From the NCBI GenBank assembly GCA_038087875.1, contig CM076001.1, forward strand, positions 1,798,001 to 1,862,000: a stretch of DNA of 64,000 nt. Reading direction: 5' to 3'. Within the stretch, counting starts at the first letter, position 1, and each line of letters starts with the position of its first letter. The notes beneath the pieces are model-generated. The model saw only the letters and a program-made list of their open reading frames with translations, was not told the origin of the DNA and did no database searches. Shown piece by piece: positions 1 through 64,000 of this stretch. The position numbers and the translations under genes are program-made. Source of the stretch: Malacoraja senta. Lineage: Eukaryota.

Positions 1-2825
1 CGATGAGGATGCTAGGTGGTTGCAGGGTGACCGGGACGGGTTGAGTGAGTGGGCAGATACATGGCAGAAGCGGTATAATGTAGTTAATGTGATGTTATCC
101 ACTTTGACGGCAAGAAAATGGAAGCAGATTATAATCTCAATGGTGTCAGATTGGGGAAAAGGGAATGTGCAACGAGACCTGGGTGTCCTTGTGACATTGA
201 AACAGGAGATGTGGAGTCCGTATGGATAGAACTAAAGAACTAAAGAATTGTAAGATACTAGTGGGAGTTATCTACATACCCCCAAATGGTAGCCTGGCCA
301 TAGGGTGCAAGTTGAATCAGGCATGTAGCAAAGGTAATGCTGTGCTTGTTATGGGAGATGTCAACATGTAGGTAGACTGGGAAAATCAGGTTGGTACTGG
401 ACCCCAAGAAAGGGACTTTGTACAATGCCTTCGTGATGGATTCTTAGAGCAGCTTGTATTGGAGATTATCAGGGAGAAGGCAATTCTGCATTTATTGTTA
501 TGTAATTAATCGGATTCGATAAAGGAACGTGAGGTTAATGAGCCATTAGGAGGTAGTAAGCATAATGTGGTCAGGTTTAATCTACAATTGGAGAGGGAGA
601 AGGGTAGATCGGTGGTGTCAGTGCTACAGTTGAATAAAGGGGCCCATGGGGCCATGAGGTAGAAGAAGGCCAACGTTGACTGGAAAGATACCCTAGCAGG
701 GATGACAGTGGAACAACAATGGCAGGTATTTCTAAGAATAATACAAAAGGATCAGGATCAGTTCATTCCTTGTAGGAAGAAAGATTCCAAGGGGAGTAAG
801 GGGCGACCGTGGCTGACAAGGAACATCAGGGACAATATAAAAGTAAAAGAGAAAAAGTACAACGAAGCATAGATGAGCGGGAAGCAAGAGGATAGGTAAT
901 GTTTTAAGAACAACAGAAGATTACCAAAAAGACAATACGGGGAGAAAAGATGAGGTACGAACGTAAGCTAGCCAAGAATATAAAGGACTATAGTAAAAAC
1001 GTCTTTAGGTAGGTGAAGAGGAAATAATAGCTGAGATCAAAATTGGACACTTGAAGACCGAAACAGGTGAATTTATTATGGGGAACAAGGAAATGGCAGA
1101 TGAGTTGAACAGGTACTTTGGATCCGTCTAGACTAACGAGGACACAAACATATATACCACTCCTGATATAGTAGTGGCCAGAGGATCCGGGGTGACGGAG
1201 GAACTGAAGGAAATCCACATTAGGCAGGACATTTTACTGGGTAGACTGATGGGACTGAAGGCTGATACATCCCCAGGGCCTGATGGTCTGCATTCCAGAG
1301 TACTTAAGGAAGTGGCTCTGAAAACCGTGGATGCATTGGTAATAATTTTACAATGTTCTATAGACTCAGGATCAGTTCCTATGGATTGGAGGGTAGCTAA
1401 TGTTATCCCACTTTTTAAGAAAGGCGGGAGAGTGAAAACAGGTAATTATAGACCAGTTAAACTGACATCCGTGGTGGGGAAGATGCTGGAGTCAATTATA
1501 AAAGATGAAATAACCGCACATTTGTATAGCAGTAACAGGATCGGTCCGAGTTAGCATGGATTTGCGATGGAGAAATCATGCTTGACTAATCTTCTGGAAT
1601 GTTTTATGGATGTAACTAGCAAAATGGACAAGGTAGTGTCAGTGGATGTAGTGTACCTGGACGTTCAGAAACCATTTGAGACGGTCCCACATAGGAAGGT
1701 TAGTGGGCAAAATTGGGGCACATGGTATTGGGGGTAGAGTGCTGACATGGATAAAAAATTGGTTGGCAGACAGGAAACAAAGAGTTTGGAATAACGGGTC
1801 AATTTCAGAATGGCAGGCAGTGACTAGTGGGGTACCGCAAGTCACGATGCTGAGACCACAGCTATTTACAATATACATCAATGATTTGGATGAAGGAATT
1901 CAAAGTAACTTTAGCAAATTTGCAGATGACATAAATCTGGGTGGCAGTGTGGACTGTGAGGAGGATGTTATGAGAATGCAGGGTGACTTGTACCGGTTGA
2001 GGGAGTGGGCAGATGCATGGCAGAGAAAAAGTTTAATGTGAATAATGTGAGGTTATCCACTTTTTAATATCAAAACGCAGATTACTATCGTCAAGTTGGG
2101 AAAAGGGGAAGTACAACGGGATCTGGAGGTCCTTGCTCATCAGTCTATGAAAATAAGCATGCAGGTACAGCAGGCAGTGAACAAAGCGAATGGCATGTTG
2201 GCCTTTATAACAAGAGGAGTCGAGTACAGGAGAAAAGAGATCCTTCTGCAGTTGTACAGAGCCCTTGTGAGACCTGGAGTATTGTGTGCAGTTTTGGTAC
2301 CCTAATTTGAGAAGGCCATTCTTGCTATTGAGGGAGTGCAGCGTAGGTTTACAAGGTTAATTCCCGGGATGGCGGGACTGTCATATGCTGAGAGAATGGA
2401 GCGGTTGGGCTTGTACACTCTGGAGTTTGGAAGGATGAGAGGCAATCTTATTGAAACATCTAACATTGTTAAGGATTTGGACACGCTAGAGGCAGGAAAC
2501 ATGTTCCCGATGTTGGGGGAGTCCAGAACCAGGGGGGACAGTTTAATAATAAGGGGTAGGCCATTTATAACCGAGACGAGGAAACATGTTTTCTCACTGA
2601 GAGTTGTGAGTCTATGGTGCGGTGGAGGCCGAGTTCACTGGCTACTTTCAAGAGAGAGCTAGATAGGGCTCTTAAAGATAGCGGAGTCACGGCTTTCGGG
2701 GGAGAAGGCAGGAACGGGGTACTGATTGGGGATGATCAGCCATGATCACATTGAATGGCGGTGCTGGCTCGAAGGGCCGAATGGCCTACACCTATTGTCT
2801 ATTGTCTATTGTCTATTGTGTATTG
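1..2825 (+). mobile_element. Degraded CR1-clade LINE (HER1-like): endonuclease remnant, RT and 3' UTR
   Basis: Broken ORFs with CR1 RT motifs (SPGPDGLHSRVLKE, NYRPV, SGVPQ, SKFADD, YRALVRP). Ends in the CR1 3' UTR and a (CTATTGT)n tail. Confidence 0.9.
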
Positions 2826-2869
2826 CTCACTCGTAAGGGCCATATAGCCGCCCCTGCACATATTTTCCA

Positions 2870-4870
2870 TGTTTCGATGTTTCTATTTAAAATCAGTACC
2901 CCGTTCCTGCTTTATCCCTATATCCCTTGTTCGTTTCGCACTAAGAACTACATCTAACTCTCTCGTGATATCTTCCAGTGAATTGGCCTCCACTGCCTTA
3001 TGTGGTAGAGCATTCCACAGATTCACAATTCTCTGGGTGAAACAGACTTTCCTCATCTCAGTCATAAGTGGTTTTGGGCACTTGTGAGACCGCATTTGTG
3101 AGCGATTTTGGTCTTCTAATTTGTGGAAGGACATGAGTACTATTGAGGAAGTGCAGCGTCGGTTCTCGAGGTTAATTTCCGCGATGGCGGGACTGATATA
3201 TGATGAAAGAATGGGTTGAGAGTGCTTGTATTCACTGGCATTTTGAAGGATGATAGGGAATCTTATAGAAACATATAAAATTCTTAAAGGGTTGGATAGG
3301 CTAGATGCAGGAAACATGTTCCCGATGTTGTGGGAGTCCAGAACAAGGAGTCAAGGTTAGAGAATAAATGTTGGCCACTTAGGGCAGAGATGAGGGAAAA
3401 TCTCTTTCACCCAGAGTTGTAAATCTGTTGAATTCTCTGCCACAGAATAGAGTGGAGGACAGTTCACTGAATGTTTCGAGGGAGAGTTAGATTTAGCTCT
3501 TGGGACTAAAGGAATCAAAGGATATGGGATAAAAACAGGAACGAGGTACTGATTTTATATGATGAGCCATGATGACATTGAATGGCGGTGCTGGCTCGAA
3601 GGACCGAATGGCCTACTCCTGCATCGCATGTTCTGTTTCTATGCTTCTAAATGGCCTACCACTTATTCGTAAACTGCGACATCTNNNNNNNNNNNNNNNN
3701 NNNNNNNNNNNNNNNNNNNNNNNNNNNNNNNNNNNNNNNNNNNNNNNNNNNNNNNNNNNNNNNNNNNNNNNNNNNNNNNNNNNNNNNNNNNNNNNNNNNN
3801 NNNNNNNNNNNNNNNNNNNNNNNNNNNNNNNNNNNNNNNNNNNNNNNNNNNNNNNNNNNNNNNNNNNNNNNNNNNNNNNNNNNNACCAAGTGTCCAATTT
3901 CCCTTGAAAACCATGGCTCTTTCCATTTTTTACTATTTCCTTTCAACCGAACAGGTACATAAAGATTCTGTACTTAAAATGTCACCTTTAAATGTCCTCC
4001 ATCTCTCTTCTACATCCTTCCCATAAAACAACATGTCCCAATTCACTCCTTTTAAATCCTTTCGCATCTCCTCAAAGTTAGCCTTTCTCCAATCAAGAAT
4101 CTCAACCCTAGGATGAGAGGGGATCTTACAGAAACATATGAACTTCTTAAAGGGTTGTGATAGGCTAGATGCAGGAAACATGTTCCCGATCTTGGGGGAG
4201 TCCTGAACAAGGGGTCAACGTTTAAGAATAAGGATAGGTAATTTAGGACTGAAATGAGGGAAATTCTATTTCACCCAGAGAGTTGTGAATCTGTGGAATT
4301 TTCGGCCACAGAATACAGCGGAGTGCAATTCACTGGATGTTTCAAGAGAAAGCTAGATTTAGCGCTTGAGGGCAAAGGAATCAAGGGATATGTGGAACAA
4401 ACAGGAACAGGGGAATAAACATGATCATTTTAGATGATCAGCCATGATAATATTGAATGGTGTTGCTGGTTCGAGGGGCCGAGTGACATACTACTGCATC
4501 GAAATTTCTGTTTCTATGTTTCTAAATGGCCTAACCCTTATTCGTAAACTGTGACCTCTGTTTCTGGATTCCCTCAATATCCGGAATATCTTTACTGCAT
4601 CTAGCCGCTCCAATAGTCTTGCTACTGAGGGAATGCAGCGTAGGTTCACACGGTTATTTCCAGGGGTGGTGGGGCTGTTATATGCTGAGAGAATGGAGCG
4701 GCTGAGCTTGTATACACTGGAATTTAGAAGGATAAGAGGGGATCTTATTGAAACATATAAGATTATTGAGGGTTTTGACACGCAAGAAGCACGAACCATG
4801 TTCCCGATGTTGGGCAAGTCCAGAACCAGGGGGACACAGTTTAAGAATAAGGTGATTTTGAGTATTACAT
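2870..4870. mobile_element. Nested CR1 3' fragments in both orientations
   Basis: Repeated CR1 RT C-terminus (RRFTRL.PG, LYTLEFRR, MFPMLGES) and 3' UTR blocks. Confidence 0.85.
3685..3884. other. Assembly gap (200 N)
   Basis: Run of N. Confidence 1.
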
Positions 4871-5007
4871 GAAAAACAGTAGATGTTTGTTCAAAAGTGT
4901 GTAAGTAATGTCCACAGGGATGTAATCTCGTTGCCTGATATATGTTTGTTTCGCTGACAACCGCTGAGCGGCTGCACCAGGAGTGATCGCCTGGCCGACG
5001 CATTAAT

Positions 5008-5080
5008 ATGCACGAAATTCTGATCGAGGAAAAAATAGGACTTGTGTATTATCCGATTCTGGCAGCAATCGGTATACCTG
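5008..5080 (+). pseudogene. Exon 1 of GPR139/142-like GPCR pseudogene (GPCR-1)
   Basis: ATG 5008 gives MHEILIEEKIGLVYYPILAAIGIP, then G|GTATGT donor (phase 1). This matches the YY...G.P|ANL junction of this family and joins in frame to the acceptor at 6716. Confidence 0.8.
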
Positions 5081-5164
5081 GTATGTAATTGTCGGCACAT
5101 CTCATGGAGTTTGAAAGACAGTTTGAAAAACGAGTATTATAGATTAAGAGAACATACCGAGTAG

Positions 5165-5410
5165 CCCAGCACGGGTTACGGCGGCAAGGTGGCATAGCGC
5201 TAGACCAACTGCCTGACAGTGCTTGTCTGTCCGGAGTGTGTACGTTCTCCCCGGAACCTTCTGGGTTTTCCATGATATCTTCGGTTTCTTCCCACGCTCC
5301 ATAAAAGTAAAATAAATTGTCCCTTGTGTTTGTAGGCTGGTGTTGGTGAGCGCGATCGGTGCCGATTAGGTTGGCCGGTGGTCCTGCTTTCGCGCTGTAT
5401 CCCTAAATTA
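5165..5410 (+). mobile_element. Degraded V-SINE (HE1-like)
   Basis: V-domain-like core GTACGTTCTCCCC...GGTTTCTTCCCAC, similar to the better copy at 53722. Confidence 0.6.
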
Positions 5411-5754
5411 AAATAAAATAAGCAATGCACATCTGAGGAGCGAGGAAGCACGTTGGTATATTTGATCGATGCCGTTCATTGAAGCTCGCAGAAATGTAGC
5501 CCTCACAGCTTTTTACTAAAATCAATGCCGTACTTGCGTTGTTGCGAGGTGAAGCGAAACTTCGTCCTCGCTGTGAGTGGCAGTTTTTGCTCCACTGTGC
5601 GTACTGCATTCGGCAGAACGAGAAATACACCCCGTCGAGTAATTTGGCACTGCATTTCCTGTATCGCTCTTAAATTCTCATAGGAATAATTTCGCTGGGA
5701 CAGATTTGAAGGTCGTACGTACAACCAGCTCCACAACAACCTACTCCAGTGATA

Positions 5755-5935
5755 ACAAAGAACTGGTTAACTCAGCCAGTCTTGCAGCATCTCTGGAGGA
5801 CCGACGCAGTCGACGTATGGGTTTGGGATCATTTTTCCTATCGGAGTCTGAAGAAGGGGCTCGAGCTGATACGTCGCCTATCTATGTCCTGCAGAGATAT
5901 TACTTGCGACACTGAGATACTCCTGCACTTGTTCT
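5755..5935. mobile_element. Penelope-like terminal repeat remnant
   Basis: Similar to the dispersed repeat GGAGTAACTCAGC...GCAGCATCTCTGGAG and to CTGAAGAAGGG...CGTC. Confidence 0.55.
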
Positions 5936-6716
5936 TGTCATGTGCAGTACGGAGGCCCGCCGACTGTTCGGCAGAAAATACCTGCCCGTTATGTTGTTAG
6001 CCGTGTTTGTGAAGGGTTTTGTAATTGTATTTCCTGCTCTTCACTGAATCCCTTTCCTTGGTCTCATGTTCGGAAATACATTCTCGAAGGCCAAGTGGAC
6101 AACAGACCGGATTAATCCAGACCACGATTGACTCTATGCCCCGTCGCAAACGTTCCTCACGTCGCAGCAATAAAAATGACACCGCGCATTTTAATTTACC
6201 GTTTTAGAAATGAAATCAAATATTTGATATTGGGAGGATCCCCTCTTAATTCTGATTTGATTGCTGGTAATTTGGATTGTTAATTTCATTTTTGAGATAC
6301 ACTGACTGACCTGTTGAAAATGTTCTATATTTTACATCAACATCAAACGATTGGCATAATGTTGTGAAGATTAGTACAAAAGGCAATCCCACTAATTCTG
6401 CTAAACATGATTTTAATCAGTTGCAGATTAAATTTCTGTTTACCAAAATTGGATTGCCAGTTCTACTAACATTTCCATCGTTATGGCATTCTTTTCTGCT
6501 TAAGGCAATCCCACTAATTTTGGTAATCAGGAATTTAATAAACTACTGATTGAACATCTTTCTGGCAAACGTTGGACGGATGATTGTCCCAAATATTAAT
6601 TCGTTAAATAAATAGTCTCTACTACTGGCGAGACAGGTTTACATTACTCCATCTACTCCCACCCACCAACACGTACATCAGACAATTAATCAGTTTCTGT
6701 TTTCATTTTTCCCCAG

Positions 6717-7635
6717 TGAATCTGATGGCGATTGTGATCTTGTCCCGTGGCAAGTGCGGCCTCTCCAAATGCATCACTCGTTACATGGTAGCCATGGCAA
6801 CCGCAGACCTCTCTGTGATTCTCTGTTAGGTGATATTTCACCGGATTGCCGATATTTATTGGTGGCATGCTTCGATGCTCTACACTCCCGTGTGCAAAAT
6901 AACGATCTACCTGGCATCCGTCACGGTGAATTGTTCGGTATGGTTCACAGTGGCTTTCACCTTTGATCGCTTTGTTGCAATTTCTACTCTGAAAATGAAA
7001 ACCAAATATTGGACCGAGAGAACGGCGTCGATTGTTATCCTGACAGTGATCCCACTCGTCTGCCTCAAAAACCTTCCCTTGCCCTTCGCATACGTTTCTT
7101 ACCGCGGAACCGGTGGAGAAGTGGGCTGCCTCAAACTCGTACATTTTTACATTCATCCCGAATGGATGGTGTTCTCTTGGATCGAACAGTTGTTCACCCC
7201 GGCGATTCCTTTCGCCTGATTTTGTTGCTTAACGCGCTCACCGTCAGGCGCATTTCCGTGGTCAGTCGAGTCCGCAGGAATCTCCGGGAAATCAGCGGTG
7301 GGCAGAACTAGAAAGACCAGGAGATGGTGAACCGCAGACGGTCGGTCGTTTTACTTCTGGCAATCTCGAGCTGCTTCATCCTGCTCTGGGCCACAAGTGT
7401 CGCACATTTTATTGCGGTTCGAAGTTTCAAAATGTTTATGTACAAGGCCTGGAGAAACCCTATGGTAGGGTTGGAAAAGGTCGGATTTATGCTTCAGCTG
7501 CTGAGCTCCTGCACCAACACGGCCATTTACACCGTGACACAGAGCAAGTTCAGAGAGGAGCTGTTCCGTGTGCTAACATATCCGATCATTTGCACTGGAA
7601 AGATATTTAAATCGGTAAAGTGTAAGTTAAAATAA
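6717..7635 (+). pseudogene. Exon 2 of GPR139/142-like rhodopsin GPCR pseudogene (GPCR-1)
   Basis: Acceptor TTTTTCCCCAG|TG, then NLMAIVILSRGKCGLSKC, FTFDRFVAI and SSCTNTAIY. Disabled by TAG at 6827-6829, a 1-nt deletion near 7215 and TAG at 7309-7311. Confidence 0.92.
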
Positions 7636-8704
7636 TATAACAAAAACGAGTGACCAGCTGGGCTTCACGCGTTGCTTTGCTGTACGGTTTATGTGAAAAG
7701 ACAGCATTTAATGTGTGGACATTGTACGTCCATTCGTCCTGTCGGGCACGCCCAGCTGCTAAGTAGATTCATGGGCTCAATTGAGTCTCACCTCTTGTAC
7801 GTATTTGTATGTGCTCACTTCAATCATTGAACTTCTGTTTTTCACGAATATGCCTGGAACATATTGCGTATGCATATGCCTGGAACATATTGTTTTCAAA
7901 ACGAGTGAATATGTTCAGTTAAATAAGTGCAACGTGTTGTATATCTGATTTCCTTTCATCAGTGAAAAAACGTATCATTGCTCATTAACGAGGTTTTCGG
8001 TTTAAAGAGAATCTGCTGTTTTAGCAGCGGATGAACTAGATTGTGTAAAGTTCCATACAGATACCGTGATTAAAAAACCTTCTGTATGCGGTAAATACCT
8101 ATCGATTGTAAAGCTATAGGCGAGGAGTGCCAGAAATACAAAATCATGAGAGGAATATATCGGGTAGATGCACAGATTATTTTGCCCAGAGAATAGTTAG
8201 ATTAAACGAGAATTTACCAGGTTGAAGTTTTAACTTTATTTTATGAGGTGTTACGGTTAGCGATTACGTGAAGAACCCCGTCAGTCGGCATGCGCGTCTA
8301 TCTACAAAGCAGCGGTGTGAAATCACAGATAAAACGCAACTGAAGTAACATAGTAAGAATATAAAACAGACCTTCCAGTTGACCTTTATAACATTGAGGG
8401 CCGGGAGCGGTGGGCACGTAATCGCTCATCGTAATTCCTCATAAAATAAAGATCAAACTTCAAACTGGTAAGTTCTCGTTTAATCTTACTATTTTACTTC
8501 GGAGTCACGTGAGTGATTCCGTGAAGAATTCAAAGCTCTGTGATTTCATGCCGGAGATACGAATCCAGGCTTCTCACACTGCATCAGTTGACTCAGGAGG
8601 AGTGAATAATGAGGAATACAATGAAACATGGTACAGATTAACATGTTGCTTTAATTCACAAACAAAAGAAAATACAACAACGAACCCTGTGTTACCAGAG
8701 GAAG

Positions 8705-9688
8705 CTAGGAAACAGAACTTAAAATAGAATGGGCGAACACCCCGGTTTCAACAAGTGGTTTATTGTAAAACCTTTGAAACGTCAGTTCATTTGACCCTCC
8801 TGCAGCCTCGAGGATTTGGTCTAGAGGGACGTCCATTGCCCTCGCTGCTGACGTTGATGCCGCCCTGGTGGAGTGAGATTTAAAATTGGCAGAATTAACA
8901 CCTGCAAATCCCAATACTTGTTTCAGCCATCTTGAGGTGGTCTGGACGGACACTTTCCCATGTGGCTTTTTGTGGCTTACAAACAATTGTACTTCCGATT
9001 CTCTGAGGCCCTTGGTGATCTCAATATAAGACCGTAAGTGCGCCACCACACACAGTCGTAAGTCCGTGGAATACGGTAACAGTAGAAGCTCGACTCCTGA
9101 CACCACTGGTCTGCTCTGTTTAATGAGATCATATATGTAGAATAACACGTCATTCCCAGATGACAACATCCTATCCATTCTAATTTTTTGCGGTGTCTGA
9201 ACCATCTGTGCTGACACTAACGCCATGAGCATAACCAATTTCAAGGTAATCTTTACCAAAGACAAGGATGTGGCTGGAATCCACTGTCGAGGCAGCGTGA
9301 GTACCATAGTGACATCCCAGATTTCTGTATATCTAGGCCTGGGGGGGTTGGAATTGAAAACACCCTTCATAAATCGAGGTATTAACGGATGAGATCCTAC
9401 TGACTGTAGTTGTGACCCCAAACATAAATACGACGACAGAGCACTCCTGGCAGTATTGATGGCACTATAACTTAGACCGTCAACAAAATATAATTCAGAG
9501 AGAAACTGTAACACATCTGGGATGGAAACTGTGTGGTAAGTAATGCTCCCGTTTAAGCAAAACGCCTCCCACTTCCTGATATGAGAGAGATGCTGTTTTT
9601 TTGTACTATCCCTCCAGGATGATGTGATGACATCCACGATGCGATTGGATAATCCCAGACCCAGGTATGGTCTCCTTAAAACCTGCAA
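8705..9688 (-). CDS. DIRS tyrosine recombinase ORF (open, probably catalytically dead)
   Basis: Motifs GLSYSAINTARSALS, HPLIPRFMKG, SHSTRAAS (HxxR) and TFQRFY (catalytic Y). The catalytic R position reads M (AQMVQT) and the W position reads G (AAGGS). Confidence 0.85.
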   Translation of the reverse strand: MQVLRRPYLGLGLSNRIVDVITSSWRDSTKKQHLSHIRKWEAFCLNGSITYHTVSIPDVLQFLSELYFVDGLSYSAINTARSALSSYLCLGSQLQSVGSHPLIPRFMKGVFNSNPPRPRYTEIWDVTMVLTLPRQWIPATSLSLVKITLKLVMLMALVSAQMVQTPQKIRMDRMLSSGNDVLFYIYDLIKQSRPVVSGVELLLLPYSTDLRLCVVAHLRSYIEITKGLRESEVQLFVSHKKPHGKVSVQTTSRWLKQVLGFAGVNSANFKSHSTRAASTSAARAMDVPLDQILEAAGGSNELTFQRFYNKPLVETGVFAHSILSSVS

Positions 9689-9948
9689 ATTAACAAATTA
9701 ATACGATCACACAATGGGTGTTGATCTCCAGTCACAGGGTTTACCAATAGATGATGACATTTTGGAACCACCATAATTGTCTGAGTTATAATGTCCGAAA
9801 TGAGAGGGAACCATGGCTGCGTATGCCAGTCGGGCACCACCGAAACTCCTGAAGCGGAGTCCTGCTTGATTTTAGTCAAGCGCCGACTGATGAGCCAGAA
9901 TGGAGGATATGCATATGTAAACAATCCTCTTTGTGGGGGGGGGGGCAA
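9676..9948 (-). pseudogene. DIRS DAM-like methyltransferase domain fragment
   Basis: YAYPPF...KIKQDSA...VPDWHTQPWFP, overlapping the YR start as is typical of DIRS. Confidence 0.8.
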
Positions 9949-9954
9949 TAGAAA

Positions 9955-10150
9955 AGAAGAGGCGGAGACAGTGGGCTGTGGGAGAGCTGGGAAGTGGAGG
10001 AGAAGGAAGGAGAAAGCAAGGACTACCTGAAATTGGAGAAGTCAATGTTCATACAGCTGGGATGTAAACTACCCAAGCGAAATATGAGTTTCCGCTCCTT
10101 CAATTTGCGGTGGAACTCTCTCTGTTCTGGGCCTCCTCCATGGCCAGAAT
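9955..10150 (-). mobile_element. Penelope-like 3' fragment truncating the DIRS element
   Basis: Near-identical to 46320-46500 (GIY-YIG C-terminus and UTR). Confidence 0.7.
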
Positions 10151-10187
10151 GAGTTATGTAGGTTAAGGCACATTAATTAAGCCAGTT

Positions 10188-10230
10188 TCCCTCATGGTCC
10201 AGTGGTCCGATTCAATTTCCGATCAGGGAA
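10188..10230 (+). pseudogene. Internally deleted tRNA-Glu remnant
   Basis: TCCCTCATGGTCCAGTGGT...TTCAATTTCCGATCAGGGAA matches the 5' and 3' ends of tRNA-Glu. The anticodon arm is missing. Confidence 0.55.
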
Positions 10231-10574
10231 GGGGAATACATTTTTCTCCAGTGGAAGCATTGCGGTACTGAGCAGCTCCCACCTTCTGCATATTGTGCAC
10301 CCCCACGAGCACATAAATAGTGGGCAGTCCATCAGTCTTCATACTGGTACGTCTGCTGCAGCTTCATAAAGTATATTGATACAAATTGCCAAAAGGAGAT
10401 GAATGAGATTTTTCAACAGTATTAGTCTGTGCGTGTTTGTGTTGTGGTTGTGTGTATGGGAAAGGGTGAGAATAAAAATCGGCGGCTGATATGTACATGG
10501 CCACTGACGTCTACTCTGATATTTAAAGGCAGGGCCGATTTTCAAATTCAGCTCCATTTCCGCCTATTATCCCC

Positions 10575-11498
10575 AGATATGTTAGCTGTGAGGAGGATGC
10601 TAGGAGGCTGCAAGGTGACTTGGATAGGCTGGGTGAGTGGGCAAATGCATGGCAGATGCAGTATAATGTGGATAAATGTGAGGTTATCCACTTTGGTGGC
10701 AAAAACAGGAAAGTAGACTATTATCTAAATTTTGGCCGATTAGGAAAAGGGGAGACGCAACGAGACCTGGGTGTCATGGTACACCAGTCATTGAAAGTAG
10801 GCATGCAGGTGCAGCAGGCAGTGAAGAAAGCGAATGGTATGTAAGCATTCATAGCAAAAGGATTTGAGTATAGGAGCAGGAAGGTTCTACTGCAGATGTA
10901 CAAGGTCTTGGTGAGACCACACCTGGCGTATTGCGTTCAGTTTTGGTCTTCAAATCAGAGGAAATAAATTCTTCCCATAGAGCGAGTACAGAGAAGGTTC
11001 ACCAGACTGATTCTTGGGATGTCAGGACTTTCATATGAAGAAAGACAGGATAGACTCGGCTTGTACTCGCTAGAATTTAGAAGATTGAGGGGGGGGGGTC
11101 TTATAGAAACTTACAACATTCTTAAGGGTTTGGACAGGCTAGATGCAGGAATATTGTTCCTGATGTTGGGGAAGTCCAGGACAAGGGGGTCACAGTTTAA
11201 GGATAAAGGAGAAATCCTTTAGGACCGAGATGAGAAAAACATTTTTCACACAGAGAGTGGTGTATCTCTGGAACTCTCTGCCACAGAAGGTAGTTGTGGC
11301 CAGTTCATTGGCTATATTTAAGAGGTAGTTAGATGTGGCCCTTGTGGCTAAAGGGATCAGGGGGTATGGAGAGAAGGCAGGTACAGGATACTGAGTTGGA
11401 TGATCAGCCATGATCATATTGAATGGGGGTGCAGGCTCGAAGGGCCGAATGGCCTACTACTGCACCTATTTTCTATGTTTCTATGTTTCTATATATCG
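10575..11498 (+). mobile_element. CR1 LINE 3' portion
   Basis: RT C-terminus, 3' UTR and (CTATGTTT)n tail. Same family as 17066-19495. Confidence 0.9.
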
Positions 11499-11957
11499 NN
11501 NNNNNNNNNNNNNNNNNNNNNNNNNNNNNNNNNNNNNNNNNNNNNNNNNNNNNNNNNNNNNNNNNNNNNNNNNNNNNNNNNNNNNNNNNNNNNNNNNNNN
11601 NNNNNNNNNNNNNNNNNNNNNNNNNNNNNNNNNNNNNNNNNNNNNNNNNNNNNNNNNNNNNNNNNNNNNNNNNNNNNNNNNNNNNNNNNNNNNNNNNNNN
11701 NNNNNNNNNNNNNNNNNNNNNNNNNNNNNNNNNNNNNNNNNNNNNNNNNNNNNNNNNNNNNNNNNNNNNNNNNNNNNNNNNNNNNNNNNNNNNNNNNNNN
11801 NNNNNNNNNNNNNNNNNNNNNNNNNNNNNNNNNNNNNNNNNNNNNNNNNNNNNNNNNNNNNNNNNNNNNNNNNNNNNNNNNNNNNNNNNNNNNNNNNNNN
11901 NNNNNNNNNNNNNNNNNNNNNNNNNNNNNNNNNNNNNNNNNNNNNNNNNNNNNNNNN
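11499..11957. other. Assembly gap (459 N)
   Basis: Run of N. Confidence 1.
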
Positions 11958-12183
11958 CCCTCTGTTCACCGTTCCTAAATCTATTACATTTACATTAATG
12001 TAAACACAGAAAATTAGAGTATGAATTGAACCCAAGTGAATAACGATGCGTGAATGGTGATGTATGTGAGGTGACTTGTTAAAGACTCAAAGAATACTAT
12101 TTTTGAAGCAGAAGGGGAGGTGTCGGCAGGCTAAGAAGCGTTAAATGCTTAGCATTGATGTGTGTACAAGAATTTAGGCAGTG

Positions 12184-12255
12184 TCCCTCATAGTGTAGTG
12201 GTCAGGATTCTGCGCTTTCACCGCTGCGGCCCGGGTTTGATTCCCGGTCAGGGAA
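12184..12255 (+). tRNA. tRNA-Glu(TTC), probably a pseudogene
   Basis: 72-nt cloverleaf TCCCTCA...CTGCG CTTTCAC CGCTG...CCGGG TTTGATT CCCGG TCAGGGAA. There are mismatches in the acceptor and anticodon stems, and a C56>T change in the B box. TTTT follows about 10 nt downstream. Confidence 0.85.
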
Positions 12256-12274
12256 GATGGACATTTTATGTCGA

Positions 12275-12450
12275 GAGTAGATCTCCAACGCCGTACATGT
12301 TTGTAGGTTAATTGGTTTTATGTCAATGTAAAATTGTCCCTAGTTTATGCAGGGTAGTGTTAATGTTTGGAGATCGCTGGTCGACGCGGACTCAATAGAC
12401 CGAATGACCTATTTCCGCGTTGTATCTCAAAACGAGACTAAACTGAACCA
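12275..12450 (+). mobile_element. V-SINE 3' fragment
   Basis: TTTGTAGGTTAATTGG...AAATTGTCCCTAG...GGGCCTGTTTCC-like block and a CTAAA tail. Confidence 0.6.
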
Positions 12451-12875
12451 ATACTGAGCCGATTAACGCTCACACAGAGCACCATCTCCACCGTCTACAT
12501 TGTGAACACTGCATCAAACTTCATAATACTTAAACATTTTCACAGCAGATATTGCCCGCTGAGTGACCTCTTTGGAAACCAGCATCTACAGTTCCTTGCT
12601 TCTAATTGTTATACTGATATGGCTTTCGGACAAGGAAACAGTGACGGGGGCATTCTGGCGGTAGTGGGCGGCATCTCAAATTTGAAGCCCTGAGCATTTA
12701 GCCATTTTGCTAAAAGGTGTATTGGTCAGGATTCGACGCATTCATTCATTATGCAACTTGCTCGCCCCATAAAACGCACGTCTTGGTCATCGATCCTATA
12801 ATTTAGTGTGTTGAGCGTTAATGGGAATCCATCACCGCAAAACCTACTTGCAAGACGGGTGAAGTAGTTCTGCAG

Positions 12876-12950
12876 ACCAGGATGGGCGAGTGATTAAGGT
12901 TAAGATCCAATGAACGGCTGCTCACGTGGGTCCGAGCGCCACTTTTGGTA
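12876..12950 (+). pseudogene. tRNA-Leu(TAA) pseudogene with deletion of the 5' anticodon stem
   Basis: ACCAGGATGGGCGAGTGATTAAGG-TTAAGATCCAATG...GTGGGTCCGAGCGCCACTTTTGGTA aligns to vertebrate tRNA-Leu-TAA. Confidence 0.75.
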
Positions 12951-13379
12951 TTTCGTAGGTCATAGCGAATAGCGCAAATTCTTCTCTCTTCTCAACCAAA
13001 CCAGTTCATTCGGTCCTGTTAGAACACGACTCGCACAAATAGCTCAGCGAATAACAGAGGTCAAAGGTGTGGGAGATTAACAGAGTGATGACGATTGAAG
13101 GCAGGGGACCTACACGGAAAAATGGAGTACCTAATACACTTGAAATTATCCTCTCTTTGTCATTAACTGGTTCAGGTAATCTCTCAATGCAATGCACCAT
13201 CCTGACTTCAAAATATATACTTTCAAGGTAACTAGCTCTAAATCCAGGGATTGATCTTCCGGAGAGTAGAACGGGTTTGACTTCACTGGGAGAACCATTG
13301 AAATTAACTAAACTTGGACACACGGCGTCTTCTAAATGACAACGAAGAATGCATGTGCATGCATGCCTTCCTTTGGCTT

Positions 13380-16300
13380 TTACGAGGAGTTTGGAGAGTC
13401 ACGTGGAAATGTTGGGCATAGTGGGATACGGATAATGTACAGACAGATGAGATCTGTTTAACTTGGCCTCATGTTTGGCACTTATATATGTTGTACTGCT
13501 CTGCGTTCTATGTTCTATGTTCCGAGAAGCACCAACACTATGAACGGATTTAAAGATGTACTCTGAACATTTGGTAACTTCGAGAAATCAACTAAATGGG
13601 AGAATTGGATAATCGACAGATAGATTGAAATGAGGAGAAGCGGGGTCCTTTGCATGTTGACCGATGAAAGAGGGAAGTGATGAACGACCTGAAAGTGCAA
13701 AGAAGGTGAGAAGGTGGAAAATCTGTGGGATTCTGTGGAAGCCAGGTCAGTGGATATTTTTAAGGCAGAAATCGATAGATTCTTGATTAGTACGGAAGTC
13801 AGAGGCTATGGTGAGAAGGGAGGAGATTGGGGTTAGGAGGGAGATATAGATCAGCCTTGATTGCATGGCGGAGTAGATATGATGGGCCGAATGCCCTAAT
13901 TCTGCTCCTATCGTTTATGATCTTATGATCTCGTGATGTTATGGGTCAGGGCGGATTAGAACATAGAACGTTGACAGTAGAGAACAGGAACAGAACTTGT
14001 GGCCCAGGACAACTGGGCAGAACACAATGACGCTAAACCAATTGTCTCTACCTGTATGTGATCCGTATTCACCCAAACGCTGCATGTGCATCCGTCTTTC
14101 GTAAAGCCTCTATAATGCCACCAACCTATCTGTTTCCACCACGATGCCTTGCAGTGCGTTCCAGGCATCCAAGCATCTATGTGTAAAATATTTACATATA
14201 AATCATGTAATATAGTACAGCACAGGAACCAAAGACAATGTTTGTCCGAACATGATGCGCTGCTGAACTGATTTTATCTCCGCCCCCCTCCCACATGCCG
14301 CATAGCCCTCTATTCATTTCCATGTTGCCAATCTAAAAACCTTTTAGACATCAGCATCGAATCTGCTTATACCACCAGCCCTGAGAAATGCGATCCATGC
14401 CCCCACCACTTCTCGGTTAAAAAAAACCTTACCCCGCATATCTCCATTAAACATTCCACCACTCAGCATATAGCTCTACAATCAGGGATTGGTCATTTTC
14501 ACTCTTGGAGGAAGGTTCTGATTGTATACCCTATCAATGCCGCTCGTGATTGTGTATGCTCTATCAAGTCTCCTCTCAAATTCAGACGAACCAGAAAAAA
14601 TCATTCCGAGTCTATCCAACCTCTCCCTTTAGTTGACGCCCTATAATTTAGCACCATCTCCAAAACTTCCACATCGTTCTTGTAGTTGGTCGACCAAAAC
14701 TGCAGGCGATACTTCGAATGCGGCGTAATGAAATTCCGATAGATCTGCATCATAACCTCCTGACTCTTATATTCAATGCCCATGCACGTAATAAAGAAAT
14801 TAATATGCCTTATTTATCACCCTACCTACTAGTGCTTCCATCCTCGGCGAGGTATAAACTTGGATTGTAAAATTGCTCTGCACCTCAATGATGTTAAGAG
14901 CCTTGCCATTAATATATACACTCTCCTTACATTCAACCGCCCAATGTTCAACACTTCGCGCTTGGTCCGGTGAAATTCAATTTGCCATTACTCTATCCAT
15001 TTCTGGTCATCCATATTGCTCCGTATTTACTGACAGCATTCCTCACTGTCTACAACTCCTAAAATATTGCTGCTGTAAGCAACGTACACAACAACCCATT
15101 TACCTGTATGTCTACGTCGCACATCTATTTTAAAGTTTCCCCAATTACCTATGATTTCTAGTGTTTATCTTTCCATGGTGGGGAAAAAAGGCTCAACCTA
15201 TCTACCCTCTCTATGCTTCTCATAATATTATATTATTTTACCAGTTTTCCAAAATCTTCAACATTCTTGGAAAACAATCCAAGTTTGCCTGACCTCTGCT
15301 CATGACTAATTGAGCAGAGGTCATTTTAATTGAGGCATAATTCTTGCAAATCCTTTAGCACTCTCCCCAAAACCTGCAGACAAAATTCCAAGCAATACAA
15401 TACAATACAATACAATATCAAATTCCATTCAAGTTGTTTGCTTATATATCACAAACATAGAAACATAGAAAAATAGGTACAGTTGTAGGCCTTTTCGACC
15501 CTTTCAGCCAAATTTGAGATGCCGCCCACTACCGCCAGAATGCCCCCGTCACTGTTTCGACCCTTGAATATGATCATGCCTGAATATCTAAAATCAGTAT
15601 TCCCTTCCTGCTTTCAGCCCCATATCCCTTGATTCCATTAGCCTTAAGAGCTAAATCTCATTCTCCATTGATAACATCAAGTGAATTTCCCTCCATTGCC
15701 TTCAGTGAAGAAAATCACGGATTCACAGCACTAAGGGTGAGAACGTTTTTCCTCACCTCAGTCCTAATTGTCGTACCCCTTATTTCTAAACCGTTACCCT
15801 GGTTTTTCGACTCCCCCTATCGGGAACATGTTTCCTGCATTTATCCTCTCTAATCCTTTAGAATTTTATATTTGTAAATAAGATACCCTCTCATCCTTCG
15901 AAATTCCAGTGATTACAAGCCCAGTCGACCCATTCTTTCGTCATATGGCAGTCCCACTATTCCGGGAATTAACCTAGTGAACCTCAGGCGCTAACTCAGC
16001 AGCAATAATACCCCTCCTCAAATTAGGAGACCAGCATTGCACACAATACTCCAGATCTGGTCTGACAAGGGCCCTATTCAACTGCTGTAGCACCTCCTTG
16101 CTCCTAAAATAAAATGCTATGGCAATGAAGCCCAACATGCCATTAGCCTTCTTCACTGCGTGCTGTACCTGCATGCTTACGTTCAGTGACTTTCAATGTA
16201 CAAGCACACCCGGGTCTCGTTGCACCTCCACTTTTCCTAATCTGATACAATTTAGATAATGAATCTGAAGTAGGATCTCGACCCGAAACGTCACCCAATT

Positions 16301-17060
16301 CCTTCTCTCCTGAGATGTTGCGACGAGGATGCTATGAGAATGCAGGGTGAATTGGGTAGATTGGACGAGTGGGTAGCTGCATGGCAGATTCAGTAACATG
16401 TGGATAAATGTGAGGTTATCTACCTTGGTTGTAAAATCAAGAAGGCAGGTTATTATCTGAATAGAGTCAGATTAGGAAAAGGGGAGGTGCAAGGAGACAT
16501 GGGTGTCCTTGTGCATCAGTCACTGAAAGTAAGCAAGCAGGCAATGAAGAAAGCAAATGGCATGTTGGCCTTCATAGCTACAGGATTTGAGTATAGAAGC
16601 AAAGAGGTCCAACAGCAGTTGTACCGGGCCCTGTTGAGACCACACGGAGTATTGTGTGCAGTTTTAGTCTTCTAATTTGAGGAAAGACGTCCGTGCTATT
16701 GAGGGAATGCAGCGTATGTTCACCAGGTTTATTCTCGGGATGGCAGGACGGACATATAATGAAGGAATGGATCGACTGGGCTTATATTCACTGGATTTTC
16801 GAATGATAAGAGGGGATCTTATAGAAACATATAACATTCTTGAGAGATTGGACAGGCTACATGGAAGAAAAATGCTCCCGATGTTGGAGAAATCCAGAAC
16901 CATGGGTCACAGTTGAAGAATAAACGGAAGGCCATTTAGGACTGAGATGCGGAAGACGCTTTTCACCCAGTGAGTTGAGTATATGTGGAATTCGCTGCCA
17001 CAGAAGGCAGTGGATTCCAATTCTCTGGATGTTTTCAAGAAAGAGTTACCTATAGCTCTT
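13380..17060. mobile_element. Mosaic of old CR1-group LINE fragments (both strands) with a PLE repeat at about 16262-16320
   Basis: CR1 RT C-terminal ORF pieces (15974-16174, 16400-16916), CR1 UTRs and microsatellite tails. Confidence 0.75.
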
Positions 17061-17065
17061 CGGAT

Positions 17066-19495
17066 AAATGGACATTTCTTGGAATGTATGCGGGATAGTT
17101 ATCTAAACAAACATGTAGAGGAACCAACGAGAGAGCAGGCTATTCTAGACTGGGTATTGAGTAATGAGGAAGGGTTAGTTAGCAGTATTGTTGTGTGTGC
17201 CCCCTTTGGCAAGAGTGACCATAATATGGTTGAGTTCTTCATTAGGATGGAGAGTGACATTGTTAATTCAGAAACAACGGTTCTGAACTTAAAGAAAGGT
17301 AACTTTGAGGGTATGAGACGTGAATTGGCCAAGATTGACTGGCAATTAGTTCTAAAAGGGTTGACGGTGGATATGCAATGGAAGGCATTTAAAGACTGCA
17401 TGGATGAACTACAAAAATTGTTCATCCCAGTTTGGCAAAATAATAAATCAGGGAAAGTAGTGCATCCGTGGATAACAAGGGAAATAAGGGATAGTATCAA
17501 AGCAAAAGATGATGCGTACAAATTAGCCAGAAAAAGCAGCATACCAGAGGACTGGGAGAAATTCAGAGACCAGCAGAGGACTTAATTAGGAAAGGGAAAA
17601 TAGATTATGAAAGGAAACTGGCAGGCAACATAAAAACTGACGTTTTTATAGATATGTGAAGAGAAAGAGATTAGTTAAAACAAATGTAGGTCCCTTGCAG
17701 TCAGAAACATGTGAGTTGATCATGGGGAACAAGGATATGGCGGACCAATTGAATAACTACTTTGGTTCCGTCTTCACTGAGGAAGACATAAATAATCTGC
17801 CGGAAATAGCAGGGGGCCGCGGGTCAAAGGAGATGGAGGAACCGAGTGAAATCCAGGTTAGTCGGGAAGTGGTGTTGGGTAAATTGAATGGATTAAAGGC
17901 CGATAAATCACCAGGGCCAGATAGGCTGAATCCCAGAGTACTTAAGGAAGTAGCTCCAGAAATAGTGGGTGCATTAGTGATAATTTTTCAAAACTCTTTA
18001 GATTCTGGAGTAGTTCCTGAGGATTGGAGGGTAGCAAACGTAACCCCACATTTTAAGAAGGGAGGGAGAGAGAAAACGGGGAATTACAGACCAGTTAGTC
18101 TAACATCGGTAGTGGGGAAACTGCTAAAGTCAGTTATTAAAGATGGGATAGCAGCACATTTGGAAAGTGGTGAAATCATTGGACAAAGTCAGCATGGATT
18201 TACGAAAGGTAAATCGTGTCTGACGAATCTTATAGAATTTTTCGAGGATGTAACTAGTAGAGTGGATAGGGGAGAACCAGTGGATGTGTTGTATCTGGAC
18301 TTTCAGAAGGCTTTCGACAAGGTACCACATAAGAGATTAGGATACAAACTTAAATCACACGGTATTGGGGGTTCAGTATTGATGTGGATAGAGAACTGGC
18401 TGGCAAACAGGAAGCAAAGAGTAGGAGTAAACGGGTCCTTTTTACAATGGCAGGCAGTGACTAGTGGGGTACCGCAAGGCTCAGTACTGGGACCCCAGCT
18501 ATTTACAATTTATATTAATGAACTGGATGAGGGAATTGAAAGCAACATCTCCAAGTTTGCGAATGACACTAAGCTGGGGGGCAGTGTTAGCTGTGAGGAG
18601 GATGCTAGGAGACTGCAAGGTGACTTGGATAGGCTGGGTGAGTGGGCAAATGTTTGGCAGATGCAGTATAATGTGGATAAATGTGAGGTTATCCACTTTG
18701 GTGGCAAAAACGGGAAGGCAGACTATTATCTAATTGGTGGCCGATTAGGAAATTGGGAGATGCAGCGAGACCTGGGTGTCATGGTACACCAGTCATTGAA
18801 AGTAGGCGTGCAGGTGCAGCAGGCAGTGAAGAAAGCGAATGGTATGTTGGCCTTCATAGCAAGAGGATTTGAGTATAGGAGCAGGGAAGTTCTACTGCAG
18901 TTGTACAGGGTCTTGGTGAGACCACACCTGGAGTATTGCGTACAGCTTTGGTCTCCAAATCTGAGGAAGGACATTATAGCCATAGAAGGAGTGCAGAGAA
19001 GGTTCACCAGACTGATTCCTGGGATGTCAGGACTTTCATATGAAGAAAGACTGGATAGACTTGGCTTATACTCGCTAGAATTTAGGAGATTGAGAGGGGA
19101 TCTTATGGAAACGTACAAAATTCTTATGGGGTTGGACAGGCTAGATGCAGGAAGATTGTTCCCGATGTTGGGGAAGTCCAGGACAAGGGGTCACAGCTTA
19201 AGGATAAGGGGGAAATCCTTTAAGACCGAGATGAGGAAAAACTTTTTCACACAGAGAGTGGTGAATCTCTGAAACTCTCTGCCACAGAAGGTAGTTGAGG
19301 CCAGTTCATTGGCTATATTTAAGAGGGAGTTAGATGTGGCCCTTGTGGCTAAGGGGATCAGGGGGTATGAAGAGAAGGCAGGTACGGGATACTGAGTTGG
19401 ATGATCAGCCATGATCATATTGAATGGCGGTGCAGGCTCGAAGGGCCGAATGGCCTACTCCTGCACCTATTTTCTATGTATCTATGTATCTATGA
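17066..19495 (+). mobile_element. Young 5'-truncated CR1 LINE
   Basis: Endonuclease C-terminus (EPTREQAILDWVL, GKSDHN), 538-aa RT ORF at 17656-19272, 3' UTR and tail. Few disablements. Confidence 0.95.
17656..19272 (+). CDS. CR1 ORF2 reverse transcriptase (interrupted)
   Basis: NYRPVSLTS, DFQKAFDKV, GVPQGSVLGP and KFANDT (FADD variant). Ends at a TGG>TGA stop. Confidence 0.85.
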   Translation: MKRKRLVKTNVGPLQSETCELIMGNKDMADQLNNYFGSVFTEEDINNLPEIAGGRGSKEMEEPSEIQVSREVVLGKLNGLKADKSPGPDRLNPRVLKEVAPEIVGALVIIFQNSLDSGVVPEDWRVANVTPHFKKGGREKTGNYRPVSLTSVVGKLLKSVIKDGIAAHLESGEIIGQSQHGFTKGKSCLTNLIEFFEDVTSRVDRGEPVDVLYLDFQKAFDKVPHKRLGYKLKSHGIGGSVLMWIENWLANRKQRVGVNGSFLQWQAVTSGVPQGSVLGPQLFTIYINELDEGIESNISKFANDTKLGGSVSCEEDARRLQGDLDRLGEWANVWQMQYNVDKCEVIHFGGKNGKADYYLIGGRLGNWEMQRDLGVMVHQSLKVGVQVQQAVKKANGMLAFIARGFEYRSREVLLQLYRVLVRPHLEYCVQLWSPNLRKDIIAIEGVQRRFTRLIPGMSGLSYEERLDRLGLYSLEFRRLRGDLMETYKILMGLDRLDAGRLFPMLGKSRTRGHSLRIRGKSFKTEMRKNFFTQRVVNL

Positions 19496-21066
19496 CATGG
19501 GGAGAAAACAGAACGGGGCATTGATTTTGGATGATGCCGGTTCGAAGGCCGGAATGGCCTACTCCTGAACTTATTTTCTCTGTTTCTTTGTCTTGGTTTC
19601 TATAACCTCTGACACCCGTACAGATCAATAATCTATTTATTCCACCGACTTTTCCTCCACAGCCTTCTGTGCCAAAGATTCCCACAGATTCACCACCCTC
19701 TTAGTTAATGATTAATGATTAATGTTTAATGCTCATAGTTTAGTGAATTTCCTATGCTCACGTGAGATTTGCGAATTATCTCTAGATTACAGGATTTTTG
19801 TTTTATGTTTTTGGGTTAGTTTTTTTTATTGCATTGGTTATTTCTTAAACAAAGGAAGAACTTTGGTTATTGTATAGCCTTCTGGTCCTCGTCTGTGTCG
19901 GTAATGGTGCAAAGATCTTTGCCAAGGAACCTGCAAGCTTTTCACTCTTTTATTAACCTACGATAGATCCCAACGAGAACCGAAGATTCATCTACAATGC
20001 ACTTCAAGAGCCATATCCCCGACTCCTCCTTGATCTAAAAAATACCAATATATTGATCAGTCTCCCGACAGTTCTCGCTATGCCCCTTGTCTATCTTCTT
20101 CGTGAATATCGATGCAGTTTTAATTTTGTACACTACCTACATTCTCTCACCCCAAGCATAAATTACATTCTTAACCTTCGATCGGCTCTAAGTTCGCATT
20201 GGTTACTTCTTGGTTTTTTTAATGTACCTGTCAAAAAGCCCTGTAGACGTTTTGGGTCCCCCTTGCCAACAACATTTCATGGCCCCTTTTAGCTTGAGTA
20301 ATTTCCAGTTCTTTTTACGTGCTTTTTATATTCCTCAAAGGGCTCATCTGAATTAATCGTTTGAAACCTTAAACAAGCTTCGCTTTTTCATTTTGACCAA
20401 ATTTACAATTCCCATTATAACTTAAAGTCTGATTACCTCGCCATCCTTATCTCCTCCACCTGACTAGAATATGACGATCAGCTCGAATTAAAAAAAATCA
20501 AAATCGTTAGATGTTGACATACCAAATAAAAACAGCTTTCAAATTGCACCCCATAGTTCTGACCCAATTATGCTGTCTTACGGCAAATTAGCTCTATCTC
20601 TCAAAATTTCAGCGAAATGGTTGCTCATTCGATTCAAGACACAATAATAGTGGACAATGTTTGATTTCATGGGAAGCGACACTGCTTATGTTCCAGAGGT
20701 CACACCGAAAGTGAACCGAGAACGAGGTGTAATATCATGAAATATCATTAATTAAATAGCCGAGTCATGATATGTGGGGAGAGGGAATGAACGGGGTTCT
20801 GATTGGCGATGATCAGCCATGATCACATTGAATGGCGGTGCTGGCTCGAAGGGCCGAATGTCCTACTCCTGACCTATTGTCTATAAATGTTAGCGAGATT
20901 ACAACCCTTTCGCGTCGCGCCAACTATGGCCGCGAGTTCACAGTATTCGTCATTCAGAACCTAGACCGTGTAACTAAAAATAAAATAAAAACACATCTAC
21001 TGCTCCGTTGGCAATTAACTTTCAACTTGTTTATTAGGAATCTGAGACAAAATATTTCAGTCGTTC

Positions 21067-21977
21067 CTATTGTTTGAATCGATTACAAATTACCTTCAAG
21101 GGACATTTGACCAGATTCTTCAACTGTTCTCTGAATTTAGTCTGTGTACCCGCATAGATGCACGTGTTGGTGCATGAACTGAGAAGTTCCATCATGTATC
21201 CGCTTTCTTGGAGTATAAACATTGGGTTGGTGGAATTGGAATTGTTCGCATAATTTTTGATTGAAAATTGCACCATAACAAAATTCACAACATTAGTAAA
21301 TCGCAAGAGCAGGAAACTGCCCGAAATGGCGAATAGTATAATGATGGACTTTCTCCTGCTCTCCATCTCTGGGTCATTCTGTTTATCTCCATGGCTCTGA
21401 GCTCGCAGCCTCTTGCGGGCTCCACTGGCCGCTAGTATGTGCCTGACCGTCAAAACATTGAGCAGCAAAATTAGCACGAACGGCACACATGGGTTTACCA
21501 TATAGAGTAGCCAGTCATATATCGTCCATGCAAGTGAAGTATAATAGACATCCTTTATGCTGCAGTACCAAGGTATATTATCCAATACATACGCAGGTTC
21601 ATATGTAAAAAAGAAAGGTATGTTTTTTACACAGTACAATGCACACACCGTTCCGATGACGACAGTCGCGATTTTCTCCGTGCAATATCGGACTTTCAGA
21701 TGTGGACAGCAAATGGCGATGAATCGATCGAAGGTGAACGCCACCGTTAACCAGGCGGAAGTGTCTTTGGAAAACCAACTGAACGCAATAACGAGGCTGC
21801 AGCCGGGAGTGGTGGATAGTAAACTAACGGGGAAATAAATAGCTCGCAGACGGCTTAATATCACCGCGGCAACGATGACTAGGAAGTCCATCACCGCCAT
21901 GGACAACAGATAGCGGCTGATACATTTTGAGAGCCCGCATCTTCCCTGTGATAGTATCACAATCGTCATCAAATTCG
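21067..21977 (-). CDS. Exon 2 of intact GPR139/142-like rhodopsin GPCR (GPCR-2, 326 aa spliced)
   Basis: Acceptor CTCTGTCCAACAG|CG, then an open frame to the stop. Contains 7TM motifs NLMTIVILS, FTFDRFIAIC and SSCTNTCIY. Confidence 0.93.
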
Positions 21978-22589
21978 CTGTTGGACAGAGGGAGACAGAT
22001 TGTGAGTAGTGATAAAACGAATCTCTCAAGCCTCGCCACCCCCTAGTTTTCGGTCAGTATATGTGTATTTTCTTTATGTATTTATTCAAGTATTTTCTAT
22101 CAGTAAACGAAGCAAATGATTTACTTAAAGTAAATAACTTAATTACATTTTAGTTAAGTATGTAAGTATTTTCTGGGGAAAGTATTCGTGTATGTGACCG
22201 TTTTCCCAATGGATTCCTGTTTGCTGACGATATCATGCAGCAACGTCAATAACTCAATGTAAACCTTTTTCCTTTGTAGGTTTCGTTCAGTTTAGACACG
22301 AATTTCTGGAATGACTCGGCGGGGCAGGCAGTGTCTCTAAAAAGATGGAATGGGTGATGTTTCGTGTCGAGACCTTTCTTCGGATTGCAAAGGCGAAACG
22401 GGTATTGATCTGATCGTTTTCAAGTGCGAATTATGTTAAACATAATACTGGGGTAGTTGCAGTGTCTCATCAAGTACATGCCACAGTTTATTTTAGAAAT
22501 ACAGCGGGGAATCAGAACCTTCGGTCCACCAAATCCGCGCCGACAAGCGATCGCCGAGCAGCAGCAATATACCACACAAATGGGACAAG

Positions 22590-22790
22590 TTAACATTTTT
22601 TGCCAAAGCCAACATACTAGAAACTTGTACAACCCACTTCTAATGTGGGTGGAAACCGGAGCTCCCGGAAGAAACCCACGCGGTCACGGTAAAACCTACA
22701 AACTCCGTACAGACTGCACCACGAGTCAGGATCGAACCCGGGTCTCTGGCGCTGCAATGCAGGAGGGCCACCGTGCCGCCGCGAAAATAA
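22590..22790 (-). mobile_element. V-SINE (HE1-like) in the GPCR-2 intron
   Basis: tRNA-like head with GGTTCGATCC B box and a V-domain core. Confidence 0.8.
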
Positions 22791-22806
22791 GGTAATAGCT
22801 TTGAAT

Positions 22807-22889
22807 GACCGGGAATTGCGCCGGAACAAACGTAAACCTCCGTTTATTGGATCTTAAAGCCAACGACTTAACCACTCAGCCACCCTGCT
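22807..22889 (-). pseudogene. tRNA-Leu(TAA) pseudogene
   Basis: Reverse complement AGCAGGGTGGCTGAGTGGTTAAGTCGTTGGCTTTAAGATCCAAT... aligns to tRNA-Leu-TAA over 83 nt. The T arm is degraded. Confidence 0.7.
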
Positions 22890-24149
22890 CTGCCGATTCA
22901 TCATTTACCGCAGAACGGATGATTACACCAACCTTTCAGGAAGTAAGGCTACGTGGCAGAAGAAATACATTGGAAGACATAGCGTGGGAATTAAACATAA
23001 TCCAGACATAGTCGGGATGATTTCGGGAGAGAGTTAGATAGAGCTCTTGGGGCTAATGGAATCGAGGGGTGGTGGGGGGAGGGGCAGGAGCGGGGTACTG
23101 ATTGTGGATGTTCAGCCATGATCGCGGTGAGAGGCGGTGCTGGCTCGAAGGTCCGAATGGCCCACTACTGCACCTAATGTATATTGTCTAATAACAATGT
23201 TCCAAGAAAAATGACTATACTGAAGTTCGTTTTAAAGGAACTCACAGAACGACCAAGATGTAAACGGAGAACTTTTCAAATATAATCAACATAGTGCATA
23301 TTTCCCCAATCGGATAGAAGTACCAAACGATCTGAAGCATCAATGCATTGTCTCATAGAGACGTGAATGGTATCTGTGGATGTGTCAAGGACTGCAAGAG
23401 CCGGCAAATGGAAATGAACAGAGAGAGGTTCACCAATTGTCTGTGAGTGTTTTAGGGAGGCATTCTGGAGTGATCCCATTGATTTCCCATGGAGTCACGG
23501 GAACATTTTAACATCTCAGTTAAACATTTCATTGCAAAAGTGGGAATCCAGGCAGGAGTGTTCTCGTCAATGAACCAGTAACTTGGACCAACGCAATCGT
23601 TCGTAATAAAATACATGACGATTTAAAGCGATGCAATGATTCCCAATCAAAATCTGTTAACGAACCGAAATAAAAATATAAGTTTTCAAAGAGAACACGT
23701 TCTGCTCATGAAAATCGAGCACAACCTGAAATGAGCATTTGTACTTTTCTTTTTGCAGCATCCATGAAATGTAACGTAAAAACGGTGTAAATTATTTTAC
23801 ACGTATTGACAAGCCTACATTGACAAATATATTCTCATTCTGAATGCTAATTGCGCGAAGTATGTTTGATGAAATATAAATCAAGATGCAAATAGTCGCA
23901 AACTGTGCACAGTAATTGTGGTCCCGAGAGCATCTACGGAGAGGGAGAACGACGCTGAAATTATATAAAAATAATAACCTATTAAAACAACGTCTTCTTG
24001 CACAACGTTCATTATAGAGACAGTATTGATGTCATTTTATAATACAAAATGTTTCTATTTTTATGCTGCTCACTCTTGATTTGTGAATGGGCGTAGAATG
24101 AATCAGGAGGCCATAAGACAAATGAATAAAAACAAGTATATCATAATTG

Positions 24150-24905
24150 TAATTATTATAATAATCATGCTTTATTAGCCAAGTATTTTGCAACATATGA
24201 GGAATTTGATTTGCCTCATAGTCATACTAATACAAAGCAACCGAACACAAGAAATACATTTTGACATAAATAACCACCTCGTTGACTCCTCCACATTCCT
24301 CACTGTATTAGAAGGTGAAACATGTTCAATCTCTTTCCATGTTTCTCCTCCAGCGGTCGGGAGCCTCTAACATTTCGTTGACGGGACGATCTTGACTCTC
24401 GTGGCCGGCGCCGGGCCTGCTCGTCGGGCCGATCAAGCTCATGCATCGGGGGATGTCAGCTCCACGCGCCAGGCGATCTGACCCCGGGTCGGTGTTTGTC
24501 GAACGTCGTGTGGCATTTGGAGCTACCGATTTCGGTCTCAACCCTAGACCACGTGCTCCGGATGTTAAATCCGCAGGCCGCGGTTGGAGCGTCGATCCAA
24601 GGCAAGTGATCGGCTCCGATGTCAAGTCGATAATCAGCGGTGAGGCTCAAAGTCAGTCCCGAGCAAGGCCTCCAGCTCCACGATGTTTGGCCGCAGAGCA
24701 ACCGGAGATACGACCCGGAAAAGAATTACATCTCCGGCAAGGTGATGTAACAAAATGCTCCCCGTGACCCCCTGCCCAACCCTAACATAAAACAAACATG
24801 GGGAACATTAACACAAACGTTTTCAACACACTAAAAATAACAAGAAAAAAGACGAAAAGGACAGACAAACTGTAGGCGAGGCTGCCATCGAGGCGCCACC
24901 CAGTG
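24150..24905 (-). mobile_element. GC-rich non-coding retroposon with a Rex1/Babar-like 3' end
   Basis: Its 3' end resembles 37280-37320, and its body is homologous to 41669-42526. Confidence 0.6.
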
Positions 24906-25312
24906 ATATTCACATTATATTTAAATATAATATTATGAACATAATATGATATAATATGATATTGTGATATTCATATCATAATCATATTATGAATATGTAT
25001 GAGATTAGCCTTAAAAATAATAGTCAGCTGTATTAGAACACCGATTAGACAGGATTCAGGGCGCGATGTGAAAGCAAAACAATTTGTGTTCGAAAAGAGT
25101 GCGTATTTATAAACCTGTTCCCTATGATGAGAAACATGCTCAAGTTCATAGTTTTTATGCAGACGTCGCAGAGATCATTGGTGAGGATTTGAGGATCTTA
25201 CCTTCAAAATAATATACGGCGGCTGAAAAAGAAAGATCAAAAAGCATAAATTGCAGACAACTAATCAAGCATAGCAGTGTTAGTTGTTCACGTATTCAGC
25301 CGCGTAGTTTAC

Positions 25313-25382
25313 CTGGGACACCGAAAACAGCAAGAGCAGTATAATATACAGCAAATACCGGGCCCTTTCCCGGCGCGTGCAT
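25313..25382 (-). CDS. Exon 1 of GPCR-2
   Basis: MHAPGKGPVFAVYYTALAVFGVP + G|GTAAAC. The 70-nt phase-1 exon joins in frame to 21977. Confidence 0.9.
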
Positions 25383-26004
25383 TTTCCGTCAAACACAAAA
25401 TGAACATACGCAATACACAACAGTCAAGCTGCAGCCTCTAAAATAATCTGTCTACTTATACCTGATATGACTCCCTGAAGCATCAATCAGATTGCATCAT
25501 CCTGCCGTTCGTGAATATTAAAGAAGCCCAATTTGCTGGGTTACCTTAACTGGTCTGGCATCACGTCTGGGGAATTGGGGAAGGCGACGTTTCCGCTAGG
25601 ATCATTCTTCTATTAATTATTTTTTTCTGACAAATAAACCACGTTTTTTAAGGTCCAAATTAATAGTTGAAACCGGTTGCACTTGGTGATATCATCCTGT
25701 AGTCGGAATGAACATATACCAGTCGTTGTATTAAATGGAATGAATGAAAGTTATATGACACGACTTTCACAAGGTTTCTAATAATATGAAAGTCATTGAA
25801 GAAAGTCCCTTCAAATTAATAAGAAGCGAGACTATCACTAACATAAGCTTCGAATAGACAGCAGTAAGGCAAACGAACAGGCACTTTGGTCCACAATGGT
25901 TCAATGATCAAACGGTACTTCTTTCTCACGTGTATCAAAGTACAGTGGATTTTTTTTTGACATACAGTTCTGTGACAATCCATTTATGGATGAGGAACAT
26001 AGAA

Positions 26005-26450
26005 ACATAGAGACATAGAAACATAGAAACATAGAAAATAGGTGCAGGAGGAGGCTATTCAGCCCTTCGAGCCAGCACCGCCATTCATTGTGATCATGGC
26101 TGATCGTCCCCTATCAATAACCCGTGCCTACCTTCTCCCCATATCACGTGACTCCACTAGCCCCTAGAGCTCTATCTAACTCTCTCTTAAATCCATCCAG
26201 TGACTTGGCCTCCACTGCCCTATGTGGCAGGGAATTCCATACTCTCTGGGTGAAAAAGTGTTTTCTCACCTCAGTCTTAAATGATCTCCTCTTTATTCTA
26301 AGACTATGGCCCCTGGTTCTAGACTCGCCCAACATTGGGAACATATTTCCTGCATCTAGCTTCTTCAGTCCTTTTATAATTTTATATGTTTCTATAAGAT
26401 CACCCCCCTCATCATTCTAAACTCCAGTGAATACAAGCCAATTCTAAACT
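26005..26450 (-). mobile_element. CR1 3' fragment
   Basis: MFPMLGESRTRGHSLRI and 3' UTR with (ATAGAAAC)n tail. Confidence 0.85.
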
Positions 26451-27130
26451 CCAGTGAATACTCAAAGTAAGAACGAGAATGTAAGATAGTCGAGTTCACT
26501 GAGTTAGTACACGAGCGTCAGCGTGTTTTAGGCGTCATCTTATCCCTTCACTTTCATAGTTTTTAAATAAGTGAGTTTTAACGGCCATAAACCCCATTGT
26601 CGTGGTGGCGGCACTGAGCGATGTCTCTGCCGACCCTGATGCCAGTTAAACGCCTGACATATGGCCGCGCACAGTCGATACTCTTGAATTTCCTACTTGT
26701 TCAAGAGCCTATCTAAATGCTTCAAAACATTGCGAATGTATCTGCTTTGAAGTATGTCAAACCTTGCACCGTAAATTTCCTTTGAACGTTTCCTCAGATT
26801 ACATTTAACACGCGTCCTCTAGAAAACGACATACCACTCTGGGCAAAAGACTAATTGACAATCTGGGACAATATGGTTTGAACAGTTCGCTCCTTAGCCA
26901 CTAACAGTCCAGCTAAAACAATCCACGTTCGTTGCAATATCTTTATAGGTGTACAGGGCCCTGGTGAGACCACACCTAAAGTATAGTGTGCAGTTTTGGT
27001 CTCCAAATTTGAGTAAGAACATTCTTGCTATTGAGGGTGTGCAGGGTAGGTTCCCGGAATGGCGGGACTGTCAGATGTTGAAAGAATGAAGCGACTGGGC
27101 ATGTATACATTGGAATTTAAAAGGATGAGA

Positions 27131-27594
27131 TACACCAATACCAACGCTCAAAATGTGGATTGCAAGTATGTTGGATACCGCACATCTTGAGGAAATGCGA
27201 TTCCTCCTAATAGATAAATTTGACCAATTCATAACGAGTTGGTCCCCATTTGTCGTCTTTTTGGTGTAAAAGCTAATCCGTGACTGCGGATGGTCAAGAT
27301 TATAAATGATCTCCTTCTATTTTCTTTTCTTCTCATCTTTTCTTTTATTCTCTCTCTTCTATTTTCTATGTCTCAACTTTCTTATTTCATTCTTTATTTT
27401 TCTTTTTCACACACTATATATCTCACATTTTTCTATTTTTCATTATCTAACTTTTTTCTTTTTCTTCTTTATTTCAAAATTTTTTTTAAATAAGAAGCTG
27501 TACATGAAAGGTATTATGAAAATATGATTGTATACAATTGTACTTACTTCTAATAAAATAAAAAATAAAAAAAATAAAAAAAATAATAATAATG
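27131..27594 (+). mobile_element. 5'-truncated L1 3' end inserted into a CR1
   Basis: ORF2 C-terminus (TPIPTLKMWIASM...WSPF), T-rich UTR and A-rich tail. TSD AAAGGATGAGA at 27120-27130 and 27595-27605. Confidence 0.8.
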
Positions 27595-27959
27595 AAAGGA
27601 TGAGAGGGTATCTTATTGAAACATGTAAGTAGAGCCAGAATTTTGCCATAAATGCTATGTACCTTTTCATGCTTTTTTAATGATTTCACGAAGTTAATGC
27701 CTTTTCCACGATCGAGTGCCTAAATCAGCCTTTTTTGCCGTTTTGCTAAGAGTTCGTGCTATTTTCTCTAATTGTACCGTGATTACAATGACGTTTTCTA
27801 TCTTAATACGTTAATGTTAATGTTATTATTAATGTGTTAACATAGTATAACTTACAAGAAAATTTTCACCAGCGGGGCAAAACCGACAGCTCCACCGTCG
27901 GTTGTTAATTCGTTCCAGCCGCTGTCCGCTGGTTCAGCGTTCTCCAAGATCTATTTAAG

Positions 27960-28250
27960 AAAGAACTGCAGATGCAGAAAAAATCAAAGGTAGACAAAAC
28001 AAGGCTGGAGAAACTCAGCGGGTGAGGCAGCATCTATGGAGAGAAGGAATAGGAGACATTTCGGGTCAAGTCCCTTCTTCAGACTGATGTGGGGAGGCGG
28101 GAAAAAGAAAGGAAGTGGCGGAGGCAGTAGGACAAGGAGAGCTGGGAAGTGTGACGGGGAGGAGGGAAAAGACAAGGGCTATCTAAAATTAGAGGTGTCA
28201 ATGTTGATACCGCTGGGGTGTGGACTACCCAAGCCAAATACCCAAGCTTG
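27960..28250 (-). mobile_element. Penelope-like 3' end with hammerhead-like motif
   Basis: GIY-YIG C-terminal remnant, UTR and CTGAAGAAGGG...CCCGAAATGTC at 28055-28082. Confidence 0.7.
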
Positions 28251-28989
28251 ACTCCTCACTACATTTACTGCTGGCTCCAGTCGTAAATCTGAATTTTCGA
28301 GTAAACGTCGGGTGGAATTGGGAATTATATTTAGATGATTGGTCTGTTGTCACTGGGTGTTCTCTAATACGAGCAAACACGTCTCTCCTACAGGGATCGA
28401 ACATCTCATTGATAGACGCAAAATTTGATTAGTATGGAAATACATTAATTTTGGGTGGATCAAACTAATGGTGACTTCAACTTGTGCATACACAATCATG
28501 CAATTTGAACGTGTCTGAACAAATCAAATCGGTGCTCTCGTTTTTAAACAGACATGGCCGAATTGTAATAGGCACTAGTGAAGATATATGCAGATACATT
28601 TAGAGAAAACGGTTAATGTCAAAAGACGACAACCGGAATCAAATACAAATACACTTCTATATGGAGAAAGCCAGACGCTTTCGAAAATATTAACATGAAC
28701 GCAATATGTAAAATAACAACGTCAGGTGAACTGAGGAAACGACGATTCACAATAATATAGATGATACAAAGTGGGCGGTTTTGCAAACAGTGAAGATGGT
28801 TGTGAAAAATTGCAGTAGGAATTTCAAGAGTCAAGAGGGTTTTATTACCATGTGTCCCTGGTAGAACAATGAAATGCTTACTTGCTGCAGCACAACAGAA
28901 TACGTGAACATAATACAGAACGGGAGTAAAAGTACAGTGTGCCTATAGACAGCAGGGCCGAATGGCCACCTCCTGCACCTAGTTTCTAT

Positions 28990-29445
28990 GCTTCTATGTT
29001 TCTATGTTTCTAGACCATAAACCATATATACACAATACATAAACGGATATACTGCAATAGTACTAATAGACTTTCATTGTTCAGAGCTTATTTGAAGTCG
29101 TGTTTAATAGCCTGATGGCTGTGGGGAAAAAACTGGTCATGAAACTGAATGCTACAGATTTCAGGCTCCTCTACCTTCTTCCCAAAGGCAACGGAGAGAT
29201 GAGTGTGTGACCGGGATTGTATGGCTCTTTGATGATGTTGGCAGCCTTTTTGAGGCAGCGACTGCGATAGACCCCTTCGATGGTGGGGAGGTCAGAGCCG
29301 GTGATGGACTGGCAATGGTCACAACTTTCTGCATTCTTTTCCGCTCCTGGACGTTCAAGTTGCCGAACCAAGCCACGATGGAGCCAATCAGTATGCTCTC
29401 TACTGTGCACATGTAGAAGTTCGAGAGAGTCCACTCTTGACATAC
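28990..29445 (-). mobile_element. Rex1/Babar-type LINE RT C-terminus
   Basis: CTVESILIGSIVAWFGN...RCLKKAANIIKEP.NPGH. Confidence 0.75.
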
Positions 29446-29454
29446 CGACTCTAA

Positions 29455-30275
29455 TCAGTTGGTCAAGATCCTGAGCGATGGTTGATGGAATATAATGCAG
29501 AAAAAAGAGAGGTGTTGCATCTTGGGAACTCCAACTTGGAGAGGACCTACATAGTGAATAATATGGCTCTGGGTAGCGCAGCGGGATCTAGGAATGCGTA
29601 TGCATAGTTTCCTGAAGGTGGAGTGGTAAGTCGATCGGGTAGTCAAAAAAGCATTTGGCACATTGGCCTTCATCAGCCACTTTATTGAGTATAGAAGTTG
29701 GGAGGTCATGTTGCAATTGCCACATTTATAATATTGTCTTCAGTTCAGGGCACTTTGTTATAGGAAATATGTTGTCAAGCTGGAAAGGGTACAGAGAAGA
29801 TTTACGAGAATGGTGCCAGGACTAGAATGTCTGATCGAAGGCAGAGGTTGAATAGGCTTCGATTCTATACCTCGGAGCGCTGGAGGTTGAGAGGTGATCT
29901 TATAGAGCTGCATACGATCACGGGAAGAATAGATCGGGTGGAGGCACAAAGTCTCTTGCACAGAATTGGTGAATCGAGGACCTAAGGACATAAATTTATG
30001 GTGAATGGGGTAAAGATTTAATAGGAAACAGACAGGTAACGTTTTCACCTGAAAGGTGGTGGTTGTATTGAACAAGCTGTCAGAGAAGTTAGTTGAGGCA
30101 GGGACCATCCCAACGTTTAAGAAACATTTAGGAAGGGGGTACATGGATTGGATAGGTTTGGAGGTATATCGAACTAATGCTGGCAGTTGGGACATATGTA
30201 GCTGGGACATGTTGCCCGGTTTTGGCAAGTTGGGCCGAATAGTCTGTTTCCACACTGCATCACTCTATGGGTAAT
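29455..30275 (+). mobile_element. Old CR1-clade LINE fragment
   Basis: Degenerate RT C-terminus (LERVQRRFTRM, RLRGDL) and UTR. Confidence 0.75.
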
Positions 30276-30599
30276 GGTGCGACCACATGGTCTTCTATTG
30301 TGAAGGTATTTGAAGCAAATCATCCCTGGAACTTATGTAATTGAAGTAATTTAAATGATAATCAATTATTTTGGAAGGCAAGTCGTACAACTTTGGCCAA
30401 TACTATCCAGTAGGATGGAGAATGTCACAACTGATTTAACGATATGACCCGTTAGCATAGGGTTCGACTGGTTTTCTCCAGATAGCTTTGCATCTGTGAC
30501 ACCATATCCTACATAATAAATGAAACTTTATTTTGTTTAATATTGCGCCCTCACATTGTATTCTCCGTACCTTGATAAATTATCCTTTCCTTATTAAAT

Positions 30600-31340
30600 G
30601 TTATAACCATATAACCATATAACCATTACAGCACGGAAACAGGCCATCTCGGCCCTTGAAGTCCGTGCCGAACATTTTTTTAAATTTTTTTTTTATAATT
30701 AAAAATAAATACTTCCCCCTAGTCCCATCTACCTGCACTCAGACTATAACCCTCCATTCCTTTCACGTCCATATACGCATCCAATCCATTTTTAAAGGAT
30801 ACAATCGAACCTGCCTCCACCACTTCCACTGGAAGCTCATTCCACACAGCTACCACTCTCTGAATAAAGAAGTTCCCCCTAATGTTACCCCTAAACTTCT
30901 GTCCCTTAATTCTCAAGTCATGTCCCCTTGTTTGAATCTTCCCTAGTCTCAATGGGAAAAGCTTATCCACGTCAACTCTGTCTAACCCGCTCATCATTTT
31001 AAAGACCTCTATCATGTCCCCCTTAACCTTCTGCTCTCCAAAGAATAAAGACCTAACTTGTTCAACCTTTCTCTGTAACTTAGTTGCTGAAACCCAGGCA
31101 ACATTCTAGTAAATCTCCTCTGTACTCTCTCTATAGGAAGTACATCCGCTGTTGTGCCTTTTTGACGGTGGAGTCGATGGTAGCCCCCCACTTAAGGTCC
31201 TTGGAGTTGATGGTTCCCAGGAACTTAGAAGACTCCACAGATGTGACTGTGGTGTTGTTAATGGTGAGTGGGGTGAGTGGAGGGGGAGCTCTCCTAAAGT
31301 CTACAACCAATTCCACTCTCTTAAGAGCATTGAGCTCTAG
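30600..31340 (-). mobile_element. CR1 3' end (30600-31130) fused to a Rex1/Babar fragment (31134-31340)
   Basis: MIEVFKMMSGLDRV... and DLELNALKRVELVVDFRRAPP. (GGTTATAT)n tail. Confidence 0.75.
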
Positions 31341-31868
31341 GTCGTTATGATTTACACCAGGACGCCAGCTGTCCTGTTCACATAACCGTTCACCGCCAAT
31401 GTTCACATAACCATTTTCTGAAGCACACCACTGGTCAAACACATTCAATCTTAAAAATAACAAACCGCTAACACTCTTTGACTCCAACCACCAGCCGATT
31501 TTGTGTTCAACAGAGCTGCCACTAGAGATGCCATCGGAGATAACATTCCCTACCCGTCTCCCACACGGCGCCGTGTCAATGGCCTTGCCGTCTTGCAATT
31601 TGACCTAGATTTCACGTGGAACGGCCTGCAAAATGCGAGAGCTTCATCGGCATTTTACATTCAGGAAACAACACCCGGCAGACGCTTTAATCCAACAGTT
31701 GCAAGCAAGTATCATAGTTAACTCTCTTACCATCAATGATTGAGAATATGTATGCAAGCGAACAACGGCAACATGGAGGAGATGTTTAGAAAAAACTAAC
31801 TGGCTGGATGCTTAACCGTTTCCAAGAAGCATTACAAAGCTGTTACTATTTGGGTAAATTCCCTTGGT

Positions 31869-32119
31869 NNNNNNNNNNNNNNNNNNNNNNNNNNNNNNNN
31901 NNNNNNNNNNNNNNNNNNNNNNNNNNNNNNNNNNNNNNNNNNNNNNNNNNNNNNNNNNNNNNNNNNNNNNNNNNNNNNNNNNNNNNNNNNNNNNNNNNNN
32001 NNNNNNNNNNNNNNNNNNNNNNNNNNNNNNNNNNNNNNNNNNNNNNNNNNNNNNNNNNNNNNNNNNNNNNNNNNNNNNNNNNNNNNNNNNNNNNNNNNNN
32101 NNNNNNNNNNNNNNNNNNN
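31869..32119. other. Assembly gap (251 N)
   Basis: Run of N. Confidence 1.
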
Positions 32120-32665
32120 AGACAATAGACAATAGGTGCAGTAGGCCATTCGGCCCTTCGAGCCAGCACCGCCATTTAATGTGATCATGGCTGATCATCC
32201 CCAATCAATACCCCGTTCCTGCCTCCGCTATTTTTAAGAGCCCTATCTAGCTCTCTCTTGAAAGCATCCAGAGAACCTGCCTCCACCTGAGGCAGAGAAT
32301 TCCACAGACTCACCACTCTCTGTGAGAAAAAGTGTTTCCCCGTCTCCGTTCTAAATGGCTTACTCCTTATTATTAAACTGTGGACCCTGATTCTGGACTC
32401 GCCCAACATCGGGAATATGTTTCCTGCCCCTAGCGTGTCCAAACCATTAACAATCTTATATGTTTCAATGAGATCCCCTCCCATCCTTCTAAACTCCAGG
32501 GTGTACAAGCCCAGCTGCTCCATTCTCTCAGCATATGACAGTCCCGCCCTTCCGGGAATTAACCTTGTAAACCTACGCTGCACTCCCTCAATAGCAAGAA
32601 TGTCCTTCCTCAAATTAGGGGACCAAAACTGGACACAATAATCCAGGTGTGGTCTCACTAGGGCT
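32120..32665 (-). mobile_element. CR1 3' fragment
   Basis: RALVRPHLDYCVQFWSP... and UTR. Confidence 0.88.
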
Positions 32666-33292
32666 CTGTGCAACTGGTGGCGGTGGGGTGCAGATTGCTG
32701 TCAGACAATCTTGTGAGACAGCCTGGTCAGTTGTAATCAGTTCAGACAGGCTAGTCCTTTGCACACTGTGTCAACAAACCTTGGCTGTAATGCAATTTAT
32801 TGTATATATCGACCTCCGTGTAATCATCCCTAATCTTGGATGTGTCAATTTCCACGCAAAACATTCCACTGGTATTAACTGATGTTCCGAAGATGAACGG
32901 CGGGCAGGAAATTTACCAGGGAAGGATTTTTTGCCAAGGTAAGTTATAACGTCGAGGCGAGCTGCGAGACGATTCTTCAACATTTCCCCTTAAACTGTGC
33001 GCATTAGCATCCGGGAAACATTCTGTCTGCGCACAAATGCAGAATTCCTCCCCACTTCCTTCTATGTGAGCTAATTATAATCTGTGACTTGTACCTTCAT
33101 GTTTTACAGAAGACAAGACAGTAAAACACGCTTAGCTGGAGCAGCAAAAGTAAACTATGTGCCGGACTGAAATATTTCAATAATCTCCAAGACACCGCAT
33201 CTGCTCCAAGGAGCAGCCGACTGGAGCTGTGCCGCATTCGTGATCCCCGCGACACAAAAATCATCTCCCCAACCAACTCCGGTGACAGAGCG

Positions 33293-33752
33293 ATGGGGAT
33301 CCTTTTGGTTTATACCCTGTGCCTCTGCTTATGCCGTGAGTACGGCTCACACACTTCCACACTGTCCGGTTAAGCGTAAATTTGTCCGAGGCTATTTTTG
33401 AAATGAAATTGAATCCCCATCCGAGTTCAGTTGTTCGCATCGGAGGCCCATTCATCTCTCCTAGTGTATAATTTTCAGGCTTCTTCAGGCGTTCGGTGAC
33501 GCAAAATCCGACTGAGGTGACCGGGAAGAGTGTCAGTCCCCTAGGAGCTCCTGCCGCTTTCGGATTTGTTCGCTAAGTTCATACCGTTTCAACTCTGGAC
33601 CGGTGTTCCAACAGACCCAGCCCGTGGAAGAGATGCAACGGGTCATCGTAAGGGGGCCATGTGTCGTGTCGACCAATAAAGTAGACATGGCCTTCACGCT
33701 GGAAATTCGGGACATGAGAGTTGATGACAGCGCCAGCTATCAATGACAAGCA
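33293..33752 (+). pseudogene. NAR-type (VNAR/NAR-TCR) V gene segment pseudogene
   Basis: Leader MGILLVYTLCLCLC (33293-33335)|GTGAGT, acceptor TTTTCAG| at 33478. V exon reads SVTQNPTEVTGK..QS...SC(33552)...FTLEIRDMRVDDSASYQ*. The W-position to second-Cys spacing is 47 codons, as in IgNAR V. There is a frameshift near 33530, TGA at the second Cys (33744) and no recognisable RSS. Confidence 0.82.
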
Positions 33753-34088
33753 GCAGACAGCTCGACCGCATAGGGTTTGGATACGCAGATTGGAACGGAA
33801 GGGCGCATATAACTTGCTGGATTTAAACGCTATATTATCGGAATCCGCCATCAGAATTAAATGACAGTTTTTATTAGTAACCTTGCAAGCAAGTTCAATT
33901 TCATTATAATTTTCTCGTTCTAAGTTATTTAACTGTTAAGTTTGGTTCCGACGTTCGGCATCGACGTTAGCCGTGTCTACCCATTTTTCTGAGAAACAAA
34001 ATGAGCCATTAGTTGTTTAACAATTCTGAACCACTGGAATAAATGGGTAACGTTTCCTGTTGCTTTCCGGGCAAAATGGGGTGAGGGT

Positions 34089-34127
34089 TTTTCTTGTACC
34101 GGGAAGACTGAGAGCTGGATCACTGTG
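34089..34127 (+). promoter_or_regulatory. RSS 5' of the J segment (23-nt spacer)
   Basis: Perfect CACTGTG at 34121-34127. TTTTCTTGT (6/9 match to GGTTTTTGT) ends exactly 23 nt upstream. Confidence 0.65.
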
Positions 34128-34185
34128 TTTGACTGCCATGCTTGCCATAATAATGGAGCAGGGACAAGCATGACTGTCACGGCCG
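34128..34185 (+). pseudogene. NAR-type J segment with a broken splice donor
   Basis: FDCHACHNNGAGTSMTVTA (GxGTxxTV motif) directly after the heptamer. The phase-1 end G|GAAAG has GA in place of GT. Confidence 0.75.
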
Positions 34186-34999
34186 GAAAGGATCCTAAAA
34201 GCCCTCTTTATATCCTTTGCCCAGGAATAATCAGTGTAGTCGAAAATTGCGATCGTGAGACATGAATGTCCATCTAAGTGAAGCAACCCCAATTTCTAAA
34301 TTCATCTTGCAAAATCGCCCAGGTGGAATGTTGGCTGAGGCCGACAAGTCTGGTGTGAGACCCGAGAGCGCAAACAGGTGCACTTCTAAAGCAGAAGGAT
34401 TGTGGATTTTGATGGACAATAAATGACAGACTTTCAGCCATGCACCCACCCAGCAAAAGGAAACATCGAAAAAACGGAGCACCAGAGCGTTGGGGTGGAG
34501 ACTGATGTGCGTGTTAATTAACCGAAAATGATGGGCTTACACGAGTTTCCCAGCTGGGGTTGTTTGTGGCACGGGGAAGCGATACCGACACAGAACGTTC
34601 TCAAATCCAAGAGATTGCTGATGTGAGGGGTGTCCAATGGGGAACGATTTTAGGATGGGTCCACGTGCTCTATGAGTTTGGGAATACTGGATGCAATCTC
34701 TTTATTTTTTACAATCCACAGAGCTAAGTTGATAGGGGAGACGCTGAGGTGTGATTAAGTCTGAAATCTCAGCGATAACAGCGCAGCCTCAAAGCAACTG
34801 ACAAGTGAGTGCGGGAATGATTTTAAGGAGGAGAACATGTGAACCGCAGGCAGCGAGATGCGAGGGGTCGTCATCTGAATGAAAAACATTTACTCATTGA
34901 AATGAAATTGAAACGGACAAGGACACGCTCCGTCGAATGAAGAAGATTCTGTGGGGCGTGGGGTGTGGGTTGGGGGTTGGTGGGAGGGTAGATAATAGG

Positions 35000-35815
35000 C
35001 AATGGACAACAGGTGCACGAGTAGGCCATTCGGCCCTTCGAGCCAGCACCCCCATTCAATGTGACCACGACTGATCAAGCCCAATCAGTACCCCGTTCCT
35101 GCCTTTTCCCCATATCCCCTTCTCCCCATATCTTTACGAGCTCTATCCAGCTCTGTATCCAGATAACTGGCCTCCACCGCCCTGTGAGGCAGAGAATTCC
35201 ACAGACTCCCTGGGTGAAAAAGTGTTTCCTCCGTTCTAAATTGTTCACCCTCTAAATGGCCAACCCCTTATTCTTAAACAGTGACCCCCTGGTTCTGGAC
35301 TACCCCAACATCGGGAACATGTTTCCTGCATCCAGCGTGTCCAAACCCTTAATAATCTTGTATGTTTCAATAAGATTCCCTATCATCCTTCTAAACTCCA
35401 GAGTGTACAAGCCCAGCTGCTCCATTGTCTCAGCAGATGACAGTCCCGCCATCCCGGGAATTAACATTGTAAACCTACGCTGCACTCCCGCAATAGCAAT
35501 AATGTCCTTCCTCAAATTAGGGGACCAAAACTGCACACAATACTCCAAGTGTGGTCTCACTGGGGCCCTATACAATTGCAGAATGTCCTCTTTGCTCCTA
35601 TACTCAACTTCTCTTGTTATGAAGGCCAACATGCCATTCGCCTTCTTCACTGCCTGCTGTACCTGAATGCTTATTGTCATTGACTGATGAACAAGGAACC
35701 CCAGATCCCGGTGTACTTCCCCTTTTCCCAATTTGACACCATTTAGATAATAATCTGTCTTCTTGTTTTTGCTATCAAAGTGAATAACCTCACATTTATT
35801 CACATCAATGGATGA
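35000..35815 (-). mobile_element. CR1 3' fragment
   Basis: VNKCEVIHF...LYRAPVRPHLEYCVQFWSP and UTR. Confidence 0.88.
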
Positions 35816-36466
35816 AGGCCGTTGATATATTTTCAAGTCACGGTTGCGTTTAACAGCGGGGTTGGTGTTTCCGTGCGCCCACCCCCTCGGTCCTTCCTAG
35901 ATGCGTCCCTTGAACATCTGATACATCTGAACGCTCTCTGAGGCTGTGACGCTATATTCTGCTATTCTGCATGGACTTTTGTAATCATGAACGGATGGTG
36001 CAACTAGATAGCACGCAAAACAATGTTTTCACAGCAACTCGGCACGTGACAACAGTGAGCCAACACGTAGCAATTTCTGCCTATATCAAATTTCAGACGT
36101 GAAACATACTTATTGAATAATTTGAAGAAGGAAGTAACAACCGAACGGATTGGATTCCATCTACTGTGTCTGATAGGAACAACCCACTCGGACGATAAAC
36201 TGGAAATGTCGTCAATCTCGGATGACTTTAGGCTCAACTCTTCCTGTTCAAAATTGACAACACCCTGCAAACATGATCGCCGTTTCCCCATTACTCCCAA
36301 CCTTGGCTCTCATGTGTACTGAGTTCATCGGTTGTTTAGATCTATGATTTGAATGTTTAATGTTCGGAATAACTTCGTATTTCAAAGAACAACACACTGT
36401 AAATGGTTTTCCCGGTGAGTAGCCGGGGTGACATTGTTGGATTTAATCTATGTCCCTGTACCACCA

Positions 36467-37358
36467 GGATGACACAACCCTGATTGGACTGATCCAGGAT
36501 GGGGAGGAATCTGCCTACAGACAAGAAATGACGCAGTTGGCGTCCTGCTGCTATCGCAACAACCTGGAGCTCAATGCTCTTAAGACAGTGGAATTGATTG
36601 TAGACTTTAGGAGAGCTCCCCCTCCCCTCACCCCACTCACCATCAACAAACCACCGTCACATCTGTGGAGTATTTTAAGTTCCTGGGGTGAATAATCTCC
36701 AAGGACCTTAAATTGGGGGGGGGGGCACCATCGACTCCACAGTCAAAAGGGCACAACAGAGGATGTACTTACTGCGGCAGCTGAGGAAGCACAACCTGCC
36801 ACTGCTAATTCAATACGGCCATCGTAGAGTCTGTCCTCACTTTCTCCATCGTGGTCTGGTTTGGCTCAGCCACGAAGCACGACATCCGGAGGCTGCAACG
36901 AATCGTCCGATCAGCTGAGAGGGTTATTGGCTGCAAACGTCCCTCCATTGACGAACTGTACACTACAAGGGCCGGTAAGCGAGCGGGTAAGATCCTTTCT
37001 GACCCCTCTCACCCTGGCCACCATCTCTTTATCTCACTTCCCTCTCGAAGGCGATTCCGGACTGTCAAAGCTGCCACAGCCAGACATAAAAACATTTTTT
37101 TTTCCACGAGTAATAGCGCTACTCAAAAGCCAGAATTCTGTAGCCTCCTTTTGCTCTGGTATTTTATTTAATTCACACGTTTAATTGATATTGTTTTACT
37201 ATTAGTTTTTAATGTTTTATGTGCCATTCCTAACTGTCACTGTATGTTTCATGTTGACACTTGCGGGCGGAGCACCAAGTCAAATTCCTTGTATGTGAAT
37301 GCTTGGCCAATAAACGTATTCATTCATTCATTCGTTCATTGATTCATTCATTCATTCA
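36467..37358 (+). mobile_element. Rex1/Babar-type LINE 3' fragment
   Basis: DDTTLIGLI...WFGSATKHDIRRLQRIVRSAE...DPSHPGH, with a (CATT)n tail abutting a V exon. Confidence 0.85.
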
Positions 37359-37368
37359 CATGGTAGAG

Positions 37369-37657
37369 GAGACTCTGTGCATCAGAACGCTTCTGCGGTC
37401 AGTGCAAATGAAAGGGCCCATGGCCAGATCCATTGCAATTACACAAGTATCAGCACCCAGCCAAATCTATTCTGGTACCGACAGATTTCGCGTGTCTCCA
37501 TAGAGTTTCTTCTGCACATACACAAGTATAGCGAGGTGGCGAAACATCCAGGGAACCGGTTTTCGGCACCGCTTGATCTTTCGGAGTCAACCGCCTTGCT
37601 GGCATTGACCGGAACGCAGGTAGAATACTCCGTGGTGCATTACTGCGGGTTGAGACC
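37369..37657 (+). pseudogene. TCR alpha/delta-type V exon without a recognisable leader (candidate NAR-TCR supporting V)
   Basis: DSVHQNASAV...IHCNY...LFWYRQ...NRFSA...EYSVVHYCGLR is an open frame. A candidate phase-1 acceptor AG lies at 37367-37368. The DxxxYYC motif is degenerate. Confidence 0.85.
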
Positions 37658-37696
37658 AACGGAGGCACGTGGTTTGGCTGTCCCTGCACAAAAACA
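37658..37696 (+). promoter_or_regulatory. Degenerate 23-RSS
   Basis: AACGGAG (essential CAC lost), 23-nt spacer, ACAAAAACA. Confidence 0.7.
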
Positions 37697-38789
37697 ACCG
37701 GCGGGGGGCACTGCTGAGCAACCTATGGAGTAGGACGTGAGGATAGAGTCTCCCGCAGATTTCGATTAAAACTGTTATTCATCGGCTCTTTTTTGTTAAT
37801 GATTTTGAGGAAAGATATTCCAGTGGATTTTGTGCTGGCTACTTGATGTTTAAGTCGACTTATTATGGCTACTAAAAGCACCAGAGCTCGTGGTGCGGCT
37901 CAACAACAGAGGCCTGGTTCGCAGGAGGAGACCACGTCTACAGGTAACTCGACCCCGCCCCATCGGTCAAACTCGCCGAAGGCAGGACCGCAAGTTGTCG
38001 ACGCGGACGTCTTGAAGCTAGAATTACTAACATCTTTGAGACGGGATATTGCAGATATTTTTAAAACCGAACTACGAGCAGCATTGGGTGATGATTTGTC
38101 CACAATCAGAGTTGCCCTTCAAAGCGTGAAAACACAACTCGCGAACGATAAGTTTGTTACGCACACTGAGTTGGCCATACTCCAAGGTAATGTGGGGATA
38201 ATGGAGGAGTCGCTTTCTGCCTGTACGGACGCGGTTGCTGAGCTGAAGATTCAGATCAAGCGTCTAACTGATGAGTTTTTTTTAACTTGGACATAAAAAT
38301 GTGAGGACCTAGAATCCAGCTCGCCGCAACAACATAAGAATAGTGGGGGTTCCTGAGGAGACAGTCGTCAATTTCATTGCTATCGCCACCCTGCTTAAGG
38401 ACGCGTTCAAGTTGGACAAAGAGCCGCTGCTGGAACGGACGCACAGATCCACACAGCCGAAACCACGACCCGGTGAGCGACCTCGACCCATCATTTCCAG
38501 GTTCCATTACTACAACGACTGTGTAAATATTTTACGCCATGCGGGATAGGTTCGACAGATCGATACAGGACATATGAAGATCTCATTTTTCCCCGACCAC
38601 ACTGCTAAAGTGGCCCCGGCCGAGGCAGCCTTCAACGAGGTCAGAAGACAGCTGCGTGGCGTGAAGGGGGTGCGCTCCCGTCTTTTCTACCCGGCCTAAC
38701 TCCGGATCAGCTACCAAGGTGTGGAGAAAGACTTTGACTCAGCGGAGGATGCCAACGCTCACGTCAACAAGATAAATATTAACATAGAA

Positions 38790-39075
38790 AGTAGGTGCAG
38801 GAAGAAGCCATTCAGCCCTTCGAGCCAGCACCGCGTGGATGTACTCGTGGAAACAAATGTTATTATGTCTGGCTGTGGCAGCTTTGACAGTCCGGAATCG
38901 CCTTCCAGAGGGAAGTGAGATAAAGAGATGGTGCCAGGGTGAGGGGGGGTCAGAGAGGATCTTTCCCGCTCGCTTCCTGGACCTTGCAGTGTACAGTTCG
39001 TCAGTGGGAGGAAGGTTGCAGCCAATAACCTTCTCAGCTGATCGCACGATTCAGCTGCAGCCTCCGGATGTCACA
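38790..39075 (-). mobile_element. Rex1/Babar fragment plus CR1 UTR stub inside the L1
   Basis: RSAEKVIGCNLPPTDELY...SGRRFRTVKAATARH. Confidence 0.75.
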
Positions 39076-40199
39076 TAATATTGTGTGATGTTGTATAATA
39101 TGTTGCAATAATGTTATGCATCCATGCCTTTCGTTTACATTTAAATACTTGTTCACATTTGATGTGTGTTTACATTTAGACACTTGTTTACTCCTGTTCA
39201 ACTTACATTAGTTCATCTTCTTTGCAATTTTCCTTTTATACGCAGGGGGGATTTAACTTGTTTAAATTGTTGTGTGACAATACCTTATTATGCACTAATA
39301 TAAGGACCTCAAAATATATTGCGGTATATTGGTGTTTATATATTTTTGAAGTGGTCTTTTCATGTACATCTTTTTAGTCTACATGAGGTAATATTTCATT
39401 AAACCGATATGGGATATTCTTATTATTAGTTGTGCCTTTTATTACACATTTAGAGGTCTGTGGGAGTTATTTCTTAGGGTTGGCTTAGTTTATTCTCCGA
39501 GTTGTTGCCACGGTTATGAGGCAACACTAGTTTTCTCGTTTCTTACACTGGAGTCTCCCTTTTGGAGACTTTTCTTGGTGTGTGTGTGGGTGCTTGTGTA
39601 TGGGGGTTTGTTTATGTGTGGGCGTGGGGGTGGGGCAGACATCCTGGCTTTCTTCGGATCCATTTGCTTTCTTCATTTACATATAAATGTGTTCTGCTAA
39701 TTTGAATCCCAGCAGTCTTGGTCCTGGCACACCTATTCGTTTTCCCATTTGGAACATACGTGGTATGGCGAATCCTATTAAAAGATCCAGGGTTTTCAGT
39801 CACCTGAAAGGGCTTAACTCAGCCATAGTATTTTTGCAGGAGACTCACCTTAGACTTAAAGATCATCATAGGCTGTAGTCCTCTTGGATAGGTCAGGTCT
39901 GCCACTCCAAATTTAATTCTAAAGCACGAGGGAATTCTATTTTAAATAATAAATTAATTCAATTTTTATCTACTGATGTTATTGCTGATAAAAATTGTCG
40001 ATATCTTATAGTTACGTCCATTAATGCAAACAAAGGTGTTGTTAGTAAATGTCTATGCACCTAACTTTGATGATGCTGAATTCTCTAATAGATTACTTAG
40101 TAATATACCTCATTTAAATACCCATTTGTTAATTTTTGGAGGTGATCTGAATTGCATGTTCGACCCAAAGCTAGATCGTTCTAGTCCCCGCACGTTATC

Positions 40200-41238
40200 T
40201 AGCAATGTTACAAAATTTTGAGATTTAAAAAATAAAGTCTGCAATTTATCCCATCAGATAAAGCATAAAAAGAAGTTTAATTTGACACTGAATTCACTTT
40301 CATACCTTCAGTATTAAAAAAGTTATGGCCATTATCATACTCAGAAATTAGCATCTAGTTCCCTATTGCTTTTCCATTGACTTAACACAAAAGCTGTGAT
40401 CGAGGACAGTTAAAAGCCCATAACTTTCTTAAAAATTATGGTAACTGAAAGAAATTTTCAGGTATTATAGATTGAAGCATTCTGAAACAAATATGAAACA
40501 ATCTTACTTCGAAGACATGAAAGTAAAGCATATAATTAGTTAGGTACCTAATTGTAGCTAATTACAAAATTCAATTACTAGATCTAAACATCTATCAATT
40601 TCTTAAGAATAGATTAACATTTTTAAATAGCCTAAGTGTCCAAATAACATTCACACAATAATTCACAATATAACATAATTTTTAAATCTAATTTTCATGA
40701 ATTTACAGGCCAAATGGAAGGAATTGAATGTTTAATACCTGTAAATTAATGGGGATTTAATTCATCTTGCGAGTGAGGATTACTGGAACGCGATCTTTTG
40801 GAACGTTCATTTGCGGTGAATTTAACCCCGTATTGGCATGAAAAATACTGCCGTTAATTCGGGGAATAAAATCACCGTGTCGCATGACAAAATGTGAATT
40901 AAAGGCTTCTTAAGAAGCACTTTTATACATTTAAAGAAAGCACTTTTGTTTACCTGTCCATTGTGTGAAATCCGTCCCCGTTATTGGCGTTGACGCTTCA
41001 GGAGCTGCTTTTAAAATGACTCTAGCGCTGACATTGACGATTTAATTTTAAAAAAAAATTCACAAATCGCCGGTAGGAACGATTTTGTCAGCGAAGTTTT
41101 GTACTCCAACAAAATATTTCCAGGACAAGGGAGAAACCCGCGTTTTAACCCCGCCCCCCCCTTAAAGGCGCCAAAATCGCGCACACGGCCAGTGGCAGAA
41201 TTACAGCGCGACTGAAGGTAAGTTTTGTAACATACCTA
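40200..41238. mobile_element. Non-autonomous TIR DNA transposon (hAT-like) inside L1 ORF2
   Basis: TIRs TAGCAATGTTACAAAATT / AAGTTTTGTAACATACCTA. Flanks CGTTATC / CTTTATC. L1 coding resumes on both sides. Confidence 0.7.
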
Positions 41239-41668
41239 CTTTATCCCAATCAGCTATGTCTAAACCTTGTTCTGATTTTATGACCCAGAGTGGTATGGTT
41301 GACCCTTGGAGACTTCGTAATCCCTCACCCAAAAAGTTATCTTTCTTTTCTCAGGTTCATCAATCATATTCAAGAATAGATTATTTCTTTATAGATAATA
41401 GTCACAACTCATGTGTTGTTTCCTCGGATTATTCAAATATTCTAATATCTGATCATGCACCATTATTGCTGTGTTATCCATACAGAAATATACCCCCCCC
41501 CCCTTTGGAGTTTCAACTCATTGTTGTTGGCTGATAAAACATGTTGTGAATTTGTTACATACTCAACTGATGAGTGTTCTTCTTTAACCAGAGTTAAACT
41601 ACATCTTTTTCATTGATTTGGGAGTCGCTGAAAGCTTTTTCTAACAGGGCAGATTATTTCATATTCCT

Positions 41669-42526
41669 CGGGTATGGCTGCCCAACCTGCAACTGTCCGT
41701 CCTTTCATCTTAAAAAAAAAAAATTTAGTACGTTAAAAAGTTTCGTTTTGGAGATCTAATCTTGTTTTATGTGGGGAAGACTGCATTTCTCAGTCCCTAC
41801 CTGGTCGGAGATGCGGTATTCCTCCGAGCCGTATCTTCGACCTCTCCCCGCGGCGTACCTACGGGACTGGAGCGGCGTCTCCTGCCGGGAACGGCCGGCC
41901 AGAATTTCAGCTTCGGCGGCGGCGCAGCGCTGAAGGACCATTGCGGAACGGGCGATGCCTTACCCGGGTCGCCGTATGGTAAGCTCCGGAGTGCTGAGAC
42001 CGCCGACTCCAACATCGCGGAGCTGCGGAGTCTGCGGAGCTTCCAGTTGCGGCGGCGCTGGATTTGAACACCTTGGAGCCTGGAATCTTTCGCCAGATCG
42101 CCAGTGTCGGAGCTCCGACCAGCGCGGCCTATGGACCTCGGGAGCCGCTGTCTCGGGCAGCAAGCGGCCGTTCCAGACACTCCAAACCGCTGAAGAGTGT
42201 TCTCCCGACGTCGGAGTTCCATCTTCCGGCGAGAGGGCCTGAAAAATCGGGCCGCCCTTGCGGCGACTGCGGAGGCCTCAAATAGGCCCCGAGTACGGGT
42301 TGAACAAGAGGAAAAGGACTGGACTTTGATGCCTTCCCTCACAGTGGGAACTATTGTGGGGGGGATGCTTTTATGTTTTATGTTCAATTCTTCTTTAATA
42401 TGGTGTCTTACTTTCATGGTGTGCTGCAAATGGCAACTCAAATTTCACTACCCCAGAAATGGTGTATGTGACAATAAATGTCCTTTGTCCTTTGTCCTTT
42501 GTCCTTTGTCCTTGTCCTATTCTAAT
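41669..42526 (+). mobile_element. GC-rich non-coding retroposon with (TGTCCTT)n tail inside the L1
   Basis: Interrupts L1 ORF2 at TATTC. Homologous to 24150-24905. Confidence 0.65.
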
Positions 42527-43371
42527 TTTAAAAAACGCAATACCAGGCTTGCTGAGCTTACATCTGCTATTAATAGCCTCGATCAAGAAAGTCCATCCGA
42601 TCCTTCTCCAGAACTATTTAAGAAGCGTCTTAATCTTCAGGCGGAGTTTGATCTTATTTCATCGAGAAGTGCTGAGCGATTGTTGTTACAAATTCGTGCT
42701 ACTTATTATGAACATGGTGATAAAGCAAACCGATTACTAGCACACCAAATTAAAACGTCAGTTCACCTCACGTCTTATACCTCAAATTAATAATGTTTCT
42801 AACACGACTGATACGGATCCTGCGGCAATTAATGCCACATTTAAATCATTTTATTCTTCCCTATACAAATCAGAATTCCCTGCTGATTCCACCGAAATGA
42901 ATCAGTTCCTCGCCAATCTTGAGAATCCTACCATTGATTCTGACCGTACAAAAAAATTGTATGCTCCACTTTCCCGTGAAGAGCTACGTTTTGCAATTAC
43001 AGCAATGCAGTCTAATAAAGGCCCAGGTCCTGATGGATTTCCAATAGAGTTTCTAAAGACATTTATTGATAAATTGGCACCTCTACTTTTGTTGATGTTC
43101 AATGAATCTTTGAAAAATGGCTTGTTACCTCCCACACTGACAGAAGCTTCGATAGTTCTTCTTTTAAAGAAAGATAAATACCTCACTTCCCGTGGTTCTT
43201 ATAGACCTCTGTCTATGCTGAATGCTGATGAAAAGGTTTTGGCCAAAATCATTGCTTTCCGTCTAGAGAGGGTTTTGTCTAATATTATTTCTGAGGAACA
43301 GAATTGCTTTATTAAGGGTCGCCATTTATTTTTCAACACTCGTACACTTTTAAATATTATTCATTCAACAC

Positions 43372-43560
43372 ATTCAAGATACAAGGTACAAGATACATTT
43401 ATTTGTCACATGTACCAATTGGTACAGTGAAATGTGTGGTCACCATACAGCCATACGACTAATAAAGAGCACAGAACACGATGGTCTTTAACACACACAT
43501 CCCCACACAGCGGGATCAAAGTATTCCACTGTGAGAGAAGGCTCCAAAATTCTCATAATT
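43372..43560 (-). mobile_element. Short 3' fragment of the same retroposon superfamily inside the L1 RT
   Basis: CCTTCTCTCACAGTGGAA motif and an (ATCTTGT)-like tail. Confidence 0.55.
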
Positions 43561-45705
43561 TACCTGAGATTGTAATCTAATTAGATGCTGTGAAGGCATT
43601 CAATAGCGTTGAGTGGTGGTACCTATTCGCGGTGTTGAAGACATTTGGTTTTGGAGATAAATGTATCAGTTGGGTAAGATTCCTGTATGCATCGTCACAA
43701 GCTAATGTTCAAACAAATGATATTCGTTCTGAATACTTTGCACTAGAACGTGGGACACGTCAGGGCTGCCCTTTATCTCCATCTCTCTTCGCTTTGGCTA
43801 TTGAACCACAGGCCATTTCTTTAAGGTCCTCCACTTCCTTTAAAGGTGTTATTCGCAATCTAATGTCGTTTATCTCTGTATGCGGATGATTTGTTGCTGT
43901 ATGGAACTGATCCTGCATCTTGTCTTCCTGGTATTCTATCAATTAAGGATATTTTCGTTCTTTTTCAGGATATAAACTAATCCTTCAAAAGAGCGAATGT
44001 TACCCCATTAACGCAGCAGGTTTGCAACTTCAGGAAGCTGATTTACCATTTATAATCTCTCGTTCTGGATTCAAGTATCTTCGCATCAATGTGACGCGTA
44101 CATTCTCAGGCCTTTTGTCTGACAACTTTACCCTGCTCATGACTAAAGTGAAATCTGATTTTCAGAGATGGAATAAGCTGCCTCTCTCTTTAATTGGGAA
44201 GATTACTGTTGTTAAAATGAATGTTTTGCCTAAATGTATTTATTTGTTTCAATAAATTCCCTTATTCTTACCAAAACATATCTTTGACTCATTAGACAAA
44301 ATGATTAGCCTTTTATTTGGGGCGCGAAGCCCCCGAGGGTCCGTAAATCATTAATCCAACGAGGTAAGTTCAGTGGAGGTCTCGCTTTACCGAACTTTCA
44401 ATTCTACTACTGGGCTACTTACATTCATAAAATTCGTTGTTGGGTTGATTTTCCATATTAAGCTTGGTGCGAACTGGAAGCCCGCTCTTGCCCTCCTTCA
44501 TCTTCTATATCTGCTCTTATATATTCCTCTCTTCCAACCAAGATGTCATTGTTTATCAAAAATCCTGTTGTGCTTAATATTTTAAAGATTTGGTATCAAT
44601 TCAGGAAACATTTCAAATTTGTAGCTGCGTCTCCTTTAGGTCCAGTATGTAACAATCACCTGTTTCCTCGATCACATGTGTATTCCGTTTTTTTCGGTAT
44701 GGCATAACAAAGGTATACATTGTTTTCTTGATCTGTTTTCAGGTGGTATTTTTAACAGCTTTAACAATTTATCATCATTTTGTTGATTACCAGCAAATGA
44801 TTTTTTTAGATACTTCCAAGTTAGACACTTTGTTTCTAAATATTTTCTAAATTTCCCTCTTCACCTCCACGACACATGTGGGATAGATTGCTTATTTAAA
44901 GTTATACACAGGGTCCATTTTCCCAAATCAAGACTGTTTGGGATTTATCCAGAGGTGGAGGATAAATGTGATAGATGTTCGGGCCCACACTGTCATCTGA
45001 GCCATATGTTTTTCCTTTGTCCACGATTACATAATTTTTGGTCGAGCTACTTTATTATAATGTCTAACGTAATGGAAATACCTCTACAGCCCTGTCCATT
45101 GATTGCCATATTTAGGGCCCTGGGTGAGTCAGGTCGATTAAACTCTGTGCAATTTTTTAAAATAAATTTTACATCTTTGATAGCCAGACGTCGCCTACTC
45201 CTAGTGAAAAATCCGTAACCCACCCTCTGTGTCACAGTGGCCCAAAGATGTAATGTTTTTCCTTAAACTTGAGAAAATTAAATATACATTGAGGGGATGC
45301 ACTGATAATGTTTCTCACAAATGGCAACCTTTATTTTTTTATCATACTTTACAGACTTGCAGGTTCTGCCAGACGAAGGGCTGGTTTGTTAAATGTTGCT
45401 ATGTGTAGGTGCACTCTTCACTCTTAATTAGCCATGGTGGGATGGGTGGGGTGTGTGACTGATGATATGGTTGCATTATATATAATAATTATTTTAAATA
45501 ATTTAAAAATATATATATTTCTATTTATATGATGTTTCTGTTTATTTTTGTATTTTTCTTTTGTGTGTTATTTGAGTGTTTCTTATTAACATGCCTTTTT
45601 TTCATTTTTGTGTTGATTTATTTAAAATTAACAATTACAAAATTAAAAAAAAACACAAAAACAACCGGCGCTGTCAGAGCCGGCAGCAGCTGTAAACAGG
45701 AGAAG

Positions 45706-45744
45706 GGTTTTTGTGTGAGGACCGCCGCAGTTTCTCTCAGTGTG
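45706..45744 (-). promoter_or_regulatory. 23-RSS of the minus-strand V
   Basis: CACACTG (45744-45738), 23-nt spacer, perfect ACAAAAACC (45714-45706). Confidence 0.93.
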
Positions 45745-46179
45745 CGGATCTGTCGCGCAATAATACACCGCCGTGTCGGCGGGTTCGATGTTCTCGATGA
45801 TGAACTGGCTGCGCTTGTCAGCAGGTGAAAAATATAATTTAAAACGACCATTGATCTCTCTCCCAACCGCTCTTCGCCTGATTACCCTTTCTAGCCCTTT
45901 TCCACTTTTCTGTCTGTACCACTGCATGGAATAAATGTATTTCTCATAGGTGCAATTGATCCGCGTCGACTCTCCATTCCGGACAATAATCGCGGGCGGA
46001 ATCTGCGATATTCCTTCCAAGAGACAACGACCTACGGAAATACATAAAATGCGGTCGCGTAAGATTGCACAAGCGCAAATAAATATACGACCGTGTATTA
46101 TTTGGGAACTGCTCTGGCACTTACGTATCAGCAACGCGAGGAAGATGGAAAATAGATTCTGCTGCATTGGCGAAAACAT
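45745..46179 (-). CDS. Intact TCR alpha/delta-type V gene segment (leader 46179-46125, intron, V exon 46031-45745)
   Basis: Leader MFSPMQQNLFSIFLALLI, then a GTAAGT...CCGTAG phase-1 intron of 93 nt. V exon has ESTRINC, MQWYRQKSGKGLE, GRF and DTAVYYCATD, with no stops. Confidence 0.92.
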
Positions 46180-46319
46180 CTAGAGAATTGTGTTCAGAAG
46201 CAAATGACGCACCCTCGCTTCAGAGACAACCTACTGAATGAGGGTGGTAACAGTCGTCGATGACAGGAAACAGCTGCGAAAGTGTATATCACGTGGGGTT
46301 CACATCTGTGAACCCGGAA

Positions 46320-47040
46320 GAAGAAAGGAAGAAGCGGAGACAGTGGGCTGTGGGAGAGATGGGAAGGGGAGGGGAAAGAGGGAGAAAGCAAGGACTACCT
46401 GAAATTGAAAAAGTCAATGTTCATACCGCTGGGGTATAAACTACCCAAGCGAAATATGAGGTGCTGCTCCTCCAATTTGCGCTGGGACTCATCCTGGCCA
46501 TGGAGGAAGCCCAGCACAGAAAGGTCGGATTCGGACTGGGAGGGGGAGTTGAAGTGCTGAGCCATCGGTGGAACAGGTTGGTTATTGCGAACTGAGCGGA
46601 GGTGTTGGGCTAAGCGATCGCCAAGCCGATGCTTGGTCTCATCGATGTAGAGCAGCTGACACCTAGAGCAGCGGATGCAATAGATGAGGTTGAGAAGATG
46701 CAGGTGAACTTCTGCCGGACCTTAAAAGACTGGAGTCTAGCGGGAGGTAAAGCGACAGGTGAATCATTTCCTGCTGTTGCAAGGGAAAGTACCGGGGAGA
46801 GGGTGTTTTTTGTGTGAAGAGACGAATTGACCAGGGACTTACGGAGGGAGCGGTCTCTGCGGAAAGCCGAAAGGGGAATAGATGGAAAGATGTGGCCAGT
46901 GCTGGGATCCCGTTTGATGTGGCGAAAATTTCGGAGGATTATCTATTGTATGTCACGGCTGGTAAGGTGGAAGGTAAGGACAAGAGCGATTCTGCCATTG
47001 TTACGAGTGTGGGATGGGGAGTGAGAGCAGCTACGGGATA
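46320..47040 (-). mobile_element. Penelope-like element 3' part (linker + GIY-YIG endonuclease), degraded
   Basis: RIALVLTFH...RDP linker, and LLYI.ETK...HLRSVRN...AQHFNS...RKLEEQHLIFRLGSL motifs. Confidence 0.85.
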
Positions 47041-47151
47041 TAGAAGAGACCCTGCTGAGAGCAGAGGCACACGACGCCAGGCACACAAACAAGGCAAGAA
47101 GGTCCTGCTCACTCATGGTGTGTAACCGGAACCCGACCTTTCGATGAAACT

Positions 47152-47363
47152 TGTAGATGATATGTGCATGTACCTTTAACATAGTGACCTCACCACTCCT
47201 AACCTCTCCCCACATCATCAGTATAATTACAATCTTCCCACCCAGTTCTCTCTCTGTGGTTCCAGTGACAGACCACGGACAGCTAGGGCAGAAACGTATG
47301 TGTATAATGTGTAGTATGAATAACCAGAAGTAAAGAAACAGTGCGTTATGACACATCTTTACA
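47152..47363 (+). repeat. 5' LTR
   Basis: 7 mismatches to the 3' LTR over 212 bp, counted by eye. Confidence 0.97.
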
Positions 47364-47454
47364 TGGTGTCAGCCTGGTACCTATGCGCCTCCTGTTTATC
47401 GGGTTTTCTTTCTTTTGAACCGTTTTCCTATTTTGTTCTTTTATCTCCCGTGCC

Positions 47455-48200
47455 ATGGCCACTTCTTGCCGTAAGTTCGATACGCTCGTTTTCGACTCGG
47501 ACATTGTCCATCGGTGGGGTGTCTTTAGACGTGATTTTCAACACTACGTCACGATCGCCCACGTTGCTGCCACCGCTGCTACTCAGGCTTCCCTGCTTCT
47601 CAACCTGGCTGGTCCTGATGCCCTGGAACGGGCTGAGTCGTTTGTCTATGCTGTTGGTGAAGATGCTCGGGACCCGGAATGTCTTATGGCTAAGTTTACC
47701 GCGATGTGCGACATCCCCACTAACTGTATCCTAGAGCGTTTTAAAATGTTCACCCGGCGTCAGCTCCCAGGAGAGTCAATCGGTAGCTACATCGCTGCGC
47801 TGCGTCTCCTGGCCAGGCGTTGCAGCCTGGACACGCTGACCCCCGATCAACTGACCCGGGACATTTTAGTGTATGGTCTTCAAGATTAAAAACTGAGGGC
47901 TGAACTTCTGCGGAAGCACGACCTGTCTTTAACCGATGCTCTACACGCCTCCGGCATGGCTGAGGCTGTCGCCTCGGCGGTGTCGTCTGCTGATCATGAC
48001 ATTAACTTCTCCAGTGTTGCCGGTCGCCAGCGAAACGCTGGCCCGCAACGACAACGGGGGTCCACCGCGTCAGGGGGTAGCAGCCCACAGCGGTGCCCCA
48101 ACTGCAACTTTACCCTCCACCAGTCTAATGTGTGCCCTGCACTGAGGAAAACGTCTAACTTTTTGCAGGAAATTAAACCATTTCTCTGCAACCTGTCGCT
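47455..48200 (+). pseudogene. Gypsy gag with CCHC knuckle
   Basis: ORF 47455-47889, then CPNCNFTLHQSNVC. Contains a stop and a frameshift. Confidence 0.8.
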
Positions 48201-48232
48201 CCCGTGGGAAGCCAATTGCTGCTCCTCGCCGA

Positions 48233-51200
48233 ATGTTAAACAACCTTGCTCGACCTGATAGCGCACTTGGATCAGAGTATGTCGAACTCCCTTTGTCTGA
48301 TTCGAGTTCCTCCCAGGGGGAGAACAGCATATTTTCGGTGTTGGATGCACCTGCTCTGATAACGAACCCCTCGGTTCACGTTACTCTCAACGGCTCGACC
48401 TTCACTGCCAAGCTCGACACGGGGGCTGCGACCAATGTTATGTCAATAGGCCTCTTCAAGAAGATAAGGTCTGGTGAGAAAATCACTCCCGCTCACTCCC
48501 TTTTGCATGCATATGGGGGAGCCGAGCTCGTTCCAGTGGGGAGCGCTACCCTGCACTGCAAGGTTCTGCATGCCGCTCAGCCCCTCACTTTTTAGATACT
48601 GGATACCAACGGCATCACCCTTTTGGGTGCCCAGGCGTGCCAGGACCTCGGCTTGGTCTCTTTCCACCGCGATAATAATAATAATAATAATGGATGGGAT
48701 TTATATAGCGCGTTTCTAATACTCAAGGCGCTTTACATCGCATTATTCATTCACTCCTCAGTCACACTCGGTGGTGGTGGTGAGCTACTTCTGTAGCCAC
48801 AGCTGCCCTGGGGCAGACTGACGGAAGCGTGGCTGCTAATCTGCGCCTACGGCCCCTCCGACCACCACCAATCACTCACACACATTCACACACATTCACA
48901 CGCAGGCAAAGGTGGGTGAAGTGTCTTTCCCATGGACACAACGACAGTATGCACTCCAAGCGGGATTCGAACCGGCTACCTTCCGGTTGCCAGCCGAACA
49001 CTTAGCCCATTGCGCCATCCACCAGGTGCGGACCCTTATGGACCCCCTGCACGAATACCCTGACCGTTTTGATGAAAAGCTGGGCAAGGTGCTACAAGAT
49101 CGTTGTCGACCGCGGTGTTGAACCCGTGTTCCGTCCACCACACCGCGTCTCCTTCGCCATGAAGGACAATGTGGAGTCAACGCTGCTCGACATGGTTACC
49201 ATGGGCATCCTGAAGGAGGTGAGCGAACCCACCCGGTGGGTCTCAACCATGGTTGTTGCGGCGAAAAAGGACAAGAGTGAAATTCGCATTTGCATCAACC
49301 CCAAAGACCTGAACCTTGCCATCAGACGCCCTCATTACCCCATGCGAACAGTGGAGGACGTCGCTGCGCAGGTTGGCCCGGCCACTGTCTTCTCGGTTCT
49401 CGATGCCAAGAGCTCCTTCTGGCAGATACCGCTGGAAGACTACTTGACTACCTTCGGCACACCTTTCGGCAGGTACCGATTCCTCCGCATGCCATTCGGG
49501 ATCAACTCTGCCAGCGAGGTATTCCAGCGGACGATGGAACAGCTGTTCATCGGTCTGCCGTGTGCCATCATCGTTGACGACATCCTGGTCTACGGTAAAG
49601 ACGTTGCTGAGCACGATCTCCACCTCCGTCGAGTCCTGAACCGGGCCCGCGAAATCAACCTCAAACTAAACCCAAAGAAGTGCCGGTTCCGCGTCCCGGA
49701 GGTCACCTACGTGGGCCACGTTTTTACCGCATCGGGGCTAAAGCCCGACCCGCAGAAGACAGCTGCGGTCTCCGATATGTCTTCGCCCACCGACGTGGCC
49801 AGCCTACAACGTTTCCTGGGCATGGTTAATTACTTGGGGAAGTTTATCCCCGACATCAGCGAGCTGAGCGCGCCCCTGAGGGAGTTGATCAACAAGGACA
49901 CTGCCTGGGTTTGATTCCCGCATCACCAGACAGCTTTTGACGTCCTGAAGTCCAGGCTGGCCAGTGACCCCACTCTCCAATTCTTCGATCTGCACCGCGC
50001 CATTGTTCTTACCTGCGACGCCTCCAAGTTCGGTCTTGGTGCTGCCTGTCTGCAGCTCCGCGATGGCCTGCAGCTGCCTGTTTCCTACGCGTCCCGCACC
50101 ATGACTCCTGCCGAGCAGCGCTATGCTCAGATAGAGAAGGAGCTGCTTGCTGTGGTGTTTGCCTGCTCCAAGTTCAAGGACTATATCCTGGGCAACAGTT
50201 TCACGATCGAAACCGACCATCAGCCGCTGGTCTCTATCCTCAATAAGCCCATCCACGTTGCCGCTTCCCGGTTGCAGCGCATGATGCTACAACTCCAACG
50301 CTTTACGTTTAAAATTGTGTATTGCAAGCGCAAGGACATGTTCGTGGCAGACACGCTGTCCCGCGCGCCACTAACGTCCACTGATCGCCACCCATATGAA
50401 TCATCCGACCTGATGGTGCTTAACGTCAACATCGTGCCTTCCCAGCAAATGCAGTCCCTGATCAGCAACACTGCCAAGGACCCTGCCCTGCAGCAGCTTG
50501 CCGACGTCATCAGGCAGGGTTGGCCAGAGTGTCGTTCATCCTTACCGCCTGGAGTCGTGCCCTACTTCCTGGTCCGTGACGAGCTCGTGCTGCACGACGG
50601 CGTGGTCGTGAAGGGACACAAGGTGGTTGTGTCTGCTGCCCCGCGGGAACAATACTTTCATACCGCCCACGGCGGTCATCCTGGGGCCGATGCCACCCTG
50701 TCTCAGGCCCAGAGTTTGTTCTACTGGCCCGGCATGGCCCAAGACATCCGGGAGAGGGTCACCGCTTGCTCTGTCTGCAATAGCCTCGCTCCCCATCAGC
50801 AACGGCAGCCGCTTCTGCAACAGCCTGCCCCCGAGCTGCCCTGGATGACCGTCGCCGCTGACATTTTTGAGTGGCGTGGAAAGCATTTCCTGGTTCTTGT
50901 GGGCTCATACTACAGCTGGTTCGAGGTGGACCAGCTGCACTCCCTAACCTCTTCGGCCGTTATCGGCAAGCTGCGCCGCCACTTCGGAACCCATGGCACC
51001 CCGGCAAGTCTTCAAGCGGACAACGGCGGCCAGTTCTCGAGCGCAGAATTTCGGAGTTTCGCTGCCAGTTGGAACTTCGGACACTACACCAACAGCCCGG
51101 AGTACCCACAAAGCAACGGATTGGCGGAGCGCGCTGTCCGCAGTGCTAAGGACTTGCTGGAACATTGTAGACTGTCCCATTCTGATTTTTACTTGGCCCT

Positions 51201-51855
51201 CCTCAATCTTCGCAACATTTGCCGCGACACTGCCTTGGGCTCTCCAGCTCAACGGCTGATGTCTCGCACTACGAGACGTCCGATCCCGGTGACCCAGCGT
51301 TCCCTCGTTCACTCTGTCCTCCGTCCCGCTGCCGTCCAGGAGCGCATTGCCCTCAAACAAGAAATCCAACGGCGCTCCCACGACAAATCTTGTCGTCCTC
51401 TCCCGCATCCGCTCCCAGGCCAAGTCGTCCGAATGCAATCCCCCTCCGGTCACCCCAGGCTTGCCATCGTCGTCGGTACTGCTGGATCGCCGCGGTCCTA
51501 CCTTGTCGACCATGACGGTACCATTTACCGCCGGTCCCGGCAGCATCTGCGGCTTGTTAACGAGCCACCACCGCCGCCTGCGGATCCTCCCCCCCCCCTC
51601 ATTGTCGACAACACTGCCTGCCCCTCCGGCCATTCCTCCCTCGCCTGCCCGTCTTCCCGCTACTGCTCCTGCTTCCCCTGCACCTTCTCCGTTTTCTCGT
51701 TCTCCTCCCGGTTCCCCGGTCTCTCCCCCGCGCCGGCTCCTGCTCATGCTCCGCCTGCAGAAGGGGGGGGGATGGCGAAATGCGTACCCGGTACGCGCAG
51801 GTGCTCAGCCCGCCTATCCGTTATCGTGAATTTGTTTAACTGTTTGCTCACCTGA
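48233..51855 (+). pseudogene. Gypsy pol (PR, RT, RNase H, integrase), interrupted
   Basis: KLDTGA, LDAKSSFWQ, IVDDILV, CDASKFGLG, EKELLAV, H..H...C..C, ADNG and SNGLAE motifs. Interrupted by a SINE insertion, a frameshift near 49090 and TGA at 49912. Confidence 0.92.
48674..49017 (-). mobile_element. tRNA-derived SINE with (ATT)n tail nested in Gypsy pol
   Basis: A box TGGCGCAATGG (49017-49007), B box GGTTCGAATCCC (48973-48962) and an L2-like tail GTAAAGCGCCTTGAG...GCGCTATATAAAT. Confidence 0.88.
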
Positions 51856-51920
51856 TCGTAGCGTATGAGACGTGGTCGCCCTGTCACTTCGGTATTGCTT
51901 ATTATTTCCAAGGGGAAGGA

Positions 51921-52132
51921 TGTAGATGATATGTGCATGTACCTTTAACATAGTGACCTCACCACTACTAACCACTCCCCACATCATCAGTATAATTACA
52001 ACCTTCCCACCCAGTTCTCTCTCTCTGGTGCCAGTGACAGACCACGGACAGCTAGGGCAGAAACGTATGTGTATAATGTGTAATATGAATAATCAGAAGT
52101 AAAGAAACAGTGCGTTATGACACATCTTTACA
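51921..52132 (+). repeat. 3' LTR
   Basis: Direct repeat of 47152-47363. Confidence 0.97.
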
Positions 52133-52189
52133 AAACTGACTATGGGCTAGGCATGCGTAGCTCCTATCAGCGCTAGAAACACAGCAGGA

Positions 52190-52958
52190 AGGCAGAATCG
52201 TATCTGAATGGTGCCATGTTAGGAAAATGGGAAGTACAACGTGATCTGGATGTCCTTATTCATCAGTCACTGGTAGTAAGCATGCAAGTACAGCAGGCAG
52301 TGAAGAAAGCGATTGGCGCGTTGGCGTGCATAACAAGAGGAGTCGAGTAGAGGAGCAATGTCCTTCTACAGTTATACAGGGCCCTGGTGCGACCACACCT
52401 GGAGTATTGTGTGCAGTTTTCGTCTCCAAATTTGAGGAAGGACATTCCTGCTATTGAGGGAGTGCAGCGTAGGTTCACCAGGTTCATTCCCGGGACGGTG
52501 GGACTGTCATATCTTGAAAGAATGGAGCGACTGGGCTTATTAACCGTGGAATTCAGAAGAACGAGAGGGGGTCTTATTGAAACATATGTTTTTTGGGGAT
52601 TGGACACCATGGAGGCAGGAAAGATGTTACCGATGTTGTTGGGGGGGGGGTCCAAAACCAAGAGCCATAGTTTAAGAATGAGGGGTAGGCCACTTGGAAC
52701 GGAGATGAGATCAATCTTTTTCACCCAGAGAATTGTGAACCTGTTGAACTATCTGCCTCAAAAGGCAGTGGAGGCCAATTCTCTGGATGCTTTCATGAGA
52801 GAGTAAGACAGAGCTCTTATAGACAGCGGAGTCAAGGGATATGGGGAGAAGGCTGGAAGTGGGTACTGATTGTGGATGATCAGCCATGAATACTGTGAAT
52901 GGCGATGCTGGCTCGAAGGGCCGAATGGCATATTCCTGCACCCATTGTCTATTGTCGT
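52190..52958 (+). mobile_element. CR1 3' fragment
   Basis: RPHLEYCVQF...QRRFTRF and UTR. Confidence 0.88.
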
Positions 52959-53721
52959 TCAACCTGGTTCAATACTGACGTCGTGTAGTGCTTGATTGAC
53001 ATTTCTACATTCTTCCCTTAGCCACTTGGGGTTCTTCTGGGCGCTACTGTTTCCTGCGATATCATTCTGTCTGCGCACCGGCAAGCTGACTAGCCATTGC
53101 TATTTCGAGAAGGGACGGTTGCGAAAATGAAAACAGGAATAGAGGGAAATCGGGATCAACGGGGGATTAGTGTATATTACTGGTTGTGGGTCAGTACGCA
53201 CTGATTTGACCAACGTACTATTTTCTGTGGTGCAACTCTCAGTCCTTCTTCGACCTGGAAGCCTTACTGGGGTGAAATCAAGGACCAAATACTTTATCGG
53301 ATTATCAGATATTTAGACAGAAAGAATATCGACAGTGTCCGTGCGTTTTTGCGCCTCTTATATATTAGTCGTGTGAAGCTAATGGCGAGTCATTGGCAAG
53401 CACGAACGAAAGAAGAATGGTTCTTAACACAACACTAAGGATGGCGGCACTAAACTTCCCTCCGGTCCGATAAACAACTGCTCACCTTTACGTTTTGACT
53501 CTTCAAGGAATTTAGTAAGCGCAACCCCGCTTCTTTTTACACCCAACAAGGATTAGTATCGCTAGTACATTTGCCTTTCATCCGAAATCCTCATTGTAGC
53601 CCACACCATCTTCTTAATTTGTGCTTAAAGTTATCATATGATTTACATTAGACAATTTCTGGCTGAAGAAGGGTCTCACCCGAAACGTAACCCACTCCTT
53701 CTGTCCAGAGAAGATGCTGGT

Positions 53722-54050
53722 CACGGTTGCGCAGTGGTAGAGTTGCCGCATGACATCGAATGCAGCGCCGGAGACCCGGTTTCGATCCTGACTACGGGTG
53801 CTGTCTGCACGGAGTAGGTATGTTCTCCCCGTGACCTGCGTGGATTTTCTCCGATATCTTCGGTTACCTCCACACTCCAAAGACGTACAGGTTTGTTGGT
53901 TAATTGGCTTAGTGAATGTAAATATTGTCCCTATTGGGTGTAGGATAGTGCTAATATGTTAATGGGCAGGGATCGCTGGTCGGCGCCGTCCTGTTGGGCA
54001 GAAGGGCCTGTTTCCGCGCTGTATCTCCAAACCAAACTAAACTAAACTAA
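53722..54050 (+). mobile_element. V-SINE (HE1-like), near full length
   Basis: tRNA-like head GGTTGCGCAGTGGTAGAG...GGTTTCGATCC, V domain and (CTAAA)n tail. Confidence 0.85.
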
Positions 54051-54385
54051 GGTACTACCTGTCCCACTGAGTTATTCCAGCGTTTTTTGTCTATCTTCGG
54101 TTTAAACCAGCAGCTGCGCTTCCTTCTTACACGTATGATTTGCATTTATAAATTAAAATATTCAAAACGTCTTCAAACACGGTTATGTTCGCTCTAAGGG
54201 TTTTCTAGTCGATTAATTCGGATCAGCGTTAAAAACAGCGAGAATCTATTTGTTCGGAAAATTGTGACTAACAACACTGATGATCCCTGGCAACAGCCGC
54301 CCCAGGGACTGCCGCCTTGCATAAATAGATGGGGCAAGGTGCTTGCTTCAGAGTGCAACTGATCAGCACTGCGTTCACACGGAAA

Positions 54386-54455
54386 ATGCACGCGCCTGGG
54401 AACGGCCCGGTCTTTGCAGTTTACTATTCCGCTCTTGCAGCTTTCGGTGTTCCAG
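54386..54455 (+). CDS. Exon 1 of GPCR-3
   Basis: MHAPGNGPVFAVYYSALAAFGVP + G|GTAAC. Paralogous to GPCR-2 exon 1. Confidence 0.9.
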
Positions 54456-54789
54456 GTAACATGTGAAGATTGAGGACGATCGGTCCAAAGCAGCTATTGT
54501 GTTAATTATATTTTTAGCCACCTTACTCTGCTTGGCATGGCTATTGTACACATCCTACCATTGTGCCTCCGCGGTGATCCCTTAATGACTTGATATCTAA
54601 TCGATACCTAACACAAAGACGACGATGCCACAATAATGCTCAGGATATCATTGTTTGGGATATCATTGTTTGAATGTATACCTTTTACGTTGTTTTATTT
54701 GCTCCACGTCTACTAAAAACGTTCGATGTTCTCGAGTAGCCATGAACATATTTTAACTATTTCTTAACTATTTACAGATTTATTTAGAA

Positions 54790-56305
54790 AAGCAGCCAGG
54801 GTAACCGTCGAGGAAGTACTGAAGGTACTGTCGTGTTTGAACGTAGACAAATCCCCGGGGCCTGATCCGAGGACATTGCGAGAAACTAGAGAGGAAACTG
54901 CGGGAGCCCTGGTTGAAATTTATGAATCGTCCTTAAATACAGGAGAGGTTCCAGAGGATTGGAGGGTGGCAAATGTTGTGCTTCTTTTCAAGAAGGGCTG
55001 CAAGGAAAATTTTGGGAACTATAGGCCGGTGAGCTTAACATCTGTAGTTGGTAAGTTACTAGTGAGTATTCCGTGGGATATGATAGACAGGCATTTGGAT
55101 GGGCGAGGGCTGATTCGGGACTGTGAGCATGGATTTGTACGTGGGAGGTTCTCTCTAGCAAATCTGATTGAGCTTTTTGAAGAAGTGAGGAAAAAGGATG
55201 TTGAAGGCAGAAGTGTAGATGTCGTGTACAAGGACTTTAGTGAGGCGTTCGACAAGGTGCCGCGTGGTAGGCTGCTCTGGAAGGTCAGATCTCATGGGAT
55301 CCAAGGAGAGATATCTGAATGGATCGCAAATTGGCTCCATGGGAGGAAGCAGAGGGTGATGGTTGAAGGTTGCTTCTCAGAATAGAGGCCTGTGACTAGT
55401 GGTGTGCCACAGGGTGCGGTGCTGGGCCCGTTACTGTTAGTCATCTACATCAATGATTCGGATGAGAACATACAGGGCAGGATTAGGAAGTTAATGAAGA
55501 TGGTTGGGAACGATGGCAGCAGGATTTGGATCGATTGGCCAGGTGGTCTGTGGAATTGTTGATGCAATGTAATACAGAGAAGTGTGATGTTTTACATTTT
55601 TGGATGTCGAACAAGGGTAGGACCTACACAGTAAATTATAGGTTGGGTAGTGTTATAGAGCAGAGGGATCAAGGAGTACAAGTGCATGCTTCAAAGAAGA
55701 TCGAGTCGCAGGTCGATAATGTGGTCAAAAAGGCTTTTGGCCTTCATCAGTCAGAGTATTGAATATAGAAGTTGGTATGTCATGTTGCACTTGTATAAGT
55801 CGTTGGTGGACCGCATTTAGAATATTGTGTTCAGTTCTGGGCACCATGTTATAGGAAGTATATTGTAAAGCTTGAAAGGGTTCAGAAAGGATTTACGAGG
55901 ATATTGCCAGGCTGGGTCTCTATTCCATGGAGCGTAGGACGATGAGGGTAGATGTTATAGAGGTATACAAAATCATGAGAGGAATAGATCTTTACCCAGA
56001 GTAGGGGAATCGAGCACCAGAGGACATAGGTTCAAGATGGGGGAAAGGTTTAATAGGAATCCGAGAGGCAACTTTTGCACACAGAGGGGGATGGGTGTAT
56101 GGAACAAGCTGCCAGAGGAGGTACTTGAGGCTTGGACAACCTCATCTCTTAAGGTACTGTTCGACAGGTACATGGACAGGACAGGTTTGGAGGATTATGG
56201 GCCAAGCGCAATCAAGTGGGACTAGGTTTGCTGGACATTGTTGGCTAGTGCGGGCGAGTTGGGCCGAAGTGCCTGATTCCACACTGTATGACTCTATGAC
56301 TCTAT
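54790..56305 (+). mobile_element. CR1-clade LINE (second family) in the GPCR-3 intron
   Basis: VDKSPGPD...NYRPVSLTS...DFSEAFDKV, with a (CTATGACT) tail. Confidence 0.88.
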
Positions 56306-57622
56306 GACCACGCCGATTTCCTCGCAATCTACTCTCCGCGCATCAGCTACCACCCGAGCGCAGCATTTGTCTAATAACCTGCTTGTATTTCTATAACGGT
56401 ATATATCCTGTCACATTAATTAATTGGAGTGCATTTTTAATCGGACTACCTTTGATCGGACATTATTGCACTTTATATTGCACTAACCGTTATGCTCTTC
56501 GTGTGGCTGCACTTCGTGAACGGCTTGATTGCAATCATGTTTAGTATTTCCGCTGATGCCATATCGCGTAATAAAAAAAACATTTTCACTTTACCTCGTT
56601 ACATGTGGTAGTAAACTAAACTAAACTATACTAAAACCTAAACGAAACTAAAACTACAATAGCACAAAGCATTGCGAATTAAACCAGTAATTTCTCTTTC
56701 CTGGATTAGATCGATTTTTGTTGTGGTTACACCTCCAGAAGGGCTCCCTGAGGTAGTGTCCCGCTTTGCAACTTTTAATATATGCATTCATCATTGCGTT
56801 TTGGCAATGACATGTAATAAATAAATTAAGCATAATATCGAACCATAAATGCAAAGATATTAAACCAATAACCGACTCTAACATTATTTATCCTTACTTG
56901 TATATGCGTGCTTGTCTTTCCGGTTCCCATTCCTCAGGTCTTTCCTGATTGAAGACATTTTGTATTAATTATATTTCATTGTTGATACTCAGACCCATAA
57001 TGCTGCCGCTGATGTTCTGCAATAATTGGTTACCATGATAATGTATTTCCGTTCTTATCAGCGTGTGACAGTAAAGGTTGAAGGCAGTGAGACAGAAAAA
57101 TAACTATTTTTTGAAGCTATTGTATGAGATTCAACGTTCTTGTGCTCGTATACAATTGCATCGTGCACCGAGCGCAATTATTCAGTGCCTTTCGTGCTTC
57201 TATATTTCTGTATTTGCTGAGTACTGAGCGATCTGTCATTTCTTCAGACGATAATGTTGCACTGGGATATTCCGCTTGGCTTTGGTTAAATGATTCCATA
57301 GATACAGTGCATGTTTCATGTTCGTTCCCCGTGTCCACTCATCACTCTTCCGCATAACTAGGCATAGCAAATGCGGAAGAATGTTCAACATTTATTACGT
57401 TTGCAAATCCTACTGACCTTCCACGAGAACTAATGCCACTGCAATCAATCACGTGATCTCCTGTGATCTGTTGTGCCCTTTCAGATTATTCGCTTCACAA
57501 TACCATTGATGTGCAGCCGCATCGTGTCGTTTAAATGCTACTATGAGTGGTTCTGTCAACTTTATAAACTTGAAGTTAATTCGCAGACGTTTATAACTCT
57601 CGCCAGGTTTATTGCCATTATT

Positions 57623-57728
57623 AGACACAAAATGCTGGAGTAACTCAGCGGGACAGGCAGCATATCTGGAATTCCTTCTCGCCAGAGATGCTGCCTGTCC
57701 CGCAGAGTTACTCCAGCATGTTGTGTCT
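57623..57728. repeat. 47-bp inverted repeat with a 12-nt loop (PLE terminal-repeat derived)
   Basis: Arms 57623-57669 and 57682-57728 differ at 3 positions. Confidence 0.9.
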
Positions 57729-58044
57729 TCCTTCGGTTTCAACCAGCATCTGCAATTCCTTCCTGCACATTATTGTCAATATTGTTCGTTTTGAAATTCC
57801 ACGCCTTAATTTTTGTTTATGCCTTATTTATTTCTCCCTGTTATTTAAGTGTCATTTTAACGTTTAGATTGATCTGCAATGATCTGCGAAATGTAACAAA
57901 CGTCCGTCGTTAAACTGATGTGTTTCAATCGCGGTGTCAACAGTGAAGGATACGCATGCATAGTCGCCTTCCAAACACGTTGATGTAACAGGCAGATGAT
58001 TTTTTTCGTTATGGATTTTCTATCTCTCCATCTCTCTCACACAG

Positions 58045-59024
58045 CGAACGCGTTGACCATTGTGATCCTGGCGCAAGGACGATGCGGCCTCGCGAAGTGT
58101 ATCACCCGCTACCTTGTGTTCATGGCGGTGACGGATCTCCTCGTTATTATCACCGCAGTGATACTGAGTCGGCTACGTGCTATTTATTTCCCTGTTAGTT
58201 TTTTGTCCACCATTCCCGCCTGCAAACTTATTATTCTCCTCAGCTGGGCATCCAAGGACGCGTCTGTTTGGTTGACCGTCGCCTTCACCTTCGATCGATT
58301 CATAGCCATTTGCTGTCACCGACAGAAGCTCAGATTTTGCACGGAGAAAACCGCGGCTGTCGTTATTGGAAGTGTCTGTGCGGTGGGTTGTTTTAAAAAT
58401 GTCCCTTCTTACTTTATATACGAGCCAGTGTACGTGGTAGATAACGTGCCCTGGTTCTGCACGATAAACGAAATGTACTATTCTTCCATTGCATGGAGGG
58501 TTTATGACTGGCTGCACCGGATGTTAAACCCATGTGTCCCGTTCCTTCTCATTTTTCTACTCAATGTTCTGACGGTCAGATACATCCTAACGGCGAATAA
58601 AGCCCGCAGGAGGCTCCGGGCCCAAAGCAATGGGGACCGACAGAATGACACGGAGATGGAGAACAGGAGAAAGTCTATCATTTTACTCATGGCGATATCG
58701 GGTAGTTTTCTCCTGTTGCGATTGACGTATGTCGTGAATTTTCTATTTGTGCAACTGACCAGCAATAAGTATGCCAGCGGCTCCAATTCCGCTGACCCAA
58801 AGTTTATCCTACAGGAAAGCGGATACATGCTGGAGCTTCTCAGTTCTTGTACCAACTCGTGCATTTACGCGGGGACGCAGATTAAGTTCAGAAGACAGTT
58901 GAAGGGCGCTGTTAAATTCCCATTCAAACTAATTAAAGCATGGTTCAAAACTTACGCATTACCGATAGTTTCCGTCTTATATTCCACGACTGAAAATTAT
59001 AAAGTTGATATGATTTTGAAATAG
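58045..59024 (+). CDS. Exon 2 of intact GPR139/142-like rhodopsin GPCR (GPCR-3, 349 aa spliced)
   Basis: Acceptor CTCTCTCACACAG|CG, then an open 7TM frame with NALTIVILA, FTFDRFIAIC and SSCTNSCIY. Confidence 0.93.
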
Positions 59025-59124
59025 GTGAGTGCTGGTGATGTCTAGTTTCTGTCCGTATCAGCGTCGATGAGGGTTTTTCCTGAGCCGCTGCGCAGGAAAT
59101 AAAATAGTTAAGACCAAAGTTTGA

Positions 59125-61322
59125 CACTTGAAGACTGAAAATTGTGAATTTATTATGGGGAACAAGGAAATGGCAGATGATTTGAACAGGTACTATGCAT
59201 CAGTCTTCACTAAGGAGGACACAAACAATCTTGCGGATGATCTAGTGGCCAGAGGATCTGGGGTGACGGAAGAACCGAAGGAAATCCACATTAGGCAGGA
59301 AATGGTGTTGAGTAGACTCATGGGACTGTACGCTGATAAATCCCCACGGCCTGATGGTCTGCATCCCAGGGCACTTAAGGAAGTCGCTTTAGAAATCGTG
59401 GACGCATTGGTGATCATTTCCCAATGTTCTATAGATTCAGGATCAGTTCCTGTGGATTGGAGGGTAGCTAATGATATCCCACTTTAAGAAAGGCGGGAGA
59501 GAGGAAACAGGGAATTATAGATCAGTTAGCCTAACATCGGTGGCCGGGATGTTATAAAAGATTATAATTATATTCAGTTATATTATATATTATATTCAAT
59601 TATAAAATATTAAACAGCGGCACATTTGGATAGCAGTAACAGGATCGTTCTGAGTCAGCATGGATTAATGCTGGGCAAATCATGCTTCACTAATCTTCTG
59701 GATAGTTTTGAGGATGTAACTAGGAAAATGGACAAGTGAGAGCCAGTAGATGTGGTGACCTGGACTTTCAGATAGCCTTTGATAAGGTCCCACATTGGCG
59801 ATTAGTGGGCAAAATTAGAGCCCAGGGTATTGGGGTAGGGTACTTACAAGGATAGAAAATTGGTTGGCAGACAGAAAACAAAGAGTAGGGATTAATGGGT
59901 CTCTTCTAGAATGGCAGGCGGTGACTAGTTGAGTACCGCAAGGCTCGGTGCTGGGACCGCAGCTATTTACATCAATGTAAATTCATGATTGAGATGAACG
60001 GATTAAAAGTAACATTAGCAAATTTGCAGATGGCACAAGGCTGGGTGGCAATGTGAACTGTGACGAGGATGCTGTGATGATGCAAGGTGACTTGGACAGG
60101 TTGGGTGAGTGGGCACATGCAAGGCAGATGCAGTTTAATGTGGATAAATGTGAGATTACCCATAAGAACAAGAAGGCAGATTATTACCTGAATGGTGTCA
60201 AGTTAGGAAAAGGGGAGGTACAACGAGATCTGGGTGTCCTTGTTCATCAGTCACTGAAAGTAAGCATGCAGGTTCAGCAGGCAGTTAAGAAAGCTAATAG
60301 CATGTTGTCCTTCAGAACAAGAGGAGTTGAGAACAGGAGCAAAGAGGTCCTTCTGTAGTTCTACAGGCCCCTAGTGAGACCACGCCTGGGGTATTGTGTG
60401 CAGTTGTGGTCGCAGTTCTTGCTCTTGAGGGAATGCAGCGTAGATTCACGAGGGTAATTCCCGGAAGGCGGGACTGTCATATGATGAAAGAATGGTGCGA
60501 CTGGGCTTGTAAACACTGTAATTTAGAAGGATGTGAGGGGATCTTATGAAACATATAAGATTATAATGTGACTGGACACGATAGAGGCAGGAAACCTGCT
60601 CCCGATGTTGGGGGAGGACAGAACCAGTGGCCACAGTTTGAGAATTATGGGTTGGCCATTTAGAACGGAGATGAGGAAAAACTTTTTTCACACAGGGAGT
60701 TATGAATCAGATGAATTCTCTGTCTCAGAAAGTATTGGAGGCCATTTCTCTGGATGCTTTCAAGAGAGAGTTAGATAGACCTCTTAAAGATAGCGGAGTG
60801 AAGGGATATGGGGCGAAGGCAGGAACGGGGTACTGATTGTGGATGTTCAGCCATGATCTCATTGAATGGCAGCGCTGCTCGAAGGACCGAATTGCCTTCT
60901 CCTGCACCTATTGTCTATAGTATATTGTATATTGTCTATTGAATAAGTGGGTTAGCATATGATGCGCGTTTGACTGCACTGGGCCTTTACTCGCTGGAGT
61001 TTAGAAGGGTGACGTGTGGGGTCATCGAAAATTACAGAATAATAAAAAGCATAGGTAGATTGGATGTGGAAAGGAGGTCTTCCCAGTTGGGAGTGTCTTG
61101 GGACTGGAGGTCATAGCCTCAGAATTAAAGGGCGCTCTTTTGGAAAGGATGTGAGGAGAAATAGTCAGAGGGTAATTAATCTGTGGAACTCATTGCGACA
61201 GGGGGCTGTGGAGGCCAAGTCGCTGAATATTTGCTGAAGTCAGACAATTTCTCGATTAGAACGGGTTTCAAGGGTTATGGGGAGAAGGCAATAAATTAGG
61301 GTTTAGAGACAGAGATCAGCCA
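59125..61322 (+). mobile_element. Degraded CR1 LINE(s)
   Basis: Similar to 1050-2825, with RT motifs and UTRs. Confidence 0.88.
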
Positions 61323-61325
61323 TAT

Positions 61326-63188
61326 ATTTTAATTTTATTAGAAGTAAGTACAATTGTATACAATCATATTTTCATAATCCCTTTTATGTACAGCTTCTTA
61401 TTTTAAAAAAAAGTGTAATAGATACATAGATACATAGATTCATAGAAAATAGGTGCAGGAGTAGGCCATTCGGCCCTTCGAGCCTGCACCGCCATTCAAT
61501 ATGATCATGGCTGATCATCCAACTCAGTATCCCGTACCTGCCTTCTCTCCATACCCCCTGATCCCCTTAGCCACAAGGGCCACATCGAACTCCCTCTTAA
61601 ATATAGCCAATGAACTGGCCTTAACTACCATCTGTGGCAGAGAGTTCCAGAGATTCACCACTCTCTGTGTGAAAAAGTTTTTCCTCATCTCGGTCTTAAA
61701 GGATTTCCCCCTTATCCTTAAGCTGTGACCCCTTGTCCTGGACTTCCCCAACATCGGGAACAATCTTCCTGCATCTAGCCTGTCCAACCCCATAAGAATT
61801 GTGTACGTTTCTATAAGATCCCCTCTCAATCTCCTAAATTCTAGCGAGTATAAGCCAAGTCTATCCAGTCTTTCTTCATATGAAAGTCCTGACATCCCAG
61901 GAATCAGTCTGGTGAACCTTGTCTGCACTCCCTCTATGGCTATAATGTCCTTCCTCAGATTTGGAGACCAAAACTGTACGCAATACTCCAGGTGTGGTCT
62001 CACCAAGACCCTGTAAAACTGCAGTAGAACCTCCCTGCTCCTATACTCAAATCCTCTTCCTATGAAGGCCAACATACCATTCGCTTTCTTCATTGCCTGC
62101 TGCACCTGCATGCCTACTTTCAATGACTGGTGTACCATGACACCCAGGTCTCGCTGCATCTCCCCATTTCCTAATCGGCCACCATTTAGATAATAGTCTG
62201 CCTTCCCGTTTTTGCCACCAAAGTGGATAACCTCACATTTATCCACATTATACTGCATCTGCCAAACATTTGCCCACTCACCCAGCCTATCCAAGTCACC
62301 TTGCAGTCTCCTAGCATCCTCCTCACAGCTAACACTGCCCCCCAGCTTAGTGTCATCCGCAAACTTGGAGATGTTGCTTTCAATTCCCTCGTCCAGATCA
62401 TTAATATAAATTGTAAATAGCTGGGGTCCCAGCACTGAGCCTTGCGGTACCCCACTAGTCACTGCCTGCCATTGTGAAAAGGACCCGTTTACTCCTACTC
62501 TTTGCTTCCTGTTTGCCAGCCAGTTCTCTATCCACATCAATACTGAACCCCCAATACCGTGTGATTTAAGTTTGTATCCTAATCTCTTATGTGGTACCTT
62601 GTCGAAAGCCTTCTGAAAGTCCAGATACAACACATCCACTGGTTCTCCCCTATCCACTCTACTAGTTACATCCTCGAAAAATTCTATAAGATTCGTCAGA
62701 CACGATTTACCACGAAATCCATGATGACTTTGTCCAATGATTTCACCACTTTCCAAATGTGCTGCTATCCCATCTTTAATAACTGACTCTAGCAGTTTCC
62801 CCACTACCGATGTTAGACTAACTGGTCTGTAATTCCCCGTTAGATAATGAAAAATAGAAAAATGTGAGATATATAGTGTGTGAAAAAGAAAAATAAAGAA
62901 TGAAAAAAGAAAGTTGAGACATAGAAAATAGAAGAAAGAGAATAAAAGAAGAGAAGAGAAGAAAAGAAAATAGAAGGAGATCATTTATAATCTTGACCAT
63001 CCGCTGTCACGGATTAGCTTTTACACCTGTTTTACACCATATGTTTCCAAAAAGACGACAAATGGAGACCAACTCGTTATGAATTGGTCAAATTTATTTA
63101 TTAGGAGGAATCGCATTGCCTCAAGATGTGCGGTATCCAACATACTTGCAATCCACATTTTGAGCGTTGGTATTGGTGTATTTTTCCA
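61326..63188 (-). mobile_element. L1 3' stub interrupted by a young CR1 (61410-62841)
   Basis: 62842-63188 and 61326-61409 match 27131-27594. The inserted CR1 is nearly identical to 18075-19495. Confidence 0.88.
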
Positions 63189-63499
63189 GGCGGAGTAGAT
63201 TTGATGGGCCGAATGGACTATTTCTACTATAACTTGTGAACGTGGGAACTTGTGAATAGTGGGGGCAGCGAGTCCTGAGGGATAAGTGGAGACTTCCGAA
63301 GGGTGCAGGTGATCAAATCTGATAAGAAATTAAAAGTGGAATTAAGTAAGGGAGTGATGGTGACGCATTGGAAGAGAGCGGATAGGGGCCCAGTGGGGTG
63401 CCGGTAGGAGTGGGTACTGTGTATTAGTGGGAATATCGGAAGAAGTGGTATGAGAGGACCTGAATAGATAAGAAAGAAAGAGAAAGGGCCAGAGGGGAA

Positions 63500-63662
63500 G
63501 CGTGCTACATGATATTGGAGAGTTAAATATTTATGTTGCTGATATAAACTATCCAGGGGGAATCGTCGGAAGAAGGGTTTCGACCAGAAACGTCACTAAT
63601 TCCTTCTCTCCAGAGATGCTACTTGACCCGCCGAGTTACTCCAGCTTTTTGTGTCTATCTCA
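63500..63662. mobile_element. Penelope-like terminal repeat remnants
   Basis: Degenerate GIY-YIG end and GAAGAAGGG...GAAACGTC...GAGTTACTCCAGC. Confidence 0.55.
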
Positions 63663-64000
63663 GGGGGAATATAACTGTTTCCATTAGTTTGAGTTTGGTT
63701 TCACCCTGACATTCGAGGAAGCCGGAGACCTTCATGTTGGAATGGGAAGCGGAATTAAAATGGCACACAGTTAGGGACTGCTACAGTGTTTAGTCTTGTG
63801 GAAGTAACCAGAATGATGCTGGTGCCCAAAATGTCTGTACACGTCTGAATATCCGAATCTGCTTCGCGCCCGGTTCAATGATATTGGAATGTTTTAAAGC
63901 CAGCTCCGGTGTTTAATAAAACTGCCACGGCTATCCATCCACGCTGACACTAACCAGTTGTGCAAATCGCAGCAGCCCTCCCACCCTGCATTCATTCAAA

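Follow-up and report, generated by a model that had tools for sequence, protein, structure and literature searches.

Class-A GPCR genes interleaved with T-cell receptor alpha/delta-type V segments in skates and a sawfish

Diagrams of antigen-receptor loci usually show nothing but V-D-J-C arrays. The known exceptions, olfactory receptor (OR) genes at TRA and trypsinogen genes at TRB, are used to anchor synteny and, as natural tests, to gauge the reach of locus-wide chromatin control. The 64,000-nucleotide stretch of Malacoraja senta contig CM076001.1 analyzed here (the window) raises the question of why G protein-coupled receptor (GPCR) genes of another kind lie among V segments, and whether the two work together. 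Mammalian OR genes, which are class-A GPCRs, are found among the 5′ TRAV segments with a synteny conserved across species: OR10G2 and OR4E2 lie among TRAV1-1, TRAV1-2 and TRAV2 in human, and Olfr1507-1509 are the mouse examples (PMC4574546). Trypsinogen genes within TRB number 8 in human, 20 in mouse and 5 in cattle and represent an old, conserved synteny (PMC2685407). The original prediction had drawn the parallel with the human ORs, a sound comparison (PMC4574546).

Three two-exon class-A GPCR genes were identified in the window, a pseudogene on the forward strand (G1), an intact gene on the reverse strand (G2) and an intact gene on the forward strand (G3), and all three matched the Pfam 7tm_1 profile. 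Three V segments are located between G2 and G3: one is intact and has a 7-23-9 recombination signal sequence (RSS), one lacks a leader and has a dead RSS, and one is VNAR-like and decayed. The features, in order of position, were as follows.

5008 to 5080, forward strand: G1 exon 1, with the start codon and the first half of TM1, diverged; found by tblastn with an exon-1 peptide, the GT donor being read from the sequence.
6717 to 7638, forward strand: G1 exon 2, pseudogene; found by tblastn, with Pfam 7tm_1 at E 4e-6 on one piece.
21067 to 21977, reverse strand: G2 exon 2, the remaining 7TM receptor including the stop codon; Pfam 7tm_1 at E 1e-15.
25313 to 25382, reverse strand: G2 exon 1, 70 nt from the ATG to the GT donor.
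33293 to 33835, forward strand: VNAR-like V, with a leader at 33293-33335 and a V body at about 33479-33740 containing stops and frameshifts.
37367 to 37696, forward strand: V1, a leaderless V exon (37367-37655) of the "supporting V" type after an AG acceptor; Pfam V-set at E 1.4e-5.
37703 to 45653, forward strand: L1-type LINE between V1 and V2, with RVT_1 reading frames.
45706 to 46179, reverse strand: V2, with a leader exon at 46179-46125 and a V exon at 46031-45745; Pfam V-set at E 8e-12.
47152 to 52132, forward strand: gypsy-type LTR retrotransposon in the V2-G3 interval; found by self-BLAST, and matching RVT_1, RNase H and integrase domains.
54386 to 54455, forward strand: G3 exon 1, 70 nt.
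58045 to 59024, forward strand: G3 exon 2, the remaining 7TM receptor including the stop codon; Pfam 7tm_1 at E 2.5e-16.

The splice models of G2 and G3 were in frame and intact, giving proteins of 326 and 349 amino acids, respectively. Both genes have complete reading frames, canonical splice sites, their own ATG in exon 1 and an intron of 3.3 to 3.6 kb. The dN/dS ratio was 0.096 for G2 relative to the orthologue of the skate Amblyraja radiata and 0.22 for G3 relative to that of the skate Leucoraja erinacea; both genes are under purifying selection. The dS between G2 and G3 was approximately 1.0, indicating that their duplication is old. Exon 2 of G1 carries two internal stops and a frameshift near 7189-7213, and the two G1-type copies of A. 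radiata that align to it are also pseudogenes, with lesions differing from those of G1. The strands and integrity of the three genes were as predicted, and the transcription of G2 and G3 away from the V block was confirmed. G1 did not hold up as a close paralogue, being only approximately 41% identical to G2 and G3 and falling in a separate deep lineage of the tree.

V2 exhibited every feature of a V segment: a split leader, a V-set exon with the Cys-Trp-Cys residues and a 7-23-9 RSS (heptamer CACACTG at 45744-45738, a 23-nt spacer and the nonamer ACAAAAACC at 45714-45706). It had a dN/dS of 0.43 relative to its L. erinacea orthologue and, judged from these features, looks functional. The V1 RSS is dead, with AACGGAG in the place of the heptamer and loss of the CAC, followed by a nonamer-like sequence at 37688-37696. 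For the VNAR-like V, the best PDB matches were all to VNAR domains, yet these were weak (E 0.012 over 34 residues), and a Pfam search of its pieces produced no match. Three V segments and a J had been predicted; the V segments stood, one intact and two dead, while the J was not confirmed because the J-like tail in the 33293-33835 region is a weak remnant lacking both an RSS and a splice donor. A scan of the window for the RSSs of D or J elements detected only that of V2 and one weak site at chance level, and a perfect-consensus RSS pattern had zero matches in the window. Neither the window nor the 10-kb flanks contained a C, D or J gene.

The NAR-TCR cassette of the elasmobranch TCR delta locus combines a VNAR-type V and its D/J elements with a leaderless supporting V downstream. 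The window has a similar order, with the leaderless V and its splice acceptor approximately 3.5 kb downstream of the VNAR-like V. In contrast to the cassette, this version is decayed: the VNAR-like V is broken, no D or J with an RSS was detected and the heptamer of the supporting V is gone. Among single-domain PDB structures, V1, V2 and the V segments of A. radiata matched TCR alpha V domains best, bearing out the claim that a GPCR family other than the ORs lies among V segments of the TCR alpha/delta type. V2 additionally resembles VH, and the V segment of one sawfish locus (L002) is of the VH type.

The GPCRs belong to a very large family. Scores against the 7tm_1 profile were 58.4 bits for G2 and 60.4 bits for G3, relative to a curated cutoff of 30.5, and the homologues numbered more than 1,295; the best 120 listed were from elasmobranchs wherever the source was named and were nearly all labeled "probable GPR139". 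The nearest Atlas clusters carry the same name; such database names are automatic. GPR139 was the only PDB sequence match at an E value of ≤1e-3 (E 3e-10 for G3 and E 6e-7 for G2). An AlphaFold model of P0002, a V-adjacent receptor of A. radiata, has seven long helices and a C-terminal helix (pLDDT 80; pTM 0.79), and all 50 PDB fold matches listed were class-A GPCRs. GPR139 had the highest identity among the top fold matches, at 23%, and the fold search did not separate it from other peptide-type class-A receptors. The term "GPR139/142-like" used in the original prediction can be kept for the closest known receptor only, at 23% identity in the fold match.

The canonical D/ERY, CWxP and NPxxY motifs were not found; the receptors have DRF, N(T/S)CIY and, in TM6, F-x3-R/K-x-T rather than F-x3-W-x-P, with TM helices numbered from the spacing of the motifs. 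These changed motifs are variants, with the class-A fold being kept. An Arg or Lys at the conserved TM6 Trp position is derived in the main V-embedded subclade. The class-A 7TM fold is common to these receptors and human GPR139 (PDB 7VUG and 9M42), whereas the receptors studied here have a very short N terminus and those of this clade an Arg at the TM6 Trp position. In contrast to GPR139, a single conserved vertebrate gene, the family consists of hundreds of elasmobranch-only paralogues. The literature searched contained no account of this receptor family, which numbers hundreds of genes per genome, or of GPCRs within any elasmobranch TCR locus. One practical consequence is that "GPR139" models annotated in such regions may be fusions with transposable-element or V exons.

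Conservation of the layout was examined at ten GPCR loci outside the window, including one shark locus, with flanks of 10 kb. These loci were reached from the GPCR side; a V2-exon query scored nothing in a protein collection that evidently lacks V segments. Window positions 42595-63998 are colinear with gap-free L. erinacea sequence at 87 to 94% identity, and the V2 orthologue is head-to-head with the G3 orthologue in this gap-free sequence. On chromosome CM021380.1 of A. radiata, the sequence at 59.26 Mb is colinear with window positions 30601-4841. V segments with a 23-spacer RSS were present within 10 kb of GPCRs at an A. radiata locus (L001) and at three loci of the sawfish Pristis pectinata (55.25-55.39 Mb). 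The second GPCR of L001 had been taken for P0039, the G2 orthologue; BLAST identified it as a different copy, the true orthologue being at L006. Interleaving is thus common to the window and to the L. erinacea, A. radiata and sawfish loci, and with intact V-RSS23 it extends over at least 0.5 Mb in A. radiata and at least 0.12 Mb in sawfish, both stretches being near the end of a chromosome record. The 10-kb flanks of A. radiata P0004 and P0109 at 52.6 Mb and of zebra shark P0019 contained no V segment. The layout was thus seen in two other skates and a sawfish but not at the one shark gene. As the sole shark relative tested had no V at this distance, the layout may be batoid specific rather than chondrichthyan-wide.

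In the tree, all V-adjacent GPCRs fell in a single 16-row clade of skate and sawfish sequences (support 99/91), which includes at least three skate-sawfish orthology groups, and every tested member of this clade had a V segment within 10 kb. The tested members of its sister clade and a distant family member were not V linked at this distance, and a shark GPCR clade lies outside both. Sawfish loci L008 and L009 are colinear over a V segment and both GPCR exons; here the V-plus-GPCR unit was duplicated whole. Within the window, self-BLAST detected no repeated V-plus-GPCR unit: the G2/G3 match consists of exon 2 alone (76% nucleotide identity), every remaining repeat is a LINE or LTR copy, and the V segments next to G2 and G3 are of different types. 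Coduplication of V and GPCR units, one of the readings originally offered, therefore has support from the batoid clade and the sawfish unit but not from within the window.

The best explanation, with a probability of roughly 70%, is that a single GPCR lineage became embedded long ago in the TRA/TRD V array and has since undergone birth-and-death evolution jointly with the V segments. This lineage, from a very large family of elasmobranch class-A orphan receptors, would have entered the array ahead of the skate-sawfish split, and segmental duplication would then have had its members multiply and decay beside the V segments. G2 and G3 would be independent, selectively maintained transcription units, and G1 a dead member of a second, far more divergent lineage at the same place. 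The interleaving would be an effect of genomic neighborhood, as at OR/TRA and trypsinogen/TRB, and not a functional unit; the two gene families seem to have duplicated in the same territory rather than to form a proven working link. Should the window be in cis with D, J and C genes, V(D)J joining in a T cell would presumably excise or invert, as a by-product, any GPCR that separates the V being rearranged from its target.

As a nested nonimmune family, the unrelated, intact genes lie between V segments, are conserved across species and are under purifying selection. The resemblance to mammalian OR/TRA lies in nonimmune class-A GPCR genes being interspersed with TCR alpha/delta V segments. The batoid family is a different one, with GPR139 as the nearest known relative; its many copies have multiplied inside the array, over at least 0.1 to 0.5 Mb, in contrast to two or three ORs at the 5′ edge, and the layout is seen in batoids and absent at the sole shark locus tested. 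Trypsinogen/TRB likewise has an unrelated multigene family nested in a TCR locus with lineage-specific duplication (PMC2685407); the batoid case differs in the locus (TRA/TRD), in the products (membrane receptors rather than secreted proteases) and in the taxa. It represents a second, independent case, with a different GPCR family multiplied in the skate and sawfish TRA/TRD V array and still under selection, and its GPCR copies are a datable marker for the growth of this locus in batoids. It is also a clean system for asking whether genes in a recombining array are silenced, coactivated or deleted in lymphocytes.

A functional or regulatory coupling, in which the GPCRs are kept for use of the V-array chromatin (for example, by being activated stochastically or from one allele, expressed in thymocytes or T cells, or lost on recombination) or as boundary or regulatory elements for V usage, appears unlikely. 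Its attraction is that intact GPCRs have been kept under purifying selection within the array in both skates and sawfish, that skate GPCR first exons face V leaders a few kilobases apart and that the derived TM6 Arg/Lys suggests a functional shift after embedding; retention of intact copies since the skate-sawfish split could reflect some benefit of location. The V-to-GPCR orientation, however, varies by lineage (head-to-head in skates and tandem in sawfish) and the spacing ranges from 2 to 8 kb, arguing against a shared bidirectional promoter; furthermore, every GPCR carries a first exon and a start codon of its own, and the nesting at OR/TRA and trypsinogen/TRB needs no coupling. A narrower proposal, that the main V-embedded clade stayed in the array from before the skate-sawfish split because its expression depends on the locus (in thymocytes or T cells, or through stochastic choice), is quite improbable; if true, V(D)J deletion would leave T cells mosaic for the receptors still expressible.

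That the interleaving results from a chimeric scaffold, or from a dead V block remote from a working TCR locus, is very unlikely. The window does contain three N gaps and a heavy load of transposable elements, only one of its three V segments is alive, neither it nor the 10-kb flanks contain a C gene, and the L. erinacea counterpart is on an unplaced 208-kb scaffold. This reading is opposed by the gap-free colinearity with two further skate assemblies, by the same interleaving with intact V-RSS23 in chromosome-level sequence of A. radiata and sawfish and by the intact, conserved V2. The gaps at 11499-11957 and 31869-32119 hit no exon or intron of the GPCRs or V segments. The former is inside LINE debris in the G1-G2 interval, and the join across it is supported by gap-free A. 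radiata sequence, in which the G2 orthologue is followed by the G1-type copies in the same order. The latter separates G2 exon 1 from the VNAR-like remnant and was not bridged by the sequences obtained; hence, the spacing between G2 and the V block is that given by the scaffold. The LINE between V1 and V2 is bounded by a 16-bp target-site duplication (37687-37702 and 45654-45669), and its 3′ part is also present in L. erinacea. The LTR retrotransposon has LTRs that are 96.7% identical and is absent from L. erinacea, where it forms a break in colinearity.

Least probable of all is that the GPCR copies are nonfunctional passengers carried along with the V segments and heading for loss, a reading that fits G1 and both A. 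radiata G1-type copies, with their different lesions, and the stops in sawfish L008b and one L009 copy but is refuted for G2 and G3 by cross-species dN/dS values of 0.10 to 0.22. Their complete reading frames with canonical splicing and a conservation of exon 2 exceeding that of the flanks also speak against it. In the sequencing runs containing G3, introns, intergenic DNA and exons were equally covered and no joint of exon 1 to exon 2 was present, indicating that these runs behave as DNA. Two runs from related species contained only copies that were 5 to 6% diverged.

Three rhodopsin-type GPCR genes (G1, G2 and G3) were present within this 64-kb vertebrate window, in surroundings with abundant LINE and LTR debris. 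In each gene, a short exon 1 supplies the start codon together with the first half of TM1 and ends at a phase-1 GT donor; it is followed by an intron of 1.6 to 3.6 kb and a single large exon encoding the remainder of the receptor. Three V-type elements (V1, V2 and a VNAR-like remnant) were located between G2 and G3.

Features of the window (coordinates, strand, description).
5008-5080 (exon 1) and 6717-7638 (exon 2), +, G1, GPCR gene with two internal stops and a frameshift
25382-25313 (exon 1) and 21977-21067 (exon 2), -, G2, GPCR gene of 326 aa, in frame
33293-33335 (leader) plus a frameshifted V body, VNAR-like V, about 3.5 kb upstream of V1
37367-37655, +, V1, leaderless TCR-alpha-like V starting behind an AG acceptor
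37703-45653, L1-type LINE of about 8 kb, separating V1 from V2
46179-46125 (leader exon) and 46031-45745 (V exon), -, V2, Pfam V-set E 8e-12
45744-45706, -, RSS of V2, CACACTG, 23-nt spacer, ACAAAAACC
47152-52132, gypsy-type LTR retrotransposon with long gag/pol ORFs, separating V2 from G3
54386-54455 (exon 1) and 58045-59024 (exon 2), +, G3, GPCR gene of 349 aa, in frame
3685-3884, 11499-11957 and 31869-32119, N gaps (n = 3)

These exon coordinates and strands agree with the original prediction that G2 and G3 are transcribed away from the V block. Identity between G2 and G3 was 70% for protein and 76% for DNA and was confined to exon 2, while G1 was ∼41% identical to either gene. A dN/dS of 0.096 (dS, 0.19) was obtained for G2 against its Amblyraja radiata orthologue and of 0.22 (dS, 0.14) for G3 against its Leucoraja erinacea orthologue; the corresponding value for V2 and its L. 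erinacea orthologue was 0.43 (dS, 0.21), and that for G2 against G3 was 0.175, with a dS of about 1.0. These values indicated that G2 and G3 are maintained genes and old paralogues, and ruled out their being recent passengers. The C-terminal tail of G3 (58950-59024) is ∼24 residues longer than in G2 and most relatives, a feature common to the L. erinacea orthologue.

The interleaving of GPCR genes with V segments was found to be conserved in loci of L. erinacea, A. radiata and the sawfish Pristis pectinata. In a homologue search, the G3 protein matched an L. erinacea protein at 93% identity. The 24-kb L. erinacea locus around the corresponding gene, without N (L005), was colinear with positions 42595 to 63998 of the window at 87 to 94% identity; the LTR element was missing from this stretch, which otherwise contained the L1 3′ part, an orthologue of V2 complete with RSS, and the GPCR, and two further V segments with a 23-spacer RSS were present just downstream of the GPCR. 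In the public L. erinacea model of the G3 orthologue (P0001; L005 10001-14257), the end of TM1 reads ...VVVYNDFSKAFDK..., consisting of LINE-like residues, a replacement probably introduced by misannotation of an intronic TE. The A. radiata orthologue of G2 (96% protein identity) is located at 59.26 Mb of chromosome CM021380.1. About 0.5 Mb away on this chromosome, locus L001 (58.78 Mb) contained a different member of the GPCR family, placed head-to-head with two V segments of TCR-alpha type that have a CACACTG-23-nonamer RSS, and one more GPCR just past it. Three P. pectinata GPCRs in CM019866.1 (55.25 to 55.39 Mb) each had V segments with a 23-spacer RSS 2 to 7 kb away, and one of these GPCRs had V segments on both sides. 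For two A. radiata family members located at 52.6 Mb (L007 and L010), and for zebra shark gene P0019, the only shark locus tested, no V was detected within 10 kb. These GPCR genes among V segments are a real and conserved layout. In one of the sawfish loci, a GPR139-like gene had 7 kb upstream of it a clearly VH-type V (L002 2505-2835; CM019866.1, ∼55.255 Mb) with a canonical RSS (CACAGTG-23-ACAAAAACT); a TCR-associated Ig-like V and the edge of an IgH cluster are candidate identities for this segment.

A phylogenetic tree of 43 rows was generated with the LG+C20 model. All of the V-adjacent GPCRs fell into one batoid clade of 16 rows (support, 99/91), whose sister was a batoid clade of four rows (100/97) that included the A. 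radiata 52.6-Mb genes; a shark clade of five rows was placed outside both. In a rough count, a V was detected within 10 kb at 7/7 loci inside the V-linked clade versus 0/3 outside, a comparison that is descriptive only, as the loci are not independent. Skate and sawfish sequences were interleaved in at least three groups of the V-linked clade, indicating that the lineage had already expanded by the time these orders diverged; the age of that divergence is roughly 200 million years. G1 clustered with two copies from A. radiata that are located beside the G2 orthologue (L006 15646-16599 and 19686-20642), and the branch of this group was long and separate. The G1 type is a second, very divergent GPR139-like lineage, which neighbours the G2 orthologue in both skates. 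Its three copies, including window 5008-7638, are all pseudogenes with differing lesions, which suggests recent parallel decay.

Co-duplication of GPCR and V units, as originally proposed, was observed in the sawfish but not inside the window, where no duplicated V-plus-GPCR block was found and the V neighbours of G2 and G3 differ in type. Sawfish loci L008 and L009 were colinear, with identities of 70% for the V, 73% for GPCR exon 1 and 77% for GPCR exon 2, and the second GPCR of L008 aligned with the L009 gene over more than 3.5 kb, inclusive of the intron and upstream DNA. This colinearity indicated that duplication of a unit has occurred, though it is old. A promoter shared by V and GPCR is unlikely, as their relative orientation is head-to-head in the skates and tandem in the sawfish, with a spacing of 2 to 8 kb. 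The GPCRs are independent two-exon genes under purifying selection that hold a conserved place between V segments and have expanded within the array. We infer that the association arose once, from a family cluster located on the same chromosome at a distance of ∼6 Mb, and it would have persisted because segmental duplication copies anything located between V segments. From the known mechanism of V(D)J recombination, a GPCR flanked by the V in use and the D/J target of that V is predicted to undergo deletion or inversion on the allele concerned. The sequencing runs containing the window sequence behaved as genomic DNA.

The layout is best read as genomic cohabitation of a known kind in a new variant. 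OR genes are located between the first TRAV segments in human, mouse and sheep (PMC4574546), so that the parallel drawn in the original prediction holds, and trypsinogen genes are nested in TRB and duplicated to varying extents (PMC2685407). The batoid GPCRs in a V array are the same kind of case but differ in involving another family, in having more copies, distributed across the array, and in occurring in batoids and not at the one shark locus tested. No description of this GPCR family, or of GPCRs in an elasmobranch TCR locus, was found in the literature searched.

Human GPR139 was the only solved structure with a sequence match (E 3e-10 and 6e-7). A structure model of the V-adjacent A. radiata protein P0002 exhibited a confident 7TM bundle that matched many peptide-type class-A receptors equally, with GPR139 fifth and having the highest identity (23%). 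More than 1,295 homologues were detected, and the best 120 listed were elasmobranch wherever the source names the organism. Hence, "GPR139-like" is a nearest-neighbour label and not a statement of orthology. These GPCRs have DRF and N(T/S)CIY motifs and a very short N-terminus. The TM6 Trp, numbered 6.48 by motif spacing, was present in 97/128 aligned members. In the main V-embedded subclade this position was Arg in 12/13 sequences and Lys in the other, the Arg of G2 and G3 falling in an LLLR(F/L)T motif; outside the subclade, Arg was present in only one sequence and a horn-shark subgroup had Tyr.

Within the V block, V2 looks functional. The heptamer position of V1 is AACGGAG, 23 nt ahead of a nonamer-like motif; the leading CAC of the heptamer is required for RAG cleavage, and V1 therefore cannot be cut. 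The only detectable relatives of the VNAR-like V body were shark VNAR domains, which matched weakly (best E 0.012). Neither an RSS nor a splice donor was found in the sequence 3′ of this element, and the J segment originally placed in the V block is thus at best a decayed remnant.

A perfect 16-bp target-site duplication (37687-37702 and 45654-45669) borders the L1 on both sides and contains the nonamer-like motif of V1. The presence of the 3′ part of the L1 at the same site in L. erinacea indicated that the element was inserted before the two skates diverged. Before this insertion, V1 (+) and V2 (-) were tail to tail with RSS nonamers only ∼42 bp apart (37655-37702; 45670-45745), an unusually tight convergent V pair. 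The LTRs of the gypsy-type element are 96.7% identical to each other, and its absence from the orthologous L. erinacea site indicated a lineage-specific, fairly young insertion.

None of the GPCR or V exons and introns is touched by a gap. G2 exon 1 is separated from the VNAR-like remnant by the gap at 31869-32119, which no retrievable outside sequence spans, so that the G2-to-V distance of 7.9 kb rests on the scaffold. The interval between G1 and G2 contains the gap at 11499-11957; this join is supported by A. radiata locus L006, which is free of gaps and in which the G2 orthologue is followed by the G1-type copies with the convergent order preserved. A 327-aa ORF at 8705-9948 (-) had a weak match to a phage-integrase N-terminal SAM-like domain (E 2.4e-4) and may represent a DIRS- or Crypton-type tyrosine-recombinase element.

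Follow-up and report, generated by a model that had tools for sequence, protein, structure and literature searches.

A probable fossil NAR-TCR unit in the TCR alpha/delta V region of a skate

Introduction

Criscitiello, Saltis and Flajnik reportedly described the NAR-TcR (NARTCR) genes of cartilaginous fish in 2006 as doubly rearranging TCR delta genes. The NAR-TCR unit of these fish, with its elephant-shark genes (PMC1845163), is the system to which the present locus was compared. Its NAR-type V is marked by a leader, an a-b-loop Cys and lack of the canonical Trp of WYRK. The supporting TcR delta V has no leader exon, and a Cys in its CDR1 is conserved in the nurse shark and the elephant shark (PMC1845163).

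The DNA analyzed here (the window) is a stretch of 64,000 nucleotides from the skate Malacoraja senta. An original prediction, made from its letters, had proposed a decayed cassette in the NAR-TCR order, namely a leader and VNAR exon, a J and then a TCR-type V. All four parts were found where they had been placed (Table 1). The V1-J order, a V2 on the same strand with a 23-type recombination signal, and the hallmarks of V1 together fit a doubly rearranging NAR-TCR unit. We consider the locus likely to be a fossil unit of this kind in the skate TCR alpha/delta V region. It belongs to a known family, of which it is a further dead member.

Table 1. Features of the locus (positions in the window)
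Feature	Position	Strand	Details
V1 leader exon	33293..33335	+	MGILLVYTLCLCLC + 1 nt, then donor GTGAGT
V1, NAR-TcR-type V exon, pseudogene	33479..33746	+	acceptor side ttttcag; residue landmarks and lesions
J recombination signal	34086..34127	+	nonamer GGTTTTTCT 34086-34094; heptamer CACTGTG 34121-34127
J coding segment	34128..34187	+	FDCHACHNNGAGTSMTVTA + G; GA at 34186-34187 in donor place
High-copy LINE-derived repeat in J-to-V2 interval	34989..35808	-	copy number and word depth
5'-truncated LINE	36467..37367 (end approximate)	+	at acceptor/exon boundary of V2
V2, TCR alpha/delta-type V, putative supporting V	37371..37657	+	open 96 codons
V2 recombination signal	37658..37696	+	heptamer AACGGAG, 23-bp spacer, nonamer ACAAAAACA
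Target-site duplication, left copy, 17 bp	37687..37703	+	overlaps V2 nonamer

Leader, V1 and J

The hydrophobic leader exon that had been proposed on the plus strand was present. The ATG at 33293 is followed by 14 hydrophobic codons (hydrophobicity 2.58) and a phase-1 donor, C/GTGAGT, at 33335/33336, which gave a 6/9 match. The leader was similar to that of the intact minus-strand V of the same window. A phase-1 intron of 143 bp separates it from V1, and the V1 exon includes 5 leader residues.

V1 reads RSVTQNPTEVT in the first frame and REEC...DDSASYQ-stop in the next, with a one-base overlap at 33522. This agreed with the proposed frameshift and Cys-to-stop change. One nucleotide was lost at 33520-33522, where the codons ACC (33520) and CGG (33522) overlap, and TGA replaced the second-Cys codon (Cys104) at 33744-33746. 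A further TAG was found at 33771.

The column-for-column alignment with IgNAR V, the first Cys at position 22 and the 47-codon spacing, all claimed before, were also seen. Cys22 is at 33552. The canonical Trp is missing, and Val (33603) occupies the Trp41 position, 47 codons ahead of the second-Cys codon. A Cys of the a-b loop (TGT at 33531) lies in the motif REEC, seven residues N-terminal of Cys22. Neither an RSS of V1 nor any D was recognizable above background.

A recombination signal and a J with the motif GAGTSMTV had been expected about 340 bp past V1, and both lay at that distance. The heptamer is perfect. Its spacer to the nonamer measures 26 bp, or 23 bp if a weaker 6/9 nonamer is taken. 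The coding part (34128-34185) has the C-terminal end GAGTSMTVTA, and its motif, GxGTxxTVT, was unique in the six frames of the window. In the elephant-shark NAR-TcR model P0153, the C-terminal end is GSGSKVTVT. Searched against the PDB, the 20-aa J gave no informative match. In the donor, the proposed change from GT to GA was confirmed; GT is needed there for joining to a supporting V.

The 5' part of J was long and Cys-rich, with nine extra codons containing two Cys (FDCHACHNN) directly after the 23-type signal. We tentatively raise the possibility, itself somewhat doubtful, that the fossil preserves a D-less NAR-TCR unit in which J is a germline D-J fusion. No D was recognizable between V1 and J. 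If the reading were true, germline joining within the NAR-TCR family would be older than the death of the cassette.

V2 and its 5' boundary

V2 lies 3.2 kb beyond J, with Cys23 at 37434, Trp41 at 37473 and Cys104 at 37644. It scored 25.1 bits with Pfam V-set, for which the curated cut-off is 26. Its closest single-domain PDB matches were TCR alpha V domains (E 3e-7), and its nearest library relatives were shark TCR alpha/delta Vs (41-45% identity). A word-indexed protein search with V2 produced no match. V2 was single-copy in the DNA contigs, with no paralogue at 80% likeness. At the bamboo-shark loci L001 and L002, V2-like Vs were present and no NAR V was found.

The CDR1 of V2, NYTSISTQPNLFWY, contains no Cys; V2 reads QPNLFWY where the elephant-shark supporting V reads SDYCLYWY. 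Since V2 is without the CDR1 Cys of known supporting Vs, a supporting role is likely but not proven. The supporting role given to V2 in the original prediction accords with the TCR type of the V, its strand and the lack of a credible leader, but not with its CDR1.

In the recombination signal of V2, the 23-bp spacer and the nonamer (8/9) are intact, and the heptamer is without its essential first C. The bamboo-shark homologue loci translate P-T-E at the heptamer, which suggested CACAGAG as their heptamer. This is consistent with the CAC-to-AAC change that had been proposed.

LINE insertions had been reported on the flanks, and two were seen, one at the 5' edge of V2 and an L1 (37704-45653, right target-site copy 45654-45670) directly past the V2 nonamer. 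The first has its start in the RT motif (F)ADDT, and its 3' end is a (TTCA)n tail with about 10 further nt. The element has a high word depth. At its 5' junction, loose ends ahead of 36467 gave its consensus. At its 3' junction, contigs from other loci shared the tail to 37363-37368 and then diverged. This LINE abuts V2, and the acceptor first proposed, 37370/37371, therefore falls at or inside its tail or junction.

Removal of the LINE in silico produced ccctgtaccaccag followed by GA GAC, that is, a pyrimidine tract and CAG forming a phase-1 acceptor. The restored V2 exon begins one split codon ahead of the mature Asp. The terminal G of J and the GA of the restored acceptor make Gly in frame, giving G-DSVHQ. 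The claimed in-phase joining of J to G-DSVHQ is retained with the restored acceptor, but the acceptor named for it lies in the tail or junction of the LINE. Because the LINE boundaries are known within a few bases only, the restored acceptor is putative, and its phase-1 fit to J would apply to the ancestral state.

The high-copy repeat in the J-to-V2 interval had at least 10 copies in the window (73-81% identity), and its word depth was 10^5-10^6, compared with about 30 in unique DNA. The ORFs of the J-to-V2 interval yielded no useful Pfam match.

A signal-peptide exon for V2, which according to the original prediction would refute the supporting role, was sought in the 3.2 kb upstream, and no credible candidate was found. 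Those at 36273, 36360, 34672 and 34937 were discarded on account of poor donors, non-hydrophobic sequence or joins that create stops. A conventional alpha/delta V has a leader about 100-200 bp upstream and leader residues in the V exon. Neither was recognized for V2; the minus-strand V of the window has a leader exon and 7 leader residues in its V exon.

These results bear on a reading in which V1-J is a dead NAR-TcR remnant and V2 is an ordinary adjoining alpha/delta V that was never spliced to J, its leader having been lost or obscured by the LINEs. We regard it as unlikely. The missing CDR1 Cys speaks for it, and one of the nearest library relatives of V2, P0024, has a leader. On the other hand, no leader exon was found by eye at the two bamboo-shark loci. 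The best leader candidate of V2 itself was the weak leader-like ORF MIAVSPLLPTLALM at 36273, about 190 bp ahead of the LINE junction, but it has a 3/9 donor and gives TGA at the restored acceptor. The restored exon starts near the mature Asp, which is not the case in V1 or the minus-strand V, and V2 is on the same strand as J. V2 is open over its 96 codons, compared with three disruptions in the badly decayed V1. This difference favors an ordinary V; it would also suit a V that died separately and later.

Family affinity of V1

A 70-aa piece of V1 was compared with 177,635 PDB sequences by phmmer. The 14 best matches were all VNAR (best E 0.003), and none of the 18 matches was an antibody or TCR V. 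In a six-frame search of the window, the elephant-shark NAR-TcR model P0005 matched 33522-33740 only (E 3e-4). Aligned over 83 columns with four copies of the elephant-shark NAR-TcR V, V1 showed about 30% identity, and the alignment has a single 2-residue indel, in CDR1. Its REEC motif is identical in the elephant-shark P0151 and P0152, and the elephant-shark NAR-TcR V has Phe where V1 has Val at the Trp position. With elephant-shark NAR-TcR regions as the query, a word-indexed protein search returned elephant-shark proteins only.

V1 scored 18 bits against elephant-shark NAR-TcR V and 21 bits against IgNAR V. As the former is not above the latter, the assignment to the TCR branch rests on two signature positions and the context.

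V1-J might be seen as what is left of an IgNAR heavy-chain cluster (V-D-D-D-J-C) after loss of the C exons. IgNAR V domains were the best solved-structure matches, and the J motif GAGT..TV resembles that of IgNAR J. Nevertheless, we hold this origin to be very improbable. The a-b-loop Cys and the lack of the canonical Trp are described for NAR-TcR V, not for IgNAR V, and the V-set exon that follows downstream belongs to a TCR V. In the 64-kb window, the V-set and P0024 TCR constant queries gave no further match besides the two TCR-type Vs.

We had also considered the minus-strand V as a VH-like TAILV; this was dropped, as its best single-domain matches were TCR alpha V.

An origin of the V1 and J resemblances by chance, within junk DNA, is hardly credible: the two E-values are singly modest and Pfam V-set did not reach significance on the V1 piece, but two independent searches reached the same family, the alignment held column for column with signature residues, the leader and intron are in phase, and a perfect heptamer and a J motif stand at the expected distance.

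The lesions in independent DNA

V1 was covered by Logan contigs from the DNA runs X3 and X4, which represent two further samples, and V2 by X3. The contigs showed point differences only. There was no indel at the V1 frameshift, and the V1 stop was unchanged. In V2, 3/3 differences between X3 and the assembly were non-synonymous. The lesions, i.e. the one-nucleotide loss and the TGA of V1, the GA of J and the AACGGAG of V2, are real and present in the DNA of two further samples. V1-J and V2 were absent from all the RNA runs; X1 and X2 contained repeats only. Every part had been claimed to be broken. All the lesions listed were present, but V2 still has its open frame.

Proposed history of the unit

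The observed parts, with their order, family affinities and lesions, suggest a former function and a former splice from J to V2. The leader and NAR-type V would have been rearranged to their own J. Through its phase-1 J donor, the resulting V(D)J exon would have been joined by splicing to a TCR delta V without a leader, which had been rearranged separately to delta D/J. The product would have been a delta chain of three domains, its antibody-like tip being unpaired.

The unit is dead through several lesions. V1 carries the one-nucleotide deletion and the stop at the second Cys and shows no recognizable RSS, and the donor of J is GA. In V2, the truncated LINE parts the exon from its acceptor, the heptamer is without its first C, and the L1 lies just past the nonamer.

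With this unit, the birth-and-death record of skate NAR-TCR units gains one dated casualty. The modes of death seen in it are point lesions, which struck the V and the splice donor, a LINE on the acceptor of the supporting V, and an L1 in the A-rich RSS nonamer. In annotation, V2 is better marked as a supporting V that is probably non-functional than as a usable delta/alpha V. Knowledge of the receptor itself is unchanged by this fossil.

Comparison with known systems

V1 is like the NAR-TcR V in its leader, its a-b-loop Cys and its missing canonical Trp (PMC1845163). As in NAR-TcR, a J flanked by its own RSS follows close after the NAR-type V, and on the same strand lies a TCR delta/alpha-type V that has a 23-type RSS, damaged in its heptamer, and no leader that could be recognized. 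The locus differs from NAR-TcR in that its functional elements are all broken, the V1 RSS and D are not recognizable, J has the long Cys-rich 5' extension, and V2 is without the CDR1 Cys, the presumed bonding partner of the NAR V Cys.

IgNAR V (VNAR; PDB 8ht3, 2ywy, 1ver) provides the closest solved-structure relatives of V1. The two align without gaps from CDR1 to the second Cys, and both are equally short Vs without a CDR2 bulge. IgNAR V, however, retains the Trp of WYRK and has Gly at the position of the a-b-loop Cys of V1. Ds, J and IgNAR C exons come after it; after V1 no D was recognizable, and the V-set and TCR constant queries gave no constant-region match.

TCR mu of marsupials and monotremes is alike in being a three-domain chain of two Vs, in which an unpaired N-terminal antibody-like V stands on a supporting V (PMC3457774). 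On the other hand, TCR mu uses VH-related Vs and belongs to mammals, and the likeness is regarded as convergent, the two being unrelated by descent.

A probable fossil double-V unit

The window is a repeat-rich part of the skate TCR alpha/delta V region, and the unit at about 33293-37696 (+) is real but ordinary, and probably a fossil member of the NAR-TcR family. The predicted order, of a leader, a NAR-type V (V1), a J and a TCR-type V (V2, the putative supporting V) on the same strand, was borne out, and every part was located (table).

Features of the unit and its surroundings (window positions)
Feature	Position	Strand	Details
V1 leader exon	33293-33335	+	14 hydrophobic codons plus one base; donor GTGAGT
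J recombination signal	34086-34127	+	nonamer GGTTTTTCT (34086-34094); perfect heptamer CACTGTG (34121-34127)
J coding segment	34128-34185	+	20 codons, ending GAGTSMTVTA + G
LINE fragment	34989-35808	-	many copies in the window
5'-truncated LINE	36467 to about 37367	+	starts inside RT motif (F)ADDT; (TTCA)n tail
V2 exon	37371-37657	+	open over 96 codons; Cys23, Trp41, Cys104
V2 recombination signal	37658-37696	+	heptamer AACGGAG, 23-bp spacer, ACAAAAACA
L1-like insertion	37704-45653		about 7.95 kb; poly-A end; perfect 17-bp target-site duplication CACAAAAACAACCGGCG
Minus-strand V	45706-46179	-	intact-looking, TCR alpha-type; leader 46179-46125, V exon about 46031-45745

V1 is a NAR-type V pseudogene

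The V1 leader was followed by a 143-bp intron with the acceptor ttttcag. The V exon, starting at 33479, included five leader residues (seven in the minus-strand V exon). It read RFFR-RSVTQNPTEVT in one frame and REECQSPRSSC...LEIRDMRVDDSASYQ-stop in the next frame. The last codon of the former (ACC, 33520) and the first of the latter (CGG, 33522) shared one base, and the break was therefore read as a single-base loss. The second-Cys position was occupied by TGA (33744-33746), and a TAG followed at 33771.

Both predicted lesions, the frameshift and the second-Cys stop, were the same in two sequencing runs that behaved as DNA, X3 and X4, with even depth in unique stretches (about 30 and about 5, respectively). 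These covered V1, J and the unique parts of the J-V2 interval with point differences only; there was no indel at 33520-33522, and 33744-33746 was unchanged. In X1 and X2, the only RNA-labelled runs, repeats were matched and nothing else of the unit, and a V1-J-only query matched no RNA run. Transcription of the unit is not excluded.

In a phmmer search of PDB with a 70-residue piece of V1, the 14 best matches were VNAR domains (best E 0.003), and none of the 18 matches was an antibody or TCR V. The elephant-shark gene model P0005, which contains NAR-TcR V domains, had its sole match in the six-frame window at 33522-33740 (E 3e-4). With X at the break, V1 was 29-31% identical to four elephant-shark NAR-TcR V copies over 83 columns, with a single indel of two residues, in CDR1.

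Raw scores did not favour elephant-shark NAR-TcR V (18 bits) over IgNAR V (21 bits); V1 was therefore placed in the TCR branch on signature positions and context. PMC1845163, in its summary of Criscitiello 2006, characterises NAR-TcR V by a normal leader, an a-b-loop Cys and the absence of the WYRK Trp, and V1 showed all three features. The loop Cys lay within REEC, seven residues ahead of Cys22, and REEC was identical in two elephant-shark models (P0151 and P0152). The Trp position was Val (Phe in elephant shark), 47 codons ahead of the second Cys as predicted. An IgNAR cluster was rejected on the wrong signature residues and on the lack of any match beyond three V exons when the whole window was queried for V-set and TCR constant domains.

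The J segment

The J signal had a 26-bp spacer, or 23 bp if a 6/9 nonamer was used. The J motif occurred once in the six frames of the window; the elephant-shark NAR-TcR model P0153 ends in GSGSKVTVT. The long coding part opened directly after the heptamer with nine extra codons, FDCHACHNN (34128-34154), including two Cys, and a germline D-J fusion is possible. Weak RSS-like matches formed a background of about 8 per 500 bp, which no D or V1 signal exceeded, and the original V-D-J state is therefore unreadable. The J donor was broken as predicted: G/GA was found where the phase-1 donor G/GT was expected, and the next GT was about 50 bases off.

The J-V2 interval

Two repeats accounted for 1.7 kb of the interval, which spans 3.2 kb from J to V2. 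For the LINE at 36467, contigs of other copies supplied the element consensus up to its start point, and its tail was matched to 37363-37368 by contigs of three or more further loci, which then ran into unrelated flanks. Since the tail is shared with other loci, the stretch ...cacatggtagag immediately upstream of V2 most likely belongs to the LINE, which would put the acceptor of the original prediction (AG, 37370/37371) at the junction and not in the ancestral intron. The predicted phase would still hold. When the flanks were joined without the LINE, whose boundary is precise to within a few bases, they read ...tttaatctatgtccctgtaccaccag/GA GAC TCT, a pyrimidine tract and CAG, followed at once by a single split codon and then the mature Asp. 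The J-terminal G plus GA then gave Gly, in frame to G-DSVHQ. A near-consensus donor-like site, CCG/GTGAGT (8/9), was present at 36412-36421, 52 bp ahead of the LINE junction, with no plausible exon in front of it.

A search for hydrophobic exons that begin with ATG and end at a phase-1 donor picked up the true leaders of both V1 and the minus-strand V; between J and V2 it gave only poor candidates. The best, at 36273, was rejected (3/9 donor; its T plus GA made TGA). Because no good leader was found and the restored exon starts one split codon before Asp, V2 would be leaderless, as had been proposed, at the few-base precision of the LINE boundary.

V2 as a probable supporting V

V2 scored 25.1 bits against Pfam V-set (cut-off, 26). 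Its best single-domain PDB matches were TCR alpha V domains (E 3e-7), and its nearest single-domain relatives in a library of 1.84 billion proteins were shark TCR alpha/delta Vs (41-45% identity), namely an annotated zebra-shark TCR alpha chain (P0024) and two bamboo-shark proteins (P0029 and P0058).

The bamboo-shark homologues have P-T-E at the position of the V2 heptamer, which suggests CACAGAG there. Compared with this putative CACAGAG, V2 lacks the essential first C, in agreement with the predicted broken heptamer.

X3 covered V2 and carried an allele with three differences, all non-synonymous (L47I, P60S, S87C); no V2 paralogue was found in its contigs at 80% likeness. In X4 (about 5x), contig depth was zero at 37386-37707, the whole V2 exon, with the flanks covered. 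The gap may be due to low coverage, allelic divergence or a deletion polymorphism.

V2 might also be an ordinary V that lies downstream of V1-J by chance, which we consider unlikely. V2 was far better preserved than V1, open over its full length against three disruptions, and the chance of such a frame at a V1-like disruption rate was roughly estimated at about 5%. It also lacks a Cys in CDR1 (QPNLFWY, against SDYCLYWY in the V after the NAR V in P0005), a residue that, according to PMC1845163, nurse shark and elephant shark have in common in their supporting delta Vs. If V2 is a supporting V, either the Cys was lost after the death of the unit and chance kept the frame open, or the supporting Vs of skates are different.

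Genomic setting

The 64 kb yielded only three V-set exons: V1 (33.5 kb, +), V2 (37.4 kb, +) and the intact V (45.7-46.2 kb, -), whose signal was CACACTG-23-ACAAAAACC. The latter two converge tail-to-tail, and before the L1 insertion the nonamers of their facing 23-type signals were just 42 bp apart. The duplication copies (37687-37703 and 45654-45670) include the V2 nonamer; the A-rich nonamer was therefore the target of the insertion.

Two open rhodopsin-family GPCR genes (21070-22029, -; 57996-59021, +), with 70% protein and 76% DNA identity, were mirror-oriented: each pointed away from the V promoter closest to it (that of V1 or that of the minus-strand V), at a distance of about 11-12 kb. 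A GC-rich pol region of LTR-retrotransposon type, with reverse transcriptase, RNase H and integrase domains, lay at 49069-51852 (+).

Comparison with known systems

TCR mu works in the same way as this unit, by convergence only (PMC3457774). Compared with a working NAR-TcR, the unit fails at the J donor and the V2 heptamer, and V2 differs from known supporting Vs in its CDR1. It matches NAR-TcR in the order and orientation of its parts and in the signatures of V1; this family is known from every lineage of cartilaginous fish (PMC1845163, PMC12227049).
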